Positions 1-64,000 of a DNA stretch of 64,000 bases are shown here, in pieces (positions within the stretch are counted from its first letter, which is position 1; each line of letters starts with the position of its first letter). This DNA is from Macrostomum lignano (lineage: Eukaryota), in contig NIVC01001860.1 in the NCBI GenBank assembly GCA_002269645.1, positions 1 through 64,000 on the forward strand. The letters run 5' to 3'. Under the pieces are notes generated by a model. The model was not told the DNA's origin. It worked only from the letters and a program-made list of their open reading frames with translations, and searched no databases. A program made the position numbers and the translations under genes.

Positions 1-68
1 AGACTTTCACTTTATGCTATTTTCAATTCTCCAACCATGCTAATATCCCAACTAAACCCCGTTTGCAG

Positions 69-202
69 CATGATAAACCAGTTCACTGAGGAATTCACAC
101 AGGCTATCGAAGGCTCCGGAGAAGTCAACACCAAGGAATTGTCCGGTGGAGCCAAGATCAATAGAATCTTTCACGAGAGGTTCATGTACCTGCTGCCACA
201 AG
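69..202 (+). CDS. DNM: Dynamin exon (end of GTPase domain/start of middle domain), with an apparent 1-nt insertion near its 3' end
   Basis: MINQFTEEFTQAIEGSGEVNTKELSGGAKINRIFHERF matches dynamin ELSGGARINRIFHERF. Acceptor ttgcag at 63-68, donor gtcagt at 203. Confidence 0.9.
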
Positions 203-321
203 GTCAGTATCGGAGATGTGTACATGCGCTTACTTTGAAGAGATTCATTGTAAACTTCTGACTAAGAAAGAGATTTTAATGCAGTATGTACAGTCTTAAC
301 TGTGTAAGAGATACAATGTAC

Positions 322-495
322 ATTTTTCAACTGGGGCAAGAGATTAAATGTACAGCATTAACTAGGCAAGAGATTCAATGTACATTCTTAACTGGGCAAG
401 AGATTCATTGTACAGTGTCAACTAGGCAAGAGATTCAATGTACAGTGTTAATTGGGCAAGAGATACAATGTAGATTTCTTGACCCAAGAAGGAGA
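322..495. repeat. Degenerate ~30-bp tandem repeat (about 5-6 copies)
   Basis: Recurring ggcaagagattcaatgtaca core. Confidence 0.8.
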
Positions 496-1219
496 CTCCA
501 ATATGCATTACTTGAAAATCTGAAGCTCTACCTCGGTCTCTCTTGAGTGTCACATCTTCAATTAATTACCAAATACACCGGCGGATTTCGAAGGAGGCTG
601 CGGCCCCTGGAGTAAAAGCGGGATTTAACTGAAGCCCCCGAATCTATAGGCTAGCTTTCGTCATCGATCCCTCTTCACATCCACTCCGCAAGTCTGATGG
701 AGATAACTGGCTGCCTAGAGCCCCTCCCTACCCCAGCTTCATTCAGCCCCCAGACTCATCCCGCAATCCTCAATTTGGCGCCCCGATCAAATCACAGGGA
801 TTCAGCAAGCCCCTTCCTCCTCCGGGGAGAGGAGAGGCAGGGGAGGGACAGGCGCAACCCGGCAGCAGAGAAGATAAGATCCGGGGGGGGGGAGGTTGGG
901 TTGGGGCAAAATCGAGCGCCTTTGCCGCTTTCACCGAGCGAGCGGCTCTCTCTCCGCCTCTCTTCCCCTCGCTGAGCCTACACGAGGCTCGAACCCAGTT
1001 GAAGACTTGCCGCCACCTACGCGAGCAAGCGCTTCACTGCTCCATTCTCATCTTCTCGCGGCCTGTCTTTGCACTTTTACTCCGCTAAATTCATGCATTA
1101 ATTATCTATACTGATGCGAGCTGTTGAGAAAGTCGTTGAGACGGCATGGAAGAGCGCAAGGAAACAGAAGTTTTCTCTCACACATGAGCTGCAAATATTT
1201 GCCAGTAGCCAGCACTGAA

Positions 1220-1660
1220 ACGATATGTATCGAAAATAACTTTTCCCCGTACTCCACTCCGCGGCACCCTCTCTGTGCAGTTGTCCAACCGAGACAATCC
1301 TGCCAGTCGCCACACTAACACGACAGTTACATACCGACCCGACTTTCTCGAGTCGAACCCGTGTCGTCTGACACTGGAGAACAATGCGATCTCTCTGCTG
1401 CTAACAACCCTGATAATGACCCGAAATTAGCTGAGAGATGAAGCTTCCCCAATCCAGATAGCCGTCACCATGAGCTACGTACTGTACATATCGATAAGCG
1501 CTGAGCAGATATGTATCGTAAATAACTTTTTAAAGCTACCGTTTTCCGCAGTTAAGGAGGCAAGTCATTTTCTCTTCGCGTGTAAAACTTCAGCCAGACT
1601 AAGAATCGAACCCGGGTCCTCTGATACACGAAAACGATGCGATACCTCTGCGCTACATAA
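1220..1660 (-). mobile_element. Two related tRNA-derived SINE-like fragments
   Basis: The minus strand shows A-box-like tagcgcagaggt and B-box ggttcgattc (1590-1660) and a second ggttcgactc head near 1335-1410. Both share the adjacent sequence gatatgtatcg.aaataactttt. Confidence 0.5.
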
Positions 1661-2444
1661 GACCCCCAGTAAAAAGCAAAGGTTGAGGCCACTTAACTTG
1701 GAAACGGAGAGATGTAAGCAGTAGATAAGAGAGCAGCTGCTTCAGATAGGCTTGAGCTCTTCACTGGATATTCAGCGTGTTTCATTTTCGGTTTCGCACG
1801 CAAAGCCTCTTCCAATGAGGCCGGCTATTTTGGGAAATTTCCTCTTTTCTCCTCTCCCTTCCCAATTGCCTGCTCTCCTTCGCTATCCGCCTCTATTTCT
1901 CTCCCGTGCAGACTCAGGCAGAAGTTGAGTGAGTGAGCACAGGGCGGGGGGGAGCTGGCCGTTCATACTGTAGCGGCCTACAGATGCTGAGGCTTTTTGG
2001 TCATTTTTATATTCGCACTGGGAGAAGAAAGAGGGAAGGGGAGAGTATGATAGGGATTTAGGGAGACACGGGGAAATAGGGGAAGAGGGAAGCGCTAGCT
2101 ACAGCTAAAAGTGCGTGACCTAAGTATGCGGCCACTGGAGAGAGGGGAGAGCGGCCTCAGCGCAAGTGGATCTTGAGTCTGAGTGCTGTGAATTCTCTTC
2201 CCAATCCCACTATGCCTTCTCTCCAGCATCTTCTCTCCATCTTCTTCTCCACCTTTGCTACCTTGACTTTGCAACTTAGCAGTTTAGTACGAAAGGCTGG
2301 CAATTTCTTTTCTCGTCAAAGGTCTTCTATCTCAGATCCCCAGGCTAAATGGGGATCTTTGCACATGCAATTGAAGTGGCGATCAAAGCATTTTGTTTGG
2401 CATGCCTGAGTAGTAGTGACGGTTTTGTGTCAGGAATGTCTGAC

Positions 2445-2738
2445 ACGCTGCCTGGCATTTCTGACAACCAAATTTGAGCAGCAGTGACAGCACTGAGTCA
2501 GGCATGTCTGACAACCAAATTTGAGCCGCAGTGACAGCACTGAGTCAGGCATGTCTGACAAACAAATTTGAGCCGCAGTGACAGCACTGAGTCAGGCATG
2601 TCTGACAACCAAATTTGAGCAGCAGTGACAGCACTGAGTCAGGCATGTCTGACAACCAAATTTGAGCAGCAGTGACAGCACTGAGTCAGGCATGTCTGAC
2701 AACCAAATTTGAGCAGCAGTGACAGCACTGAGTCAGGC
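2445..2738. repeat. 47-bp minisatellite (about 6 copies) abutting a dynamin acceptor
   Basis: Unit gacaaccaaatttgagcagcagtgacagcactgagtcaggcatgtct at 2463, 2510, 2557, 2604, 2651 and 2698. Confidence 0.95.
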
Positions 2739-2770
2739 AATTCTCCGCACCCCCTTCCCCCCCCCCCTAG

Positions 2771-3135
2771 ACGGAGTCGGACGAGCGCGAGCTGCGCAAG
2801 GAGATCAGCTACGCCATCAGAAACATCCATGGCATCCGCACGGGCCTGTTCACGCCGGACATGGCCTTCGAGACGATCGTGAAGCAGCAGATCGCCAGGA
2901 TGAAGGAGCCAACGCTGAAGTGCGTGGACATGGTGGTGGAAGAGCTGATCAACGTGGTTCACCATTGCACAGAGAAAATGTCCAGCTACCCGAGGCTTCG
3001 CGAAGCCACTGAAAGCATCGTGACCAACAGGATCCGTGAACAAGAAGGCAAGACCAAGTCTCAGCTGATGCTGCTGGTGGACATCCAGCTCGCCTACATG
3101 AACACCAACCACGAGGACTTCATTGGATTTGCTAA
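2771..3135 (+). CDS. DNM: Dynamin exon (middle domain)
   Basis: [41 protein letters not shown]...[15 protein letters not shown]. Acceptor ctag at 2767-2770, donor gttagt at 3136 (phase 2). Confidence 0.95.
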
Positions 3136-3329
3136 GTTAGTGAAATACTAAACCAAAATCTCTACAACAGTTTTCTGGGAGAAGGGAAAACGAGCGACAT
3201 GGAATTACATTTCTCCAAAACGGGGCCGATTCGCTTCCAGACCAGTTTGGGAAGATAGACTGGGAAGAGAAGAAAGTCAGTTTTTCCTGTTAGAAAATTA
3301 TAAAACATTTTGTTCAGCTAGAGACAAAA

Positions 3330-3669
3330 AGTAGTAGGGCGAATTATGATACTGCCGCACTAGCACTGGCGAGATAGGCGGCAATGCAAATGTATAGGGA
3401 AAAATACACTGCGGAGATATGAGCCCTATCTCTGTGCATTGGGGACGGCTAAGCACTGCAGAGATATGAGCTCTATCTCTGTGCATTGGGGACGGCTAAG
3501 CACTGCAGAGATATGAGCTCTATCTCTGTGCATTGGGGACGGCTAAGCACTGCAGAGATATGAGCTCTATCTCTGTGCATTGGGGACGGCTAAGCACTGC
3601 AGAGATATGAGCTCTATCTCTGTGCATTGGGGACGGCTAAGCACTGCAGAGATATGAGCTCTATCTCTG
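3330..3669 (+). repeat. Left terminal inverted repeat (340 bp) containing a 47-bp hairpin tandem array that continues to 3789
   Basis: Reverse complement of 19836-20175. Eight units start at 3414, 3461 ... 3743. Confidence 0.95.
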
Positions 3670-4136
3670 TGCATTGGGGACGGCTAAGCACTGCAGAGAT
3701 ATGAGCTCTATCTCTGTGCATTGGGGACGGCTAAGCACTGCAGAGATATGAGCTCTATCTCTGTGCATTGGGGACGGCTAAGCACTGCGGAGATAGAGGC
3801 GATTCATGATACTGCCGCACTAGCGCTGGCGAGATAGGCGGCAAAAAGGATATAGGAAAAATACACTGCGGAGAGGATCCTATCTCTGTGCATTGGGAAC
3901 GGCTAAACATTGCAGAGATAAGAGGGGTGGCCAATCTCTGTGCTCTGTGTTAGGGTAAGGTTATAAAGTTTTACAACTGCACAGAGGACGGCTGGTGTTG
4001 CTTACCTGGATAAGGGGACGGGGGGATACACTAATTACAGCCAGTGGCCTCTATAACGGTAAAGTAATTATTACCTGAGCATGGCTGGATGTTCATATAC
4101 GATATGATAAGGAGAGGGCATGCATGTACAAATTAC

Positions 4137-4144
4137 TATATAAG
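4137..4144 (+). promoter_or_regulatory. TATA box (TATATAAG) upstream of Polinton ORF1
   Basis: Lies about 100 nt before ATG 4246, with a CCAAT near 3931. Confidence 0.55.
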
Positions 4145-4245
4145 CAGCCACGCAAGTACAAATAAACAAATAGACAAAAACAAATTGTATAAAAGGATTT
4201 TTAAAAACCTTACTACTTCTAAAAAACAACTCTTTCTCTTTCAAA

Positions 4246-5628
4246 ATGAAAACTTTTAAAAGTTGTCATAGAGACCTCTATGAGGTCTGTATAAGCTGCG
4301 AAGTGTGCCTGCTTGGAGGCGTGTCCCCAAGACACCACGAGAATGAGAACTGTCTGGTCTCATGCTGGTTGGCATGCGACCAGTGCGGCACCGTCGAAGC
4401 TCTGCAGGAGGGAAAAATTCCAGCATATCATCGAGGACACAAGATCGTCAGCGATGACAAGAAAAAGCAAGAAAGTAACCGCTGGAAAGTAATCCGCGCC
4501 ATCAAAAAGAGCAACGAGAGAGAAAAGAAGAGCCAGCAGAAAAAGGGAGCCAGCAGGAGTCTGCTATCAGCTCACTTGAGTCAAGTAATTGACTCTACAT
4601 TGAAGAGGATGAGGCCAAGCGGGTCTTCAGCAGCTGCAGAATTTGAAGTTGAGCTGTCTGCTGGAGTCGAGGCTGCTGGAGTCGAGGCTGCTGGAGTCGA
4701 GGCCGCTGGAGTCGAGGCTGCTGGAGTCGAGGCTGCTGGAGTCGAGGCTGCTGGAGTCGAGGCCGCTGGAGTCGAGGCTGCTGGAGTCGAGGCTGCTGGA
4801 GTCGAGGCTGCTGCTGTCATAAACTTCATAGAGGAAGATGTCCTGGATCAGTTCCTCAGGGAATTCAACGCTGGTCAGCAGCAGCAGCAGCAGCAACCTG
4901 TCTCTTCGGTTCCGGTGATTGCTGGAAAACAACTTCATCTAATTGAAGACGACCACGAAATGGAAATCCTAGAAGAGGAGGGCAGCGACAATGAGTCGCA
5001 TAATGCAATTGTGCCACCTGCAGCTCCAGCCGCCCCAGCTGCTCTGGCCGCCCCAGCTGCTCTGGCCGCCCCAGCTGCTCTGGCCGCCCCAGCTGCTCCA
5101 GCCGCCCCAGCTGCTCTGGCCGCCCCAGCTGCTCCAGCCGCCCCAGCTGCTCTGGCCGCCCCAGCTGCTCTGGCCGCCCCAGCTGCTCTGTCCGCCCCAG
5201 CTGCTCTGTCCGCCCCAGCTGCTCTGGCCGCCCCAGCTGCTCTGGCCGCCCCAGCTGCTCTGGCCGCCCCAGCTGCTCCAGCCGCCCCAGCTGCTCTGGC
5301 CGCCCCAGCTGCTCTGGCCGCCCCAGCTGCTCTGGCCGCCCCAGCTGCTCTGGCCGCCCCAGCTGCTCTGGCTGCCCCAGCTGCTCCAGCCGCCCCAGCT
5401 GCTCTGGCCGCCCCAGCTGCTCCAGCCGCCCCAGCTGCTCTGGCCGCCCCAGCTGCTCTGGCTGCCCCAGCTGCTCCAGCCGCCCCAGCTGCAGCCTCTA
5501 CAATTCCAGCTTCTCAATCCGAAACTCCACCCGTGCCAGCTGGAGTTGCCTTCTTTCTGCCTCCTGTCGGCGGGGCTGGGTACGAGGTAACGATTTTCGA
5601 AAATCGTATTAGAATTGTGCCGCTGTGA
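4246..5628 (+). CDS. Polinton ORF1: Cys/His-rich N-terminus, basic region, (AGVEA)10, acidic/polyQ segment and long Pro/Ala repeat; function unknown
   Basis: 460-aa ATG-initiated ORF just inside the left TIR with non-repetitive N- and C-termini (CISCEVC...HH...CLVSCWLACDQC). Its repeats are multiples of 3 and keep frame. Confidence 0.75.
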   Translation: MKTFKSCHRDLYEVCISCEVCLLGGVSPRHHENENCLVSCWLACDQCGTVEALQEGKIPAYHRGHKIVSDDKKKQESNRWKVIRAIKKSNEREKKSQQKKGASRSLLSAHLSQVIDSTLKRMRPSGSSAAAEFEVELSAGVEAAGVEAAGVEAAGVEAAGVEAAGVEAAGVEAAGVEAAGVEAAGVEAAAVINFIEEDVLDQFLREFNAGQQQQQQQPVSSVPVIAGKQLHLIEDDHEMEILEEEGSDNESHNAIVPPAAPAAPAALAAPAALAAPAALAAPAAPAAPAALAAPAAPAAPAALAAPAALAAPAALSAPAALSAPAALAAPAALAAPAALAAPAAPAAPAALAAPAALAAPAALAAPAALAAPAALAAPAAPAAPAALAAPAAPAAPAALAAPAALAAPAAPAAPAAASTIPASQSETPPVPAGVAFFLPPVGGAGYEVTIFENRIRIVPL

Positions 5629-6511
5629 CTAAGCAATTTTTGTACTTTTTTGCTTTCTGTGTGGAGTGAGAAATCTACCCATTTATTGCAATTATTGCTA
5701 AAACTTTATTTCAACTAGCTTTTTAAAGTTGAAAGTAGGTACATTAATTAATGATTTGATCATCTCATAACTCTGTATTCGCTTCTAGGAATCTTGCTTA
5801 TAAGTTTTCAGTTTTCATTTCCAAATTAGTTTTAAAAAAAGCTCGTAGCTCGTAGTGGCAACCAATATTTTTTTGGTATCCGAGGTAAAAAAAATTATTT
5901 GAAAAGTAGGTGAAACATTATACAGTTGAATTTAACAAATTAAAATCAACATAACATACTTTCAATAAATTGGTGATGGTTTCGTATGCTTGGTGCGATT
6001 GATTAGGTATAATTTTCTTTCTACTGCTTTGATGCGGTGTTTCCTCATTCTTTAATTATTGAACTTTTCAGCTATATTTCTGCTTCTAAACTCTCGTCTG
6101 TATTTGTAATTCATTGTTCCATGCATTGTTTATTGACTATGATTGCACCATGTGAATTCGATATTTTTTTAAAAAATATATATATAATGTCAGCATTTTT
6201 CCACTCGGTGATTGGTTTGTTAATTAACTATTGGCTTCATTTTGCATTTTTTACCGATTGAGTCTGCGTAGGAGGCAAATAGAAACGAACTTTTACGAAT
6301 AGGGATCAATAGAATATGCATGCAGAGAGCTAGCTTAAGGGAGAACCAAAAAAATATAACCAGCATCTACTAGCTTGTAAGTGTGGATATTGTACCAGTA
6401 TTGCAGCAATAAAGACTTACGAAAAAAGATTTCAAATATTCACTCCCAGTTGCTTATGACACTCAGTTGCAGCCAGTAAACACTGTCAGCTTTTAACTGC
6501 TTGCCTTTTCT

Positions 6512-6908
6512 ATGGTTGAGCACTCCTGGATGGAGCAGGAGAATGACCACTCATGGATGGAGAATGACCACTCATGGATGGAGAATGACCACTCATGGAT
6601 GGAGAATGACCACTCATGGATGGAGAATGGCCACTCGTGGATGGAGGATGACCACTCGTGGATCGAGTATGACCACCCTTGGGTGGACCATGACGTCAGC
6701 AGCGAGTCAGCAGCCAGCAGCGAGTCGGCAGCCAGCAGCGAGTCGGCAGCCAGCAGCGAGTCGGCAGCCAGCAGCGAGTCAGCAGCCAGCAGCGAGTCAG
6801 CAGCCAGCAGCGAGTCAGCAGCCAGCAGCGAGTCAGCAGCCAGCAGCGAGTCAGCAGCCAGCAGCGAGTCAGCAGCCAACAGCGAGTCGGTGACTGATGC
6901 ACACCAAG
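6512..6908 (+). CDS. Repeat-rich ORF/exon (ENDHSWM heptads, AASSES hexads), probable 5' exon of pPolB
   Basis: ATG at 6512, in-frame 21-bp and 18-bp arrays, strong donor caag|gtaagt at 6908/6909. Confidence 0.55.
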
Positions 6909-7331
6909 GTAAGTGCCTTTATTTATCCTTTTCAACTTACTTAAAAATTTTCTTATCAATGCGATGTATATTATGCAGTCTAAAATTTTAGTCCAAAGAA
7001 TGGGAGAAGGGGAGATAAAAGACTTTATACCGGTAGGGTTGTACATGTATGCTTGGGTACAGACGTTTAGTTTAGTATCTTTGATATTTGAAACTATAGG
7101 CAGCAAAAAACAAAAATATTATCCTAAAACCACAAACCAGGTTCAACAGTCAGCTTCAGCAGAGTTGCCCAAGCCTATGATCAATCACTGGAAATACTGA
7201 GGCTCAGATCGAGTCACCCAGACACGCTTCCGTCAGAATTTTTTGTCCAAGCTGGAGACAAAATTATTGAGGCAGTTCAGCAAAGAATTTCAAGACATCA
7301 TTACAAAGTTCAGCTAAAGGCGAATATTCGA

Positions 7332-10300
7332 ATGGTCCGAATAAGAGATGGGGAGATGCTTGCCGAAGAGGACAGATGGATAAGCTGTAAAATGCAGGCC
7401 CTAGACCTAGGTGGTGAAGCAGGCCGTTTAAACAACTGGTTGATTGAGCAGGAGCAGGAGTTGGAGAGGATCTGTAGTATGATTAATACGAACGGCAGTG
7501 GCTGGACAATTAAACAAATTAATTTTCTAGACATCAACCTTGCCAGGTACAATCCAATTCGATTTCGCCAGGGCAGAGCCGTTAGATTCAATCTTCCTGC
7601 CAGTTTGAAGAACAAAAAGGCTGTTATCAATCCACCGAGCACAGGCAAAGACTGTTTCCTGTACGCCTGTCTCGCTGCACTGCACAGCGCCGATCCGAAA
7701 GTTCAGAAATCGCCCAACAGAATATCCTCTTACGATGAATGGTTGCGTGAGCTGGACTTTGCAGAAATCTCCATGCCAGTGAGTGTCGCTGATATCGATC
7801 GCGTCGAGTCTAACAATCCAGGAATTTGCATTTCTGCGTTCTCTTGGCAGCAGGGCAGTGTGACTCTTCTCCGTCGCCGCAAGCATGAGTCAGATGACCG
7901 AAGACACCTCATGCTTTTGCTAGTTAAAGACAGCTACGGATCGGAGCACTGGTGTGCAATTACTAATTTTGACAGGTTAATGAACAGTCGTAATGGTCCC
8001 GCCATGAGGAAGTGGTGCACGAAATGTTTAACATCATTTTATAGCAACGAGAGGCTTCAAGAGCACAGGAACGAATGCAGCATTACTGCAGAAAATCCTG
8101 TCAAAGAAACGCTTCCAGTTCCAGGACAGAATGAAATAAAGTTCCGAAACTGTCAAAACACTGTCAGTCCACCATTCGTTGCCTATGCCGACCTGGAAGC
8201 CATTTTGCGAGCGAACACAGACCCTGCTAACCTGATCTCAAAGCATGAACCATGTGCAGCAGCTTTTCTTGCAGTGCCTCGTGAAGGCATGACAGGACCT
8301 CCGCTTAGGCCAGAAGGAGACATGTACAAGGTCTTTTGCAATGCGGACCCTGATGAGTGTATCCTTGGTTTTCTCAAATCTCTTGAAAGCCTGGCTCAGG
8401 ATATATTTCACTGGAACCAGAAGCATAGCCACCAGCCGGCTGACCGATCATCCGCGACCGTCATGGATGATTTCAATTCTGCTGAGGTATGTCACTACTG
8501 CAAGAAGAACTTTAAAAGTTCTACAGATAAACATTTTGACCACGATCATTTAAATGGACAGTACAAAGGTGCAGCATGTCAAGAATGCAACCTGCGAGCA
8601 CAGCTCCGACGCCGGTTTCTGCCCCTGGTTTTTCACAACTTAGGCGGCTACGACCTTCATCTTCTACTTTCCACTGCGCTTGGGAGCATGAAAAATTGGA
8701 AACTTAGTGTTGTTCCGCAATCATCCGAGCGATACTTGTCACTAAGGGCGGAATTCCCTGTTGCAAGTTACGTAAAGAACGGAAAAGTTGTGCCAATCAT
8801 GTTTACAATTCAGTTCATCGACTCGCTCTGCTTTTTGAAGGGAAGTTTGTCCAATTTGTTTGCTAATCTTCCCGAAGCTGAATGCAAGCTGACAATGCAA
8901 ATGCTTGAGTCAAGACCACATCTTTCAAGAGAGCTACTTCGAAAAAAAGGGATTTTCCCATATGATTACCTCACAGGATTTGAGATTCTCGAGCAGTCGG
9001 TTTTGCCGCCTAAAGATGCTTTTTTTAATCGACTTTCCGATCGGGGAATTTCCGACGACGACTACAATAGAGCAAGAGCGGCATGGGCGGCATTTCAATG
9101 CAAAAGTTTGAAGGATTATATGCTCGCCTATCTTGAAATGGATGTAAGGCAGCTGGCTGACATTTTCGAGACATTCCGACAGGCCAGTCTGAAAGAGGAC
9201 GGATTGGATCCGGTACACTACTTTACTACTCCTGGTTTGTCTTACGACTCAGCTCTAAAGTCGACTGGAGTGGTTCTAGAGCAGCTGACTGATGCTGACA
9301 TGTATCATCTGTTTGAGAAGGGAATACGAGGAGGCATGTCCTTCATTAATGTGCATTGCGTCAAAGGTAATAATCCTAGCTTGCCAGGTTATGATGATCA
9401 GCAAGAGAGTGTAAGCCTCATGCCGATCGATATGAACAACTTGTATGGCTTTGCCCTGTCGCTTCCGCTTCCATGCAGGGAATTCAGGTGGGTACCGGAA
9501 CAGGAAATCCAGTTCTGGGACTCCAATCGGTTTCTGTCACTCAATCCAGAAGCCGAGATCGCCTACCTTGTTCAACTCGATCTAGAATACCCAGCTGAGA
9601 TTCACGATTCGACTCAGGAGTTACCGTTTGCACCTGAAAAATCAAAACCACAGCCAGATCAATTCTCGCCGTACATGGCCGAACTATGGAAAGAGATTGC
9701 TGAACAGCGAACTGGCAATGCTGAAGCTAAGTTTCAAGCAACGGAGAAGCTTCTACTCACCTGTACCGACAAGGATTCTTACGTAGTTCACAGCACCGTT
9801 TTAAGATTTTACCTGCAACACGGAATGCGGATCAAGTGCGTCAAAAAAATGATTTCGTTCAAGCAGGAAAATATTTTCGCGCCGTACATTGCCAGCAACA
9901 ATGAAAAAAGAGCTTTGGCAACTTCCGAGTTTGCTAAGGATTTTTACAAATTGAAAAACAATTCTCTCTTTGGAAAAACTATGGAGAACGTTCGAAAAAG
10001 ATGCGATGTTCGAATTTGCACTAACCAGACTCAAGCAGAAACTTGCGCCTCTCGACCAAACTGTGCCGCATTCTCGATTATCAATGAGTCGTTGAGCATT
10101 TTTCAGCTCAAAAAAGATAAAGTCACGCTTGACAAGGCCATTTTCGTTGGCCAGGCAGTTCTCGATCTCTCTAAGATGGCCATGTACAGCCTACTATATG
10201 ACAGGCTCCGACCGCTGTTCTGTCATTCAGACGGTTCCAGAGACATGATGCTTTGCGGAGGTGATACTGACTCATTTTTTCTAGCTTTCAAGAATCATGA

Positions 10301-10790
10301 TTTAACATCGGAGGTAATCCCGAAGCTTAGAGAGGAAAAAATACTTGACACATCCAACTATTCTCGAGACCATCCGCATTTCTCTGAAGAGTTAAAAGGA
10401 AAGCTGGGCTGCGTTAAAGATGAATCTGCTGGTGGAATTTACCAGGAGTGGATTCTTTTGCGTCCAAAACTTTATTCGTTTCTCCCTGCCGAGAATTCGA
10501 GTGCAAAGATCAAGAAAACTGCCAAAGGCGTGAAGCAGTCAGTAGTAAGACAGCAAATTTCGCATGCGAACTATGTCGACGCGTTCGAGTCCAAGCAAGA
10601 GCAGATGGTTGCCATGACAGCGATTGTTTCCAAGAAACACGAAATCTTCACGTCGGTCATGGAGAAAAGAAGCCTATCGGTGTGGGAGGATAAGCGAGTG
10701 TGGCTTAGCAGTAATCGAAGCCTGCCCTACGGACACTATGCGCTGACGCCCGCATCCCACGATCAGCTGAAGCGCATCCGACTGGTCTAG
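7332..10790 (+). CDS. polB: Protein-primed family B DNA polymerase (pPolB); reading frame open from 7128
   Basis: Exo motifs FHNLGGYD, FIDSL, KGIFPYDY, YLEMDV. Pol motifs GIRGG, DMNNLYG, KLKNNSLFGK, GGDTDS, RPKLY, AKGV. Endonuclease VII/HNH-like DHDHLNGQYKGAACQECNL. Confidence 0.97.
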   Translation: MVRIRDGEMLAEEDRWISCKMQALDLGGEAGRLNNWLIEQEQELERICSMINTNGSGWTIKQINFLDINLARYNPIRFRQGRAVRFNLPASLKNKKAVINPPSTGKDCFLYACLAALHSADPKVQKSPNRISSYDEWLRELDFAEISMPVSVADIDRVESNNPGICISAFSWQQGSVTLLRRRKHESDDRRHLMLLLVKDSYGSEHWCAITNFDRLMNSRNGPAMRKWCTKCLTSFYSNERLQEHRNECSITAENPVKETLPVPGQNEIKFRNCQNTVSPPFVAYADLEAILRANTDPANLISKHEPCAAAFLAVPREGMTGPPLRPEGDMYKVFCNADPDECILGFLKSLESLAQDIFHWNQKHSHQPADRSSATVMDDFNSAEVCHYCKKNFKSSTDKHFDHDHLNGQYKGAACQECNLRAQLRRRFLPLVFHNLGGYDLHLLLSTALGSMKNWKLSVVPQSSERYLSLRAEFPVASYVKNGKVVPIMFTIQFIDSLCFLKGSLSNLFANLPEAECKLTMQMLESRPHLSRELLRKKGIFPYDYLTGFEILEQSVLPPKDAFFNRLSDRGISDDDYNRARAAWAAFQCKSLKDYMLAYLEMDVRQLADIFETFRQASLKEDGLDPVHYFTTPGLSYDSALKSTGVVLEQLTDADMYHLFEKGIRGGMSFINVHCVKGNNPSLPGYDDQQESVSLMPIDMNNLYGFALSLPLPCREFRWVPEQEIQFWDSNRFLSLNPEAEIAYLVQLDLEYPAEIHDSTQELPFAPEKSKPQPDQFSPYMAELWKEIAEQRTGNAEAKFQATEKLLLTCTDKDSYVVHSTVLRFYLQHGMRIKCVKKMISFKQENIFAPYIASNNEKRALATSEFAKDFYKLKNNSLFGKTMENVRKRCDVRICTNQTQAETCASRPNCAAFSIINESLSIFQLKKDKVTLDKAIFVGQAVLDLSKMAMYSLLYDRLRPLFCHSDGSRDMMLCGGDTDSFFLAFKNHDLTSEVIPKLREEKILDTSNYSRDHPHFSEELKGKLGCVKDESAGGIYQEWILLRPKLYSFLPAENSSAKIKKTAKGVKQSVVRQQISHANYVDAFESKQEQMVAMTAIVSKKHEIFTSVMEKRSLSVWEDKRVWLSSNRSLPYGHYALTPASHDQLKRIRLV

Positions 10791-11372
10791 TGCGGGTGTT
10801 TAACAGACTGTTTAGTACTTTTTCTTGCTTTTAGAGTTGTTTAAATTGCCAAATTCTGTTTTAAATGTAGTGACTTGCATGTAGTAACTTTTACAAATTT
10901 GTATGCTTGGCTAATTGCGCTAGATTTAGCTGTCAATTTGTTTTTGCGGCGTGAAATATTGATATCAATTTAAGTTTTACTTTTTATAAAGCTGTGTGGC
11001 AAGTGCGCTCATACAATATTAATTCATTTTTGTTTGCTTTGTGTACTACTTGTTTAAAATGTGTTTTTGGTTTTTATCTGACACAAATTGTTCCTGTAAA
11101 TTCAATCAGCGTTTTAATCATATTTTCTCTATCACTTTTCTATTTCTCTTCTCTCGGTGCACATCGTTTGTTATAACGATGGTAGTATTGTTTACTTTCG
11201 GATTTGATATGCGTTTTGCGATACTTTTGGTGATGGGCTAAATACGTTTTTGAAGTGTTCCATAGCTGTCTGCCTGGGAAAATGAATGTAAAGAATACCA
11301 AGTTTATCCTTTTATTCACTTTTCACTAATCATTGAAATATTTGCGGCAAATTGCTTGACTTGACTTTATTT

Positions 11373-11945
11373 TTATTCAATGGAAAGAACTACATTGAGT
11401 AGACGCATGCTATCGGTATGCAACTGATTCAAGGACCGAGCTCCACTGAGAACAAAAGAGCCGCTGTGAAAAAGCAGACATTTACAAAAGTTTAAATTGA
11501 AAATTAAAGCAGAAAAGGATTCTGGTTCATATTCGGCGTTTGGGATAATTGATTTTAACATTAATAAGGAAAGTGCGGAATGAACTGGGAGCTGTCCATG
11601 AGCAGTAATAGTTTTAATTCGAACACAAATTGTTTGATGAGGCAGCAGTTGAGCCGGCACTCTCCGATGCAGCATAGCCACGAAGCGACGGGCAGCCCTT
11701 TTGGCGTCTGCGTGGGTCTTGGCACCGCAGATGCTCAGTTGCCCAGTAGGGTAGAGTAGGAGAGTCACTCTGGGAATCCGCATCCGCTTGATGAGCACCC
11801 GGGGCCAGACGGGCCGGTAGATCACATGAGCCATGCTGAGAGCCAGTTCCCGTAGAGGCAGCTGAGCGCCCCTGCCACCATCCAGTCTCAGATCTACTCC
11901 GCCAACCAGATTGGTCACTCTTAGGGCTGTAGCTGGTGGGCTCAT
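11373..11945 (-). CDS. TBP: TATA-binding protein (TBP)-like protein, about 190 aa from ATG 11945
   Basis: Two TBP core repeats recognised by eye: TNLVGGVDL...LLLYPTGQLSICGAK...AARRF and AEYEPESFSALIF...CLLFHSGSFVLSGAR. Human TBP has QNIVSTVNL, ALIFSSGKMVCTGAK, AARKY, YEPELFPGLIY and LLIFVSGKVVLTGAK. Confidence 0.88.
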   Translation of the reverse strand: MSPPATALRVTNLVGGVDLRLDGGRGAQLPLRELALSMAHVIYRPVWPRVLIKRMRIPRVTLLLYPTGQLSICGAKTHADAKRAARRFVAMLHRRVPAQLLPHQTICVRIKTITAHGQLPVHSALSLLMLKSIIPNAEYEPESFSALIFNLNFCKCLLFHSGSFVLSGARSLNQLHTDSMRLLNVVLSIE

Positions 11946-12465
11946 TTCGATCGTCAACTTCTTCACCAAATCTGCTTCTGCCAACTTTACTGCTCGTGTG
12001 CCACGGACACTGCTCGCTTCTTAAGTTGATGCAGAACTTTGGCTTAAGCCAACTGTAGTGCAGCAACGAATTTCTCACTGCACAGCCAGTATCTGAATCT
12101 TCAGTCGAGGGTGCTCCCAAATCTTCTAGGTTATAAACCTGTCTTCCAAGCAGCTCAGTCAGAAAAATCGACTTCCTTTCCCCATTTGACCAGATCGGAC
12201 CACTGGCAATGCTCAGAATGTCTTCCGCCAGTTCCATGTACGGACGGGTTCCATCATTCCACTTAAACTGGTGCAGACTCTTAGATAGCTGTCTGTAGTA
12301 AACTCGCATGTCAGGTGAGACTCTCTCCCATGGATACGGAGGTGCGTACACATGGTGAGCAATGTGGTAGCTCCCCGCTCTGATTTGAACAACTGCCAAC
12401 TCCTTCACAACAAATTTTTTGCTTGTGCTGTTGCACGGGAATCCTTGGAAGTCAATGTAGTTCAT
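11614..12465 (-). CDS. DEDD/DnaQ-like exonuclease-family Polinton protein; its C-terminal extension overlaps the TBP-like gene
   Basis: N-terminal YIDFQGF...FVVKELA, PPYPW, NLEDLG and CA..N pattern resembles small Polinton DEDD-fold proteins. Confidence 0.65.
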   Translation of the reverse strand: MNYIDFQGFPCNSTSKKFVVKELAVVQIRAGSYHIAHHVYAPPYPWERVSPDMRVYYRQLSKSLHQFKWNDGTRPYMELAEDILSIASGPIWSNGERKSIFLTELLGRQVYNLEDLGAPSTEDSDTGCAVRNSLLHYSWLKPKFCINLRSEQCPWHTSSKVGRSRFGEEVDDRNEPTSYSPKSDQSGWRSRSETGWWQGRSAASTGTGSQHGSCDLPARLAPGAHQADADSQSDSPTLPYWATEHLRCQDPRRRQKGCPSLRGYAASESAGSTAASSNNLCSN

Positions 12466-12506
12466 GATGCAGCTTTCCTTCGAAAATTTCGGAGTCAGTC
12501 CACCTT

Positions 12507-12514
12507 CTTATATA
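12507..12514 (-). promoter_or_regulatory. TATA box (TATATAAG, minus strand) upstream of the exonuclease/TBP-like unit
   Basis: cttatata on the plus strand, 42 nt before ATG 12465, inside a 100-nt intergenic gap. Confidence 0.55.
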
Positions 12515-12565
12515 CTTTTCTGGCAGGCAATTTCAGCCAGGCTGTGTTGCTCCCGTACCCCTTGA

Positions 12566-13186
12566 CTAGACTCTCCTGTTCTTTCTCCAGTTCACCCCTC
12601 TGCTGGTTGCCATTTTCTTCTTAACTGATTTACCAACAGCGGAAAGCGGAACATTAAGCTTTTTCTGCTGCAGAAAATCGATGAACTCGTTCCACCCAAC
12701 TGGTTCACGCTCACATGGCGAATCCCTCACTGTGTGCTGAATCAAGTCCAGTATGTTTGAGGAAGGGATTGACGTGCCTGCGATTTCCACCTCCCCGTTT
12801 TCACAAACTCGAATCAGCTCTGGATTGGTGGACAGGATCGTCCACAGACTGCGAGCCCTGGTTTTGAATTTCTGTGGCACCGACTTGCTGATCTTCTCTT
12901 CCCAGGTGCTTATCTGGGGTGTCTCTGTTTTCATCAACTTGGCTTCAGTATTGCGTGCTCCTTCTTTTCCAGCGTGCTTGCGCTTGGCCAGCAAACTTTG
13001 CATTGCACTTTGGTACATGGCGGTTTTCACATCTTCTGGACAATCCTCGGCATACAAGATGTCATCGCATTTCTTCTGAGCCTGCTTCAAGTCAGCTTCA
13101 GTGGTAGTCTCATTTGGCTTCAAATTCTGCATCAACATCTCATACTCTGCTTTAGGAATCAGAACCATTTCTGAAAATTTGTTCAT
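12566..13186 (-). CDS. Conserved-type Polinton hypothetical protein (206 aa)
   Basis: MVLIP start and GEV.I.G..I..SNI.DL...P.GW..F pattern resemble uncharacterised Polinton/adintovirus proteins. It sits in the late gene cluster. Confidence 0.7.
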   Translation of the reverse strand: MNKFSEMVLIPKAEYEMLMQNLKPNETTTEADLKQAQKKCDDILYAEDCPEDVKTAMYQSAMQSLLAKRKHAGKEGARNTEAKLMKTETPQISTWEEKISKSVPQKFKTRARSLWTILSTNPELIRVCENGEVEIAGTSIPSSNILDLIQHTVRDSPCEREPVGWNEFIDFLQQKKLNVPLSAVGKSVKKKMATSRGVNWRKNRRV

Positions 13187-13490
13187 TTTGCTTCTTCTTC
13201 TTTACCAGCTTAAGCAGAATCGGGAGTATTTTGATGAAGCCAGCCTTCAACAAGTCTGTCTTTCTTCTTTTGTGAGTAATTTTTCGAATTATCTCTTTTG
13301 ACTTTGCAAGAACAGCTTTTTCATCGAGCGAAAACGATAGATTGTTTTGTAAGAGATTATGGCAGGCCTCGACAAGAAAATAACGCACTTCTTTTGGACA
13401 ATTTTTTATCAACAGCCGCTTGAAGCGCACGGTATATTTAGGTGACGCAAGAACCGCAAAAAGACTTGCATATGAATCAAGCACTTCCAT
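13152..13490 (-). CDS. Small basic helical Polinton hypothetical protein (about 112 aa)
   Basis: ATG 13490. The L..L...RLLI...E...NLL.NN...IRKI pattern is typical of the small ORF that follows the ATPase in Polintons. Confidence 0.65.
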   Translation of the reverse strand: MEVLDSYASLFAVLASPKYTVRFKRLLIKNCPKEVRYFLVEACHNLLQNNLSFSLDEKAVLAKSKEIIRKITHKRRKTDLLKAGFIKILPILLKLVKKKKQNEQIFRNGSDS

Positions 13491-13531
13491 TGCGATGAAA
13501 ACAATAGCTGATAAAAACAAGCTTCACTTTC

Positions 13532-14211
13532 TTAAGCAAATACAAGATGGGGTCGCTGGTTGGGCAGAATTCTGGCCCGCACTCGCAGCTCATCGGGAGT
13601 TGATGGGTGAAAGTCTAGGAACAGGTAGGCTCCCCTGCCCTGCGCGGTCACGTGCTTGAACACTGACAGCAGAAAGCCGGGCTTCTCTGTAAAGCACTGC
13701 CTGCCCAGTGCTGCAATCTGCAGCTGGTCTCGGGGTTTTTCAAGATAGCTAAGTACATTACATTCAAGCTCATTGTTCGCGACTCTTTTCCCTTGAAAAA
13801 TATATTCTGAGTCAGCATCACCAAAAAGCACGGCAAGTGATGTGCGATTCCTGTGAAAAAATTTCGCATTGAAGCAGAGTTTGAAGTTTCCTCTATTAAG
13901 TCATCGAAAACAACCAGGTCATTGGGCCTAAGTGCTGCCTCGATGTTGGTGGGAAATCCCTGGCGCAGCTGCACACCTAGGCTGTTCAGTTCTGCATGGC
14001 CTGCCTGTGAGATCCCATAGTACCACAGAACTCTGCCAGGCTTCACATCAAACATGACGTCTCTGTACTGGATCAGGTGTTCGACAAAGGTTGTTTTTCC
14101 TGCATTGGTGGGCCCGCAGACAATCATGCAGCTTCCCTGCCTGAGGCGGATATCGTAGCAAACTTGCTTTTCTCCCATGTTTAATGCATAAATATTAGAA
14201 ATCACGGACAT
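13532..14211 (-). CDS. FtsK/A32-like DNA packaging ATPase, split by a 1-nt frameshift at about 13732-13740
   Basis: Walker A GPTNAGKT, Walker B VVFDD, LTQNIF and LAILKNP in one frame. RDQLQIAALGRQ...YLFLDFHPSTPDELRVR continues in the adjacent frame. Confidence 0.9.
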
Positions 14212-14714
14212 CTTTTTCTTAAGTTGGCTTCAAACCTCTGTAAGATTCTATCATTCAAATGATTTTTCTCATTAGCATGCAAATGCTTCAAAATCCCCTC
14301 AAATGACCGATTGAACAGAAACTTTTGATAAGCAAAATAGATGCAAAACATTCCGCATTTATTAGAGTTAGCACATTGAACTCTGTTTATATTGCTTCGG
14401 AGCCAAAAGCCAGTTGTTTTAATCTCTCGAAACAAATTATAAACCAAAGATAAAATTTCAGGTTCCCAGCCGAGGGAGTTGAACAACTCAATGCGATTTC
14501 CTTGCCCAACATAGCACACCACCCAGTGACCAAATGAGCCATTGTGCTGAAGTAGGACAAAAACAAACTTGTTTTCAAAGGAAATTGATGATCTAAATTT
14601 TCTTTTTACATTCAAGGGCAGAGAATTTTTATAGCGCAAATGTAAAGTAACTATGAGAAATTTTTGGTAAGGCAAAAATTTTCTGGCGAGATTAAGTAGT
14701 TGAATTGCATCCAT
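14202..14714 (-). CDS. Adenain-like cysteine maturation protease
   Basis: GHW (His), FNSLG (acid position is Asn), VQ...CG (oxyanion Gln and catalytic Cys). Confidence 0.85.
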   Translation of the reverse strand: MDAIQLLNLARKFLPYQKFLIVTLHLRYKNSLPLNVKRKFRSSISFENKFVFVLLQHNGSFGHWVVCYVGQGNRIELFNSLGWEPEILSLVYNLFREIKTTGFWLRSNINRVQCANSNKCGMFCIYFAYQKFLFNRSFEGILKHLHANEKNHLNDRILQRFEANLRKRCP

Positions 14715-14719
14715 GTCAA

Positions 14720-16003
14720 TTAAGAGGAATAGTCCAGCAAAAGCTCTCGGTGCTTGGTGACCTCAATCAGCGAGTCATACAGGCACATAGCAATCAGGGA
14801 CACCGCTTCATTCAGAGCCTGTTGGAAGCGAATCTCCAGCCGCAGGTTGCCCTCCTTCTGTCCGTACCACAGAGCCGCTCCCTCGGGTGTGAGATCGAAT
14901 GCAAACACCGTGGTGTTGTTGGAGAAGAGCTGGTAGGGGATCCACGGGACCGAGTTTGTGTGGCTTGCAGATTGACAGCTTTTCAGGTAGTGCAAGTATT
15001 CTCTTACGAAGGAATTGTTTTCAGGTGTGAAGGCGCCGTGGCACACGGTTTCCCCACCTTTCTTTAGAGCCAATCGGCTAAGGTTGAAGCTCTGGAACTG
15101 TAACGGGCTCGCGTGATGATGACCGTTGAATGCTCGGTGGCTCACGAAGGCCAGCATGATGAACTTCGGCAATTTTCCATGAGTGAATCCTTCAATGTTT
15201 TTTGACTGAATACCCTGGGGTAGGATGAAGTTCTGCATTTCAGTTCGCTCGATGGGATACAGTGCATTTTGGTTTGTCAGCCCCTGCTCATGGGCCAGGC
15301 TGATGTGGGGCATCACTTTGACTCGGCGAAGATGCAGAATGCTGTGAGAGATTTCCATTCGGTATGCCGCGTTGTTTGCATTCGGGGTTCTGATGGCAAA
15401 GGCCCCATCGCTGGGGACCAGTTTGATGTGCAGGTGCAGATTGCTTAGCAGAAACACTGGGCACTGGAAAACATCGCTGAAGAGCGGCCCCGCATACTCC
15501 ATCCATTGGGATTCCCTGTGGCTCTCCGTGTGCTCTTCAGCTGCCGAGTTCGGCTCCAGGAAGCCAGCAGGGTAAAGTTTTAGTTGCTGGGCATCGGATG
15601 AGCTCATTAGTGCTTTGAAGTACGCATGGTAGGGATAGAGCTGGTCTCCACCAGACACCACTCGCTGGTTAATGCTCACAATTACATCTGAGAAGGCTGT
15701 AGACAGAACAAAATTTTCTGGGTGCACGTCACTGTCTCTGCGCTCGGTGATGATGCCATCTCCATCTCGAACATCCTCCCTCAGCAAACCCCCATCCAGT
15801 CTCACAAGGCGGCAGCGAATATAAAGAAAAGAATTAAGCAGATCTGTATATTCATCGGCAGATTGGTGGCAGTCAAATTCAATGGGAGAGTTTGCAACAA
15901 TGGAATTAACTGGGTGAATATCAACATAAGTAGCTTTTTCAATGCAGGTTTGTAGAACGGGCGTCTTAAATAAATCAAGTCTGGGATTGAATCCGTAAGC
16001 CAT
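14720..16003 (-). CDS. Major capsid protein (double jelly-roll, Polinton PY/hexon-like)
   Basis: 427 aa, beta-rich. LDLF..P..Q, SPIEF, FSDV.V.IN, YPYHAY, P.FIMLAFV, FAFDLTP and G.LRLEI.F patterns. Located next to the protease. Confidence 0.88.
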   Translation of the reverse strand: MAYGFNPRLDLFKTPVLQTCIEKATYVDIHPVNSIVANSPIEFDCHQSADEYTDLLNSFLYIRCRLVRLDGGLLREDVRDGDGIITERRDSDVHPENFVLSTAFSDVIVSINQRVVSGGDQLYPYHAYFKALMSSSDAQQLKLYPAGFLEPNSAAEEHTESHRESQWMEYAGPLFSDVFQCPVFLLSNLHLHIKLVPSDGAFAIRTPNANNAAYRMEISHSILHLRRVKVMPHISLAHEQGLTNQNALYPIERTEMQNFILPQGIQSKNIEGFTHGKLPKFIMLAFVSHRAFNGHHHASPLQFQSFNLSRLALKKGGETVCHGAFTPENNSFVREYLHYLKSCQSASHTNSVPWIPYQLFSNNTTVFAFDLTPEGAALWYGQKEGNLRLEIRFQQALNEAVSLIAMCLYDSLIEVTKHRELLLDYSS

Positions 16004-16005
16004 GT

Positions 16006-16383
16006 CTATGACAGAGAGTCGAGCACGCGTTTCACAGTTTTCTTGCTGACTTTTTGCTTTCGCTTTCCTCCGCCTGCTCTATTCTTCTTTGCTTTCGTCT
16101 TCCTATTCTTAAGCTTTTTCCCACTAGCCTTGCTCGACCTCTTACTGCGATTTCCACCAGTTGCCTTTCGGGTGCCCTTCTTTTTCTTCAATCGTTTCGG
16201 ACTTGCTTCAGTATTTCTTTTGCGCCTGACGTTGCTAAGCGTCGAGGCTGATGATGATGATATAGCCGCTGGCGGAGGCTGGTATGTCATGATCCCTGGG
16301 AAGCTCCCACAGCCATAGAGTGCAGGCTTTTCGTGTCCTGTCCTCACCCCCGAATATTGCTGGATTAGCTGCTGGTAGTTCAT
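16006..16383 (-). CDS. Lys/Arg-rich putative genome-condensing core protein (125 aa)
   Basis: ATG 16383 overlaps the minor capsid stop (ATGA). The C-terminal half is very basic. Contains LYGCG. Confidence 0.7.
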   Translation of the reverse strand: MNYQQLIQQYSGVRTGHEKPALYGCGSFPGIMTYQPPPAAISSSSASTLSNVRRKRNTEASPKRLKKKKGTRKATGGNRSKRSSKASGKKLKNRKTKAKKNRAGGGKRKQKVSKKTVKRVLDSLS

Positions 16384-17198
16384 TGAATGCGTTTCTCCTG
16401 AATTTGAACTGTAAGCAGAACAGGGCTGTGAGTCTGTGCAATCAGTGGGCAACCATAGATGTCCCGCAGCTGAACTCGAATGCTGTGAAGAAGACTGATT
16501 CGTTGAATCGGGAAGAATATTGTTTTCTTAAATATTTTTGTTTGATAGTTGCCCCATTCAATGCCAGCTTTCATTCCAACTGTTCTCAACAAGGAGCTCC
16601 AGTTGCAATTAGTTGACTCAACGATACTGCAGTGCACATTGATTAAGCTGGTGCGCGGGCAGCCAATGCAATGCTCGGATACGCGGCTCCCTGGCTGGAT
16701 TTTCACAGCCTGGTTTCCAAATCCCAGCCAATGCAGAATTTTACTAGATGGAAGAAACAGCTCTGCTCTCGCAGTGTTGTTGTGCACCACAGTTCGTGAG
16801 TTGCGGATTTCGAACTTCATACCAAATTCCCTGTTGCCACTACGCCCCATCAGGCCGGACTCATCAGCCTCCATCTCAGACTCCCTGTCACTCATTGCAT
16901 CAAAGAACAGCGAATCAGAGTTGGCCAGCAGCTCATTCAGGCGCTCCACCAGCTCCTCCACTCTAGCAAAGCGTCCGGGTTGAAGAACCAGGGCCTCATG
17001 CTCTCTTCCATCTGAGACAGTGAAGCAGTAAGGCTCGTCAACATTGAACCATGCAGCAGGCAGATGGATTTCAGCCAGACCTGCCTCATAGTCCACATTT
17101 CGATCCAAGTAAATAGGTGAAGGCAGGTAAAAATTAAAGTCACTAGGAGTACCTTCAGCATGCTCACTGTTAATCAAAATAGTTCGCATTATAATCAT
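16380..17198 (-). CDS. Minor capsid protein (penton, single jelly-roll)
   Basis: N-terminal PSDFNFYLPSPIYL...YEAGLAEIHLP..WFNV pattern is typical of Polinton pentons. Confidence 0.8.
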   Translation of the reverse strand: MIIMRTILINSEHAEGTPSDFNFYLPSPIYLDRNVDYEAGLAEIHLPAAWFNVDEPYCFTVSDGREHEALVLQPGRFARVEELVERLNELLANSDSLFFDAMSDRESEMEADESGLMGRSGNREFGMKFEIRNSRTVVHNNTARAELFLPSSKILHWLGFGNQAVKIQPGSRVSEHCIGCPRTSLINVHCSIVESTNCNWSSLLRTVGMKAGIEWGNYQTKIFKKTIFFPIQRISLLHSIRVQLRDIYGCPLIAQTHSPVLLTVQIQEKRIQ

Positions 17199-17226
17199 AA
17201 ACTACATGATGAGGGCTGTGCCAAAG

Positions 17227-18297
17227 CTAAACCTTTCTTAAGTCTTTTTCATCCACCCAGCCAGTCGAGTCGTAGCCCGCCCATTTCACCAGATAGCGAA
17301 TTTTTCCCTTCCGCTTCTCCGTTTTCAGGATCTTCTCAATCACATACAGCCGCTGTGAGTCCGGGACAGCCTGCAGCTCGTGCTCATGGAAGAGTCCTCG
17401 AATCTCTTGCCCCCGCATGTCTTTAATCTTGTACATGTAGGGATAATGTTTTGGGGCTCTGCTCACCACGGTGTACACTTCCTCACTCCAGCTCGCTTTG
17501 TATCCCTTTTTGAATATCCGTGGAGCATTGGAAATTCTCACTGACTGGTTTTCAGCGAACTTAGGCTTCTTTAATTTTTCTAGAGTCTCGACTGCTTTTC
17601 CATCGTACAGGTTCATCCACACTTCAGATTCATTCTCTTTGCAGACACTAGTGGGTGCCATTTTGATGCTTCTGTGGTAGGTATTGTTGTAGGATTTTAC
17701 CAGCTTAGGCAGCACATCAAGCCAGTGCAGTGTGCTCTTGTAGGTGAAGTAGCGCCACATTCTACTTTTCAGAGTTCGATTCCATCGCTCAATGACAGCT
17801 GCCTTCTGCTCGCTGTTAGTTGGGAAAGCCAGAATCCCTCTGTCAATGCAGTATTGACGGAAAGTGGAGTTGATAAATTCCTTCCCCTGATCTGTGCGAA
17901 CTGTGCGTGGCTGGCGCTTTGAACTTCTCAGTATGCTCTCGAATGCTGACTTCACTTCTGCAGCAGATTTATTTTTCAGTGCCTTGGCCCAAGCACATTT
18001 TGAGAGCACGTCAATGCATGTGAGAATATATTTGTAGCCTTTATTATGCTTTGCGAATGGAATCATTTCCACTAAGTCAAGTTCCCACTGATCATCGATT
18101 GCGCGCACTATGATTGGGGCCCTTGGATATCGCCTCCTAGCTGGCTTGTGCAGAGTGTGCACTGGCTGCTCGCTGAGCCACTGCTCAATGCTCTTTGCAG
18201 ATATTCGATCACCTCTTTGCCTCACTTCATGCAGCAACTTTGAGGCACAAGAAAAACTAGCCGGTTGCTCAGGTTTCAAATAAATTTTCTCCATCAT
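17227..18297 (-). CDS. Retroviral-like DDE integrase with C-terminal chromodomain
   Basis: WELDLVEM (D), RTDQGKEF (D), VIERWNRTLK (E). C-terminal IEKIL...YLVKWAGY...WV chromodomain. Confidence 0.95.
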   Translation of the reverse strand: MMEKIYLKPEQPASFSCASKLLHEVRQRGDRISAKSIEQWLSEQPVHTLHKPARRRYPRAPIIVRAIDDQWELDLVEMIPFAKHNKGYKYILTCIDVLSKCAWAKALKNKSAAEVKSAFESILRSSKRQPRTVRTDQGKEFINSTFRQYCIDRGILAFPTNSEQKAAVIERWNRTLKSRMWRYFTYKSTLHWLDVLPKLVKSYNNTYHRSIKMAPTSVCKENESEVWMNLYDGKAVETLEKLKKPKFAENQSVRISNAPRIFKKGYKASWSEEVYTVVSRAPKHYPYMYKIKDMRGQEIRGLFHEHELQAVPDSQRLYVIEKILKTEKRKGKIRYLVKWAGYDSTGWVDEKDLRKV

Positions 18298-18617
18298 GGG
18301 TTTATCAAGATACGTGCCTATCCACCTGCTCTAGCTGTACAGTATTTTTTCTTAAGTAGAAATTTATATTCCAATTAAATGATAGAGAAACGAGTGGCAA
18401 ATTAATTTATTACTGTCAGATTGAAACCTCTAACATCGTAACAGTCGGTGTATTTTCCGAAAGCAAACAATCCATAAAAACGAACACTAAAACACTCGCA
18501 CACCAGCATTTCAGAAATAGCAGAGATAAAAAACAGCATAGTGCCGTCAGGCTGGATAATCATGTGCAAGCTAAAAGTAATTTAGTTAGTCCAATGCATT
18601 CAAAGCATTCTAGCTGT

Positions 18618-19394
18618 TCAGTTATCAAAGCGAACATTGGGCTGCAGCCTCATCGCGTCCTGCCGACGAAGTTGAAATGGCAGCTTTCGCTTCCTGCTGC
18701 TGCTGCTCACCGTCGAAGCCGCTGCATGCGCCCTGAACTGATACCACACCGGATCTTCCTCAAGGTTGGTGTCCCGCTGCGGAAGCAGTCCAGCATCAGA
18801 ATCAACCGAAGGTATCGGTGTGGATGTGATTGGCTCAGTCACAATGCGCGGCCTTGTGGGCGAGCTAACGTCCTCGTCATCAGCATGATCTCCGCCCTCA
18901 TCAGTCTCCATTATGGGCTTCGTGTCCTGGTCAGCCTCCAACTTGAGCTTCTTGTCCTCTTCCTCCTCTTCCTCATCAGACTCCAGCTCGTACTGCATTG
19001 TGTTCCTCAAGGGAGCCACCAGCTGACCGTCGATCCAGGAGGCGATTTTCCAGAGCTTCTGCCACAGCGGCGGAGTCAGTGGTACGGCGTTTCGTCTCAA
19101 AAACTCCTCGCAGCAATCTTCCGGCAGCCGTTTGAGCCAAATGATGCCGCCTTTGACTTCCACAAACTTATCGAAGCCGAGTTTCACGACCTTGGGCTCG
19201 TTGTTGCGTGCAGAAATCACAAGTGAGCGTTTCACCTCCTTCAATTTCTTCCATTGGTGAACATTCAGGTTGAATCCTGGGACGCCTGGCTTCAGACTTG
19301 CCGTGCTGCCGTGTCGGTAAAATTTGCGAATAGCGATAAATTTTTGTCCTTCAAACTCCTGGACTTGTGCCTTATAGCCTTCACAGATGTCCAT
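18618..19394 (-). CDS. PC4/Sub1-like ssDNA-binding protein with a probable second degenerate PC4 repeat and an acidic tail
   Basis: AQVQEFEGQKFIAIRKFY...LKPGVPGFNLNVHQWKKL resembles PC4 VSVRDFKGKVLIDIREYW...KPGRKGISLNPEQWSQL. Confidence 0.8.
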   Translation of the reverse strand: MDICEGYKAQVQEFEGQKFIAIRKFYRHGSTASLKPGVPGFNLNVHQWKKLKEVKRSLVISARNNEPKVVKLGFDKFVEVKGGIIWLKRLPEDCCEEFLRRNAVPLTPPLWQKLWKIASWIDGQLVAPLRNTMQYELESDEEEEEEDKKLKLEADQDTKPIMETDEGGDHADDEDVSSPTRPRIVTEPITSTPIPSVDSDAGLLPQRDTNLEEDPVWYQFRAHAAASTVSSSSRKRKLPFQLRRQDAMRLQPNVRFDN

Positions 19395-19498
19395 TTTCCT
19401 TTCGCAATTGAAAACTCACAAAAGTTAAAAGCTGAGGAAAATTTCGGATGAAATTTTGGATTTGAAAAATTGAGAATTCTTTCTTGTCAATTTCGGGG

Positions 19499-19558
19499 CT
19501 TATATACCCTCGACCGAACCACCCCAAACCACCCATCCCACTCCGGGCTCTGTGATTG
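19499..19558 (-). promoter_or_regulatory. Pol II promoter of the PC4-like gene: CCAAT box and TATATAAG
   Basis: gattggc at about 19553-19560 and cttatata at 19499-19506, 105 nt before ATG 19394. Confidence 0.6.
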
Positions 19559-19601
19559 GCTCTTTCGCAAACATTATTTCCAATTACATAGATTAACATC
19601 T

Positions 19602-19820
19602 TATCTCTGCAGTGTTAACCACCCCCAATGCAAAGAGATAGGCCGCCTCTCCTCCTATCTCTGCAGTGTTAACCACCCCCAATGCAAAGAGATAGGCCGC
19701 CTCTCCTCCTATCTCTGCAGTGTTAACCACCCCCAATGCAAAGAGATAGGCCGCCTCTCCTCCTATCTCTGCAGTGTTAACCATCTCCAGTGTAAAGAAA
19801 TAGGCCGCCTCTTCTCCTAT
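19602..19820. repeat. 54-bp subterminal tandem repeat (about 4 copies) related to the TIR 47-bp unit
   Basis: tatctctgcagtgttaaccacccccaatgcaaagagataggccgcctctcctcc at 19602, 19656 and 19710. Confidence 0.9.
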
Positions 19821-19835
19821 CACTCCTGTGTTAAG

Positions 19836-20175
19836 CAGAGATAGAGCTCATATCTCTGCAGTGCTTAGCCGTCCCCAATGCACAGAGATAGAGCTCATAT
19901 CTCTGCAGTGCTTAGCCGTCCCCAATGCACAGAGATAGAGCTCATATCTCTGCAGTGCTTAGCCGTCCCCAATGCACAGAGATAGAGCTCATATCTCTGC
20001 AGTGCTTAGCCGTCCCCAATGCACAGAGATAGAGCTCATATCTCTGCAGTGCTTAGCCGTCCCCAATGCACAGAGATAGGGCTCATATCTCCGCAGTGTA
20101 TTTTTCCCTATACATTTGCATTGCCGCCTATCTCGCCAGTGCTAGTGCGGCAGTATCATAATTCGCCCTACTACT
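19836..20175 (-). repeat. Right terminal inverted repeat (340 bp)
   Basis: Five full and one partial 47-bp unit plus the terminal unique part. Ends attcgccctactact. Confidence 0.95.
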
Positions 20176-20416
20176 ACAAAAGTTTCTCCCCTATTTGCCA
20201 GATGTGGTAAATAAGTTTCTATTCTTTCAGTTCAGTAGCAATGAAGAATTTGTACATAGGAACGGGGGGACAGTGGGGCCATGGCCGGCCAGTAATGGTA
20301 TCTGGCCCCTCCACATTTTAAATGCAAAATGTTGACTTTTTGCTTATTTTTTACTCTTATTTCTGGTTTTTGCTGCTTTTCATGAATGCATTTTGCTGCA
20401 GGACGACAAATCATAG

Positions 20417-20555
20417 CGCCTGCGGCGCCAAAATGAGTGCCTGCGGCGCTAAAATGAGTGCCTGCGGCGCTAAAATGAGTGCATGCGGCGCTAAAATGAG
20501 TGCCTGCGGCGCTAAAATGAGTGCATGCGGCGCTAAAATGAGTGCCTGCGGCGCT
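20417..20555. repeat. 21-bp tandem repeat (about 6.5 copies), possibly inside a small non-autonomous element (about 20231-20690)
   Basis: Unit gcctgcggcgctaaaatgagt. The flanks gttcagtagc and gccactgaac are near-inverted. Confidence 0.75.
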
Positions 20556-20844
20556 TTATAAAATGCTGATGCTGACAAGACGGATTTTGAAAATAATCGG
20601 TACATGATAATGTGCATTTTCCATATAAAAAATCTAACTCGACGGGGGCGTGCGCCCTGTGCGCCCCCCCAAAAAAACTGCCACTGAACCTGCCACCCCC
20701 CAACTTTTTGAAATGTTCCTACGCCTATGAATTTGTAAGCTTGCTCGTGCAGCTAACACCCTTGAGGGCCAACTGCAAGGCAAGGCACGTAAACAACTCG
20801 CTACTGGTGCAGTCGTAATGTACATTTAGCCAGCGCCGCTGAAA

Positions 20845-21255
20845 TGTACATGACAGGCAGCTTTAGGCTGGAAGACAATAAAACTTGGGCGGCCCCGGGG
20901 GTATAAAATTTTGTGCGGAAAGACCCGGCCCGAGGGGTTCAGCTGAGGGTGGGAGATCCAATAAACGAGTTATATATAATGTACATGGCAGGCAGCTTTA
21001 GGCTCCGAGGAAAGCAATAAAAACTGGGTGGTGGGGCGGGGGTAGAGATTTCGAGCGGAAAGCCGCGGCCAGAGGGGTTCAGCTGAGGGTGGGAGATCCA
21101 ATAAACGAGTTCTATATAATGTACATGGCAGGCAGCTTTAGGCTCCGAGGAAAGCAATAAAAACTGGGTGGTGGGGCGGGGGTAGAGATTTCGAGCGGAA
21201 AACCCAGTCGGAGGGGTTCAGCTGGGGAAGGGGGGTAAGAGGGCCAATAAACGAG
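20845..21255. repeat. About 140-bp tandem repeat (about 3 copies)
   Basis: tgtacatggcaggcagctttaggct...ccaataaacgagt recurs at about 20846, 20980 and 21120. Confidence 0.85.
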
Positions 21256-21555
21256 TCTTGTCCTAAAATACATTAAAATGCTTCTATTACTGAACTGAAA
21301 GTAGCTTACATGCAAAGGTGCTGAGAGCCTCATCCAGTTAATTATATTAGTATCTGTGGTTTCTAATGTATTTTAAAAAGTTCAAAAATTTCGAACTAGG
21401 CATCAAATACGAGCTAGACTTATTTCAAAAGTATTAAAAATAAGGGTTAAAGAAGATTTGGTACTCGCAGATTTGGGTTTAAGATCTCTTTGGATAAGGT
21501 CGTTAATACACTGCCCGCACTACCCCTTTCCACAAATTTCAACTACCGTTTCCAG

Positions 21556-21604
21556 CGCCCAGCAGACGTCCGACTCGTCGCGCAAGGAAAGACTTGGTAA
21601 CCAG
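21556..21604 (+). CDS. DNM: Dynamin 49-bp exon (middle domain to PH domain linker)
   Basis: tttccag|c gcc cag cag ... ggt aac cag|gtgagc gives (N)AQQTSDSSRKERLGNQ. Phases fit both neighbouring exons. Confidence 0.85.
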
Positions 21605-21899
21605 GTGAGCCGGCCTCCCTGCCTCTGCTCTCTTACCCTCCCCTCTCTCTGCCATGTTGATGTCACGTCATCTGAACTTCCTTGGAGCTCGAAAAATTTG
21701 AGACGTGATCAGCCCTAAATCCCACACCTGCGCGGATTCCTCGGCCTCTCATAGCTCTGCGTCTCGAATCCCGACAGAGCCGTCCCAGCAGCCCTCCTCC
21801 CCTTCCCTTCTTCAAGAGTGCTCGGGTTCCATACTCATAATTATTCCTCTGCGGTGCCGGCTCTCTTTCGCACGCCTCTCGCTCGCTTCTCTGCTGCTC

Positions 21900-22400
21900 A
21901 ACCTCCATGCCTCACTTGCATCTTTCCCCTCTCTCTTGACTCCCCCCCGACTCCCCTGACTCCCCTGACTCCCCTGACTCCCCTGACTCCCCTGACTCCC
22001 CTCTCTCCCCTGACTCCCCTGACTCCCTCCCTGTCCTGGCTCCCTTGACTCACTCTTTCCCTCTCCCTCTCTCCCTTTCTCCCCTCTAATCCTGTCTCCC
22101 TCTCTCCCTCTCTCCCTCTCCAATCTTTAACTTCTCTCCTCTCCCGTCCCTCTCTCTTTCTCTTTCTATCTCCTTCTCTCCCCCCTCTCATTCAGCCCTC
22201 CAACCTCTTGCTCCTCCGTCCCCTGGCCCTGCCCCACCTGATACTCCCCAAAACTTCAGCAGCCAGAGACGAATCGATAAGAAGAGAGAGTGTGTTTGAG
22301 AGAGAGAGAGAGAGGGAGAGAGAGAGAGAGAGAGAGGAGGAGAGAGAGAGAGAGAGAGAGGAGGAGAGAGAGAGAGAGAGAGAGGAGGAGAGAGAGAGTG
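21900..22400. repeat. CT-rich then GA-rich low-complexity tracts
   Basis: (CTCCCCTGA)n and (GA)n/(GAG)n runs. Confidence 0.85.
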
Positions 22401-22878
22401 AGGGAGCTAACGAGAGACCCAGTGAGAGTGGCCGCGCACGCAATGAATTAGTTAAGCGCAAACAGGAGCCACACACAGCTAGCCTAACTTCAGGGTCTAA
22501 CCTCGGCCACACACACATACACACAAAAGTCCTTCGACTTCCTTCTGTAGGCCTGTGGGTCCCCAGCTGCCGCCCCGGCCAGTCAGCCTCCCTTCCTGCC
22601 TCATCTCACGCGTGCAGGCGGAGTCGGAAAGAACTGAGAGAGATGAATTCTTCGTGTTGTGCTCCGGCTTGCTTGCTTGTAGCAGATCGATAGTGCAGAA
22701 GGCGTCCTCCTCCCTTTCCCTCTCCATCCCCAGTCCCCAGCCTCCCTCCCCTGGTTGCTGGCCCGTCAGTTGCCAATCATGCTTAGAGACTGGGAGCCAA
22801 GACTTGACAAGTTTGTTTTGTAATCAGATACTATACATACAGTGATAAATGCTCAAACTATGCTCATCTCTGTCAAAG

Positions 22879-22992
22879 GTGATCCGCAAAGGCTACCTGA
22901 CTCTCAACAACGTGTCAATCATGCGCGGCGGCTCAAAGGAATGCTGGTTCGTGCTCACCGCCGAAAGTCTGAGCTGGTTCAAAGATGAAGAG
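22879..22992 (+). CDS. DNM: Dynamin PH domain exon
   Basis: [38 protein letters not shown] with AG/GT boundaries. Confidence 0.92.
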
Positions 22993-23204
22993 GTGATTGA
23001 TATTTTATTGCTTAAATTTGTCTGCTAAATTTGCTACTCGGCAGTAGCGCTGAATGAACTTCATTGCTTTTAACTGCTCTATGCTCAAAAAAGCTTAATT
23101 AGTGCATTTGCTGTAAAGAAGACAAAAACTCATCAAATTCTCTCCTAATACCCCATGGATATTCTCCCTTGATCCCCACAGAAGTCATTTCTTAAACCCA
23201 GATT

Positions 23205-23795
23205 AATCCGATATTGATCCCCACAGGAATCCGATATTGATCCCCATAGCAATCCGATATTGATCCCCATAGCACTCCGATATTGATCCCCATAGCAATC
23301 CGATATTGGTCCCCATAGCAATCCGATATTGATCCCATTTAGAATCCGATATTGATCCCCATAGCAATCCGATATTGGTCCCCATAGCAATCCGATATTG
23401 ATCCCATTTAGAATCCGATATTGATCCCCATAGGAATCCGATATTGATCCCATTTAGAATCCGATATTTATCCCATAGCAACCCGATATTTATCCTCATA
23501 GGAATCCGATATTGATCCCATTTAGAATCCGATATTGATGCCCATAGCAATCCGATATTGATCCCCATAGGAATCCGATATTGATCCCCATAGGAATCCG
23601 ATATTGATCCCCATAGCAATCCGATATTGATCTCCATAGCAACCCGATATTGATCCCCATAGCAACCCGATATTGATCCCCATAGCAACCCGATATTGAT
23701 CCCCATAGGAATCCGATATTGATCCCCATAGCAACCCGATATTGATCCCCATAGCAACTCGATATTGATCCCCATAGGAATCCGATATTGATCCC
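23205..23795. repeat. 23-bp minisatellite (about 25 copies) in a dynamin intron
   Basis: Unit ccgatattgatccccatagcaat. Confidence 0.95.
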
Positions 23796-23847
23796 CTCTT
23801 GGCATTCTGAATTTCTAATCCTTTCATCCCCTCAACCACCGCCGCAG

Positions 23848-23957
23848 GAGCGCGAGAAAAAGTACATGCTGCCCTTGGACGGGCTGAAAATTCGAGACGG
23901 CGAATCCCGCCTGTTCGGCAAGAAAAACATTTTCGTGCTGTTCCACTCCGAGGGCAG
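23848..23957 (+). CDS. DNM: Dynamin PH domain exon
   Basis: EREKKYMLPLDGLKIRDGESRLFGKKNIFVLFHSEG(R). Boundaries gcag| and |gtgaag. Confidence 0.92.
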
Positions 23958-24039
23958 GTGAAGGCGCACTTTTATGCCCTGTAAATCAATCAGCTCGTTA
24001 GACAGCTCTCTGGTCACAAAATTACGCTTGACTTTCCAG

Positions 24040-24166
24040 GAACACGTACAAAGACTACAAGTACATCGAGCTGGCCGCTGAAACTGCCGACGAAGTTGAC
24101 AGCTGGAAAGCGTCCCTGCTGCGGGCCGGGGTCTATCCGCAAAAGGAATCAGAGGAGCGGGAGGAG
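24040..24166 (+). CDS. DNM: Dynamin PH domain exon
   Basis: [42 protein letters not shown]. Boundaries ttccag| and |gtgggt. Confidence 0.92.
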
Positions 24167-24184
24167 GTGGGTCAGATGGGTCAG

Positions 24185-24720
24185 TGTGTGTCAGGTTGAG
24201 GTCTGTGGTGTGTCAGGGTGAGGTCTGTGGTGTCAGGGTGATGTTTGTGGTGTGTCAGGGTGAGGTCTGTGGTGTGTCAGGGTGAGGTCTGTGGTGTGTC
24301 AGGGTGAGGTCTGTGGTGTGTCAGGGTGAGGTCTGTGGTGTGTCAGGGTGAGGTCTGTGGTGTGTCAGGGTGAGGTCTGTGGTGTGTCAGGGTGAGGTCT
24401 GTGGTGTGTCAGGGTGAGGTCTGTGGTGTGTCAGGGTGAGGTCTGTGGTGTGTCAGGGTGAGGTCTGTGGTGTGTCAGGGTGAGGTCTGTGGTGTGTCAG
24501 GGTGAGGTCTGTGGGGTGTCAGGGTGAGGTCTGTGGTGTGTCAGGGTGAGGTCTGTGGTGTGTCAGGGTGAGGTCTGTGGTGTGTCAGGGTGAGGTTTGT
24601 GGTGTGTCAGGGTGAGGTCTGTGGTGTGTCAGGGTGAGGTCTGTGGTGTGTCAGGGTGAGGTCTATGGTGTGTCAGGGTGAGGTCTATGGTGTGTCAGGG
24701 TGAGGTCTGTGGTGTGTCAG
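24185..24720. repeat. 22-bp minisatellite (about 24 copies) in a dynamin intron
   Basis: Unit tgtgtcagggtgaggtctgtgg. Confidence 0.95.
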
Positions 24721-24776
24721 TCAATTCGGAAAAATCTCCGCTCGCTCTTGATTCGGTCCCCAAAATAACCCCGCAG

Positions 24777-24926
24777 CTCGAGACTGAAGTGTCGTCCAGC
24801 ACCGATCCTCAGATGGAGCGCCAGGTGGAGACCATCCGAAACCTGGTGGAGTCGTACATGAAAATTGTGGACAAGACTCAGCGCGACGTGGTGCCCAAGA
24901 CCGTCATTCACCTGATTGTCAACGAG
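24777..24926 (+). CDS. DNM: Dynamin GED exon
   Basis: [50 protein letters not shown]. Boundaries ccgcag| and |gtgacc. Confidence 0.93.
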
Positions 24927-24949
24927 GTGACCTCATAAGAGGGTAGCAA

Positions 24950-25210
24950 TGACCCGCCAATCCTGACACACCAATCCTGACCCGCCAATCCTGACCCCCC
25001 AATCCTGACCCGCGAATCCTGACCCGTCAATCCTGACCCGCCAATCCTGACCCGCCAATCCTGACTCACCAATCCTGACCCACCAATCCTGACCCACCAA
25101 TCCTGACCCACCAATCCTGACCCACCAATCCTGACCCACCAATCCTGACCCAACAAATATTGGCCCACCAATCCTGATCCAACGATCCTGACCCACCAAT
25201 CCTGACCCAG
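24950..25210. repeat. 14-bp minisatellite in a dynamin intron
   Basis: Unit ccaatcctgaccca. Confidence 0.9.
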
Positions 25211-25233
25211 GAACCCGGACCCACCGCCCGCAG

Positions 25234-25710
25234 CTCAAGGACTTCCTGAAGACCTCGATGCTGGCCCAGCTGTACGGCACGCAAGACCAAGCCACGCTGA
25301 TGGAGGAGTCTGAGGGCGAGTCAGTCCGCCGCGAGGAGACCCTCCGCATCTACAAGGCCACGAAGGAGGCCCTGCAGATCCTCAGCGATGTCTCAGCCAG
25401 CACGACGCACACGCCGACGCCGCCGCCCGTGAAGGACGACTGGATCCAGCCGGACTCGCACAACGGCCCGGGCGGCGCGCACCATCCGCCGCCGTCGCCT
25501 GCCGGCCGGCGAACCCCGGTGCCTCCGCCGCCCGGCGGTCAGCAGCGGCCGGCGCCAATGCCGCCGAGGCCGTCGATGCCGTCTCGACCGGCGCCGGGAC
25601 CGCCGCCGCCAGGAGGAGGCGGCCGGATGATGGGCGCCCCACCTGGCGGGCCGCCGCCGCATCAGCAGGCCGGAGGCGCCGCCCTGCCGCCGCCGATGGT
25701 GCCACAGTAA
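25234..25710 (+). CDS. DNM: Dynamin GED end plus proline-rich domain exon
   Basis: LKDFLKTSMLAQLYGTQDQATLMEES...PTPPPVKDDW followed by a Pro-rich tail. Ends either at TAA 25708-25710 or at the overlapping donor ca|gtaagc. Confidence 0.9.
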   Translation, partial: LKDFLKTSMLAQLYGTQDQATLMEESEGESVRREETLRIYKATKEALQILSDVSASTTHTPTPPPVKDDWIQPDSHNGPGGAHHPPPSPAGRRTPVPPPPGGQQRPAPMPPRPSMPSRPAPGPPPPGGGGRMMGAPPGGPPPHQQAGGAALPPPMVPQ

Positions 25711-26084
25711 GCTTAATTTAAATATTATTGTATTTTGACTGAGTCATGCTACTTGCGAGCATTTAGAGAAAGTTTGTAGTGCTATTTGCATGTTACTATC
25801 GCATTTAATTCAAACTCTTGCAAAAACGTTGGCCCTCAACTTTTCTTGTTCAAACAGGAGGGCACCGTCTCCAGGACCCGAGTGAGTTGATGCTTTAAAT
25901 TTGTTTAACTTTGTGTGCATCTTGATGAGGTCAGTGAGGTCGAGGAGGTTAAAGAGAAAGTGATTCAGAACGAACACAAAACGCAACCTTCCCGTGTTAA
26001 CATTGCAGCTCTCGCAGGAAGTAATTTCGAAAAGGTGAATACAGCTTTTTAGCAAATTAGTTGCTCAATTTTTGATCCTCAAGT

Positions 26085-26845
<761 letters not shown>

Positions 26846-27837
26846 AGTTTTGCGTGTTCTCTTAGAAGTCTATTAGGTTCTTGGATCTCTCTTGGTGAAT
26901 GCCATAACCCACTCCTCATCAATGAATTGTAGAAGGCATTCAGGTACAGCCTGAACCACAGCGAGTTTTCGAATGAGAAACTACTAAAATCATGCTTATA
27001 AGAGTTTATATAAACTGTGCTACTCACAAAGCAGTAGGCTTGTAGCGAGCATTGACTCATAAAAAGTCAAATTATCATGCATAAAATTTGCACATATTTT
27101 CGGTTCGAACTAGTCACTGTGCATCTGCGCTAATTTTAGCCGATCATTTTGTTACGCATTCATTTATATTTTTCAACTAGATTCGAAATTAGTATATTTA
27201 GATTATATCCATGCACCGCTACAGCGAGCGTTTGTGTTTTTATAAAGTTTTTTTCATGCTTCTTTTTTATAGAGTGCTGTCTCGCAATCTCATTCAGGCA
27301 TCATTTTGTAGAAATATTTTTGTTACATCGAGTTTTTGTTTAACTCCCTGTTTACTGTTTATCCGTGATAATCTGTTTACTGTGATCAGAAGTAGAATTG
27401 TTTCTCCCTAGAGGGCTTCAATTATGAAAGCATATTTGTTTGACAAACCAAATCAAATTTCTGCATAATAATCTTCTGCTTCTGCATACCCCCCCAGTCA
27501 GGATTCCAAATGCTTTTGTAATTTTGCGATTTAATTTTGGCTGGCATTGTGCAATCTTCTCAACTCAATGTTTCTTTAGTTAGTTTCATGCAACAAGTAG
27601 ATTACTTAAAAGTGCACCTTGTACTTTAATCGCTATAATCTTACTTAGAAGCTTCGCTGCAGGTGATAATAGTCTATGGGCACGCCCGAATATTGCATAA
27701 TTATTTTTATTAACGTTGTGAGTCCTTGCTCATTGGTTATCCAAATATATTATACATTTAGCTAATGTTATTAATCATAGCCCTATACGCTTCTTGTACT
27801 GTTGTTTTTGGGTTAAAGCTACAGAAATGCTCTGGGT

Positions 27838-28115
27838 CAGGGGGCGGATGGGGGCGGATCAGGGGCGGATCGGGGGCGGATCAGGGGGCGAATAGGGGGC
27901 GGATCAGGGGCGGATGGGGCGGATCAGGGGGCGGATCAGGGGCGGATCGGGGGCGGATCAGGGGGCGAATCAGGGGCGGATCAGGGGGCGGATCAAGGAG
28001 GTGGATCAGGGTGGCGGATTAGGGGGCGGATGGGGGCGGATCAGGGGGCGGATCAGAAAGCGGATCAGTCGCAGATCCAGGGGGCAGATCAGGTGGATCA
28101 GGGGGGCGGATCAGG
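27838..28115. repeat. GGGGGCGGATCA-type degenerate 11-12-bp tandem repeat
   Basis: Direct inspection. Confidence 0.9.
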
Positions 28116-28343
28116 GATTGATAGGGGAGCGGATCTCTCCGGGTAGTTCTTAACCAGACAGGTCAATGTGTTAATAAAGAGCGTGGGCGGTTTAGGCGTT
28201 TGATGAAGTGTTTGGGGCCGGGATATGCACAAATATCGCTAGTGCAAGATGGCAAGCAGGTGTTTCCTATTTGCAGTAAGTGCGCCGAACATTGGCCCCT
28301 TATCTAAAGCTGGGTAAACACAAGCAATAAGCAGACTCCAGTA

Positions 28344-28357
28344 GTTGCTATGGTGAC
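28344..28357 (-). promoter_or_regulatory. Putative RFX X-box upstream of the GPCR gene
   Basis: The minus strand GTCACCATAGCAAC fits the GTHNYYATRRNAAC consensus, about 128 nt before ATG 28485. Confidence 0.4.
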
Positions 28358-28484
28358 AGTCAATATTGGCCATGCGGAATCGCGGCGTGAATGGAGATAA
28401 GACGAGTTTACCGATGGGAACTCACGCAGATTTCGGTTTGGAAATATTCGCTCCCTAAGCTCCACACACCTGAGCAACAGCAGG

Positions 28485-30385
28485 ATGCAGCACGAGCGGC
28501 ACTCTGCATTTCGAATTTCGAATACTCAGGACACAAATTGGATTCACATCGTGCTGACTCCGCTGGCCTCAGCGCTGGTGCTGACTGTGTCCGGCCTCAC
28601 TGCTGTCATCTATCACAGCGTCATCAAGCGCAGAGGTGTCACCACATTCCGATTGATGATCCTGTCTCTCTCGTGCTCCGACATCACTCTGGGATTTGGC
28701 TTGCAGGCCAAATTCGTGATGTCACTTCGGAGGGACTGGATGTCCCAGCCTGTTGCCTGTCTGGTGTGCCTGTGCCTCATCTTCTGCCCCCTGTACGTGT
28801 CTCAGGTGAGCTGTGGGATCAGTGAATTGTGGGATCAGTGAATTGTGGGATCAGTGAATTGTAAGATCAGTGAATTGTGGGATCAGTGAATTGTGGGATC
28901 AGTGAATTGTGGGATCAGTGAATTGTGGGATCAGTGAATTGTGGGATCAGTGAATTGTGGGATCAGTGAATTGTGGGATCAGTGAATTGTGGGATCAGTG
29001 AATTGGGATCAGTGAATTGTGGGTGGGATCATATGCGATGGTGGGATCATATGGGATGATATGGGATGGTGGGATCATATGGAATGATATGGGATGATAT
29101 GGGATGGTGGGATAATATGGGATGATATGGGATGGTGGGATAATATGGGATGATATGGGATGGTGGGATAATATGGGATGAAATGGAATGATATTGGATG
29201 GTGGGATAATATAGGATTGTGGGATCATATGGGATGATATGGGATGGTGGGATCATATGGAATGATATGGGATGGTGGGATCATATGGAATGATATGGGA
29301 TGATATGGGATGATATGGGATGATATGGGATCATATGGAATGATATGGGATGATATGGGATGATATGGGATGATATGGGATGATATGGGATCATATGGAA
29401 TGATATGGGATGATATGGGATGATATGGGATGATATGGGATGATATGGGATGATATGGGATGATATGGGATGATATGGAATGATATGGGATGATATGGGA
29501 TGGTGGGATCATATGGGATCATATGGGATGGTGGGATCATATGGGATCCTATGGGATGATATGGGATCATATGGGAGTATGGGATGATATGGGATGATAT
29601 GGGATCATATGGGATCATATGGGATCATATGGGAGTATGCAATCACTCAGTCACGGCCATGCATTCAGCTGCTGCTCTCTCTCAAGGCGCACCTGCTGCT
29701 GCTCTCGGCCGAGCGCTACGCCTCAGTGCGCCGTCCAGAAGCGCGCGCCTCCTGGGAGCGCCGGCGCCCCCTGCTGCTCAGCCTGCCGTGGCTGTACGGC
29801 TTTGCGGTGGCCGGCCCCGTCCAGTTCGCCAGCTTCCGGCACGACTTCCGCCGGCCGGTCCGTTGCACCTTCAGCCGCGACCACCACCCGGCCTACCAGG
29901 CCACCCTGGTCGGCCTGTTCTTTGCCACCGCCGTCGCTCTGCTTCTCCTCAACTGGCGCCTCTGCCAGCTGGCGCGCACTGCTAAAGCGCGCGTCGATCC
30001 GCGCTACCCAGCTGCGGTGCTGCCAGCAGCAGCAACTTCGCCGCCTCTGCCGCCGCCGGGCCGGGCGGTCCGACACCTCGCCCTGGTGGTCGGCGCTTTC
30101 ACCGGCTGCCACCTGCCGCTGATGGTGTACCTGTGCGCCGTGATGCTGGACCCCGACAGTCCGCAGTCCAGCTACCTGGCTCTGCTGTACTATCCCGCCT
30201 ACCTGGCCAGCGGCATCGCCTTCGTGGTGCACTCGCGCACCGCGCCGGAGTTTCGGCGCGAGCTGCACAGACGGAGGCTGGCTCTGCTGGGCGACTGCGG
30301 ACGGGCCAGACGGCCGCCTGCGGCTGCGAGAAGATCGCGGGAGCCTACGAAATCCACCACTGATGAGACCACGGTGGGACTGTAG
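28485..30385 (+). CDS. Class A (rhodopsin-like) orphan GPCR; join(28485..28805,29669..30385), about 345 aa
   Basis: TM2 LSLSCSD, TM3 C...ERY, TM4 W..G...P, TM6 FTGCHLP, helix 8 EFRRE. Phase-0 intron cag|gtgagc ... ttcag|ctg. Confidence 0.85.
28811..29635. repeat. 16-bp (gtgggatcagtgaatt) then 10-bp (atatgggatg) satellites filling the GPCR intron
   Basis: Direct inspection. Confidence 0.95.
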
Positions 30386-30392
30386 GCTGTTT

Positions 30393-31081
<689 letters not shown>

Positions 31082-31289
31082 CTCCTCACGTACGGAAAAT
31101 GATAAAAATGTTTTGTAGGTAGGAACAAAGACTGAAAATGCTTTGATGAATTCTTCCCATCATAATTTTTTCTCGTCATAAAATGCTGTGTGACTGTGTC
31201 TTTGCCGCCATCTCTCGCGCTAAATAAATCATAACGTCATCTAACTGAAAGCAAATATTCTGACTCCGATTAATATTGGTGCGATTGGT

Positions 31290-31508
31290 GCGATTCTAGG
31301 GGCGGATCAGTGCGATTCTAGGGGGCGGATTGGTGCGATTCTAGGGGCGGATTGGTGCAATTCTAGGGGCGGATTGGTGCGATTCTAGGGGCGGATTGGT
31401 GCGATTCTAGGGGCGGATCAGTGCGATTCTAGGGGCGGATTAATGCGATTCTAGGGGCGGATTGGTGCGATTCTAGGGGCGGATTGGTGCGATTCTAGGG
31501 GCGGATGG
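31290..31508. repeat. About 22-bp tandem repeat (ggggcggattggtgcgattcta)
   Basis: About 9 copies seen. Confidence 0.9.
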
Positions 31509-32136
31509 GTGCAAAGCTAAGGTGATTCTAATAAGAAATGTTGAGAAAAAGATTCAATTTCAGAAGTGCACTGGTGCAGACTACTGCAGTCTATGGGCGC
31601 AATGGCCTGTGCGCAGTCAATGCGGAATCAATTGCTGCTCGCGGCCGAGGCATCTTTAACGATAACCAGTCGATTTTTGAGCACAATAATGCGATCCCGA
31701 GGAAACTTGTCCGCGGCATCCAATTTGCCTCCTTTTAACGCCAAAGTCAGTTGTTCGGCGCGCGAGCACGGGCCCAACAATCGGCACAATGCTGTCGCTC
31801 CAGTTGGCGCCACAAACGGCGCCAATGAAGGCGTCAGTGGGGCAGCAGATGTTCTCATCAGTCTAGCGGCCTTTCTGGCCGGCGTATCGGTCGGCATCGT
31901 CGAGTGCCTCGCCGCTGGACTCGGGCTGGCGGCCGGGTGTCCTGGCGATCTTGCGCGTCACCTGCTTAGCGCCGGAATAGCCGCGCTAATTGGCTGCGCG
32001 CCCATGGCTGCCGCGCGAGTCAGGTGACTGGGGGGGGGCGTAGGATGTTGGCTTTCCCCTCTGAGGGACGCTAAGTACAATTTTTCATTGTTAACTGTCA
32101 AAACTCATAACGAAAGGGGCAGTGGGATAACGATAG

Positions 32137-32485
32137 TTGCCAGACAGACTTTTGCCAGACAGACTTTTGCCAGACAGATATTGGCCAGATAGATATTTGC
32201 CAGACAGATATTTGCCAGACAGATATTTGCCAGACAGATATTTGCCAGACAGATATTTGCCAGAAAGACATTTGCCAGACAATTTGCTAGGCATACAATT
32301 ACCAGAAAAATATTTGCCAGACAGACATTTGCCAGACAGATATTTGCTAGGCAGACAATTGCTAGGCAGACAATTGCCAGACAAATATTTGCCAGAAAGA
32401 CATTTGCCAGACAGACATTTGCTAGGCAGACAATTGCTAGGCAGACAATTGCCAGACAAATATTTGCCAGACAGATATATTTACC
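32137..32485. repeat. 15-bp degenerate tandem repeat (atatttgccagacag)
   Basis: Direct inspection. Confidence 0.9.
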
Positions 32486-32489
32486 AGAC

Positions 32490-32668
32490 ACACACCCTCA
32501 ATTACCCCAGCCAATGCTGGCACCCATTTTACAGCTGGGTAAACTGCAGCAATGCAGAGTTAAGTGTCTTGCTCAAGGACACCAAATCGTTCCGAGTAAG
32601 GGTCGAGAATCGAACCCCTGACCTTTCAGCGGCGAGTCCCGACACTCTACACCACTAAGGCTACAAGC
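32490..32668 (-). mobile_element. tRNA-derived CORE-SINE-like element
   Basis: tRNA-like head on the minus strand (tagtggtgtagagtg ... ggttcgattc). Adjacent cccattttacagctgggtaaactg...gttaagtgtcttgctcaaggacac closely resembles the MIR/CORE domain. Confidence 0.7.
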
Positions 32669-32870
32669 GCCTTCAATAGAAGCTCGGAGACCTATTATGA
32701 ATAATATAAAATATGTATATAGGAAAACAGTCTTTGTACAAGCATATGATTAGCGCCTGTTGCAACTGTTGGCTTCCAAATTGTAGCAAAACTCCAACCA
32801 TACCAGAGACGTTGTCCATCTACGCGCGACCCTGGCCGCACGACGCCGCACCCAACTGCTCAGGCGTCTC

Positions 32871-33554
32871 ATGCTCGATTCCGAGTCGGTCGTCGCTCCC
32901 CGCCAGCCGTCGTTGGTGGTCTCCACGCCCGACGAAGAGGAGGCCGTGGCGGCTGCCCAGAGAGTGTCGTCACCGGATTTGCAGGAGTCGGCAGCCTTGG
33001 TGGAGCAGATTGAGACCGCAATATTGCCGTGCGGCCTTTCCGTGGACCTGATCGCCTGGGCGGTCATCCGCATGGAGAAGCCGCAGTTCCAGCTGCTCAG
33101 CTCAGATGGCGGCGAGCAGCAGCAGCAGCAGGATCAGGATGGTCAAAGCTCAGCTCCGGTGAGCGTCAGGCGGTTTCTCCGGGGTATCTGGGAGTTCTAC
33201 CGGCCGCAGCAGGTTAACAAGCTGGACGCCGACTGCTGGGAGAGGCGCCGGCTGATTGCCGCCCTGCTGTTCCTGCCGATGTCGGGCTGCTACGCGCTGC
33301 AGCTGGCCAGCCTCCTGTACGTGTCAGCCTCGGTGACCGGCTCCTCATCGATCGGGGCCTGTCCTGCCTCCGGCTTCCTGATGGCCGCCAGTCAAGGTGC
33401 CGTGTGGCTACGCGGAGGTCTGTTCGGCCTGGCTTTTATCGGCTGCGTGGTGGCCAGCTGCGTGGAGCTGGTGCAGCGGCGGATTCGCAGCAATTTGCTG
33501 GCTGTTAGGCTGCGTCAGCACAAGCAGAGCCTGTTTGGCAAACTGTTCGGATAA
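32871..33554 (+). CDS. Hypothetical membrane protein (227 aa, 2-3 C-terminal hydrophobic segments)
   Basis: GC3-rich host-like codon usage in an AT-rich context. No family recognised. Confidence 0.6.
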   Translation: MLDSESVVAPRQPSLVVSTPDEEEAVAAAQRVSSPDLQESAALVEQIETAILPCGLSVDLIAWAVIRMEKPQFQLLSSDGGEQQQQQDQDGQSSAPVSVRRFLRGIWEFYRPQQVNKLDADCWERRRLIAALLFLPMSGCYALQLASLLYVSASVTGSSSIGACPASGFLMAASQGAVWLRGGLFGLAFIGCVVASCVELVQRRIRSNLLAVRLRQHKQSLFGKLFG

Positions 33555-34189
33555 CAGTTCGATTCGAAATTTATTGATTGTTTGGGTCTAAAGTATAAGG
33601 GTGGATCTAATCTATTGATTTGCAAGGGAAATTATACTTAAAGCATAGATATTCACTTACTATGCCACTAAAGGCTACAAGCCCCTTCAATAGAAGCACG
33701 GAGACCTATTATGAATAATATAAAATATGTGGAATTCAGTGGAATTTCTTATCTGTTAATATTTTTCTACGTCTGGTATAACGATTAAAAATAGAAACGC
33801 GCAGCATACTACTTACCGGAAAATTTCTCTCCTTTTCTACTATTTTCCCTACATATCTGGGGCTTGGAACTTAGGGTACAAACAATATATTTTAGATTTT
33901 CTACATTTATCCTTGAATAAAATGAACCTTTTGAAGAATTTTTTATATGCTAAGATTTATTTATTTAACAATATTTTATCATTTTTAACTATCGTACACA
34001 ACATATCGGAAACGTATGCATTAGACTAGATTCAAGCTGTGTAAAACCAAAATAGGTTCGTCTGATTTGCTGAATTTTAGCAGCGATAAACTACGAATGG
34101 ATTGATGTGTCTTGTACGTACCGGCATCCTAAATAATAATTTTCTTATCCAATTCTTGTTCCAGTTCGAGAAAAATTCTGCCAAAAAAT

Positions 34190-34262
34190 TGCCGCGACCC
34201 GGGATCGAACCAGGGACCTTTAGATCTTCAGTCTAACGCTCTCCCTACTGAGCTATCGCGGC
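34190..34262 (-). tRNA. trnF-GAA: tRNA-Phe (GAA)
   Basis: GCCGCGATAGCTCAGTAGGGAGAGCGTTAGACTGAAGATCTAAAGGTCCCTGGTTCGATCCCGGGTCGCGGCA folds as a cloverleaf and is followed by an oligo-T terminator. Confidence 0.96.
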
Positions 34263-35192
34263 TTACAGAGAGGTGACAGAGATTGTCATTATATTCTGAC
34301 TTATTCCTGACCAAGGCATGCATTTATAGGTTTTCCTGTTCATAAAATCAACTTACTCAAATCATATGCTGCGGAGGCATATTTCACCCTACTACCCTAG
34401 AATACAGATGGTAAAAGAACATGTTCTTATTATCTATGCTCAAGCTCCTGGGCAATTTTTTTACAAGAATTAATAAAATAACGTCAAAATTACAAATACT
34501 GAAAATACTTAAAATTCTGGATACAAATCTAAAATCTAAAATCGAAATGAGGCTGATTTGAGTTAATTTCAGTCAAATTCGTAGTGCGTATTTATGTTGA
34601 GACTAAACTCATAGAGAAAATCGATAGACTTTTCTTATAAGGAGCATTACATGCAATTAATTCTACTAACAGTATGGTAAAGACGCTTGTAGATTAATTA
34701 TTAAATTGCCATTAATACGCGAAATATATGATATAACACAAAGTGGAGCTAACTAAAAGTTAATTGCTTTTTGTTATAGTAAACTGAGTTGGCCCACATA
34801 TGCCGGCAGCCAGTGCCTGTCCCGCTCTCGATCAGAAAAACTGAATGAGCAAAAAATCAATTTAGGAAGAGCTGGAATCGGGAAATTTCCATTGGGGCTA
34901 GTATATTTGCTGTCGTGGTCGCGAGTGAGTTAAACAATGTACAGAAGGTGCGGCACAGCTAGCTGTAATCTATATGCTGATCTAGACAATAGATTAAGAC
35001 CAGCTAGCATATAAATATTGATTGTTGATTAAGCTGATCGCTATACCCTTAGGGCCAATGTGCTTATAAGATATTGTGTCATATATGTAAATGTTATTGC
35101 AGCGTACATAGAGTACTTGAAGTTATACCGTAACTTGTACAGGCTAAGTGCTTTGCGTTTGAAGTTTTTGATGTTTTCATTTCGAGACATTC

Positions 35193-35686
35193 TGCTGGCG
35201 CCCCTGGTGCTGGCGCCCCTGGTGCTGGCGCCCCTGGTGCTGGCGCCCCTGGTGCTGGCGCCCCTGGTGCTGGCGCCCCTGGTGCTGGCGCCCCTGGTGC
35301 TGGCGCCCCTGGTGCTGGCGCCCCTGGTGCTGGCGCCCCTGGTGCTGGCGCCCCTGGTGCTGGCGCCCCTGGTGCTGGCGCCCCTGGTGCTGGCGCCCCT
35401 GGTGCTGGCGCCCCTGGTGCTGGCGCCCCTGGTGCTGGCGCCCCTGGTGCTGGCGCCCCTGGTGCTGGCGCCCCTGGTGCTGGCGCCCCTGGTGCTGGCG
35501 CCCCTGGTGCTGGCGCCCCTGGTGCTGGCGCCCCTGGTGCTGGCGCCCCTGGTGCTGGCGCCCCTGGTGCTGGCGCCCCTGGTGCTGGCGCCCCTGGTGC
35601 TGGCGCCCCTGGTGCTGGCGCCCCTGGTGCTGGCGCCCCTGGTGCTGGCGCCCCTGGTGCTGGCGCCCCTGGTGCTGGCGCCCCTG
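35193..35686. repeat. Perfect 15-bp tandem array (about 33 copies, ctggtgctggcgccc)
   Basis: No variant unit seen. Confidence 0.98.
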
Positions 35687-36099
35687 AATTTATGCGTAAT
35701 CAGTTTCAAGAAGCAGCACAACCAATAGAAATCCTGCAATTAGTCAGTCTCTGCAAAAACTACACATTAATATTTTTCCAAACTTAACCTACATCTGTTA
35801 AGTTGCAGTACTCGTACGTGCTCCAAGATACGAAAATGTATGTAACAAATTATGTATACTTTAATAATTAACTTTCCTAGCAGCTAGTGAACTGTTTTCC
35901 AAGCCATCTACTGCAGAGTGTTGGTGCATGCACAGGGTGCAGTGTTTGTGATTATAATAGTTGCAATTAAAAAGGTGTGATTTCTATTACATAAATAAAT
36001 GAAAATGAACTTGCATGCTAGATTAGAACAAGTCAACGACCTTCAAAAGTTACTTTAAAGACTTACTCAAATGAGGACAGTCCTGTGAGTAGGGAGTGA

Positions 36100-36260
36100 C
36101 GAGTGAGGAGAGTGAGGAGTGAGGAGTGAGGAGTGAGGAGAGTGAGGAGAGTGAGGAGTGAGGAGTGAGGAGTGAGGAGTGAGGAGAGTGAGGAGTGAGG
36201 AGAGTGAGGAGTGAGGAGTGTGAGGAGTGAGGAGTGAGGAGAGTGAGGAGTGAGGAGAGT
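36100..36260. repeat. (GAGGAGT)n-type simple repeat
   Basis: Direct inspection. Confidence 0.9.
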
Positions 36261-36626
36261 GATTCTTCCCCTTCCAATAAGTCTTATTGGCTGCCACAAT
36301 ATCATATGCGACCAGCCCTGCACAAGTCAACCGTTACATGCAAGCGCACGTTCGTATACTGTATTTATTGACGTTCAAGGCTTTTTGACTCCTGATTTCT
36401 GGCTAAGCACTTGATCAAGCTATTGGCATAACTGCCTCTACACATTTTTAGCTTAAATTTGCACTAATACGAGCGAATTTTAATCTAGGTAAGTTCATTT
36501 GTGTCAGAAAAAATTGACTTTGAATGCTACTTTGGAGTGCTTTCAAGCAAAAAAGTACATCAAGAAACTTGCTGGCTCACAGTCCCTCGCATTTTCCATT
36601 GCATAAGTCCCGGACATCTTAGTTGT

Positions 36627-37088
36627 GCTCACAGGACTGTCCTCACTGAGTAAGTCCTGGACATCTTAGTTGTGCTCACAGGACTGTCCTCACTGAGTAA
36701 GTCCTGCACACTTCAGCTACTCACAGGACTGTCCTCACTGAGTAAGTCCTGGACACCTCAGCTACTCACAGGACTGTCCTCACTGAGTAAGTCCTGCACA
36801 CTTCAGCTACTCACAGGACTGTCCTCACTGAGTAAGTCCTGGACACCTCAGCTACTCACAGGACTGTCCTCACTGAGTAAGTCCTGCACACTTCAGCTAC
36901 TCACAGGACTGTCCTCACTGAGTAAGTCCTGGACACTTCAGCTACTCACAAGACTGTCCTCACTGAGTAAGTCCTGGACATCTCAGCTACTCACAGGACT
37001 GTCCTCACTGAGTAAGTCCTGGACACCTCAGCTACTCACAGGACTGTCCTCACTGAGTAAGTCCTGGACACTTCAGCTACTCACAGGA
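36627..37088. repeat. 45-bp palindrome-rich minisatellite (about 10 copies)
   Basis: Unit ctcacaggactgtcctcactgagtaagtcctggacacctcagcta. Confidence 0.95.
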
Positions 37089-37688
37089 TTTTCTCGGTAC
37101 AAATAAAGGTGACAGCATGCAGTTCTTCTACTTTTGATTCTACTTGGAGTAGGTTAGAATTTCAAGCCCCTCACTGCAGGGGGCTTACGTTTGACACGGG
37201 CATGGATCAAAATCAAGATTACAGAGTCTCCAACTCTGCAAGCAGTTCTACCGTCTCAAGTTCCCGCCACAGACTTACCGACAGACACGCGAATTTGTCA
37301 CAAATAAAAATTCAGGCTAAATCCAATGCAGACTTTTCGGTAGTAGTTCTGGTCTCTAAAGGTTCAGTGCAGGACTCTTGGAATTACTTTTTTAATTCCG
37401 AGCTGGGACAGCGGACGGCTTAGAGAATTGTGTTATCACTTGGGGTAAATAAAAAATTCTGTCAGCCTTTAGTTCAGGTTTAATATGACCGTCGGCTCTA
37501 ATTACAGTGCTTGGCCGATGAAATAGAATTTTATATATTTTTCATTTCACAACATATCGGCTTTAAAAATAAAGCTTTTTTTCGAAAATGCTTCAAGTTC
37601 CGAATTGTAATTTTCGCTTTCTTTATATATATGAATTTCCTGAAGTCCATTATTTGCGGAAAAATTTACGCCAAGAATAAAAAAAAAT

Positions 37689-37761
37689 TGCCGCGACCCG
37701 GGATCGAACCAGGGACCTTTAGATCTTCAGTCTAACGCTCTCCCTACTGAGCTATCGCGGC
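37689..37761 (-). tRNA. trnF-GAA: tRNA-Phe (GAA), second identical copy
   Basis: Same 73-nt sequence as 34190-34262, with a downstream T-run. Confidence 0.96.
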
Positions 37762-37967
37762 TTGACTAAATATCGCTCAGACAAACCTGGTAGCTGCTAT
37801 CCGCTCTCTTCTCACCCCCGATTCGCTTCCCGCCTTTACGCTCGTAAAGACGGATATTTGAATACGTACTGCAAATAAGAATAGCGAGATTAGCGAACCG
37901 TTGCTCCCCAAGGAAAAGCGGAATATTTCCTGACTTTACTTTGCAGTAAACCGACAGCCAGCTAGCA

Positions 37968-40453
37968 ATGTCCCCTGCTGCTTTTTCCCTCGGCGGCAGT
38001 TTGAGCTACTATGCCACCCTACTGCTGAGCATCGTCACCCGCAAGAAGACAGTCGACGAGGCGCATCTCGCCGACACGAAGCTGTCCCGCTGTCTGGGGA
38101 CGCTTGACCTTGTCGCTCTGGGCGTTGGTTCGACCCTCGGCGCTGGGGTCTACGTCATTGCGGGCGAGGTAGCCCAAAAGACTACCGGACCAGCCGTCAT
38201 CGTGTCCTTCTTCATCGCTGCAGCGGCCTCGGTGCTCGCCGGCCTGTGCTATGCCGAGTTCGGCGCCAGGGTGCCGAAGTCCGGCTCCGCCTACGTCTAC
38301 AGCTACGTTACTGTCGGCGAGCTGATGGCCTTCGTAATCGGCTGGAATCTGATTCTCGAGTACGCCATCGGCACAGCCAGCGTGGCCAGGGCCTGGTCGC
38401 AGAACTTCGACAGCCTGCTCGGCGGCCGGGTGATAAACATCTTCCGTCAGTACCTGACAATGTCCGTGCCAGGCATCGCCAAGTATCCGGACTTCTTCGC
38501 ATTCGGCATTGTCCTCCTGCTGACTCTGGTGATCGCGTTCGGCGTCAAAGAGTCCGCCTGGGTGACAAAAGCGTTCACCCTGGTCAATCTGATGGTCCTG
38601 GCCACGGTGGTGATCGCTGGCAGCTGGCTGGCTGACGGGCCAACTGGCGCATCAGGCCCGGCCCGAACGGCACTGTCGAATTCGGCAACGCCACCTACGC
38701 GGCCTCGCGCATCGGCGCCGGTGGCTTCATGCCGTTTGGTCTGCGCAGCATCGTCTCGGGAGCCGGCACCTGCTTCTACGCCTTCGTGGGCTTTGACGCC
38801 ATCGCTACGACGGGCGAGGAGGCCAAGAACCCACAGAAGGCCATCCCGGTGAGCATAATAGTCAGCCTGGCGATCTGCTTTGCTGCCTATTTTTCTTTGA
38901 GCACCGTGCTCACTCTCATCCAGCCCTACTTCGCTCTGGATCCGCTGGCGCCTCTGCCGGCCGCGTTCGCTGCGCAGGGCTGGCGAGTTGCCAACTATAT
39001 CATCGCCGTGGGCGCCGTCTGTGCCCTGTCCACCAGCCTGCTGGGCGCCATGTTCCCTCTGCCGAGGATCGTCTACGCCATGGCCTCCGACGGGCTGCTG
39101 TTTCGCTTCCTGGCGAGCGTCAACCGGCGCCTGTCCACTCCGCTGGTGGCCACGCTGATCACGGGCCTCCTGTCCGCTGTCATGGCGTGCCTGTTCGAGC
39201 TGAAAGAGCTGGTGGATATGATGTCCATTGGCACTCTGCTGGCCTACACCCTGGTGGCCATTTCCGTGCTCATTCTGCGCGGCAATCGGGACGATCTTCG
39301 GCACCCGGATGCTGAGGAGCCGCCGGGCTCAGTTGACATCCGGGTTGTGACGCATCGTCAGCAGCAGCGGCTACCAGCTGACAGGTAGAAAAAGGGGGCA
39401 GAGTTGCGTCCGGCTTCAAAGTATCCGGGTTCTATACCGTACGCGGCCGCTCAAGCGCTAAAATTACCCCAGTGCTTTCTTGTGTCCTCGTTCCAAAAGG
39501 ACGACTTGTTGTTGTCAAGCAGTCTCCAAAATAGTTCTTGTCTCTCGCATCGTCCTGACATGCCTGATTGGTAAGATTTGTCTGGGTTGCTGCACATCCT
39601 GTGTGAGCGTGTATGCCTGCGCGTACGCATCTATGGAAATGAATCCGCTATCCCAGCCAAGCTTAACGTTGTCTTCGAACTGGGAATACTAATTGTATCT
39701 ATCGCCCGATTAAATCGCGACAGCTTATACAACTGATTACGATAGCTAAAAACCAACTGTGTAAAGTCAATCGTTACTCGACCATTGCCATGCAGGCTAA
39801 AACCTGAGAAGCAAGAGCGGCAGCAAGAGCGAGGTTCAAGCGATAGCGACTCAGCCGATGCCGTGCTGGTCCGCGATCCCCACAGCGGCGGCCTGGCCGA
39901 CCTGTCCACGCACTTTCGTCAGCACCGTCGCATGACGTGGCGCGAGTACCTGCGCCTGTCCTTCCGGCCGGAGTCGACCGCTCCGACTCGCTTCTCCGAA
40001 AGTGTCAACCGGCGCAACACTTTTCTGTTCCTGGCCGCCGCCACTCTGCTGGCCTTTCTAACTGAGAACTACCCGGATCGGATGCACCAGCCGGGCGTGC
40101 TGCTGCCAACGCTGGCCGCCTTCGCCGCCTGCTTCGGTCTCCTGTTCAGCCTCTACCGACAGCCGGAGAACGCTAAGCCTGTCGCATTCCGGGTGCCGGC
40201 GGTGCCTTTCGTGCCCTGCCTATCCGTGTTCGTCAACGTCTACCTGATGATGGCCCTGCCAAGCGGCACATGGGTTCGGTTCCTGGTGTGGATGACAATC
40301 GGCATGGCCATCTACTGTCTGTATGGCGCCCGCAGCAGCACGGAGCACGCCAGACAAACCATTAGAAAGATGCGCGGCATTAGGCTGGCCATCGAGCTGG
40401 ATGCAGATGGCGGCCAAGAAGTGTCGCAGATGATGGACAAGGAGCAGGATTAA
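37968..40453 (+). CDS. SLC7A: Cationic amino acid transporter (SLC7A1-4/CAT family); join(37968..39384,39796..40453) with a 1-nt frameshift near 38637
   Basis: [65 protein letters not shown] and C-terminal [10 protein letters not shown]...W.RF.VW. Phase-2 intron ag|gtag ... gcag|g. Confidence 0.93.
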
Positions 40454-42560
40454 CTATAATACAATTTTAACTAAGTTTTATTGCATTCTTTTGATCACTG
40501 ATACAATTTTTTGGTAGGTAAATAGACAAATCGGGTTAACACGGGTCCATCCTATAGTCATATGACTGACTGTTGTACTTCCGTAGTCCTACTTGCAGCT
40601 ACGCTAACTTCTTCAACACTGAAATGGGCTTAAAATTGGTTAGTTACACTTGGCCTTAATTGCTACAGCTTAAATTCATAAAAGTTTTCGAACATTTTTG
40701 GACACCACCCCTCCATTGAACAGCTATAGTGACCTAAAATCAAAAATCTAGTTTTGGGTTGAAAATGCGCGCGTGGACCGCTATATTTATCCACGCATAA
40801 GCTTGCGACAGACCTTTTTATCAAGTGATGACGTACTATAAATGCTATTCTAGAATTTAAACGTCCAGATTCAATTAAAATTTAATGTAGCTCGTAAAAG
40901 CCATGCATGAGTACACTTACATAGCTATAAATGACAAGCAATCTAGTGCCCTTCGGGGGCGCCCAAAAAGCAAGGAACAAAAATTATTTATGTGAATCCT
41001 ATTTGTCTTTGACACCTAAGGATGCAATTCCCCCTATTAGCCTTGACATCTCAGCAATTCCTCCGGCAAGCCTCGACATCTTAGTAATTCCCCCCAGCAA
41101 GCATCCCTCGATGGCAAGCAGCCCCTATATGTAGCTAATGATCTCAGTGCAACCATATTGTATGGACTTCAAAAGCGCAAAATCAGAAAAATCCTGATAA
41201 CTACACTCGAATAATTTATTTGATTCTGTTGCGAAGGTTTTCTGCTTACCTTTTTTCTGTCAAACGCTGATTCACAAGCCAGTATGAAATATATTATTAC
41301 ACCGACTTATTTCTTGAAAATGATGCAATGCTGTTTACTTTGGAATCTTGATAGAAATTTTTGAAGCAAAATAAATTGCCTCTTTGAAAAAAATTTCTTG
41401 AAATTGCTTCTCTGTCTGGCAGCAAAAGCTTCAGAGTGAGTGGATTATCTTTGAATTGAAAACTGACGGAAAAAAAGCTTTATCACCAAGTCGTCCTTTT
41501 TCCATATGGCTCTATTTTTCCGTGATTTCTAAACTCGCATAGTTTGAAACGCAGAGGCCTGTGTGAATTTATTCAACACAGAACACACAGTTCATGATTT
41601 TTTGCGCATGTTCCGAGGAAATTTTAATGCATTATATAATTAACCGCTAGCATAATATGTTTATGGCGATATCATTTCATAATTTTTCTTGAGGAATTTG
41701 ACAGCTAATTCTGTTAAAATTTTAGAACAATTTAAAGCCCACATTCGTTTCTGTAAAATGTTCTAAAAAACTTAATATGTTTCACAGGCGATCCTTTTCT
41801 TTTAAGTTAAAGCAAATATACGAGTCGTAATCTATAGGTCTTTTCTTACATGTGATGGGTTTCAGCCTTTTCAGCATTTTAAAGCTTCATGGTCTCAGGT
41901 CTCAGAAATAAATCAATTAGAGTCCTGGCCCCCACTCCTGTCAGATGGTCAGCCCCATGGTAGCTTGATCGTGTGGCGAGCAGTCCAGGTCCTATAGCTA
42001 AGAGAGGGACAGTGAGAGACGAGCAGGGAGAATTTTGAAGGTAGAGATCAGCTAATCCGCAGATTAACTAACCCGCCGCCACCAGCCCGTGCGCACCGGC
42101 TCACCAAACCAGGACTTTCGAAACCGGGCTTCCGACTAGAAGGGGCTTAGCACTTGCCTGCCAAATAGTGTCTTTTTGCTGTCAATCTCGAAGTCATAGC
42201 CGATGATAAGGGACACTGCTGGGACTTGATCGCATTGGCCATGCAGGTACAGAGGGGACTTGTGCAGGGGATTCTTGCGGTGGTGAGACTATGGGGTAGC
42301 TACATGTAGCTCGTACCATTACGTTGCTAAATAAGATGATTGTGTACTCTTCTAGACTTCAACGTGCTAACCAGCATCTCGTAGCGCTGGTGATAGACTA
42401 ACTCGAACTTTAGAGATCGCATGGTTCACTAACCGAGCCGCTTGGCGAATCCAGAGTGTATAGTAAGTACCTCTCTAGCGCCGATTCTGCACTACAAAAA
42501 ATAAAACCGATAGAAATAACTGCCAGTTAACCTGCTCACTAAAAAAACTCATATTGAATT

Positions 42561-45500
42561 TGTGGTGTATCGCACACTGAGATGCACTATAGTTTATATA
42601 AGTTCAAGTTCGTTATTCTATGCCGTTTGTTTGCACTAATCGCCTCTAAGCATTCTATCGCTACAGTTTCTTCTATGGTAATTAACCCAGCCCAAAGTTC
42701 CTAGAGCTCACCCTTCTGATCTCTTTCAAATAAGAAATATAAAGAATCTTAAGCTCATGAGTTAAATACTTCAGCCGGAGTTCAATTCACAACAATGGCG
42801 TCGCAGCTCGGCGAACTGCCGCTGGATAAACCTGACCGAGCACAGGTTTGGCTGACTGCCTTTCAAGCGCTGGCCAGAGCAAAAGGCTGGTCTGATTCAA
42901 CCGAAAAAAAAACGATCGCTGACAACTTTCTCGCTATCTGTGGACTCACCGCGCTTGAAAATCTGCAGAGTCTGGTGTCGCCACGCCCACTCACGGAGCT
43001 CTCATTCGAGGATATTCAGACGACATTTGTCACGTATCTGCGCCCCAAAGAGAAACTGATAATCGCTGAGCGCGCGCGATTCTTCAAGACGCAACAACTG
43101 CAAGGAGAAAGCATTTCTGATTTCGTCAGTCGTCTCCGCCAGGCGGCCACTGACTGCAAGTTCGACGACCTCAAGGCATGCAGAAGCCCTTCCGAGGAGC
43201 TAATCAGTACGGCACTCATCGCAGGACTGCGCGATAGCCGGGAGCAGCAGCGCGTACTCGAAGCAATGCAGCTGAAACTGATGTCCGTCTCAGAAATCAC
43301 GGACTTCATACGCAACCTAGAGCAAGTCGATGGCTTCGTCGCCAGGCAGATGGACAAGGCAACCGGCCAATCTAAAACACCATGCACCTACGAAGCCACC
43401 CTTCATTACGCTCAATCCGGTCGGCCTGAGACATCGCAGCATGCAAGCTCTCGTCGCACAATCAGCGCCTGTCGGTACTGTGGCAAGTCACACCCTGAAG
43501 GCAGATGCCCGGCTTTCGGAAAAAGCTGCTCCAAGTGTGGAAAGAAAAACCACTTCAGTACTGTTTGTAAGTCTCGATCCATGCACTACACGACTACTTG
43601 TGAGGAGGATTCAGATTCCGCCCAACAAAAAACAGACGTACTGCATCTCATCGATGCGCTCAATTCGATTGAAGTATCTATGGAGATTGTGCGCATCAAC
43701 GATAAGCCCTTCAAAATGCAGATCGACACGGGAGCATCGGTCTCCGTGCTCTCCAGTGCGCAGTGGGCTCTACTGGGTAAGCCACCACTCATGCGTTCCA
43801 ATCGGCGCTTGGAGGCCTTCGACGGGCACGTCATGAAATCGCTTGGCAAAGTGACTGCAACTGTGGAGCTACGAGGACGCCTTCAACCAGTGGAACTGAT
43901 TGTAGTCTCTTCGGAAAAGACGTACGGGTTGCTTGGCCGCGACCTCCTCGAGTCTGACGGTGTCTTCCATGCCAGCGATGTTCAAGCAGAAAAAACTGCC
44001 ATCGAACCTCTGCCCTGTATCCGAGGCGTTAAGGCCCGAATGGAACTGGTGGACGGTGCTAAACCACAATTTTGCCGCGCTCGTGCTGTGCCACTCGCCC
44101 TAGAAAGCCAAATCAGCGCAGAACTGGATCGCCTCCACCAACTTGGTGTCATCGAGTCAACAGAGGGTCCGGTTAGTAACGCTTCACCCGTAGTGTGGGT
44201 AAAGAAGAAGGATGGAACTCTCCGCATGTGCGCGGACTACAGCGTGCACGTCAATTCGAAGATCAAATCAGACTCATATCCCATTCCACACATCGAGACC
44301 ATGTTCTCCAAGCTAAAGAACGCCAAAACTTTCGCCACAGTCGATCTACGTTCGGCGTACTGGCAGATCGAGCTTGATGAAGCCGCGAGAGACCTATCGG
44401 TAATAAACACGTCCCGCGGGCTCTATCGTGTCAACCGGCTGCAAATGGGGATGAAGAACGCCTCCTTCATCTTCCAACGCACCATGGAATCCATTCTAGG
44501 AGACATCAAAGGACTGCTTATCTACCAAGACGACATTCTCATTCACGCGCCAGACAAACCCACGCTGGAGAAGCGCCTCGCTGCTGTGCGAACGCGTCTA
44601 TCTGAGAAGCGCGTGACTATCAACGAAGCGAAAAGCATCAGCTATTGCGATTCGGTTTCGTTCTTGGGCTTCCGAATATCCGCGGCTGGTATTCAGCCCG
44701 ATGATCGCCTAGTGGAGAAAATTCGCCATGTGTGCCCGCCAGCAAATAAATCAGAGCTCGCTCACTTTCTTGGCTTGGTAAACTTCTTCGGCCGCCTCAT
44801 CCCAAACTTTGCAGGCAAAACTGCACCGCTTAATAGACTACGACAAGCAAGCGTTCCGTTCGTGTGGTCAGAGGAGTGTTCCAAAGCGTTCGAGAGCCTA
44901 AAGCTGGAAATCGCTTCAGCGCCTGTGGTCCAGCCCTACAGCTTGACAAAGGAACTGACGCTGACCACTGATGCTTCCAAAGGAGCCCTCGCCGCCGTGG
45001 CAACACAAGATGGCCATCCCGTGATATACGTGTCACGTAGCCTGTCCTCCGCTGAATCCAATTATTCTAACATCGAGCGGGAGGCCTTGGCTATTGTTTG
45101 GGCCATCGCACGCTTGAAGCACTACTTCCATGGCCGACCATTCACAATACGCACAGACCATCAACCGCTCATCCGATTTTTTGGCTCCGGATCCGGCGTC
45201 CCAGTGGATGCCTCAGCCCGAATCGGACGCTGGGCCTTGTACCTGATGCAGTTTGATTACCGAATTCAGTATGCACGTGGCAGTAGCATTCCACACGTAG
45301 ATGCCTTATCCAGACTCAGATTCGATGACAGCTCATCAGACGACAAGGCCACATTCGAGACGATTAATTCAATCGCATTTGAATCACCTGTGATCGACGC
45401 TAAACGAATCACAGCGGAGATGGAGTTAGACGCGCTCACCCAGAGAATTCTCAATCGCGTCCGCCAAGGCGATTGGCGAAACTGCAGCCAGGCAGAAGCG

Positions 45501-46903
45501 CAGTTCAAAAAAGTCTCAAACAAACTAACGCTAGAAAATGGACTACTCTACATGCAAAGAAGAGTCTTCATTCCACCAAGACTGCGCAAGGCTGCGTTCA
45601 ATGCCATTCACGACACGCACACGGGCATGCATGCAGCGCACAGTCTAATGTCTACCAGCTGCTGGTGGCCCGGAATGCAACAGGACGTTGCCCAGTTTGT
45701 TCGACGCTGTCCAGACTGCTGCAGGCTTCGGCCTCAACTCGGCCACGACAGGGATCGCTGGCCTCCATCAACGTATCCGTTCCAGCGCGTACACATGGAC
45801 TGGGCATACGTAAAAGGCGCTGGAAACATCCTGGTCATCGTGGATTCCTTTTCCGGCTGGATAGAAGCATTTCCTTGCCGCGATCGCACAGCTGATTCAG
45901 TCATTCAGTGCCTGCGTACCGTATTCACACGGTTCGGCGTCCCCGAGCTGGTGGTTTCGGACAACGCCCCAGAGTTCACCACTGAAGTGCTCACGTCGTG
46001 GCTCCGCGCCAATGGTGCCAAGAAGCTCGAGTCACCCACCTATTACCCGCAGGCGAATGGAGCCGCAGAAAGGGCCGTTCAGACCGTCAAGTCCGCACTA
46101 AGGGCCTGGTCTGAAAAAATTACGCACATGGAGTTTAGCCGCTTCTTGCAAAAGGTCCTCCTGCACCACAGAAACTCAGCCTCTTCGCGGGGCTGCTGCC
46201 CAGCCGAAATTCCTTTTGGACGGCGACTCAGAGTCCCGGTGGTGACCAACTTCGAACAGGGTGACAGCGTGATCTATGCGCCAAGCAGCTCCTCAGTCGG
46301 CAACCCGGCAAAGTTCGTGATGACGGCAGGTCAAAACACGGCATGGATCCTCGCTGACGATGGGCTTCGCCTTGCAAGCACGAATCAACTTGCCCCAATG
46401 GCCACCCGGCCATCGGAATTCGAGATGGAGGACGAAGATGAGACTAACAGCGTGCCAGAAACCGGAAACGAGCCAGTCGCAGGGATTCAGACACCCGTGC
46501 CTGAAGAAGCCGTTCAGCTGAGAAGGAGCCTCAGAAACCGATCCGCTCCTGAGCGCTTTGTGCCTTAAACTGGTATCCGAGGAGGGTTGAAAAAAAACGC
46601 GAAACTAATGAAACGACATGAAACGACTTCACTGTTCCAATTGACATCTTCTGAATATAGGGAGGGGCATGTGGTGTATCGCACACTGAGATGCACTATA
46701 GTTTATATAAGTTCAAGTTCGTTATTCTATGCCGTTTGTTTGCACTAATCGCCTCTAAGCATTCTATCGCTACAGTTTCTTCTATGGTAATTAACCCAGC
46801 CCAAAGTTCCTAGAGCTCACCCTTCTGATCTCTTTCAAATAAGAAATATAAAGAATCTTAAGCTCATGAGTTAAATACTTCAGCCGGAGTTCAATTCACA
46901 ACA
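42561..46903 (+). mobile_element. Intact Ty3/Gypsy LTR retrotransposon (Mag-like clade)
   Basis: Identical 234-bp TG...CA LTRs (42561-42794, 46670-46903), TSD GAATT, TGG-type PBS just after the 5' LTR, PPT agggaggggca before the 3' LTR. Confidence 0.97.
42795..46568 (+). CDS. Gag-Pol polyprotein (single ORF, 1257 aa)
   Basis: Tandem Zn knuckles CRYCGKSH...CPA...CSKCGKKNH...C, protease IDTGAS, RT YQDD, RNase H TDAS/IEREAL/TDH/DALSR, integrase HHCC plus MDWA/SDNAPEF/AERAV. Confidence 0.97.
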   Translation: MASQLGELPLDKPDRAQVWLTAFQALARAKGWSDSTEKKTIADNFLAICGLTALENLQSLVSPRPLTELSFEDIQTTFVTYLRPKEKLIIAERARFFKTQQLQGESISDFVSRLRQAATDCKFDDLKACRSPSEELISTALIAGLRDSREQQRVLEAMQLKLMSVSEITDFIRNLEQVDGFVARQMDKATGQSKTPCTYEATLHYAQSGRPETSQHASSRRTISACRYCGKSHPEGRCPAFGKSCSKCGKKNHFSTVCKSRSMHYTTTCEEDSDSAQQKTDVLHLIDALNSIEVSMEIVRINDKPFKMQIDTGASVSVLSSAQWALLGKPPLMRSNRRLEAFDGHVMKSLGKVTATVELRGRLQPVELIVVSSEKTYGLLGRDLLESDGVFHASDVQAEKTAIEPLPCIRGVKARMELVDGAKPQFCRARAVPLALESQISAELDRLHQLGVIESTEGPVSNASPVVWVKKKDGTLRMCADYSVHVNSKIKSDSYPIPHIETMFSKLKNAKTFATVDLRSAYWQIELDEAARDLSVINTSRGLYRVNRLQMGMKNASFIFQRTMESILGDIKGLLIYQDDILIHAPDKPTLEKRLAAVRTRLSEKRVTINEAKSISYCDSVSFLGFRISAAGIQPDDRLVEKIRHVCPPANKSELAHFLGLVNFFGRLIPNFAGKTAPLNRLRQASVPFVWSEECSKAFESLKLEIASAPVVQPYSLTKELTLTTDASKGALAAVATQDGHPVIYVSRSLSSAESNYSNIEREALAIVWAIARLKHYFHGRPFTIRTDHQPLIRFFGSGSGVPVDASARIGRWALYLMQFDYRIQYARGSSIPHVDALSRLRFDDSSSDDKATFETINSIAFESPVIDAKRITAEMELDALTQRILNRVRQGDWRNCSQAEAQFKKVSNKLTLENGLLYMQRRVFIPPRLRKAAFNAIHDTHTGMHAAHSLMSTSCWWPGMQQDVAQFVRRCPDCCRLRPQLGHDRDRWPPSTYPFQRVHMDWAYVKGAGNILVIVDSFSGWIEAFPCRDRTADSVIQCLRTVFTRFGVPELVVSDNAPEFTTEVLTSWLRANGAKKLESPTYYPQANGAAERAVQTVKSALRAWSEKITHMEFSRFLQKVLLHHRNSASSRGCCPAEIPFGRRLRVPVVTNFEQGDSVIYAPSSSSVGNPAKFVMTAGQNTAWILADDGLRLASTNQLAPMATRPSEFEMEDEDETNSVPETGNEPVAGIQTPVPEEAVQLRRSLRNRSAPERFVP

Positions 46904-48851
46904 GAATTGGAGTAATCAGACTACTAACAGTATTATTGAACGATTTCTGCCTCAATAACAGCACTGCTAAGCAAAATGAGCAAAAGTGTGCACCTAATCC
47001 AGCTTGCTGAAATGGGGGACAGATACGGGGATCACCCGATCACGCAAGTCTAGCTAGGTAGCCTTTCACCAAACCAATCAGAATCCGAGCAGCCGGAGAG
47101 CGGGCAATCCGCTGATTGGTGGAGCCAATTTTGTTAGAATTGAAGTCGATATTTCTGATTGGCATGGAGACTGCAGACCTGCAGACTCGCGTGATCAAAA
47201 GATCCAATCATGCAGTTCCCTCGAGGATATAAAAATACGCCACGTGTTCGGATAAATCACTCAAAATGGCTACACTTGATTATTTATATGGGTTTTCGCG
47301 TAGAAATCACTTAAGCCAATAATAAATATGCACGAATTAAAGGTCGTATTAAATAGAAAGTGAAGATGATGAAGAGAAATGGATAATCGCTAATCCCGAA
47401 GTACTATTAAGGGTAAAATGCATAGCTGTCAGAGCTGTCAAACTTCTGAGAAAACGAGAACAATTATAGGCCTATGACCTGATAAGCTGGCTGTTAAAAA
47501 TGATGAGAAAAAAAGCTAACCGCCCGCATCCCTTCAGACCATCTGGTGTCATGCAGCTTCAACGCTGAGTGTCGAGGCGCGCAGGTAGCTGTCAGACACG
47601 CCTGTAAGCAATTATTTTATGACCCCTAAAGTTACAAAAACCGCCCCTATGCCATAATCATAAGATCATATAACCATGACTATATAAAGCACTGCAGATG
47701 TGAAATTCTTTAATTTTCATAATTAATCCCTAAATTTCATTACAAGGCCTAAAAAACGTTTTTTTTTAATTTTTTTACTTTCGATAAAATGGAGTTAACC
47801 GAAATTTCGTATCCACTATAATCCGTCCATGCAGCAAATTTCACAAACCCCTATAATTTCACAACATGCAACCTATATAACTTTATCTCGTAGCAACTAC
47901 TTGTGGTCGTAGTTGTGCTCGGTTAGGTTATTATGGACCATACAACACAAGCAGATAAAGCGAGCAAAAGTACTGCTTAAATATACTAATTCAAAAATAA
48001 TTGTGCTAGAAAATTCCTAAATACAAAAAATTGTGATTGTAAAATTATTGATCTGCAAAATTACTGGGTTGTGAAAATAGAGGATTGTGAAAGTTTGCGA
48101 CAAATTGGGGCGATAAAATTTAGCGATTGTATTATCTAGAGGTTGTGAAATTTACGGATTGTGCAATTTTGTGTTGTGTAGCACCCCTGAACGATTCCAT
48201 TTGTTAAATTCCAAAGCAAAAATGGACGGCATTTTTTTGTTTTACGATTGTTAGTCTTAACAAGTAACTATGATTGATTTAATGATTTAAACTTTAAGCG
48301 ATTAAACGTTGCTTTCAGTATCCTTTTTAATTTTAAATAAAATTTTAAAAACTTAAAAAAGTTGCCAAATTATAAACAGATGACACGCTAATTTCAAAAT
48401 GTAATTAACTCTAGGATTAGAGCGCGATCTCTAAAAAACAGACGCATTTGTTTCCCGATCGATATTCAGATTGATATTCGAAAACTAACAAAATCTCTGC
48501 TCTGCAAAAATATTTTAGAACGCCGTTTGACAGAAAAAAAGTGCAACTAAGAACATTGCAAAAATAAAGTTTCAGCTCGATCCGTCACTCTGGCTCGAAA
48601 TGGCACCGATTTTCGATGTGCTCCCATTTAAAATACATGTTAAAGGATAAATAAAAGGTGGCTGTGTCTGCATATTTATTGACTGGCGAAACTCAGATTT
48701 CCGGTTAATTGAGTGCGCGTTGGGATGTGCTCGAGCAGGGGGAAGTGGATAGGCTGGGTGGGGGTTACGGAGTGCAAACTGAGTGCCCGAACTGCCTGCC
48801 TGCGCATGCTACAGTTACTACATGATTACCGAACACCGTGTCCATTTGCAG

Positions 48852-49513
48852 GATTTAAGTCAAATATTTGTTCCGGTCTTACACGGGTCACATATTTATC
48901 TAATTGTGATTTGCGGTGCCAGCAGAAAAATTCTAATCCTGGACTCACTGAAAAACCGAGCCGCTGCAATTCGTCAACTGAAGCCCATAGTTCATCGATG
49001 GAAGTAGGTAAACCATTTGTGTCGTATAATTGCACCTACGAGCTACGCTCGTACAATGTGCTGATTAACTTTTTGCCTAAATTTACTTGCTATTATAGAC
49101 CATAAAGCCATGAACGTCCATCCATATACTAAAAATCCGGTACTTAAAATATTCCGCTAAACTACATTTCATACTCCTGCAGACAACTCCTCGATTCGAA
49201 TGTCGTCGCTCCATTCGTGGACCAAACAGCACCTGTGTTCAGAAGCAGCCCGGTGACTTTTGAGCCAGATACTTTGCCACGGACCATGCAGAATGACGGC
49301 TATAGCTGCGGTGTGTTCGTCTGTCTGTATGCCACGGCTGTTGCAACTGGATCACCGCTACACTTCAGAAACGACACAGGATCCCTAGAAAAGTACCGGT
49401 GTCACATCTGGCAGGTTATCCAGAATTACAGTCAAGGAGGAAGCCAGGCGACCTGCAGCACGTGCAACAGGATGGTACCTGATGCTTGTGCTAGAAATCG
49501 GACGATTGACTGG
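48852..49513 (+). CDS. Ulp1/SENP (peptidase C48)-like exons, join(48852..49003,49183..49513), ending in the start of a PHD-like Cys motif
   Basis: IFVPVLHGSHIYL (His), ILDSL (Asp), MQNDGYSCGVFV (Gln/Cys), then CSTC...IDW. The phase-2 GT-AG junction keeps frame. No start or end exon found. Confidence 0.75.
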
Positions 49514-50266
49514 GTGGGTAGCAGCTAGTACGCTTGCTATATTGACTACACTTTAAAGGCTTTACGAGCGTACAATAGTTATGCTACTCTCTTCGTTGAA
49601 GTTGTTCTTTCCGGAAATAGGCTAATCTACGAGTATCAACGATATATCGCCGATAAGTAGCTAGTACTAAAACCATTTCACTTGTAGGTAGCCAACAGTG
49701 GCAATAAAAGCTAAAAAGGAAGTATATATAAATTAACCATTACTGATATGCTAAATAAAATTAGGGCAATCCCATTTAACGCTGAAATTAAATTCCTTAC
49801 TACAGATCGAATGCCTCGAATTTCTTGAGTGGGGCCTAATGCAATGCTAGATCACCGAGGGCCTTGGGGCCGGATTGGAAGGGCCGGATCTGGCCCTGGG
49901 GCCGAGGGCTGTTGACCCCCTGCCACAGTATAAGTCTTAAATTAAAAGTAAGTTAATCCTCATATAGTTTCTGAACATTGCAAGGCGAGGCAATAAATAG
50001 AATGTACTGCTTGCTTAGTATTGCTTAGGAAAGGCCATTTTTCGGGAAGCAGAGTATTAATTGCAACCCCTAATTAGATCCGCAACCTGCCTTCTGTGAG
50101 CTATATACGAGAGCTATAGAATTTCGCGTTCCTCGTTGTCTATACTTTTCTGAATGCACCAACATCCAAACAATTAATTTAACAATAAACGAGTCCCAAA
50201 CAACGTTGTTGCCTTCGTGTGTAAAATTTATGAGAAAGAAATAACGTTTCCTATCAAAATAGAACA

Positions 50267-50763
50267 AAATTTCATGTTGAATGGTCAAGCCAAAGTGAGC
50301 GAACTCGAATATCGATCTGCCTTATAAAATCACATGTATTTTAAATGGGAGCACATCGAAAATCGGTGCCATTTCGAGCCAGAGTAACGGATCGAGCTGA
50401 AACTGTATATTTATCGGTTTCTTAGTTGCATTTTTTAGTGTGTAAAATTTCATGTTGAATGGTCAAGCCAAAGTGAGCGAACTCGAATATCGACATCTGC
50501 CTTATAAAATCACATGTATTTTAAATGGGAGCACATCGAAAATCGGTGCCATTTCGAGCCAGAGTGACGGATCGAGCTGAAACTGTATATTTATCGGTTT
50601 CTTACTTGCACTTTTTAGTGTGTAAAATTTCATGTTGAATGGTCAAGCCAAAGTGAGCGAACTCGAATATCGATCTGCCTTATAAAATCACATGTATTTT
50701 AAATGGGAGCACATCGAAAATCGGTGCCATTTCGAGCCAGAGTAACGGATCGAGCTGAAACTT
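50267..50763. repeat. About 180-bp triple tandem repeat forming an expanded right subterminal region
   Basis: aaatttcatgttgaatggtcaagcc...gatcgagctgaaact occurs three times. Confidence 0.92.
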
Positions 50764-52454
50764 TATTTTTGCAATGTTCTTAGTTGCACTTTTTTTCTGT
50801 CAAACGGCGTTCTAAAATATTTTTGCAGAGCAGAGATTTTGTTAGTTTTCGAATATCAATCTGAATATCGATCGGGAAACAAATGCGTAAAAAACAGAGT
50901 TAATTTTTCCTTTTTTCGAGCTTTAAATAAAGTCCATGGTCCAACTCTAACTCCAACTGAACAGTAGCATATATGCCAAACTATATGCTTAACTTTTATA
51001 TAAGTTAAGTCACTACTTTTTGCACGTATTGCACAAATGGTAATATCTGTTCCTAAAACAGCTATGCCTATGCTATAGCCTGTATTGTTGTATACAGTTT
51101 CAATAAAACCTATTTTAAAAGTAAAAAAGTAGGCCTATTTATCTAAGATTATTGTCATATTAATTTTAAGTTAAATAGGCATATTGAAAGCAAGAATTAA
51201 TGTAATGCAAATTGACATAAAGTTCAATGTTTGATTTTGAGTTTTTAATGTTTTTAATGTTGAATCTAACTAAAGCCAAGGTGCATAGGGCCTAAGTAAA
51301 TTAAAAATAAAAGTGATAAATCTTTTTTTGTTAAACCTAGTCATAAGCCAAGTTTAGTCAGATTATTAAAGCACTTGCTATATTTATCATTTTGAAACTG
51401 ACTAGGCCCTAAATAAGGCATAGCCATAGGCCTAGCCTAAACTTAAATTGTCTTAACTTAAGTCTAATAAGTTCTAGATATTCCAGTGTCAGCATCATGT
51501 ACAGGCTTATGCCAGAATGAAATTTGCTTCTTGTATTTTACATCTGTAAAACTTTCCCATTGTCTATTGAAACAAGGTTTAGGCCAGCATGGAATTCATG
51601 TATCTGGCATGAAAAATGGAAAATTGCGACTTTTTTTGGTGCGCAATTTCATATTGAATGAAACACAATTTAACAATCTTAAACAAAATTTAGTAGCTAG
51701 CGCAATTTTGTTTCAGATTGCTATTACCAATTAATTCTTAGGTAGTAGAAACTTCATTGTTTTAGACTACATTTTTACTTCTACACCTTGCTTATGAAAC
51801 CAACTACATGTACATGTGCTTAACGGCATTACCCAAGGACTATAGTCACCAAGTCAGCATCTGCATCGAAAACCCTGTGTGTATAACAATTCTATAGGTA
51901 TGTAATAATTTTTAAGTTTTATAAGTTTGTATTCCACATGGCCGTTAACTTCAATAAGCTAGAAGGATGCTAGGGAAATACTGAGGGTAAGAACAATGAA
52001 AGGTTAATCTTTTTTCATGATTTATTGCAAGTTTCACCAACTTATACATGCTTTGGTTTACTTTACATTGTTATACATGCAGATACAGATGTACATGTAG
52101 CTAGCTAAATGCAAATATCAACAGAGCTTAAATTCGTAGTTCAATTTATTTCAAGTGATAGAAACTAAACCATACAAGATACATGTACATGATCTGCAAC
52201 TGCAAAAAGTTCTCATTCAGCACTAATATAAAAATGAAGAATGCATATAAATTATTGTACATGTACACCATAGCATACATGTATTTGATGGCTGCTACAT
52301 GTAACTTAGCTTGGCGTAAAGAGAAAACACCATAAACTTGGCAATATGCGAGCTATGGCTAATGATAGCACACTGGCTTATTGTTTCATGTATAATAGAG
52401 GAGTCATTGTTCATCCATTGATTAATGATTTAAACAAAGTTCAGTAACAAGAAA

Positions 52455-53010
52455 AATGGCATGCTTTGAGTGTAGGTAGCATCTGCAAGATACAGTCAGT
52501 AAGAGAAAAATGGCACGCTTTGACCTGATTGCAGCGCATGGGCATTTTGGCGGACGGCGTCCGGCGCGGATCTAATACGGCGCGGCGCGGCGTGTATGGC
52601 GCGCGGCGATTAGTACGGCGCGGCGCGGTACTAATTAGATGCCGAGGCATTTAGGCTTGATAAGACAGTCATAGTTACTCCTGCCGTTTACCCAAAACTG
52701 CGTTAATTTTGCTTTGAGGTTTCTTTCACAGGTAAGTCATTTCACAGCGTGGCGCAGGTTGTGTAGGCGTCTGGCGTACTTAAGCCATGCGCTGCAATAG
52801 GGCGCTTTGAGTGCAGGTAGCATCTGCAAGATACAGTCAGTAAGAGGAAAATGGCACGCTTTGAGTGCAGGTAGCATCTGCAAGATTACAGTCAGTAAGA
52901 AGAAAATGGCACGCTTTGAGTGTAGGTAGCATCTGCAAGAGTACAGTCAGTAAGAGGAAAATGGCACGCTTTGAGTGCAGGTAGCAACTGCAAGATATTA
53001 CGGTCAGCAA
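52455..53010. repeat. About 55-bp tandem repeat interrupted by a MITE
   Basis: Unit atggcacgctttgagtgcaggtagcatctgcaagatacagtcagtaagaggaaa. Confidence 0.85.
52524..52802. mobile_element. 279-bp MITE with an 8-bp TSD (hAT/P-type)
   Basis: TIR core attgcagcgcatgg (52528-52541) / ccatgcgctgcaat (52785-52798). TSD cgctttga at 52516-52523 and 52803-52810. Confidence 0.8.
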
Positions 53011-53186
53011 AAAGAAAGTGACTAGTCAATTCAAACAAGATGTGGTAGACGAGCTTCTTCTAAATTCTTCCGTCTTTGTACAACACTGGGAGCTCTCATA
53101 CTGAGGTAGCCCGCAATTGTACATATATCCTTGGCTACCAGTGGAGCTGCACGCTGAAGATATTTTTTAGCAATCCCAGAAATAGC

Positions 53187-56100
53187 TCACTCGATCTTTT
53201 CGCCCATTGGAAGAAGGGACCAATCGACCTTGGTGCGTAGCATCAGATTCTGGTTACTTTGTCGTCCAAGCATTCGCTCATTGCGCATCACACCATAGTA
53301 AGATTCGGCTATGGCCTCACTCCCACCAGTATTAACTGCGACATCAATTATTGTGCAGACAGCCTGGCCAGCAGCAGAAAATACTTCAGGTACCAAATAG
53401 ATCATGCGAATCAGCTTCTGCTCATCCAGAGTGCATTTTTGAAAATTGCCTTCATTGGTCTTCACATGGAATAGAGGCCGAATTGTAAATGGCGAATCAG
53501 GATGCTTCTCTGTCCGTAGGGACAAGAGAACTCTGCCTTTCACTGGCACAGGCTCTCGATGGTGGCAACCAGTCTTGGGCATGTTTTCTGACTGCGCAGC
53601 AGCTGCTTGCATAAAGCACGATATACCATATGAAGCTAGTTGGCCCCAAAACAGCTGCTCAAATAGGGCCTATTTAAAAATTCAAAGAGTATAAAAATAA
53701 AAAATTAGGGCAATAGGGTAGAATTGCGCTATAGTTATAAGTAAAACAAAATTCTGATTAAGAGAATTATACAACTTACCTTGAACTTTAAATGCACAAC
53801 TCCATGTATGCCCATGATGAGATCAGAGTCTTTACTCTCAGCACTTTTAATGTGTGGAAGAGAAACGACAAATTCAAAGAAACGTTTAAACTCTGCTTCA
53901 CCAGCTACCATAAATGCATGAAAATCAAAACAGTGATTCACATCTTGATTTTGAGCATCCATTGTTCCAGAGCGTGATCCACACAACAAAATAGCAAGCT
54001 TCTCAAAGTCAATGAATCGTGAAAGGGTAATTAAACACGGCGAAATGCCCTTTTCCAGCCATGAAGCGATGCTTGCCTTTAGAGCAGATAAAACGGCTTC
54101 AGCTTCATCCACAGACTCGTCAAGGCTTTGCTCCCTCCAGTTATAGACTAGTTGTTTTCTTCCGGGTCTTCCCTTAGCCTTGGGCTTGTCAGTGTCTTTG
54201 GCTACTTCATGGTCAGTTAAATGCCACCCTTCAAGTAGACGCGTGCCCTTAAACTGGAAGGCTTGGAGGTCCTGAAGATGTTTATCCAAAAGTGGCTTCT
54301 TTGTCTGCCATTGGTCCAGGCACCTCTGAAGACGTTCGCCCCAAAGCACAATTTTCCAGTGCTGGAACTGGAGGCTCTGTGACAGCTGTATAACCTAATT
54401 AAGATATAAATGCGCATAAATAGTTTTTCAATAAAACGGATGTGTATGCATATACATGTATACATCAGCTAATTACTTGAAATAATAAGTGATTAGAAAT
54501 ACAATTATGACACAGCTACATGTACTTATAGCAACTACATCTCTAAATATGTCCAAAAGACAGAGCAGGTCGGAAATGAAGTCCACACCAAGAATCAGAT
54601 ACTGAAAAGGGAAGTTTTCATCCTCCTCGTATTTTCGGCGAAACATTGCAGCGTAGAGTGGGAAGGACTCCTCAATTTTGGTCTACTGCTTAATTGCAGA
54701 ACTAGTGAACTGCTGGGTAGCAAAAGGCAAAGTGACAGAAGGCTTAGATTTTATAGCTTTTGCCACTTCTGTCATGAGAGCATGCCCTTTGCCACGAGAA
54801 AGCAGCTTATGAACTTCGTTGGCTCGATCAATGAAATTCGACAAGAATTTTGCCGCGTCGTCACCAAACTTACAATCGCGGACATCAATAATTGCCAGAT
54901 TAAGTAGATGTGCCACGTCCCAGATCATGGGCTGAAATAAATGGCAGTCTCCAACACTGCTGTAGCCAGTCAAATGAAGAATTTCTTGACAAAACTGATC
55001 TGGCTGATACTGCCCATCTGCACACGTTCCACGATAGCGTGAAAATTCTGCTTTTGGCAGCTTCAATTCTTCAGAGAATGCAGTAAACATTAGCTGTGCG
55101 AGCTGCTATAGAGAGCCGCCTGTGACCGCAACTTCTTAGTCGGCGCATCTGATTCCTCACTGCTTGCTTCATCGGAGTCTACATTCAAGTCGCTGTCAGT
55201 GATGCACTCCTCAACATCATTTGTTTCGTCAACTTCAAGATGATAGACAGTCGGTGCACCAATTGCCAATGCCACATGCTTCCCTTTGTTGTTCATAACT
55301 CCAATAAGGGCCGCCTGGTTCGTACAACGCGTCAGTGTGGCCTTGTCTAAGATCCCCATGAAATGGGGCAACAGACCAGTACAATCTAGCGGTGTCATTA
55401 GCAATTGTCTATTCTCTTTGTTAATGAACTCATTAGCCGTAGCAAGCAATAGACCAAATTGCTTTCTACCATGGCCACGGTTGCTAATGTCGCAGCCTTT
55501 TAGCCGTGCAGCAGTCAGATCATCCTCGTAATGCTGAGCTGCAGCTTTAGATTTGACAGTTTTAACCATCAAACAAGCAAAGTGCTTGGCAACTTCGAGA
55601 TTGCGAGACTTCTCTTCTGCTTTATACTTAGCATCCTGGCATGCCTTAGTGTGCTGCTCTCCATCATCAGATCCTGCAGAGCCGAGTAGATGCTTTCTAA
55701 TCTTCGACTTAATTGTTCGCCAGTAGCTAGAATCTGGTGCCAAGAAGCCAAGAAGAAGTGTCTTTGTTTGAACCTTATTGCACCACAAGCCGGAACCAAA
55801 GGTGCCTGCACCATTTCTAAAACACGTGAGCACAAATATTGGTTAACTGCAGAATCAAAGAAGTTGTTCTACATGTAATATAATAAAGTGCAAAAGTTTA
55901 AAACACTCACGACTGATAGTGACGACAGACTTCGAATGCGTTCAACTTCTGAAGCCGCTTATTGTCAATATACTCCCAACAAGTTCTACACCTAATAACT
56001 GATTCGTTGGCAGTATCGTCCAAGAAAAGTTGAATATCAGATACCGAGCTGCACAAGTCGGTAATATTTCTAATTTTCATCCATTGTTCAAGGTCAGAAA

Positions 56101-56469
56101 CAATGTTGCAGGTTCTAGAAATATTTGGCTGATAAGCATCAGATTCTGTCTGATCAGACCACTTCTCTTGTATTTTGGCCATCTCATTGGCAACAAGCTT
56201 AGGCAATTCCTTTAGTAGGCTTTGGACAACAACTTTGCAAATGCTGGCTGTCTGGTCAGGTTGTGAATTTTCACATTGCAGTTCACTCCCTGGTGCTGGT
56301 GCTACTGGTGTGCAATCCGCTACAGACTCACTCGCTATCTCCACTACAGCTTCTGATACAGAAACGCGCTGTTGCTTCGTCTGGCTCTCGTCCCCTGCAG
56401 CTGGAGTTACAAGCGTCTTCCTCTTTACTGTCTTCTCCTGCCTCTGCTGAGATTTGGCTGCTTCTTTGT
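53187..56469 (-). pseudogene. Intron-containing hAT-superfamily (ZNF862-like) transposase pseudogene
   Basis: N-terminal CRTC Zn motif, ILDKAT (D), CADGQY (D), WDVAHLLNLA (CxxH-like), GSEAIAESYY (E). In-frame TAG at 54683-54685 and a frame break at about 55090. Confidence 0.7.
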
Positions 56470-57147
56470 CTAAAAAAAAAGCAAAGTCGTTGAAGTAAAA
56501 CATCTACAAAATATATAAAAGTATCAGAGTATGAAGGTATAAGACTGAAAACACTAACCCTTTCTCAACTTTCTAGCAGCTGTAGAGTTGTTTTGTACTA
56601 GTGTACAGGTTTTAGCAGTGTGTGTGTGTGTGTGCTGCTAAATGCCAATTCTTATCACTTGCCTTGCTGACCCAAAAGTAAGACTATAATGAAATTGATG
56701 TTTTTATTATTTTTGTAGGGAATATATTACTTGGAAAATAAAAATAAAATAAAAATAGAAGCAATGCTTTTGGATGCCTTGCTTCACATTGCCCCTAAAG
56801 TAAAGCTTCACCACCTCATCTAAGAACCACTTGCAGGTGTTGCTACCCTGCAAGCATCCACTTCAGCTTAGTATGGTGCTGCAGGACCTCGTTGGTTTGC
56901 TTGCTATACTTTTGCTATGAGCACATCATTATGTAAAATGATTTGGCAACAGCCTCTGTTGAGAGAATAAATTAAGTTTTTAAGTGGCACTTATTTGCTT
57001 GCAGTAAAAATATATGTACATACATGTAATTGGTTTATTAAAATGTATGTATGTATACATGTATGTATAACTACTATATTGAATAGTTGAACTTGTATAT
57101 ATAGCTGTACTGTTAATTTAAATTTGGGCTTCTCGGATCTATACCAA

Positions 57148-59339
57148 TCATGTCAAAGAAATACTCTCACCAGTACCACCACAATTAAGTGCAAAGTCAA
57201 GTAAGGCACAAGCCAATTTCCCAGTGTGACAGTACAAGGAGGTGTTGGTGTAGAAAGACTTGAGGACAGCCTCCTTGTTTAGTGCAACCTTGACAATGGA
57301 GTTGTCTTCTTTTGTAACAGCCAAGTGCATCTTGAAGTTGGCTAGAAGTCGCGGTGGGACAATATAAAGGCACCAAAAGGCACCCTTGACATGGGGTTCA
57401 AGCCAGCTGTCACACCCTTCCCCAGAATAAAGAACCTGATTGAGATTTTGGATGCCATATTACAATTAGCTAGGGGTTATTTAAAGTCTATTTTGAGAGA
57501 CATCAGTTATATATTTTAAAGTCATCATAAAGTCCAGTCAGTCTAGTTTTTTACGAGCCCTTCAATTGTATTTAATAGTTGTAGTTACATCAACAACTGA
57601 AAAATGTACAATTTAAAAAGAAAATTCAAATCATTATGACTCAATGGGCACTCCTTGGCTAGAAAAATGTTCTAACTGGTTATTGGATTTCAATATGTCA
57701 ATCGATTTTTTCATATTTTAGGCTATTTATATACAATTGACAAGGGCCAGTTCCGTGGCTTTGTCTGATACAATAGAAGAAAAACTCGCGTGCTTGATTG
57801 CATCAACAAAATTGGCCACATACTTCTGCAACAGGAATGGCTCCAAGTCTTGCATGTGCAAAAATTTGCACGCCTGCTAGACCAGCCACTCAGCAGCAAG
57901 CAAAAGACAGAAATGCTCAACATCCGCCAGAGACGTGGGAGATGCCAGCATGGTGACTGCCATTGCGACGTCTATGGATGCACAGCCCTCAAGACTGGAA
58001 TCGAGGCAGCACCCCATTTGTTCAAGGAATGCACGGTGCAAGGCCACAGTGAGCGCAACTATCTTGGCCTCCAAGTCCTGTGGACACAAATCATAATGGT
58101 ATGAAATTGCAAACAATCGTAGCAATTGTAAATTTTCTGACATTTGCGAATGGGAGTAGGCAAATTGAATAGAGGCATACTATTAGTAAGTGATCATAGA
58201 AGCATAACCTTAGTCATAAAATCAGACCCTATGCATATGCAAAGCAGGTATGGTGAATAAAAAATTCCATTGTGAAATTGGCCTGGGCCAGTACTAGTCA
58301 GAGTGTTGTTATTGATTACCAGTTACCACCAGATTAAAGCTGTGGGTCTAGGGGCACCTATTTCTGATTAGCTTGATACATGTATACTGACTCAATGGCA
58401 GTGCAGCCACAAATAATCTATGATCACAAACTTCTTGAGGAAGTCCTGGTCCAAATAAAGGTTTAGAGGTACAATGGCCAACTGAGCTACCTGCTGATCT
58501 TGAGCCTACCATACTACAGTTTGATTCGGTTGTTGCCATCCTCGCCAATTGCCCTTGACTTCTGGGTTGTCCCTTGTGGAACCAGGACCAACTGAGTTGC
58601 CAGCGTGATTTGCAGCATCTGCCCTGTGACTGGTCTCGATCAGCCACCTTTCCAGCAGTGGCATGCCATGGAAGGAATCTTCAGGGTGGATGCTGTTGGC
58701 CACATGTGCATACCACGGATAATCTTTCTTGCAGAAGACCTCACTGCAATTGTGCAGAAAGTCCGTGACCTGCTGCCACATTGTAGCCACCTTCCAGTGT
58801 GGTAGCTGGGTGTCTTGTGCAGGGGACAATGTTTGTGAACTAGCATTACATGTAAATGCTATTTAACATGGTGAGATTAAGTGTTGTGCACACATGAAGT
58901 GTATACTTCTCATCACAAACCCAATTCATACACTTTTGGATCACATAGCAGTAACTATGCTATAGTAGAGTTAGCTACTATTTTAGACAATAGTTATGTC
59001 TCTTACTGTAAATACAGTGTTACAAGCTTTCACATAAGAGCTAATTGAGATGGCACACTCAGGCACAGTGCAATTAAGTAGACAAAGAACAAAAATCACA
59101 ATACAATCAAGCAAATACAAACCTTGGGCAAGTGACATCAAAGCACAAATTGGCTCTACAAGGTCAAGCAGGCACAGTAGGTCAAAAACAAAGTCGCTTC
59201 CAAAAAGCTCGTACTGAAGCAGCGTATTGTCTAAGCAGTTGAACCCTTTTGAAATGAAAGCATCATAGAGCTTGGCATATGCTTCCTTGGTAGCTTTCCA
59301 CTGGTAACTAGACACAGTGCGCGCTGTGCCCTCTGACAT
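57148..59339 (-). pseudogene. Second, diverged and fragmented hAT-like transposase remnant
   Basis: SSYQWKA...QYELFGSDFVFDLLCLLD parallels QYLILGVDFISDLLCLLD in the first copy. LLDFALNCGG parallels IIDVAVNTGG. Confidence 0.55.
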
Positions 59340-62319
59340 GGCCTTAAATGAGTGTGGATAATTGTGCAGAAGGCCCTTCTATACAAAAGTTTAAGCAGAC
59401 ATTAAAATTGTATTTATTTACATTAGTTAGGGCCTATTTTATTTCATAAATAATTTATAAATTTACTACACATTTATAAATTTTAACAAAGCAAATATTG
59501 AACCCTTCCATTTCCATGGCAGTATATTAGGCCTTAAAGTTATTAATGTGGCCTTTGCCATAAAAAAATTCAACATATATAAGGCCATGGATCCTAATGT
59601 ACATAGACAGAGAAAGACCTAAAGTATGCCATTGGCATAGGCCATAGTCTGTATCATGCTGTGTGCATGCCCAAACAAAAATTCAGTGCATGTCTATTCT
59701 CAAAACTATGCCAGTGTTGCAACAATAAATGACCTTTTTTGACCTTTTTTGAATTGCATAATCAATCCTTTTTAGCAGATAATTTGGTTAATTTTTCTGC
59801 TTTTTCAGCAATACTTTTTCTAGTAAAAAATTGATACATGCAAAAAGTTGTTTAAATGCTTTATTACAAGCTTAAAAAAACCCAGAAAGCTTAAAATTTA
59901 CACTTAAAATTAAACTTTAAAAATCTTTTTTCTACTTTACAATAACTCCTCCACATGATTCTATAAAGTGCATGCTAAGTGTGCACGCAACACATATTAT
60001 TTTCTTAGGAATGATGCACGCCAACTGTGCACACCTATTTTTGGCATGCAAGGCCAATCAATACATGTCCAAATTTTTGAGCATATACTACATGATCCAG
60101 AGTGTAGGGCATAGGCCTATAACTTGGTATATAAAAGAACTTGGCATACCTTTTTTCTATATAGGTATAGCCCATAGTTTAGATTATGTATTTGTGTATG
60201 CTGGGTCCAGTGGAGAAAGAAGTATAGGACCTTGTTTGTATACTGGCCTGGGACTAGAAAAATGTTTTCACTATAAACACTAAAATTGTATGCTTTTTTT
60301 ACCAAAATCAGATCAGATCAAATCAGATCATCAGTATATATGTTGATATATATTAGAAAATGGCAAGTACCATTATTGTTTACTGGGAAATCCTGATATA
60401 CATATTGCCTTCCAAAGTATAACATACAGCTTGGCATACAAATATTGCCAAGACAGTAGATAGGACCAAATTCCAACATCTAAGTCCCAACTAATGTACA
60501 TATATAGTTAATATATAAAAATGAACAAGTTTAAATTTAGCATAGTCTCCATGTGCATAGGTGGAATAGAAGAATAAATTAAAAAATTACATATATAATA
60601 ATATAAATCTTCTTAAGAAATAAAAGTAAAAAAAATTAAATTAAATAAACTAGTTCTTTACAGTTTAATACTTTATTGACAAGTTTTTATTAACCTAATT
60701 TTGTAAAGATTAGAAAACCACAAGCATAAAATTATAGTTTGTCATTTTTTCATTTTCTTCTTAGTATATTTTTGTATGTAATAATATAAGTCCATTGGTA
60801 TGCATTGGCATATAGGAGCTAAGGAAGCAACTTTTAAATTTATTCCAATACACCAATATACAATCCTAACATTAGCATGTAGCATATAATCATGATACAT
60901 ATTAAAGTCCTTGGCCACTTGCATGTTGCATATAACTTTTTTGGTAAATCTGTTGGCTTATTTTAAACTAGATCATAATTTTTTATTTGTTATTTGTCTA
61001 TCCAAGTTGCATTTTTAAATATTTATCTCTAACTATAAAAATCAAAACTCTGTGTGTCTGTGTGTGTGTGTGTCTGTGTGTGGACAATTTTGATCGCTAT
61101 GGACTCCCAAACCACTCAACCAAATTACACCAAACTTTACACCCACCCTAAACTCACTACGGAGAATGTCTTAGGCTACCTTTTAATTTCCTAGACTCAA
61201 GTCTTCCTACCTAAAAGTACAAAAAACTGCTCAAAATGCGCGATTTTTTCATTAAATCCTCCATAGCGCCGCTCCACTTTTACCGATTCTCTTCAAATTT
61301 GACACAGATAATATCTCTTCAACTATTTTGGAACAATCATGTAAAATTTCGAGTTTCAAAGTTAATCCTGAACGGCGCTGTGCACTTTTAAAGTTAGGCT
61401 GCTTTTTTTCAGCATAGCAACCACCCCAACCTCCGCCCGCCTGCCTCTCTTTCTCGATCCCGATCTGGGCCCAGATGTGTAAAAGGGTTTCAAAATTGAC
61501 TAACTTTCAGCTGCCATAAGTTTGCTCCAAATAAAGCGATTGACTTCAAACTTGACACAATTCTTCATTGACTCATTCTCTATCTAAATGTAAAGTTTCA
61601 ACTCTGTAACTCAACAGAAAAAGAAACTGTAAGCATGTAAAGTTTGTCTGCTTTTTCTGTTGTTTGTGCCACTCACTCACTCATTCCCCCAGAGCCAGAC
61701 GAAGGGTCAGGCAATAGGACTGAATGTACATAGCGAATGTACAGTGTTTTGGAATAACTTTTTAATAGCCTTCTCTGCACCCCCAGAGTGGAGAGGCTAC
61801 GTTTAGCCATGACAGTTTAGTGAGAAATTCTAACCACTGCCCTCCCCTCTGTATTGGCAAACTCTGCAGCAGTTTAACAGTGGATGGCAATTGGCAATTG
61901 GCAAATCGAGGGAATCCACTAACCAGCATGGTTTGTAAAAGCGAAAGATTTATGAAAAGGCGATGCGATGCAATGAAATACATACAACCCTACTAAATTA
62001 GGCACACCATGGAAATTTTAGGTTTCGTTTAAAGGTACCGTGTAAATTTTAAATGGCCTTCTAAGAAATGCGTATTTCCTTGGTTGTTAGACTGATGCAG
62101 ACTGCAGTGGAGCTGAAGATACCCAAATTCCTTTCAGGGCTGCAAATTTGCAAGAAAAATGACGTGATCAAAGCATGATAACAACCATGAGAGTACTACG
62201 TCTCACAAACTGGCTTTCCAAGCAGGGATGGGCAGACTTTTACCTCAAAGGCCAGATAAAGAATCCAGCTCATGGCTGAGGGGCAGATGAGAGTGGAAAG
62301 AAGAAGGAATAGACGATTC

Positions 62320-62995
62320 GAAGAGAAGAGAAGCGAAAGAGGGGATAAAAGAAAAGATAAAAGATAATAGGAGAGATGAGGGGGTGATGACGATGAGAGA
62401 GAGGGAGAGAAGAGGGGAGAGAGGAAAAGCGAGAGTAGAGAGTAGAGATGAGAGAGCAGAGAGCTGCAGATGAGAGGAGAGAGGAGACAGCAGAGAGGAG
62501 AGCAGAGAGGAAACAGGTGAAAGAAGAGATGAGAGAGTACAGGGAAGAGAGAAGAGATAAAGATACATCTCTACATCTCTAAGGTTGTAGAGATGAGAGG
62601 TGAAAGGAGAGATGAGAGATGAGAGATAACGGATAGAGGAGAGTGGAGTGAGAGAAGAGAGGGAGACAGAGTATAGAAAAGGGAAGAGAAGAGAAAAGAA
62701 GAAAGGAGAAAGGAAAGTGAGGAGTCAAAAGAGGGGAAAGAAAAGAGTACAGAGGAGAGAGGTGAGAGAACATATAAGACAGAGATGCCAGATTAAAGAG
62801 GGGGATGAGAGAGCAGAGACGAGAGTGAACAGATAAAAGATGGGAAAGTAGAGAGAACAGAGGAGAGGTTACAGAGACGAGAGGAGAGAGGAGAGACAAA
62901 GGTAGAGAAGTGAGTGAGGAGAGGGGAGAGGAAAGGGGAGAATGGAGAGGGAAGAGAGTAGAGAGAGGAGAAGAGATAAGAGAGAAAGACAGAGA

Positions 62996-63041
<46 letters not shown>

Positions 63042-63430
63042 AGCAGAGAGAAATGAGAAGAGATAAGAGAGAAAAGATAAAAGAAGAGAAAGGAAAGATG
63101 AGAGAGCAAAGACGAGAGAGAAAAGAGGTGAGGGAAGAGACGAAAGAAGAGGGGAGAGATGAGAGAGTAGAGGAGAGAGTTAAGAGAAGAGAGAAAAGAA
63201 TAGAAAGGAGAAGGAAGATAAGAAAGAAGAGGGGGTGAGAGGAGAGAGGAGAGGGAGAGAGAGGAGAGAGAAAACGAAAAAGTAGAGAGGAGAGAGGAGA
63301 GGAGAGAGAAAAGAAGAGACAAGAGATGAGATAAGAGAGATGAAAGAGAAGAGAGATGAGGGAAGATACGAGAGAAGAGGGGAGAGAGGAGAGACGAGGG
63401 ACGAGAGAGATGAGAGGAAACAAAGAGACG
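62320..63430. repeat. GA-rich purine low-complexity tract
   Basis: Direct inspection. Confidence 0.95.
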
Positions 63431-64000
63431 ATAGAAATTTTAAAGGATCCAAGGGATGTAGGGAGAGTCAGGGAGAGACCAGAGTTTAGCAATATATGTT
63501 TTAGAGTCAGACAGACATTGCCTGACATTCTGCGCAGTACCCCAGCCAACAATGTCTCAAACCCTAATTTTACACGAATGTGCTCCATTTTATGTCTACC
63601 TCTATCCTACTAACTATTAACAGTTTTTGTTTGTGTATGGCCTTAGATTTCAGAATACATGCAAAAGTAGTTCCGGGTATTGGAATTCCCCGGGTTCAAA
63701 ATCCGCGGGTTTCAACAGCTTGTTTTCTATATTTATAGGCTTTGATATTTTGGTGAATAGGGGCCTATGTGTTTCTATTAATGATTGCTATTTAGTTAAT
63801 TGTTTATTTATAATATTTAAAAAAAATTAGAATAAAAATGAAGCAATCCTATTACAAAAATAGTATACATAAAAATATAAATATAAGCATTCTGCAGAGT
63901 TAAAAGTTGGACAATAAAAAGTAGAATTTTAACAAAGCTAAAAAATTCTATAAATTAACAATTAAAAGTCTTATAAATATAACAATCTTATACCATAAGT

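Follow-up and report, generated by a model that had tools for sequence, protein, structure and literature searches.

A Polinton family of Macrostomum lignano encodes a divergent TBP-like protein that likely reads a motif upstream of its integrase and virion genes

Among described elements, the animal adintoviruses, as presented in parts of PMC8502044, share with the Polinton considered here a PF03175-type pPolB, an rve integrase, an adenain, an ATPase and a double-jelly-roll MCP, as well as TIRs, a 6-bp target-site duplication (TSD), a length of about 17 kb and the exchange of modules between lineages. To this common set the Macrostomum Polinton adds a TBP gene, a PC4 gene and a common upstream motif. 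In the available portions of that paper (Starrett et al. 2021) 'TBP' serves only to label a gene, in a figure legend on MELD viruses and related elements, the same legend label being present in bioRxiv 10.1101/697771, and the available main text of PMC8502044 does not contain 'promoter', 'PC4', 'Macrostomum' or 'flatworm'; 'Maverick' and 'polinton' are absent from the available text of PMC12801592. The open literature searched yielded no Polinton TBP reading a viral promoter, no Macrostomum Polintons and no proposed function for a Polinton TBP, a related element having the label only; a gene of this kind may be named in Repbase, in subscription journals or in the supplements to Starrett et al.

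The β- and γ-herpesviruses likewise combine a virus-encoded TBP-fold protein with a TATA-like motif, itself diverged, that precedes structural genes, as described in parts of PMC12529657 and PMC7498053. Use of host Pol II is established there for vTBP and TATTWAA, and would apply to the Polinton by inference. The herpesvirus protein (KSHV ORF24) is large, works as one of six proteins in a complex, contacts the Pol II CTD itself and has none of the acidic residues through which TFIIB is contacted. The bare 190-aa Polinton saddle keeps these residues and has neither a Pol II-binding N-terminal domain nor a partner vTA complex; the likeness proposed is one of function.

Cellular and archaeal TBPs (PF00352; 1mp9, 1cdw, 1ytb) have in common with the Polinton protein the two-lobed saddle (TM about 0.82), N12, F144, F159 and the acidic stirrup. 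The Polinton protein is only about 25% identical to them, has no N-terminal extension, falls outside the host TBP and TRF groups, and carries P48, Y65, S71, T112, T114 and S145 where cellular TBP has conserved residues. Large DNA viruses likewise encode a TBP-fold transcription factor (BFVD matches such as Heterosigma akashiwo virus), and the structural matches of the Polinton protein to these are weaker than those to cellular TBP. Most large DNA viruses with TBP homologues encode their own RNA polymerase; the Polinton differs from them in having no RNA polymerase gene among its 14 ORFs.

The Polinton and its dynamin locus

The window analysed comprises 64,000 nucleotides of a M. lignano contig (NIVC01001860.1), in which the Polinton occupies 16,846 bp (3330-20175) inside a dynamin intron. 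The features of the locus, in window coordinates, are:

2771..3135, + strand: host dynamin exon 5' of the intron (PF01031), joining in frame
3324..3329, + strand: left target-site duplication, ACAAAA, single copy at empty sites
3330..3669, + strand: left TIR with AGTAGT end; 47-nt tandem repeats run on to about 3795
4137..4144, + strand: canonical TATA box TATATAAG, 109 nt 5' of ORF1
4246..5628, + strand: ORF1, 460 aa, with Cys/His-rich N-terminus, acidic and Ala/Pro repeats
6512..6991, + strand: ORF2, repeat-rich, donor-like GTAAGT at 6909
7128..10790, + strand: protein-primed family B DNA polymerase (pPolB), PF03175 E 2e-12, catalytic motifs
11373..11945, - strand: TBP-like protein, 190 aa, two lobes, PF00352 E 8e-25
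11614..12465, - strand: 283-codon ORF (presumably DEDD-like), overlapping the TBP gene, first 160 aa conserved
12018..12025, - strand: YWTAAGAA motif, 80 nt 5' of the TBP start
12505..12514, - strand: overlapping canonical TATA and YWTAAGAA, 5' of the DEDD-like gene
12566..13186, - strand: ORF13186, conserved, ending prematurely near 12.59 kb in this copy
13152..13490, - strand: ORF13490, 112 aa, basic; motif at 13529-13536
13530..14211, - strand: P-loop ATPase, packaging by position, with Walker A and weak AAA matches; motif at 14216-14223
14202..14714, - strand: adenain-like cysteine protease (PRO), PF00770 E 7e-5, above the cut-off; motif-free upstream
14720..16003, - strand: double-jelly-roll MCP (pLDDT 84.6, Foldseek); motif at 16106-16113
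16006..16383, - strand: basic core-like protein; motif at 16525-16532
16380..17198, - strand: likely minor capsid protein (penton), by position and conservation; motif at 17235-17242
17227..18297, - strand: rve integrase (INT) with chromodomain (PF00665, PF00385, DDE motifs); motif at 18349-18356
18618..19394, - strand: PC4-domain protein with acidic tail, PF02229 E 5.5e-8; canonical TATA at 19499-19506
19836..20175, - strand: right TIR, matched to the left TIR
20176..20181, + strand: right target-site duplication, ACAAAA
21556..21604, + strand: host dynamin exon 3' of the intron

The two 340-nt TIRs are 100% complementary, a 47-nt tandem repeat filling most of each arm. The TIRs, the exact ACAAAA duplication at both outer ends, the count of fourteen ORFs and their orientation (ORF1, ORF2 and pPolB in the sense of dynamin, the remaining 11 antisense) all agree with the initial annotation of this DNA. 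The TBP-fold and PC4 genes were absent from that annotation. The MCP is recognized by its modelled structure, which matches the MCPs of PBCV-1 (Vp54) and mavirus in Foldseek (E 8e-15 to 2e-14), and Sputnik too; its sequence gave no Pfam, PHROG or PDB match, apart from a weak Capsid_N match in 2 of 28 relatives, and the likely penton had no Pfam or PHROG match. For the 283-codon ORF there is an Atlas lead to a Maelstrom domain, at 0.87 only. The pPolB frame is open from 7128 with its first ATG at 7332, and the segment 7128-7700, in which the OTU domain that adintoviruses carry at the PolB N-terminus was sought, has no Pfam match; an upstream exon may encode the actual N-terminus, and ORF2 is possibly the first exon. 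No GT-AG joint within 6862-19570 was present in the contigs of four runs, which we guess to be RNA; splicing or trans-splicing could escape contigs of this kind.

The dynamin intron extends from GT at 3136 to AG at 21555, and its 18,420 nt are reduced to 1,568 nt without the Polinton, which is the growth that had been claimed (about 1.57 to 18.4 kb); the same intron measures 1,505 and 1,565 nt in two empty contigs. The flanking exons join in frame, as annotated, and the exons for the PH, GED and proline-rich parts are all found downstream of the insertion. The locus is present on three contigs with identical flanking exons, the copies differing in the GED/proline-rich exon, with the Polinton in one of the three, and the assembly holds three more dynamin paralogue groups, on three contigs each. 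These copies leave the description of the host as an 'essential gene' unsupported: the dynamin gene carrying the Polinton is redundant. The data support an insertion that postdates the divergence of the three host copies. As M. lignano is described, in parts of PMC10733133, as carrying three subgenomes that differ by about 2%, occupation of one copy in three need not mean polymorphism, and can reflect a possible subgenome difference.

The assembly contains dozens of near-identical young copies of this Polinton family, and no trait sets the dynamin copy apart from its sisters. Eight other two-ended copies have TSDs that are exact (4), mismatched once (1), offset by 3 nt (1) or unmatched (2). 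The view of the insertion as recent and near-intact is upheld, double-jelly-roll capsid gene included. Two corrections apply to this copy: its ATPase frame is interrupted near 13.73 kb, and the ORF at 12.6-13.2 kb stops early. In older copies the P-loop ATPase frame is continuous over 215-226 codons, and programmed frameshifting at the break was rejected on account of the continuous frames in these older subfamilies. With its ATPase frame not open in the assembly, the dynamin copy would probably depend on sister copies for packaging. A Pox_A32 profile search of the assembly contigs gave no match, and scans of metagenomes for relatives with DNA context found none.

We consider it unlikely that the dynamin copy is an activatable provirus sufficient in itself, one that segregates in the population and upsets an essential dynamin gene. 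Its TIRs are identical, its TSD is exact, 12 of 14 frames have the usual length and six AATAAA signals lie within it on the dynamin strand. Both frame breaks are moreover absent from the short-read contigs of all four runs, and assembled copies often carry single-base indels (228 in 215 kb); assembly error may therefore account for the breaks. However, 9 of the 15 young copies that could be scored carry the ATPase break. It is nested with the second break: the 10 copies with a score at both sites show no conflicting combination, in keeping with inherited lesions. The same dynamin is present in two further, uninterrupted copies beside the three paralogue groups, and the native intron already had six AATAAA. 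With no open packaging-ATPase frame in the assembly, 'activatable provirus' is not supported. That a collapsed repeat was wrongly placed in the intron is exceedingly improbable. In one sister copy (C1021) the left flank is that of the C100 copy and the right flank that of the C530 copy, and interiors of copies can thus be mosaics, but the flanks of the dynamin copy are contiguous in the two empty contigs and its TSD agrees at both ends, which a chimera would not give. As the empty site is present in these contigs (C2293 and C881) with a single 6-mer, at one mismatch, both junctions match real host DNA. The Polinton probably sits as a passenger in its dynamin copy, one of three, and the insertion as such is ordinary and of little importance.

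The YWTAAGAA motif

Eight genes of the Polinton (INT, penton, core, MCP, ATPase, ORF13490, DEDD-like and TBP) are preceded by YWTAAGAA, with the ATG 44-149 nt downstream; all 8 instances are on the coding strand and none on the opposite one, the pattern and the gene set having been defined after inspection of the dynamin copy. In 47 kb of host DNA there are 4 instances, counting both strands, and Markov simulations (500 each) reached maxima of 4 motifs at order 2 and 6 at order 3. Inside coding sequence the motif occurs 5 times, whereas shuffling of codons predicts 1.12 (P=0.002). Across copies, which represent only about three independent lineages, it is found in 76 of the 88 windows that lie upstream of these eight genes and in 0 of 23 for ORF1 and PC4, TATAWAAR being present in 13 of the latter; the 88 exclude PRO and ORF13186, upstream of which the motif was found in 0 of 8 and 0 of 10 cases.

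The position of the motif is conserved in lineages that are 35-85% identical, and the instance before INT persists while the surrounding non-coding DNA has diverged. As its G is invariant and canonical TATA boxes occur elsewhere in the same Polinton, two promoter classes appear to exist. The distant family has no YWTAAGAA before ATPase or TBP, and a diverged subfamily has a variant motif before MCP and no canonical TATA before the DEDD-like gene or TBP; in the young lineage, the DEDD-like promoter site is a canonical TATA and the motif at once. An integrase search of the assembly recovered the two known families and deleted derivatives, with no TBP-less Polinton family to serve as a control.

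The family-encoded TBP

The TBP gene is present in 10 of 10 older copies sampled, including a second family whose MCP is about 40% identical, and TBP matches in assembly contigs number 152. Its dN/dS of 0.17-0.39 against 8 older copies shows, at the level of sequence comparison, that it is under purifying selection. The modelled protein (pLDDT 94.9; TM 0.82 to TBP) has the two-repeat saddle fold. In a tree the element TBPs separate from host TBP and TRF on long branches, which gives no support to a recent capture of host TBP.

The two Polinton families are 38% identical in TBP, and the same DNA-face substitutions are fixed in both: F to Y65, V to S71, N to T112, V to T114, and loss of the proline after F144. 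Two intercalating phenylalanines, F144 and F159, are kept, one is Y65 and one aligns with P48, a position occupied by F in 38 of 43 other TBPs; this replacement could weaken DNA bending. The viral protein is thus a divergent TBP-like protein rather than a canonical TBP. Beyond the proline, the mapping of TBP residues to bases is one that we assume. The proline after F144 favours T at the first TATA position (PMC12529657, in the part available); YWTAAGAA copies mostly begin with C. The acidic TFIIB-contact stirrup (E140 and E142) is conserved in 14 of 14 element-type sequences, pointing to a predicted binding of TFIIB, and the outer helices of the C-terminal lobe differ between subfamilies. The host TFIIB core is interrupted by an intron.

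A candidate late-promoter system

We propose, at a probability of roughly 0.6, that the family's own TBP reads YWTAAGAA and turns on the integrase and virion genes via host Pol II. In a first step, host TBP would use the canonical TATA boxes that precede the DEDD-TBP pair, ORF1 and PC4; in a second, the viral TBP would bind YWTAAGAA before the eight genes listed above, among them its own, giving rise to positive feedback. Host TFIIB might be recruited through the retained acidic stirrup, and PC4 could act as an ssDNA-binding protein or co-activator. By analogy, this would likely be a late-promoter system resembling herpesvirus vTBP/TATT, probably with host TFIIB. Whether it amounts to a minimal private programme, in which one retuned 190-aa TBP reads the motif, recruits TFIIB and Pol II and amplifies itself, seems to us evenly balanced.

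A rather doubtful alternative is that YWTAAGAA is a weak TATA variant for host TBP/TFIID, and that the viral TBP acts otherwise, by supplementing limiting host TBP, by titrating inhibitors of the Mot1/NC2/TAF1 type or as a decoy. Cellular TBP has been crystallized on TATA variants with a single change, to G(-26) or to T(-30) (titles of PDB 1qn5 and 1qna), so host TBP might read the motif. The dual site of the DEDD-like gene in the young lineage, P48 in place of an intercalating phenylalanine and C-terminal-lobe outer helices that vary as a host-facing surface should, point the same way. On the other side stand the invariant G beside canonical TATA boxes in the same Polinton and DNA-face substitutions fixed in two such distant families. 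It appears quite improbable that the motif is instead a late initiator or operator read by ORF1, the DEDD-like protein or PC4. Its core, TAAG, is that of the baculovirus late initiator, the 44 to 149 nt between motif and ATG would suit such a role, and ORF1 combines a Cys/His-rich N-terminus with an acidic region; yet the Polinton lacks an RNA polymerase gene, ORF1 is only 27-39% identical between subfamilies while the motif is unchanged, and the A/T-rich 8-bp shape would fit a TBP saddle.

On the preferred reading, in which the viral TBP reads YWTAAGAA, the conservation of the TBP and the presence of a matching motif ahead of virion genes imply that the late phase is regulated, which bears on gene control in animal Polintons and on whether Polintons behave as viruses. 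RNAi and transgenesis are available in the host, a model flatworm, and recent, near-identical copies of its Polinton family number in the dozens; a TBP re-specified in nature also informs how TBP reads DNA. The minimal private programme, if real, would be the smallest early-to-late switch so far known among eukaryotic DNA viruses, would be convergent with herpesvirus vTBP and would supply a transgenic model animal with an orthogonal pair of TBP and promoter.

The Polinton insertion in the dynamin gene

The element occupies 16,846 bp (3330-20175) and is, by the features tested, a Polinton/adintovirus. The initial annotation placed it in a dynamin intron, and this is confirmed by several lines of evidence: its inverted arms are both 340 nt long and 100% complementary, the claimed target site duplication ACAAAA lies just outside each end, the exons on either side of the intron (GT 3136 - AG 21555) do join in frame, and the empty site is found in two contigs (C2293 and C881) of G000, the contig set searched for other copies. 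These contigs are 97-98% identical to the region, contain the 6-mer once each with the flanks adjacent, and have introns of 1,505 and 1,565 nt without the element. The adjacent flanks and single 6-mer indicate that the insertion is real at both junctions, and the two empty host copies that it arrived after the three host copies had diverged. Downstream of the intron are the PH, GED and proline-rich dynamin exons. The nearest protein match bearing a species name comes from Macrostomum lignano. A published description gives this species three subgenomes about 2% apart (PMC10733133), and the triplets of this dynamin, three paralogue groups, the host TBP and the host TRF fit this organization. That one homologous contig out of three carries the element is no demonstration that worms differ in it. 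All three contigs have the same sequence in the two exons on either side of the intron; on the dynamin strand the element adds six AATAAA signals to the six already in the native intron. An effect of the element on dynamin is possible, but the gene is buffered, and the insertion by itself is ordinary. The original interpretation of a recently inserted, potentially activatable provirus in an essential gene survives in part: the recent Polinton insertion is supported, whereas dynamin is buffered and two element frames are broken in the assembly.

Pfam domains and catalytic motifs were recovered in pPolB, integrase and protease, and the major capsid protein (MCP) has the predicted fold of a double jelly roll; the penton and ATPase labels are our assumption from position in the element. 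The description of a near-intact element with a full virion module holds for most frames, but breaks interrupt the ATPase near 13.73 kb and a second frame, the ORF at 12.6-13.2 kb, near 12.59 kb. The ATPase break site is as in the window in 9 young (near-identical) copies and different in 6, and the second site is as in the window in 3 and different in 10. The 10 copies in which both sites were scored show a nested pattern, which fits lesions inherited in the latest burst. Two observations weigh against this: assembled copies often differ by single-base indels (228 in 215 kb, of which 126 are in runs of at least three), and neither break appears in the contigs of any of the four short-read runs, although these contigs follow the majority of >100 copies. 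On balance, we judge the breaks somewhat more likely real than not.

In the region 6512-7332, the homology of pPolB begins ~68 codons before its first ATG and ORF2 has a donor-like GTAAGT at its end (6909), suggesting that pPolB may be spliced; no ORF2-pPolB splice joint was seen in contigs. The terminal inverted repeats (TIRs) are filled by 47-nt tandem repeats (3360-3930), and the terminal segment recurs at 3798-3844. The window also contains:

Other features of the window
29588-30385, rhodopsin-family GPCR frame
37950-40453, amino-acid permease gene whose frame changes near 38.8 kb
42753-46568, LTR-retrotransposon gag-pol, an uninterrupted 1,271-codon frame with protease, RT, RNase H and integrase
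48442-50888, inverted-arm element with 199-nt arms (99%) and internal 180-nt repeats
53187-59378, minus strand, likely transposase remnants in several frames

A short frame in the inverted-arm element has what we take to be a cysteine-protease-like motif and zero Pfam matches; a Pfam scan of two frames within 53187-59378 likewise gave no match.

Related copies and module exchange

At all 40 places scored for each in G000, MCP DNA is 96-100% identical (40 scored of 150 candidates) and the terminal 81 nt 100% identical (40 scored of 127). Among 20 young copies with TBP at least 99% identical, picked for room on their contigs, nine have 0-1 substitutions relative to the window over 7-13 kb of non-repetitive core. 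Flanks are distinct at 17 termini of 14 copies, except in C1021, which shares its left flank with the C100 copy and its right flank with the C530 copy; it is probably a chimera, generated by misassembly or recombination between copies. G000 additionally contains older subfamilies and a distant family (MCP ~40%, integrase 56%). Copies on C754, C759, C986 and C1113 display module exchange: they match the window at 92-98% in MCP, penton and ATPase and at 45-52% in pPolB, ~30% in ORF1 and 60-75% in PC4, and their TIRs differ. Others, on C3000 and C317, are internally deleted derivatives that retain just PC4, integrase, the start of penton and ORF1.

The viral TBP and an upstream motif

The ORF at 11373-11945 matches PF00352 with two repeats; its model (pLDDT 94.9) has archaeal and eukaryotic TBPs as top structural matches (TM ~0.82). 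There are 152 TBP matches in G000, 25 of them identical. All 10 older copies considered have TBP adjoining a DEDD-like gene, although they were picked via TBP hits and hence show context, not frequency. Against 8 older copies, the dN/dS of TBP is 0.17-0.39, compared with 0.07-0.19 for MCP. A tree of 163 sequences, in which these branches are long, unites the two element families (SH-aLRT 84) and places them apart from host TBP and TRF (98). Relative to 43 other TBP-like proteins, the viral TBP keeps N12, V14, T61, L63, F144, F159, E140 and E142, and has P48, Y65, S71, T112, T114 and S145 in place of F, F, V, N, V and P; Y65, S71, T112 and K155 are common to all 14 element-type sequences. Comparing subfamilies (in the window, 11373-11650), its N-terminal lobe is near-invariant, with strong variation in the outer helices of the C-terminal lobe. 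Within the adjoining gene, 11980-12465 encodes a conserved protein of 160 aa, for which Atlas gives a weak lead (0.87) to the Maelstrom piRNA-pathway domain.

In 10.8-19.6 kb, the sequence CTTAAGAA is found six times, always on the coding strand. Widened after inspection to YWTAAGAA, it occurs eight times versus zero, each 44-149 nt before integrase, penton, core, MCP, ATPase, ORF13490 (13152-13490), DEDD or TBP. Host DNA has 4 in 47 kb on both strands, two sets of 500 Markov simulations reached maxima of 4 and 6, and five of the motifs fall inside coding sequence, more than codon shuffling yields (mean 1.12, P=0.002). In the window together with as many as 15 further copies, representing about three independent lineages, the motif is present in 76/88 upstream windows of the eight genes, and in 0/23 of ORF1 and PC4, where TATAWAAR is found in 13/23. 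It was absent before protease (0/8) and ORF13186 (12566-13186; 0/10), both left out of the 88. Of the 12 windows without it, eight belong to ATPase and TBP of the distant family, two are single copies, and two belong to MCP of the diverged subfamily, which has the variant CCTAAGAA instead. The distant family retains the motif before integrase, MCP and DEDD, at penton and core, and at one further position, with canonical TATA before TBP in 3/4 copies.

A predicted promoter switch

With no RNA polymerase gene of its own, the element must rely on host Pol II. The main rival explanation for the motif is that host TBP itself reads YWTAAGAA; structures of cellular TBP have been solved on TATA variants with a single G(-26) or T(-30). 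The two promoter classes together with the changed DNA face of the viral TBP would be most simply explained by the viral TBP reading the second class. The V-to-S change at 71 could give room for the invariant G of the motif, judging from TBP structures. PMC12529657 links a preference for T at the first TATA position to a proline that follows the third phenylalanine; the viral TBP lacks that proline, and C is the first base in most motif copies. The same paper describes KSHV ORF24 as lacking the acidic residues needed for TFIIB; the viral TBP keeps them and so probably uses host TFIIB.

In Starrett et al. 2021, TBP appears as a label in a figure legend. In the literature searched, no paper described Macrostomum Polintons or paired a Polinton TBP with a promoter to match. 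A canonical TATA upstream of the DEDD-TBP pair, seen in the young lineage, would allow TBP to be made initially, with feedback thereafter from the motif in front of TBP; the diverged subfamily has no canonical TATA box before this pair. By analogy, the element would work like the herpesvirus vTBP system (PMC7498053), without being a member of it. We predict from sequence, with a probability of roughly 0.6, that the family TBP and its late-type motif constitute a promoter mechanism of these elements.

Follow-up and report, generated by a model that had tools for sequence, protein, structure and literature searches.

Canonical TATA-binding protein (TBP) binds TATAWAWR, nucleates the pre-initiation complex and forms a DNA-dependent pair with TFIIB. 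KSHV ORF24 and the late TBP mimics of beta- and gammaherpesviruses carry a TBP fold that is thought to read a TATTWAA late box with host Pol II, as described in the available part of PMC12529657. The TBP-like proteins of NCLDVs come from viruses that mostly encode their own TFIIB, and their C.L3.2 glutamate is only about 40% conserved, according to the accessible sections of Ravarani et al. 2020 (PMC7221094). For MELD viruses with adintovirus-like PolB, the accessible text of Starrett et al. 2021 (PMC8502044) gives a TBP label in the legend to Fig. 5, with the carrier virus unnamed.

Here we describe a TBP gene in a 16.8-kb Polinton that is bounded by TIRs, is multicopy in Macrostomum lignano and lies in the window (the 64-kb stretch of DNA analysed). 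Like KSHV ORF24, it combines a viral TBP fold with a non-canonical TATA-like box and has polar substitutions at V122 and V161 (PMC12529657, available part). Unlike ORF24/UL87, it consists of a TBP core alone, 190 aa long, with the TFIIB glutamates retained and no evident partner genes; the Pol II-binding N-terminal domain, the C-terminal domain and the viral partner complex are missing. By analogy, we model it as a protein that would work like KSHV ORF24 while standing outside the ORF24 family. It resembles the NCLDV proteins in being a two-lobed viral TBP of a dsDNA virus, and differs in retaining both glutamates, in having Tyr for the L5.1-type Phe of the first lobe and in lying in an element without a TFIIB match (PMC7221094, accessible sections). 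TIRs, pPolB, integrase, adenain and the ATPase module are shared with adintoviruses, Polintons and MELD viruses, as these appear in the accessible parts of PMC8502044 and preprint 10.1101/697771.

The preliminary description had known of no report of TBP in Polintons, where it is not among the standard genes. That view holds for a Polinton TBP family or late box, neither of which was found in full-text literature, although subscription journals, Repbase, figures and bioRxiv supplements may hold one; it yields to the legend of Starrett et al. 2021 as regards the TBP label itself. In the searchable text of that paper, TBP occurs in figure legends only, with no family, signature or promoter, and the one supplement searched has no TBP or TATA entries (PMC8502044). 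Word searches for TBP, TATA and promoter found none in PMC10748475, PMC11131425 and 10.64898/2026.06.19.733378. The Polinton TBP is a real and conserved gene, and a candidate new version of the viral-TBP late-switch idea.

Gene content of the Macrostomum element

Long TIRs, AG...CT ends and a 6-bp TSD are hallmarks of Polinton/Maverick elements, and the window element has such TIR ends (the pair 100% identical over 340 nt) and a TSD, together with pPolB, a retrovirus-like integrase, an adenain protease and an A32-like ATPase. It belongs to family 1, in which L053 represents a 75%-identity subfamily. Its features are as follows.

3330..3669, +, left TIR, 340 nt, starting AGTAGT; 6-bp TSD ACAAAA at 3324-3329
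4246-5628, +, ORF1, N-terminus rich in Cys and His, then tandem repeats of 15 nt and 18 nt
7332..10790, +, protein-primed DNA polymerase B (pPolB), 1152 aa, PF03175 E 2e-12; convergent with TBP
11373..11945, −, TBP ORF, 190 aa, two TBP repeats and no extra domains
11614..12465, −, ORF283, N-terminal domain homologous to other Polintons; acidic DxxG motif
12566..13186, −, ORF that we take to be PZ-like, shorter than its L053 orthologue
13152..13490, −, ORF112, basic; orthologue in L053
13648..14211, −, packaging ATPase-like ORF, frame broken near 13.7 kb in the window copy
14202..14714, −, adenain-like cysteine protease (PRO), PF00770 E 7e-5
14720..16003, −, putative major capsid protein (MCP), from size, synteny and conservation; no Pfam match
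16006..16383, −, small very basic protein, putative core protein
16380..17198, −, putative minor capsid protein (mCP), from size, synteny and conservation; no Pfam match
17227..18297, −, retrovirus-like integrase (INT) with chromodomain, PF00665 E 3e-13, PF00385
18618..19394, −, PC4-domain protein (transcription cofactor/ssDNA-binding), PF02229 E 5.5e-8
19836..20175, −, right TIR, 340 nt, ending ACTACT; TSD ACAAAA at 20176-20181

The ATPase was assigned through its homologue in the metagenome contig L057 (Pox_A32, E 2e-6), and for the double and single jelly-roll capsid proteins there was no Pfam match. ORF283, which is presumably nuclease-like, had zero matches among PDB sequences and falls in unnamed arthropod clusters in the Atlas, with a Maelstrom lead at 0.88. 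Its tail (11614-11945, −) overlaps the first 106-110 TBP codons in a different frame; this frame is open in 18/18 copies checked (128 codons in family 2), the chance of such an open frame given the TBP protein is 0.1-5% per sequence, and it may encode an overprinted Ser/Gly-rich tail. A PC4-domain gene stands alongside TBP in families 1 and 2 and in L057 (window 18618-19394; L051 3564-3998; L057 1321-1803), and its product may be a coactivator or an ssDNA-binding protein. The TIR region 3360-3876 is composed of 47-nt tandem units, and a further pair of inverted repeats, 199 nt long and 2 kb apart at 48442-50888, is probably a small DNA transposon.

The 190-aa ORF matched Pfam TBP (PF00352) in two stretches (E 7.9e-25) and 35 distinct TBP sequences in a PDB sequence search (best E 2e-18), bearing out the earlier description of a roughly 190-aa ORF with both TBP repeats inside a TIR-bounded element. 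Structure prediction and Foldseek, which had been suggested alongside PF00352 as ways of recognizing the fold, agreed: an AlphaFold2 model on a 97-row alignment reached pLDDT 96.3 and pTM 0.87, and a Foldseek search with it returned TBPs at TMq about 0.8-0.85, figures that express compatibility with the fold, not independent proof, because the input alignment consists mostly of TBPs. A single-sequence model was poor (pLDDT 37), and the alignment-based model was used instead. A Pfam scan gave no TFIIB match in any of the 14 ORFs scanned.

The DNA-contact face and the CTTAAGAA box

Residues are numbered as in yeast TBP, and the 16 DNA-contact positions compared are those of Table 1 in the available part of PMC12529657, with L189 left out. 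Seven are kept (N69, V71, L114, F190, L205, F207 and V213) and nine altered (F99P, A101V, F116Y, V122S, T124C, N159T, V161T, P191S and T215S). With A101V aside, these substitutions and the absence of an N-terminal extension set the protein apart from cellular TBP/TRF2, with which it shares the fold (TM about 0.84), N69, V71, F190, F207 and the TFIIB stirrup. Two of the four intercalating Phe of canonical TBP (F99, F116, F190, F207) are kept, F116 having become Tyr and F99 Pro; the first Asn/Val pair (N69/V71) is intact and the second (N159/V161) reads T/T.

Most of this surface had been read correctly in the preliminary description: repeat 2 keeps both intercalating Phe (F190 = F144, F207 = F159), the second DNA-contacting Asn is replaced (N159 by T112) and both acidic residues of the TFIIB-binding stirrup are retained (C.L3.2/C.L3.4, E186/E188 = E140/E142, a pair defined in the accessible part of PMC7221094). 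Of the W and Y that it placed at the intercalating positions of repeat 1, the Y stands (F116 is Y65), whereas the F99 column holds Pro48 instead of W; Trp47 aligned with the Arg preceding F99, in an ungapped alignment to human TBP and in further alignments. One intercalating aromatic is therefore gone, unless the loop register is shifted, and DNA binding may be weaker from the loss of F99. The altered face is near-invariant across family 1 and its 72-76% relatives. P191 reportedly limits box position 1 to T, and the 3' half of the box is said to be read by the N159/V161 strand together with the first repeat. By a mapping that we infer, P191S/N, N159T, V161T/S and V122S/N would fit a shift toward non-canonical boxes.

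A box of this kind, CTTAAGAA, was first spotted by eye in upstream regions; an unbiased k-mer scan then returned it as the top 8-mer of the window gene block (6 seen versus 0.15 expected) and of L053 (5 versus 0.14). It is a TATA variant with G at position 6. The 64-kb window contains eight copies, six in the element and an overlapping pair in host DNA. All six element copies are on the sense strand, 44-110 nt 5' of a gene start, with the zone 30-120 nt upstream of starts making up 12% of the gene block; this count takes the second in-frame ATG as the ATPase start, which matches the L053 start and was picked after the box was known (5/6 otherwise). The boxes of the element, canonical ones included, are as follows.

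4137..4144, +, canonical TATATAAG, 109 nt before ORF1
12018..12025, −, CTTAAGAA, 80 nt before the TBP ATG, within ORF283, codons TTA-AGA kept
12505..12514, −, hybrid TATATAAGAA, 49 nt before ORF283, a canonical TATA overlapping a TAAGAA core
13529..13536, −, CTTAAGAA, 46 nt before ORF112
14216..14223, −, CTTAAGAA, protease 3' end, 45 nt before the second in-frame ATG of the ATPase and 12 nt before the first
16106..16113, −, CTTAAGAA, within the basic-protein gene, 110 nt before the putative MCP
17235..17242, −, CTTAAGAA, integrase 3' end, 44 nt before the putative mCP
18349..18356, −, CTTAAGAA, 59 nt before integrase
19499..19506, −, canonical TATATAAG, 112 nt before PC4

Canonical TATATAAG thus stands in front of PC4, ORF1 and ORF283 (the last through the hybrid), and CTTAAGAA is absent within 120 nt of the starts of PRO, PZ, the basic protein and pPolB. 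Three boxes are in coding sequence that is conserved with L053, with TTA-AGA codons in both. Of 140 conserved Leu codons, only 4 read TTA in the window and L053 alike, and of 10 conserved Leu-Arg pairs the 3 that are TTA-AGA in both are exactly the boxes, a pattern that points to constraint acting on DNA.

The box lies ahead of TBP in 14/14 family-1 copies checked. Distances from box to matching gene start are at least 33 nt, and short-frame ATGs occur 9-24 nt past the box in several cases, a spacing expected of a TATA-like element. Weighing the other way, the window ATPase and mCP leaders contain short upstream ATGs at +34/+35, and in-frame ATGs of long ORFs stand at +12 to +19 in three cases, the window ATPase and the mCP and ATPase of L144. 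In TATA register the boxes read C-T/A-T-A-A-G-A-R and differ from TATAAAAG at positions 1, 2 and 6. Two other readings of the motif were set aside: on inspection TTAAG makes a poor trans-splice or 3' splice acceptor, with A at -3 and no pyrimidine tract, and a poly(A) signal does not suit two intergenic boxes and one in mid-ORF283.

Copies, families and ancestry

A genome search with the TBP gave at least 152 matches (150 of 231 candidates scored); among the matches listed, at least 25 were identical full-length copies, window included, and the others fell in tiers near 88, 80, 76 and 38%. Host TBP is found on three contigs and host TRF2 likewise, and element copy numbers are therefore possibly inflated up to about threefold. 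All TIR-end matches scored (40/40) were 100% identical. A contig from one run (X4) joins both flanks of 3326-20179, an empty insertion site that represents either an insertion polymorphism or an unoccupied homeologue. The identical TIR ends and the empty site are consistent with recent activity. Contigs from four runs span TIRs and intergenic DNA alike and are uninformative on starts and strands.

Selection was assessed in 15 family-1 copies, one per subfamily (105 non-independent pairs, estimable where dS exceeded 0.1). Median dN/dS was 0.165 for the N-half of TBP (70/105 pairs estimable) and 0.163 for the C-half (79/105 pairs, with dS near saturation), and the gene is clearly under purifying selection and maintained. 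The preliminary description would have been undone by disrupted siblings with dN/dS near 1; instead, many sibling copies are full length and the ratio is about 0.16. Across four subfamilies, nucleotide identity drops from 91-100% to 42-54% exactly at the ORF283 stop (window about 11373-11610), and between L053 and the window pPolB is far more diverged (50% identity) than INT/MCP (84-85%). This suggests module shuffling, with crossovers within the TBP gene.

The search for sibling elements that had been recommended found TBP beyond family 1. Family 2 (L051, L052, L144) encodes a TBP with 37-38% identity to that of the window, neighboured by pPolB, INT, MCP, PRO, ATPase and PC4. Family 3, chosen as a TBP-less comparison, has a far-diverged TBP-like ORF (HMM E 6e-9 and 4e-11; Pfam E 1e-4 for one of two, just under the cut-off; hhalign probability 94.7) with 91 genome matches. 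This frame (L145 8366-8914; L146 8427-8960) lacks an initial ATG and shares sequence with the end of an upstream ORF that is driven by a TATA box, with TTGCAG directly before the first TBP strand; it may be expressed via splicing or frameshifting. A Fic-domain ORF (L146 6112-6888, PF02661 E 7e-14) adjoins the family-3 Polinton genes. Outside M. lignano, the metagenome contig L057 carries consecutive genes for TBP (23% identical), PC4, INT, the putative mCP, the putative MCP and an A32 ATPase, while L058 has TBP, a PC4-like ORF and INT; these were the 2 loci with Polinton genes by tblastn with window proteins among 80 kept from 477. IMG/VR scans with P0001, with MCP and with an MCP alignment gave zero matches, and a scan with the short-TBP alignment gave one 25%-identity match without Polinton neighbours. 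The partial contigs L137-L139 had no TBP match at E 0.01.

N159T combined with V161T/S, a T-x-T/S signature, occurs in 24/25 Polinton or Polinton-like TBP rows, including all seven with shown context, and in 0/31 other rows, and suggests a single origin of Polinton TBPs. In quick trees with SH-aLRT support, whose deeper branching order is prone to long-branch error, families 1 and 2 form one branch (SH-aLRT 93-94), the L057 and L058 TBPs group with 13 more short proteins lacking known context (97), and the TRF2 pair forms its own branch (99), separate from the Polinton TBPs, none of which nest with host TBP or TRF2. The window TBP shares 29% identity with host TBP and 27% with host TRF2. The earlier idea of a captured, diverged TBP with an altered DNA face thus survives in its divergence, maintenance and altered contact surface; recent capture from the host is not supported, given the low host TBP identity, the grouping with neither TBP nor TRF2 and a signature common to distant Polintons.

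Boxes also differ among elements. The top words of L057 are ATAAGAGG (6 versus 0.08 expected) and CATAAGAG (6 versus 0.13), the latter lying before INT, mCP, MCP and ATPase and absent before the L057 TBP and PC4. WTAAGAR is biased to the sense strand (sense/antisense 9/1 in the window, 8/0 in L053, 8/0 in L144, 5/0 in L051 and 6/0 in L057), with counts of 0/1 and 4/0 in the family-3 contigs L141 and L142, and of 4/1 (+ block) and 0/0 in the TBP-less insect-type partial contig L138. The family-2 TBP gene lies behind canonical TATAAAAG in 3/3 copies. Box-to-MCP spacing is alike in the window (110 nt), L144 (107 nt) and L057 (111 nt). Family 3 uses CTATAAATA/CTACAAATA, largely canonical TATA that host TBP could in principle read, with five TATAAAT copies per block, ahead of the genes for the mCP-like protein, the basic protein and MCP, and with TACAAATA ahead of the ATPase. 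In L138 (6235 and 8093), L141 and L142, canonical TATAAAT is found ahead of ATPase, capsid-module and other genes at a distance of 34-74 nt, and per-gene internal promoters may be general among Polintons. Two other Macrostomum families and one metagenomic Polinton thus appear each to pair their own TBP, far diverged and TBP-like in family 3, with their own box.

A candidate late-gene switch and its alternatives

We favour, as the probable reading, the view that the viral TBP is a minimal late-gene specificity factor that would use host Pol II and TFIIB. Host TBP would read the canonical TATA boxes of the early genes (PC4, ORF1, ORF283); the viral TBP, as soon as it is produced, would bind non-canonical CTTAAGAA through its re-tuned saddle, recruit host TFIIB and Pol II via the conserved E-x-E stirrup and switch on the integrase, capsid, ATPase and core-protein genes, and in family 1 also its own gene, in positive feedback. 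TBP-box binding, a transcription start about 30 nt downstream of the box and the early/late order are steps that we infer. A host adapter would be needed because no TFIIB match was found in the 14 ORFs scanned; given this and the intact TFIIB pair, the simplest model is a switch from early to late genes that runs on host Pol II. The model leaves the first expression of TBP in family 1, itself behind the box, unexplained. Weighing against it are the near-canonical TATA of family 3 despite a TBP-like gene, which weakens a one-to-one need for the viral protein, the four WTAAGAR sites each in L142 (family 3) and on the + block of TBP-less L138, the TAAG core with its likeness to baculovirus, the loss of F99 and the missing boxes at PRO, PZ, the basic protein and pPolB.

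The family-3 boxes favour an account in which the box is read by another factor, either host TBP/TRF2 where the context permits it or a late polymerase that starts at TAAG and belongs to a large DNA virus acting as helper, and the viral TBP serves elsewhere, for instance in bending replication or TIR DNA. The WTAAG core resembles the baculovirus late motif and fits its late initiator, virophages and their helpers have late promoters in common, and TATAAG is reportedly tolerated by wild-type TBP. We nonetheless consider this account unlikely: the box differs among families in one host genome, its ATG spacing is TATA-like and the same central DNA-contact positions are changed in the TBPs of all four element types with shown context. 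The preliminary description had offered either transcription initiation or a decoy role. The shared upstream box gives independent support to the former and is left unexplained by the latter, in which TFIIB, TFIIA, NC2 or Mot1 would be bound without productive promoter binding and host transcription shut off. The TFIIB glutamates are the best-kept surface, family 3 included, and changes affect two of the four Phe and one Asn, as a decoy might have them; yet the altered DNA face has been held near-invariant rather than decaying, and a decoy seems distinctly improbable.

Less probable still is a repressor that sits on the boxes and keeps the integrated element latent. The family-1 TBP gene behind a box would also fit negative autoregulation, but the retained TFIIB-recruiting glutamates suit activation better, and in family 2 and L057 the TBP gene has no TAAGA box. 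A neutral passenger lately acquired from the host has in its favour only the general habit of Polintons to carry host genes, and is refuted, to a degree that leaves it almost no credence, by the dN/dS, the divergence from host TBP and the presence of TBP in three divergent families and outside the M. lignano genome.

The late-factor reading extends to a wider proposition that we regard as plausible and hold tentatively: a broad animal Polinton lineage with an ancient, single-origin TBP whose DNA face would co-evolve with the family-specific boxes CTTAAGAA, CTATAAGAA, CATAAGAG and CTATAAATA. A Polinton TBP whose matching box precedes the morphogenesis genes offers a concrete, testable late-transcription mechanism, and the proposed switch would be a far simpler route to the late-promoter strategy of herpesviruses. 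A conserved TBP-box pairing argues for a regulated virion phase in animal Polintons, and diverged pairs would be natural altered-specificity TBPs for the TATA recognition code. If true, lineage-wide TBP-box pairing would act on host Pol II as a sigma-factor-like switch made of one protein, and its orthogonal TBP-promoter pairs would form a natural set.
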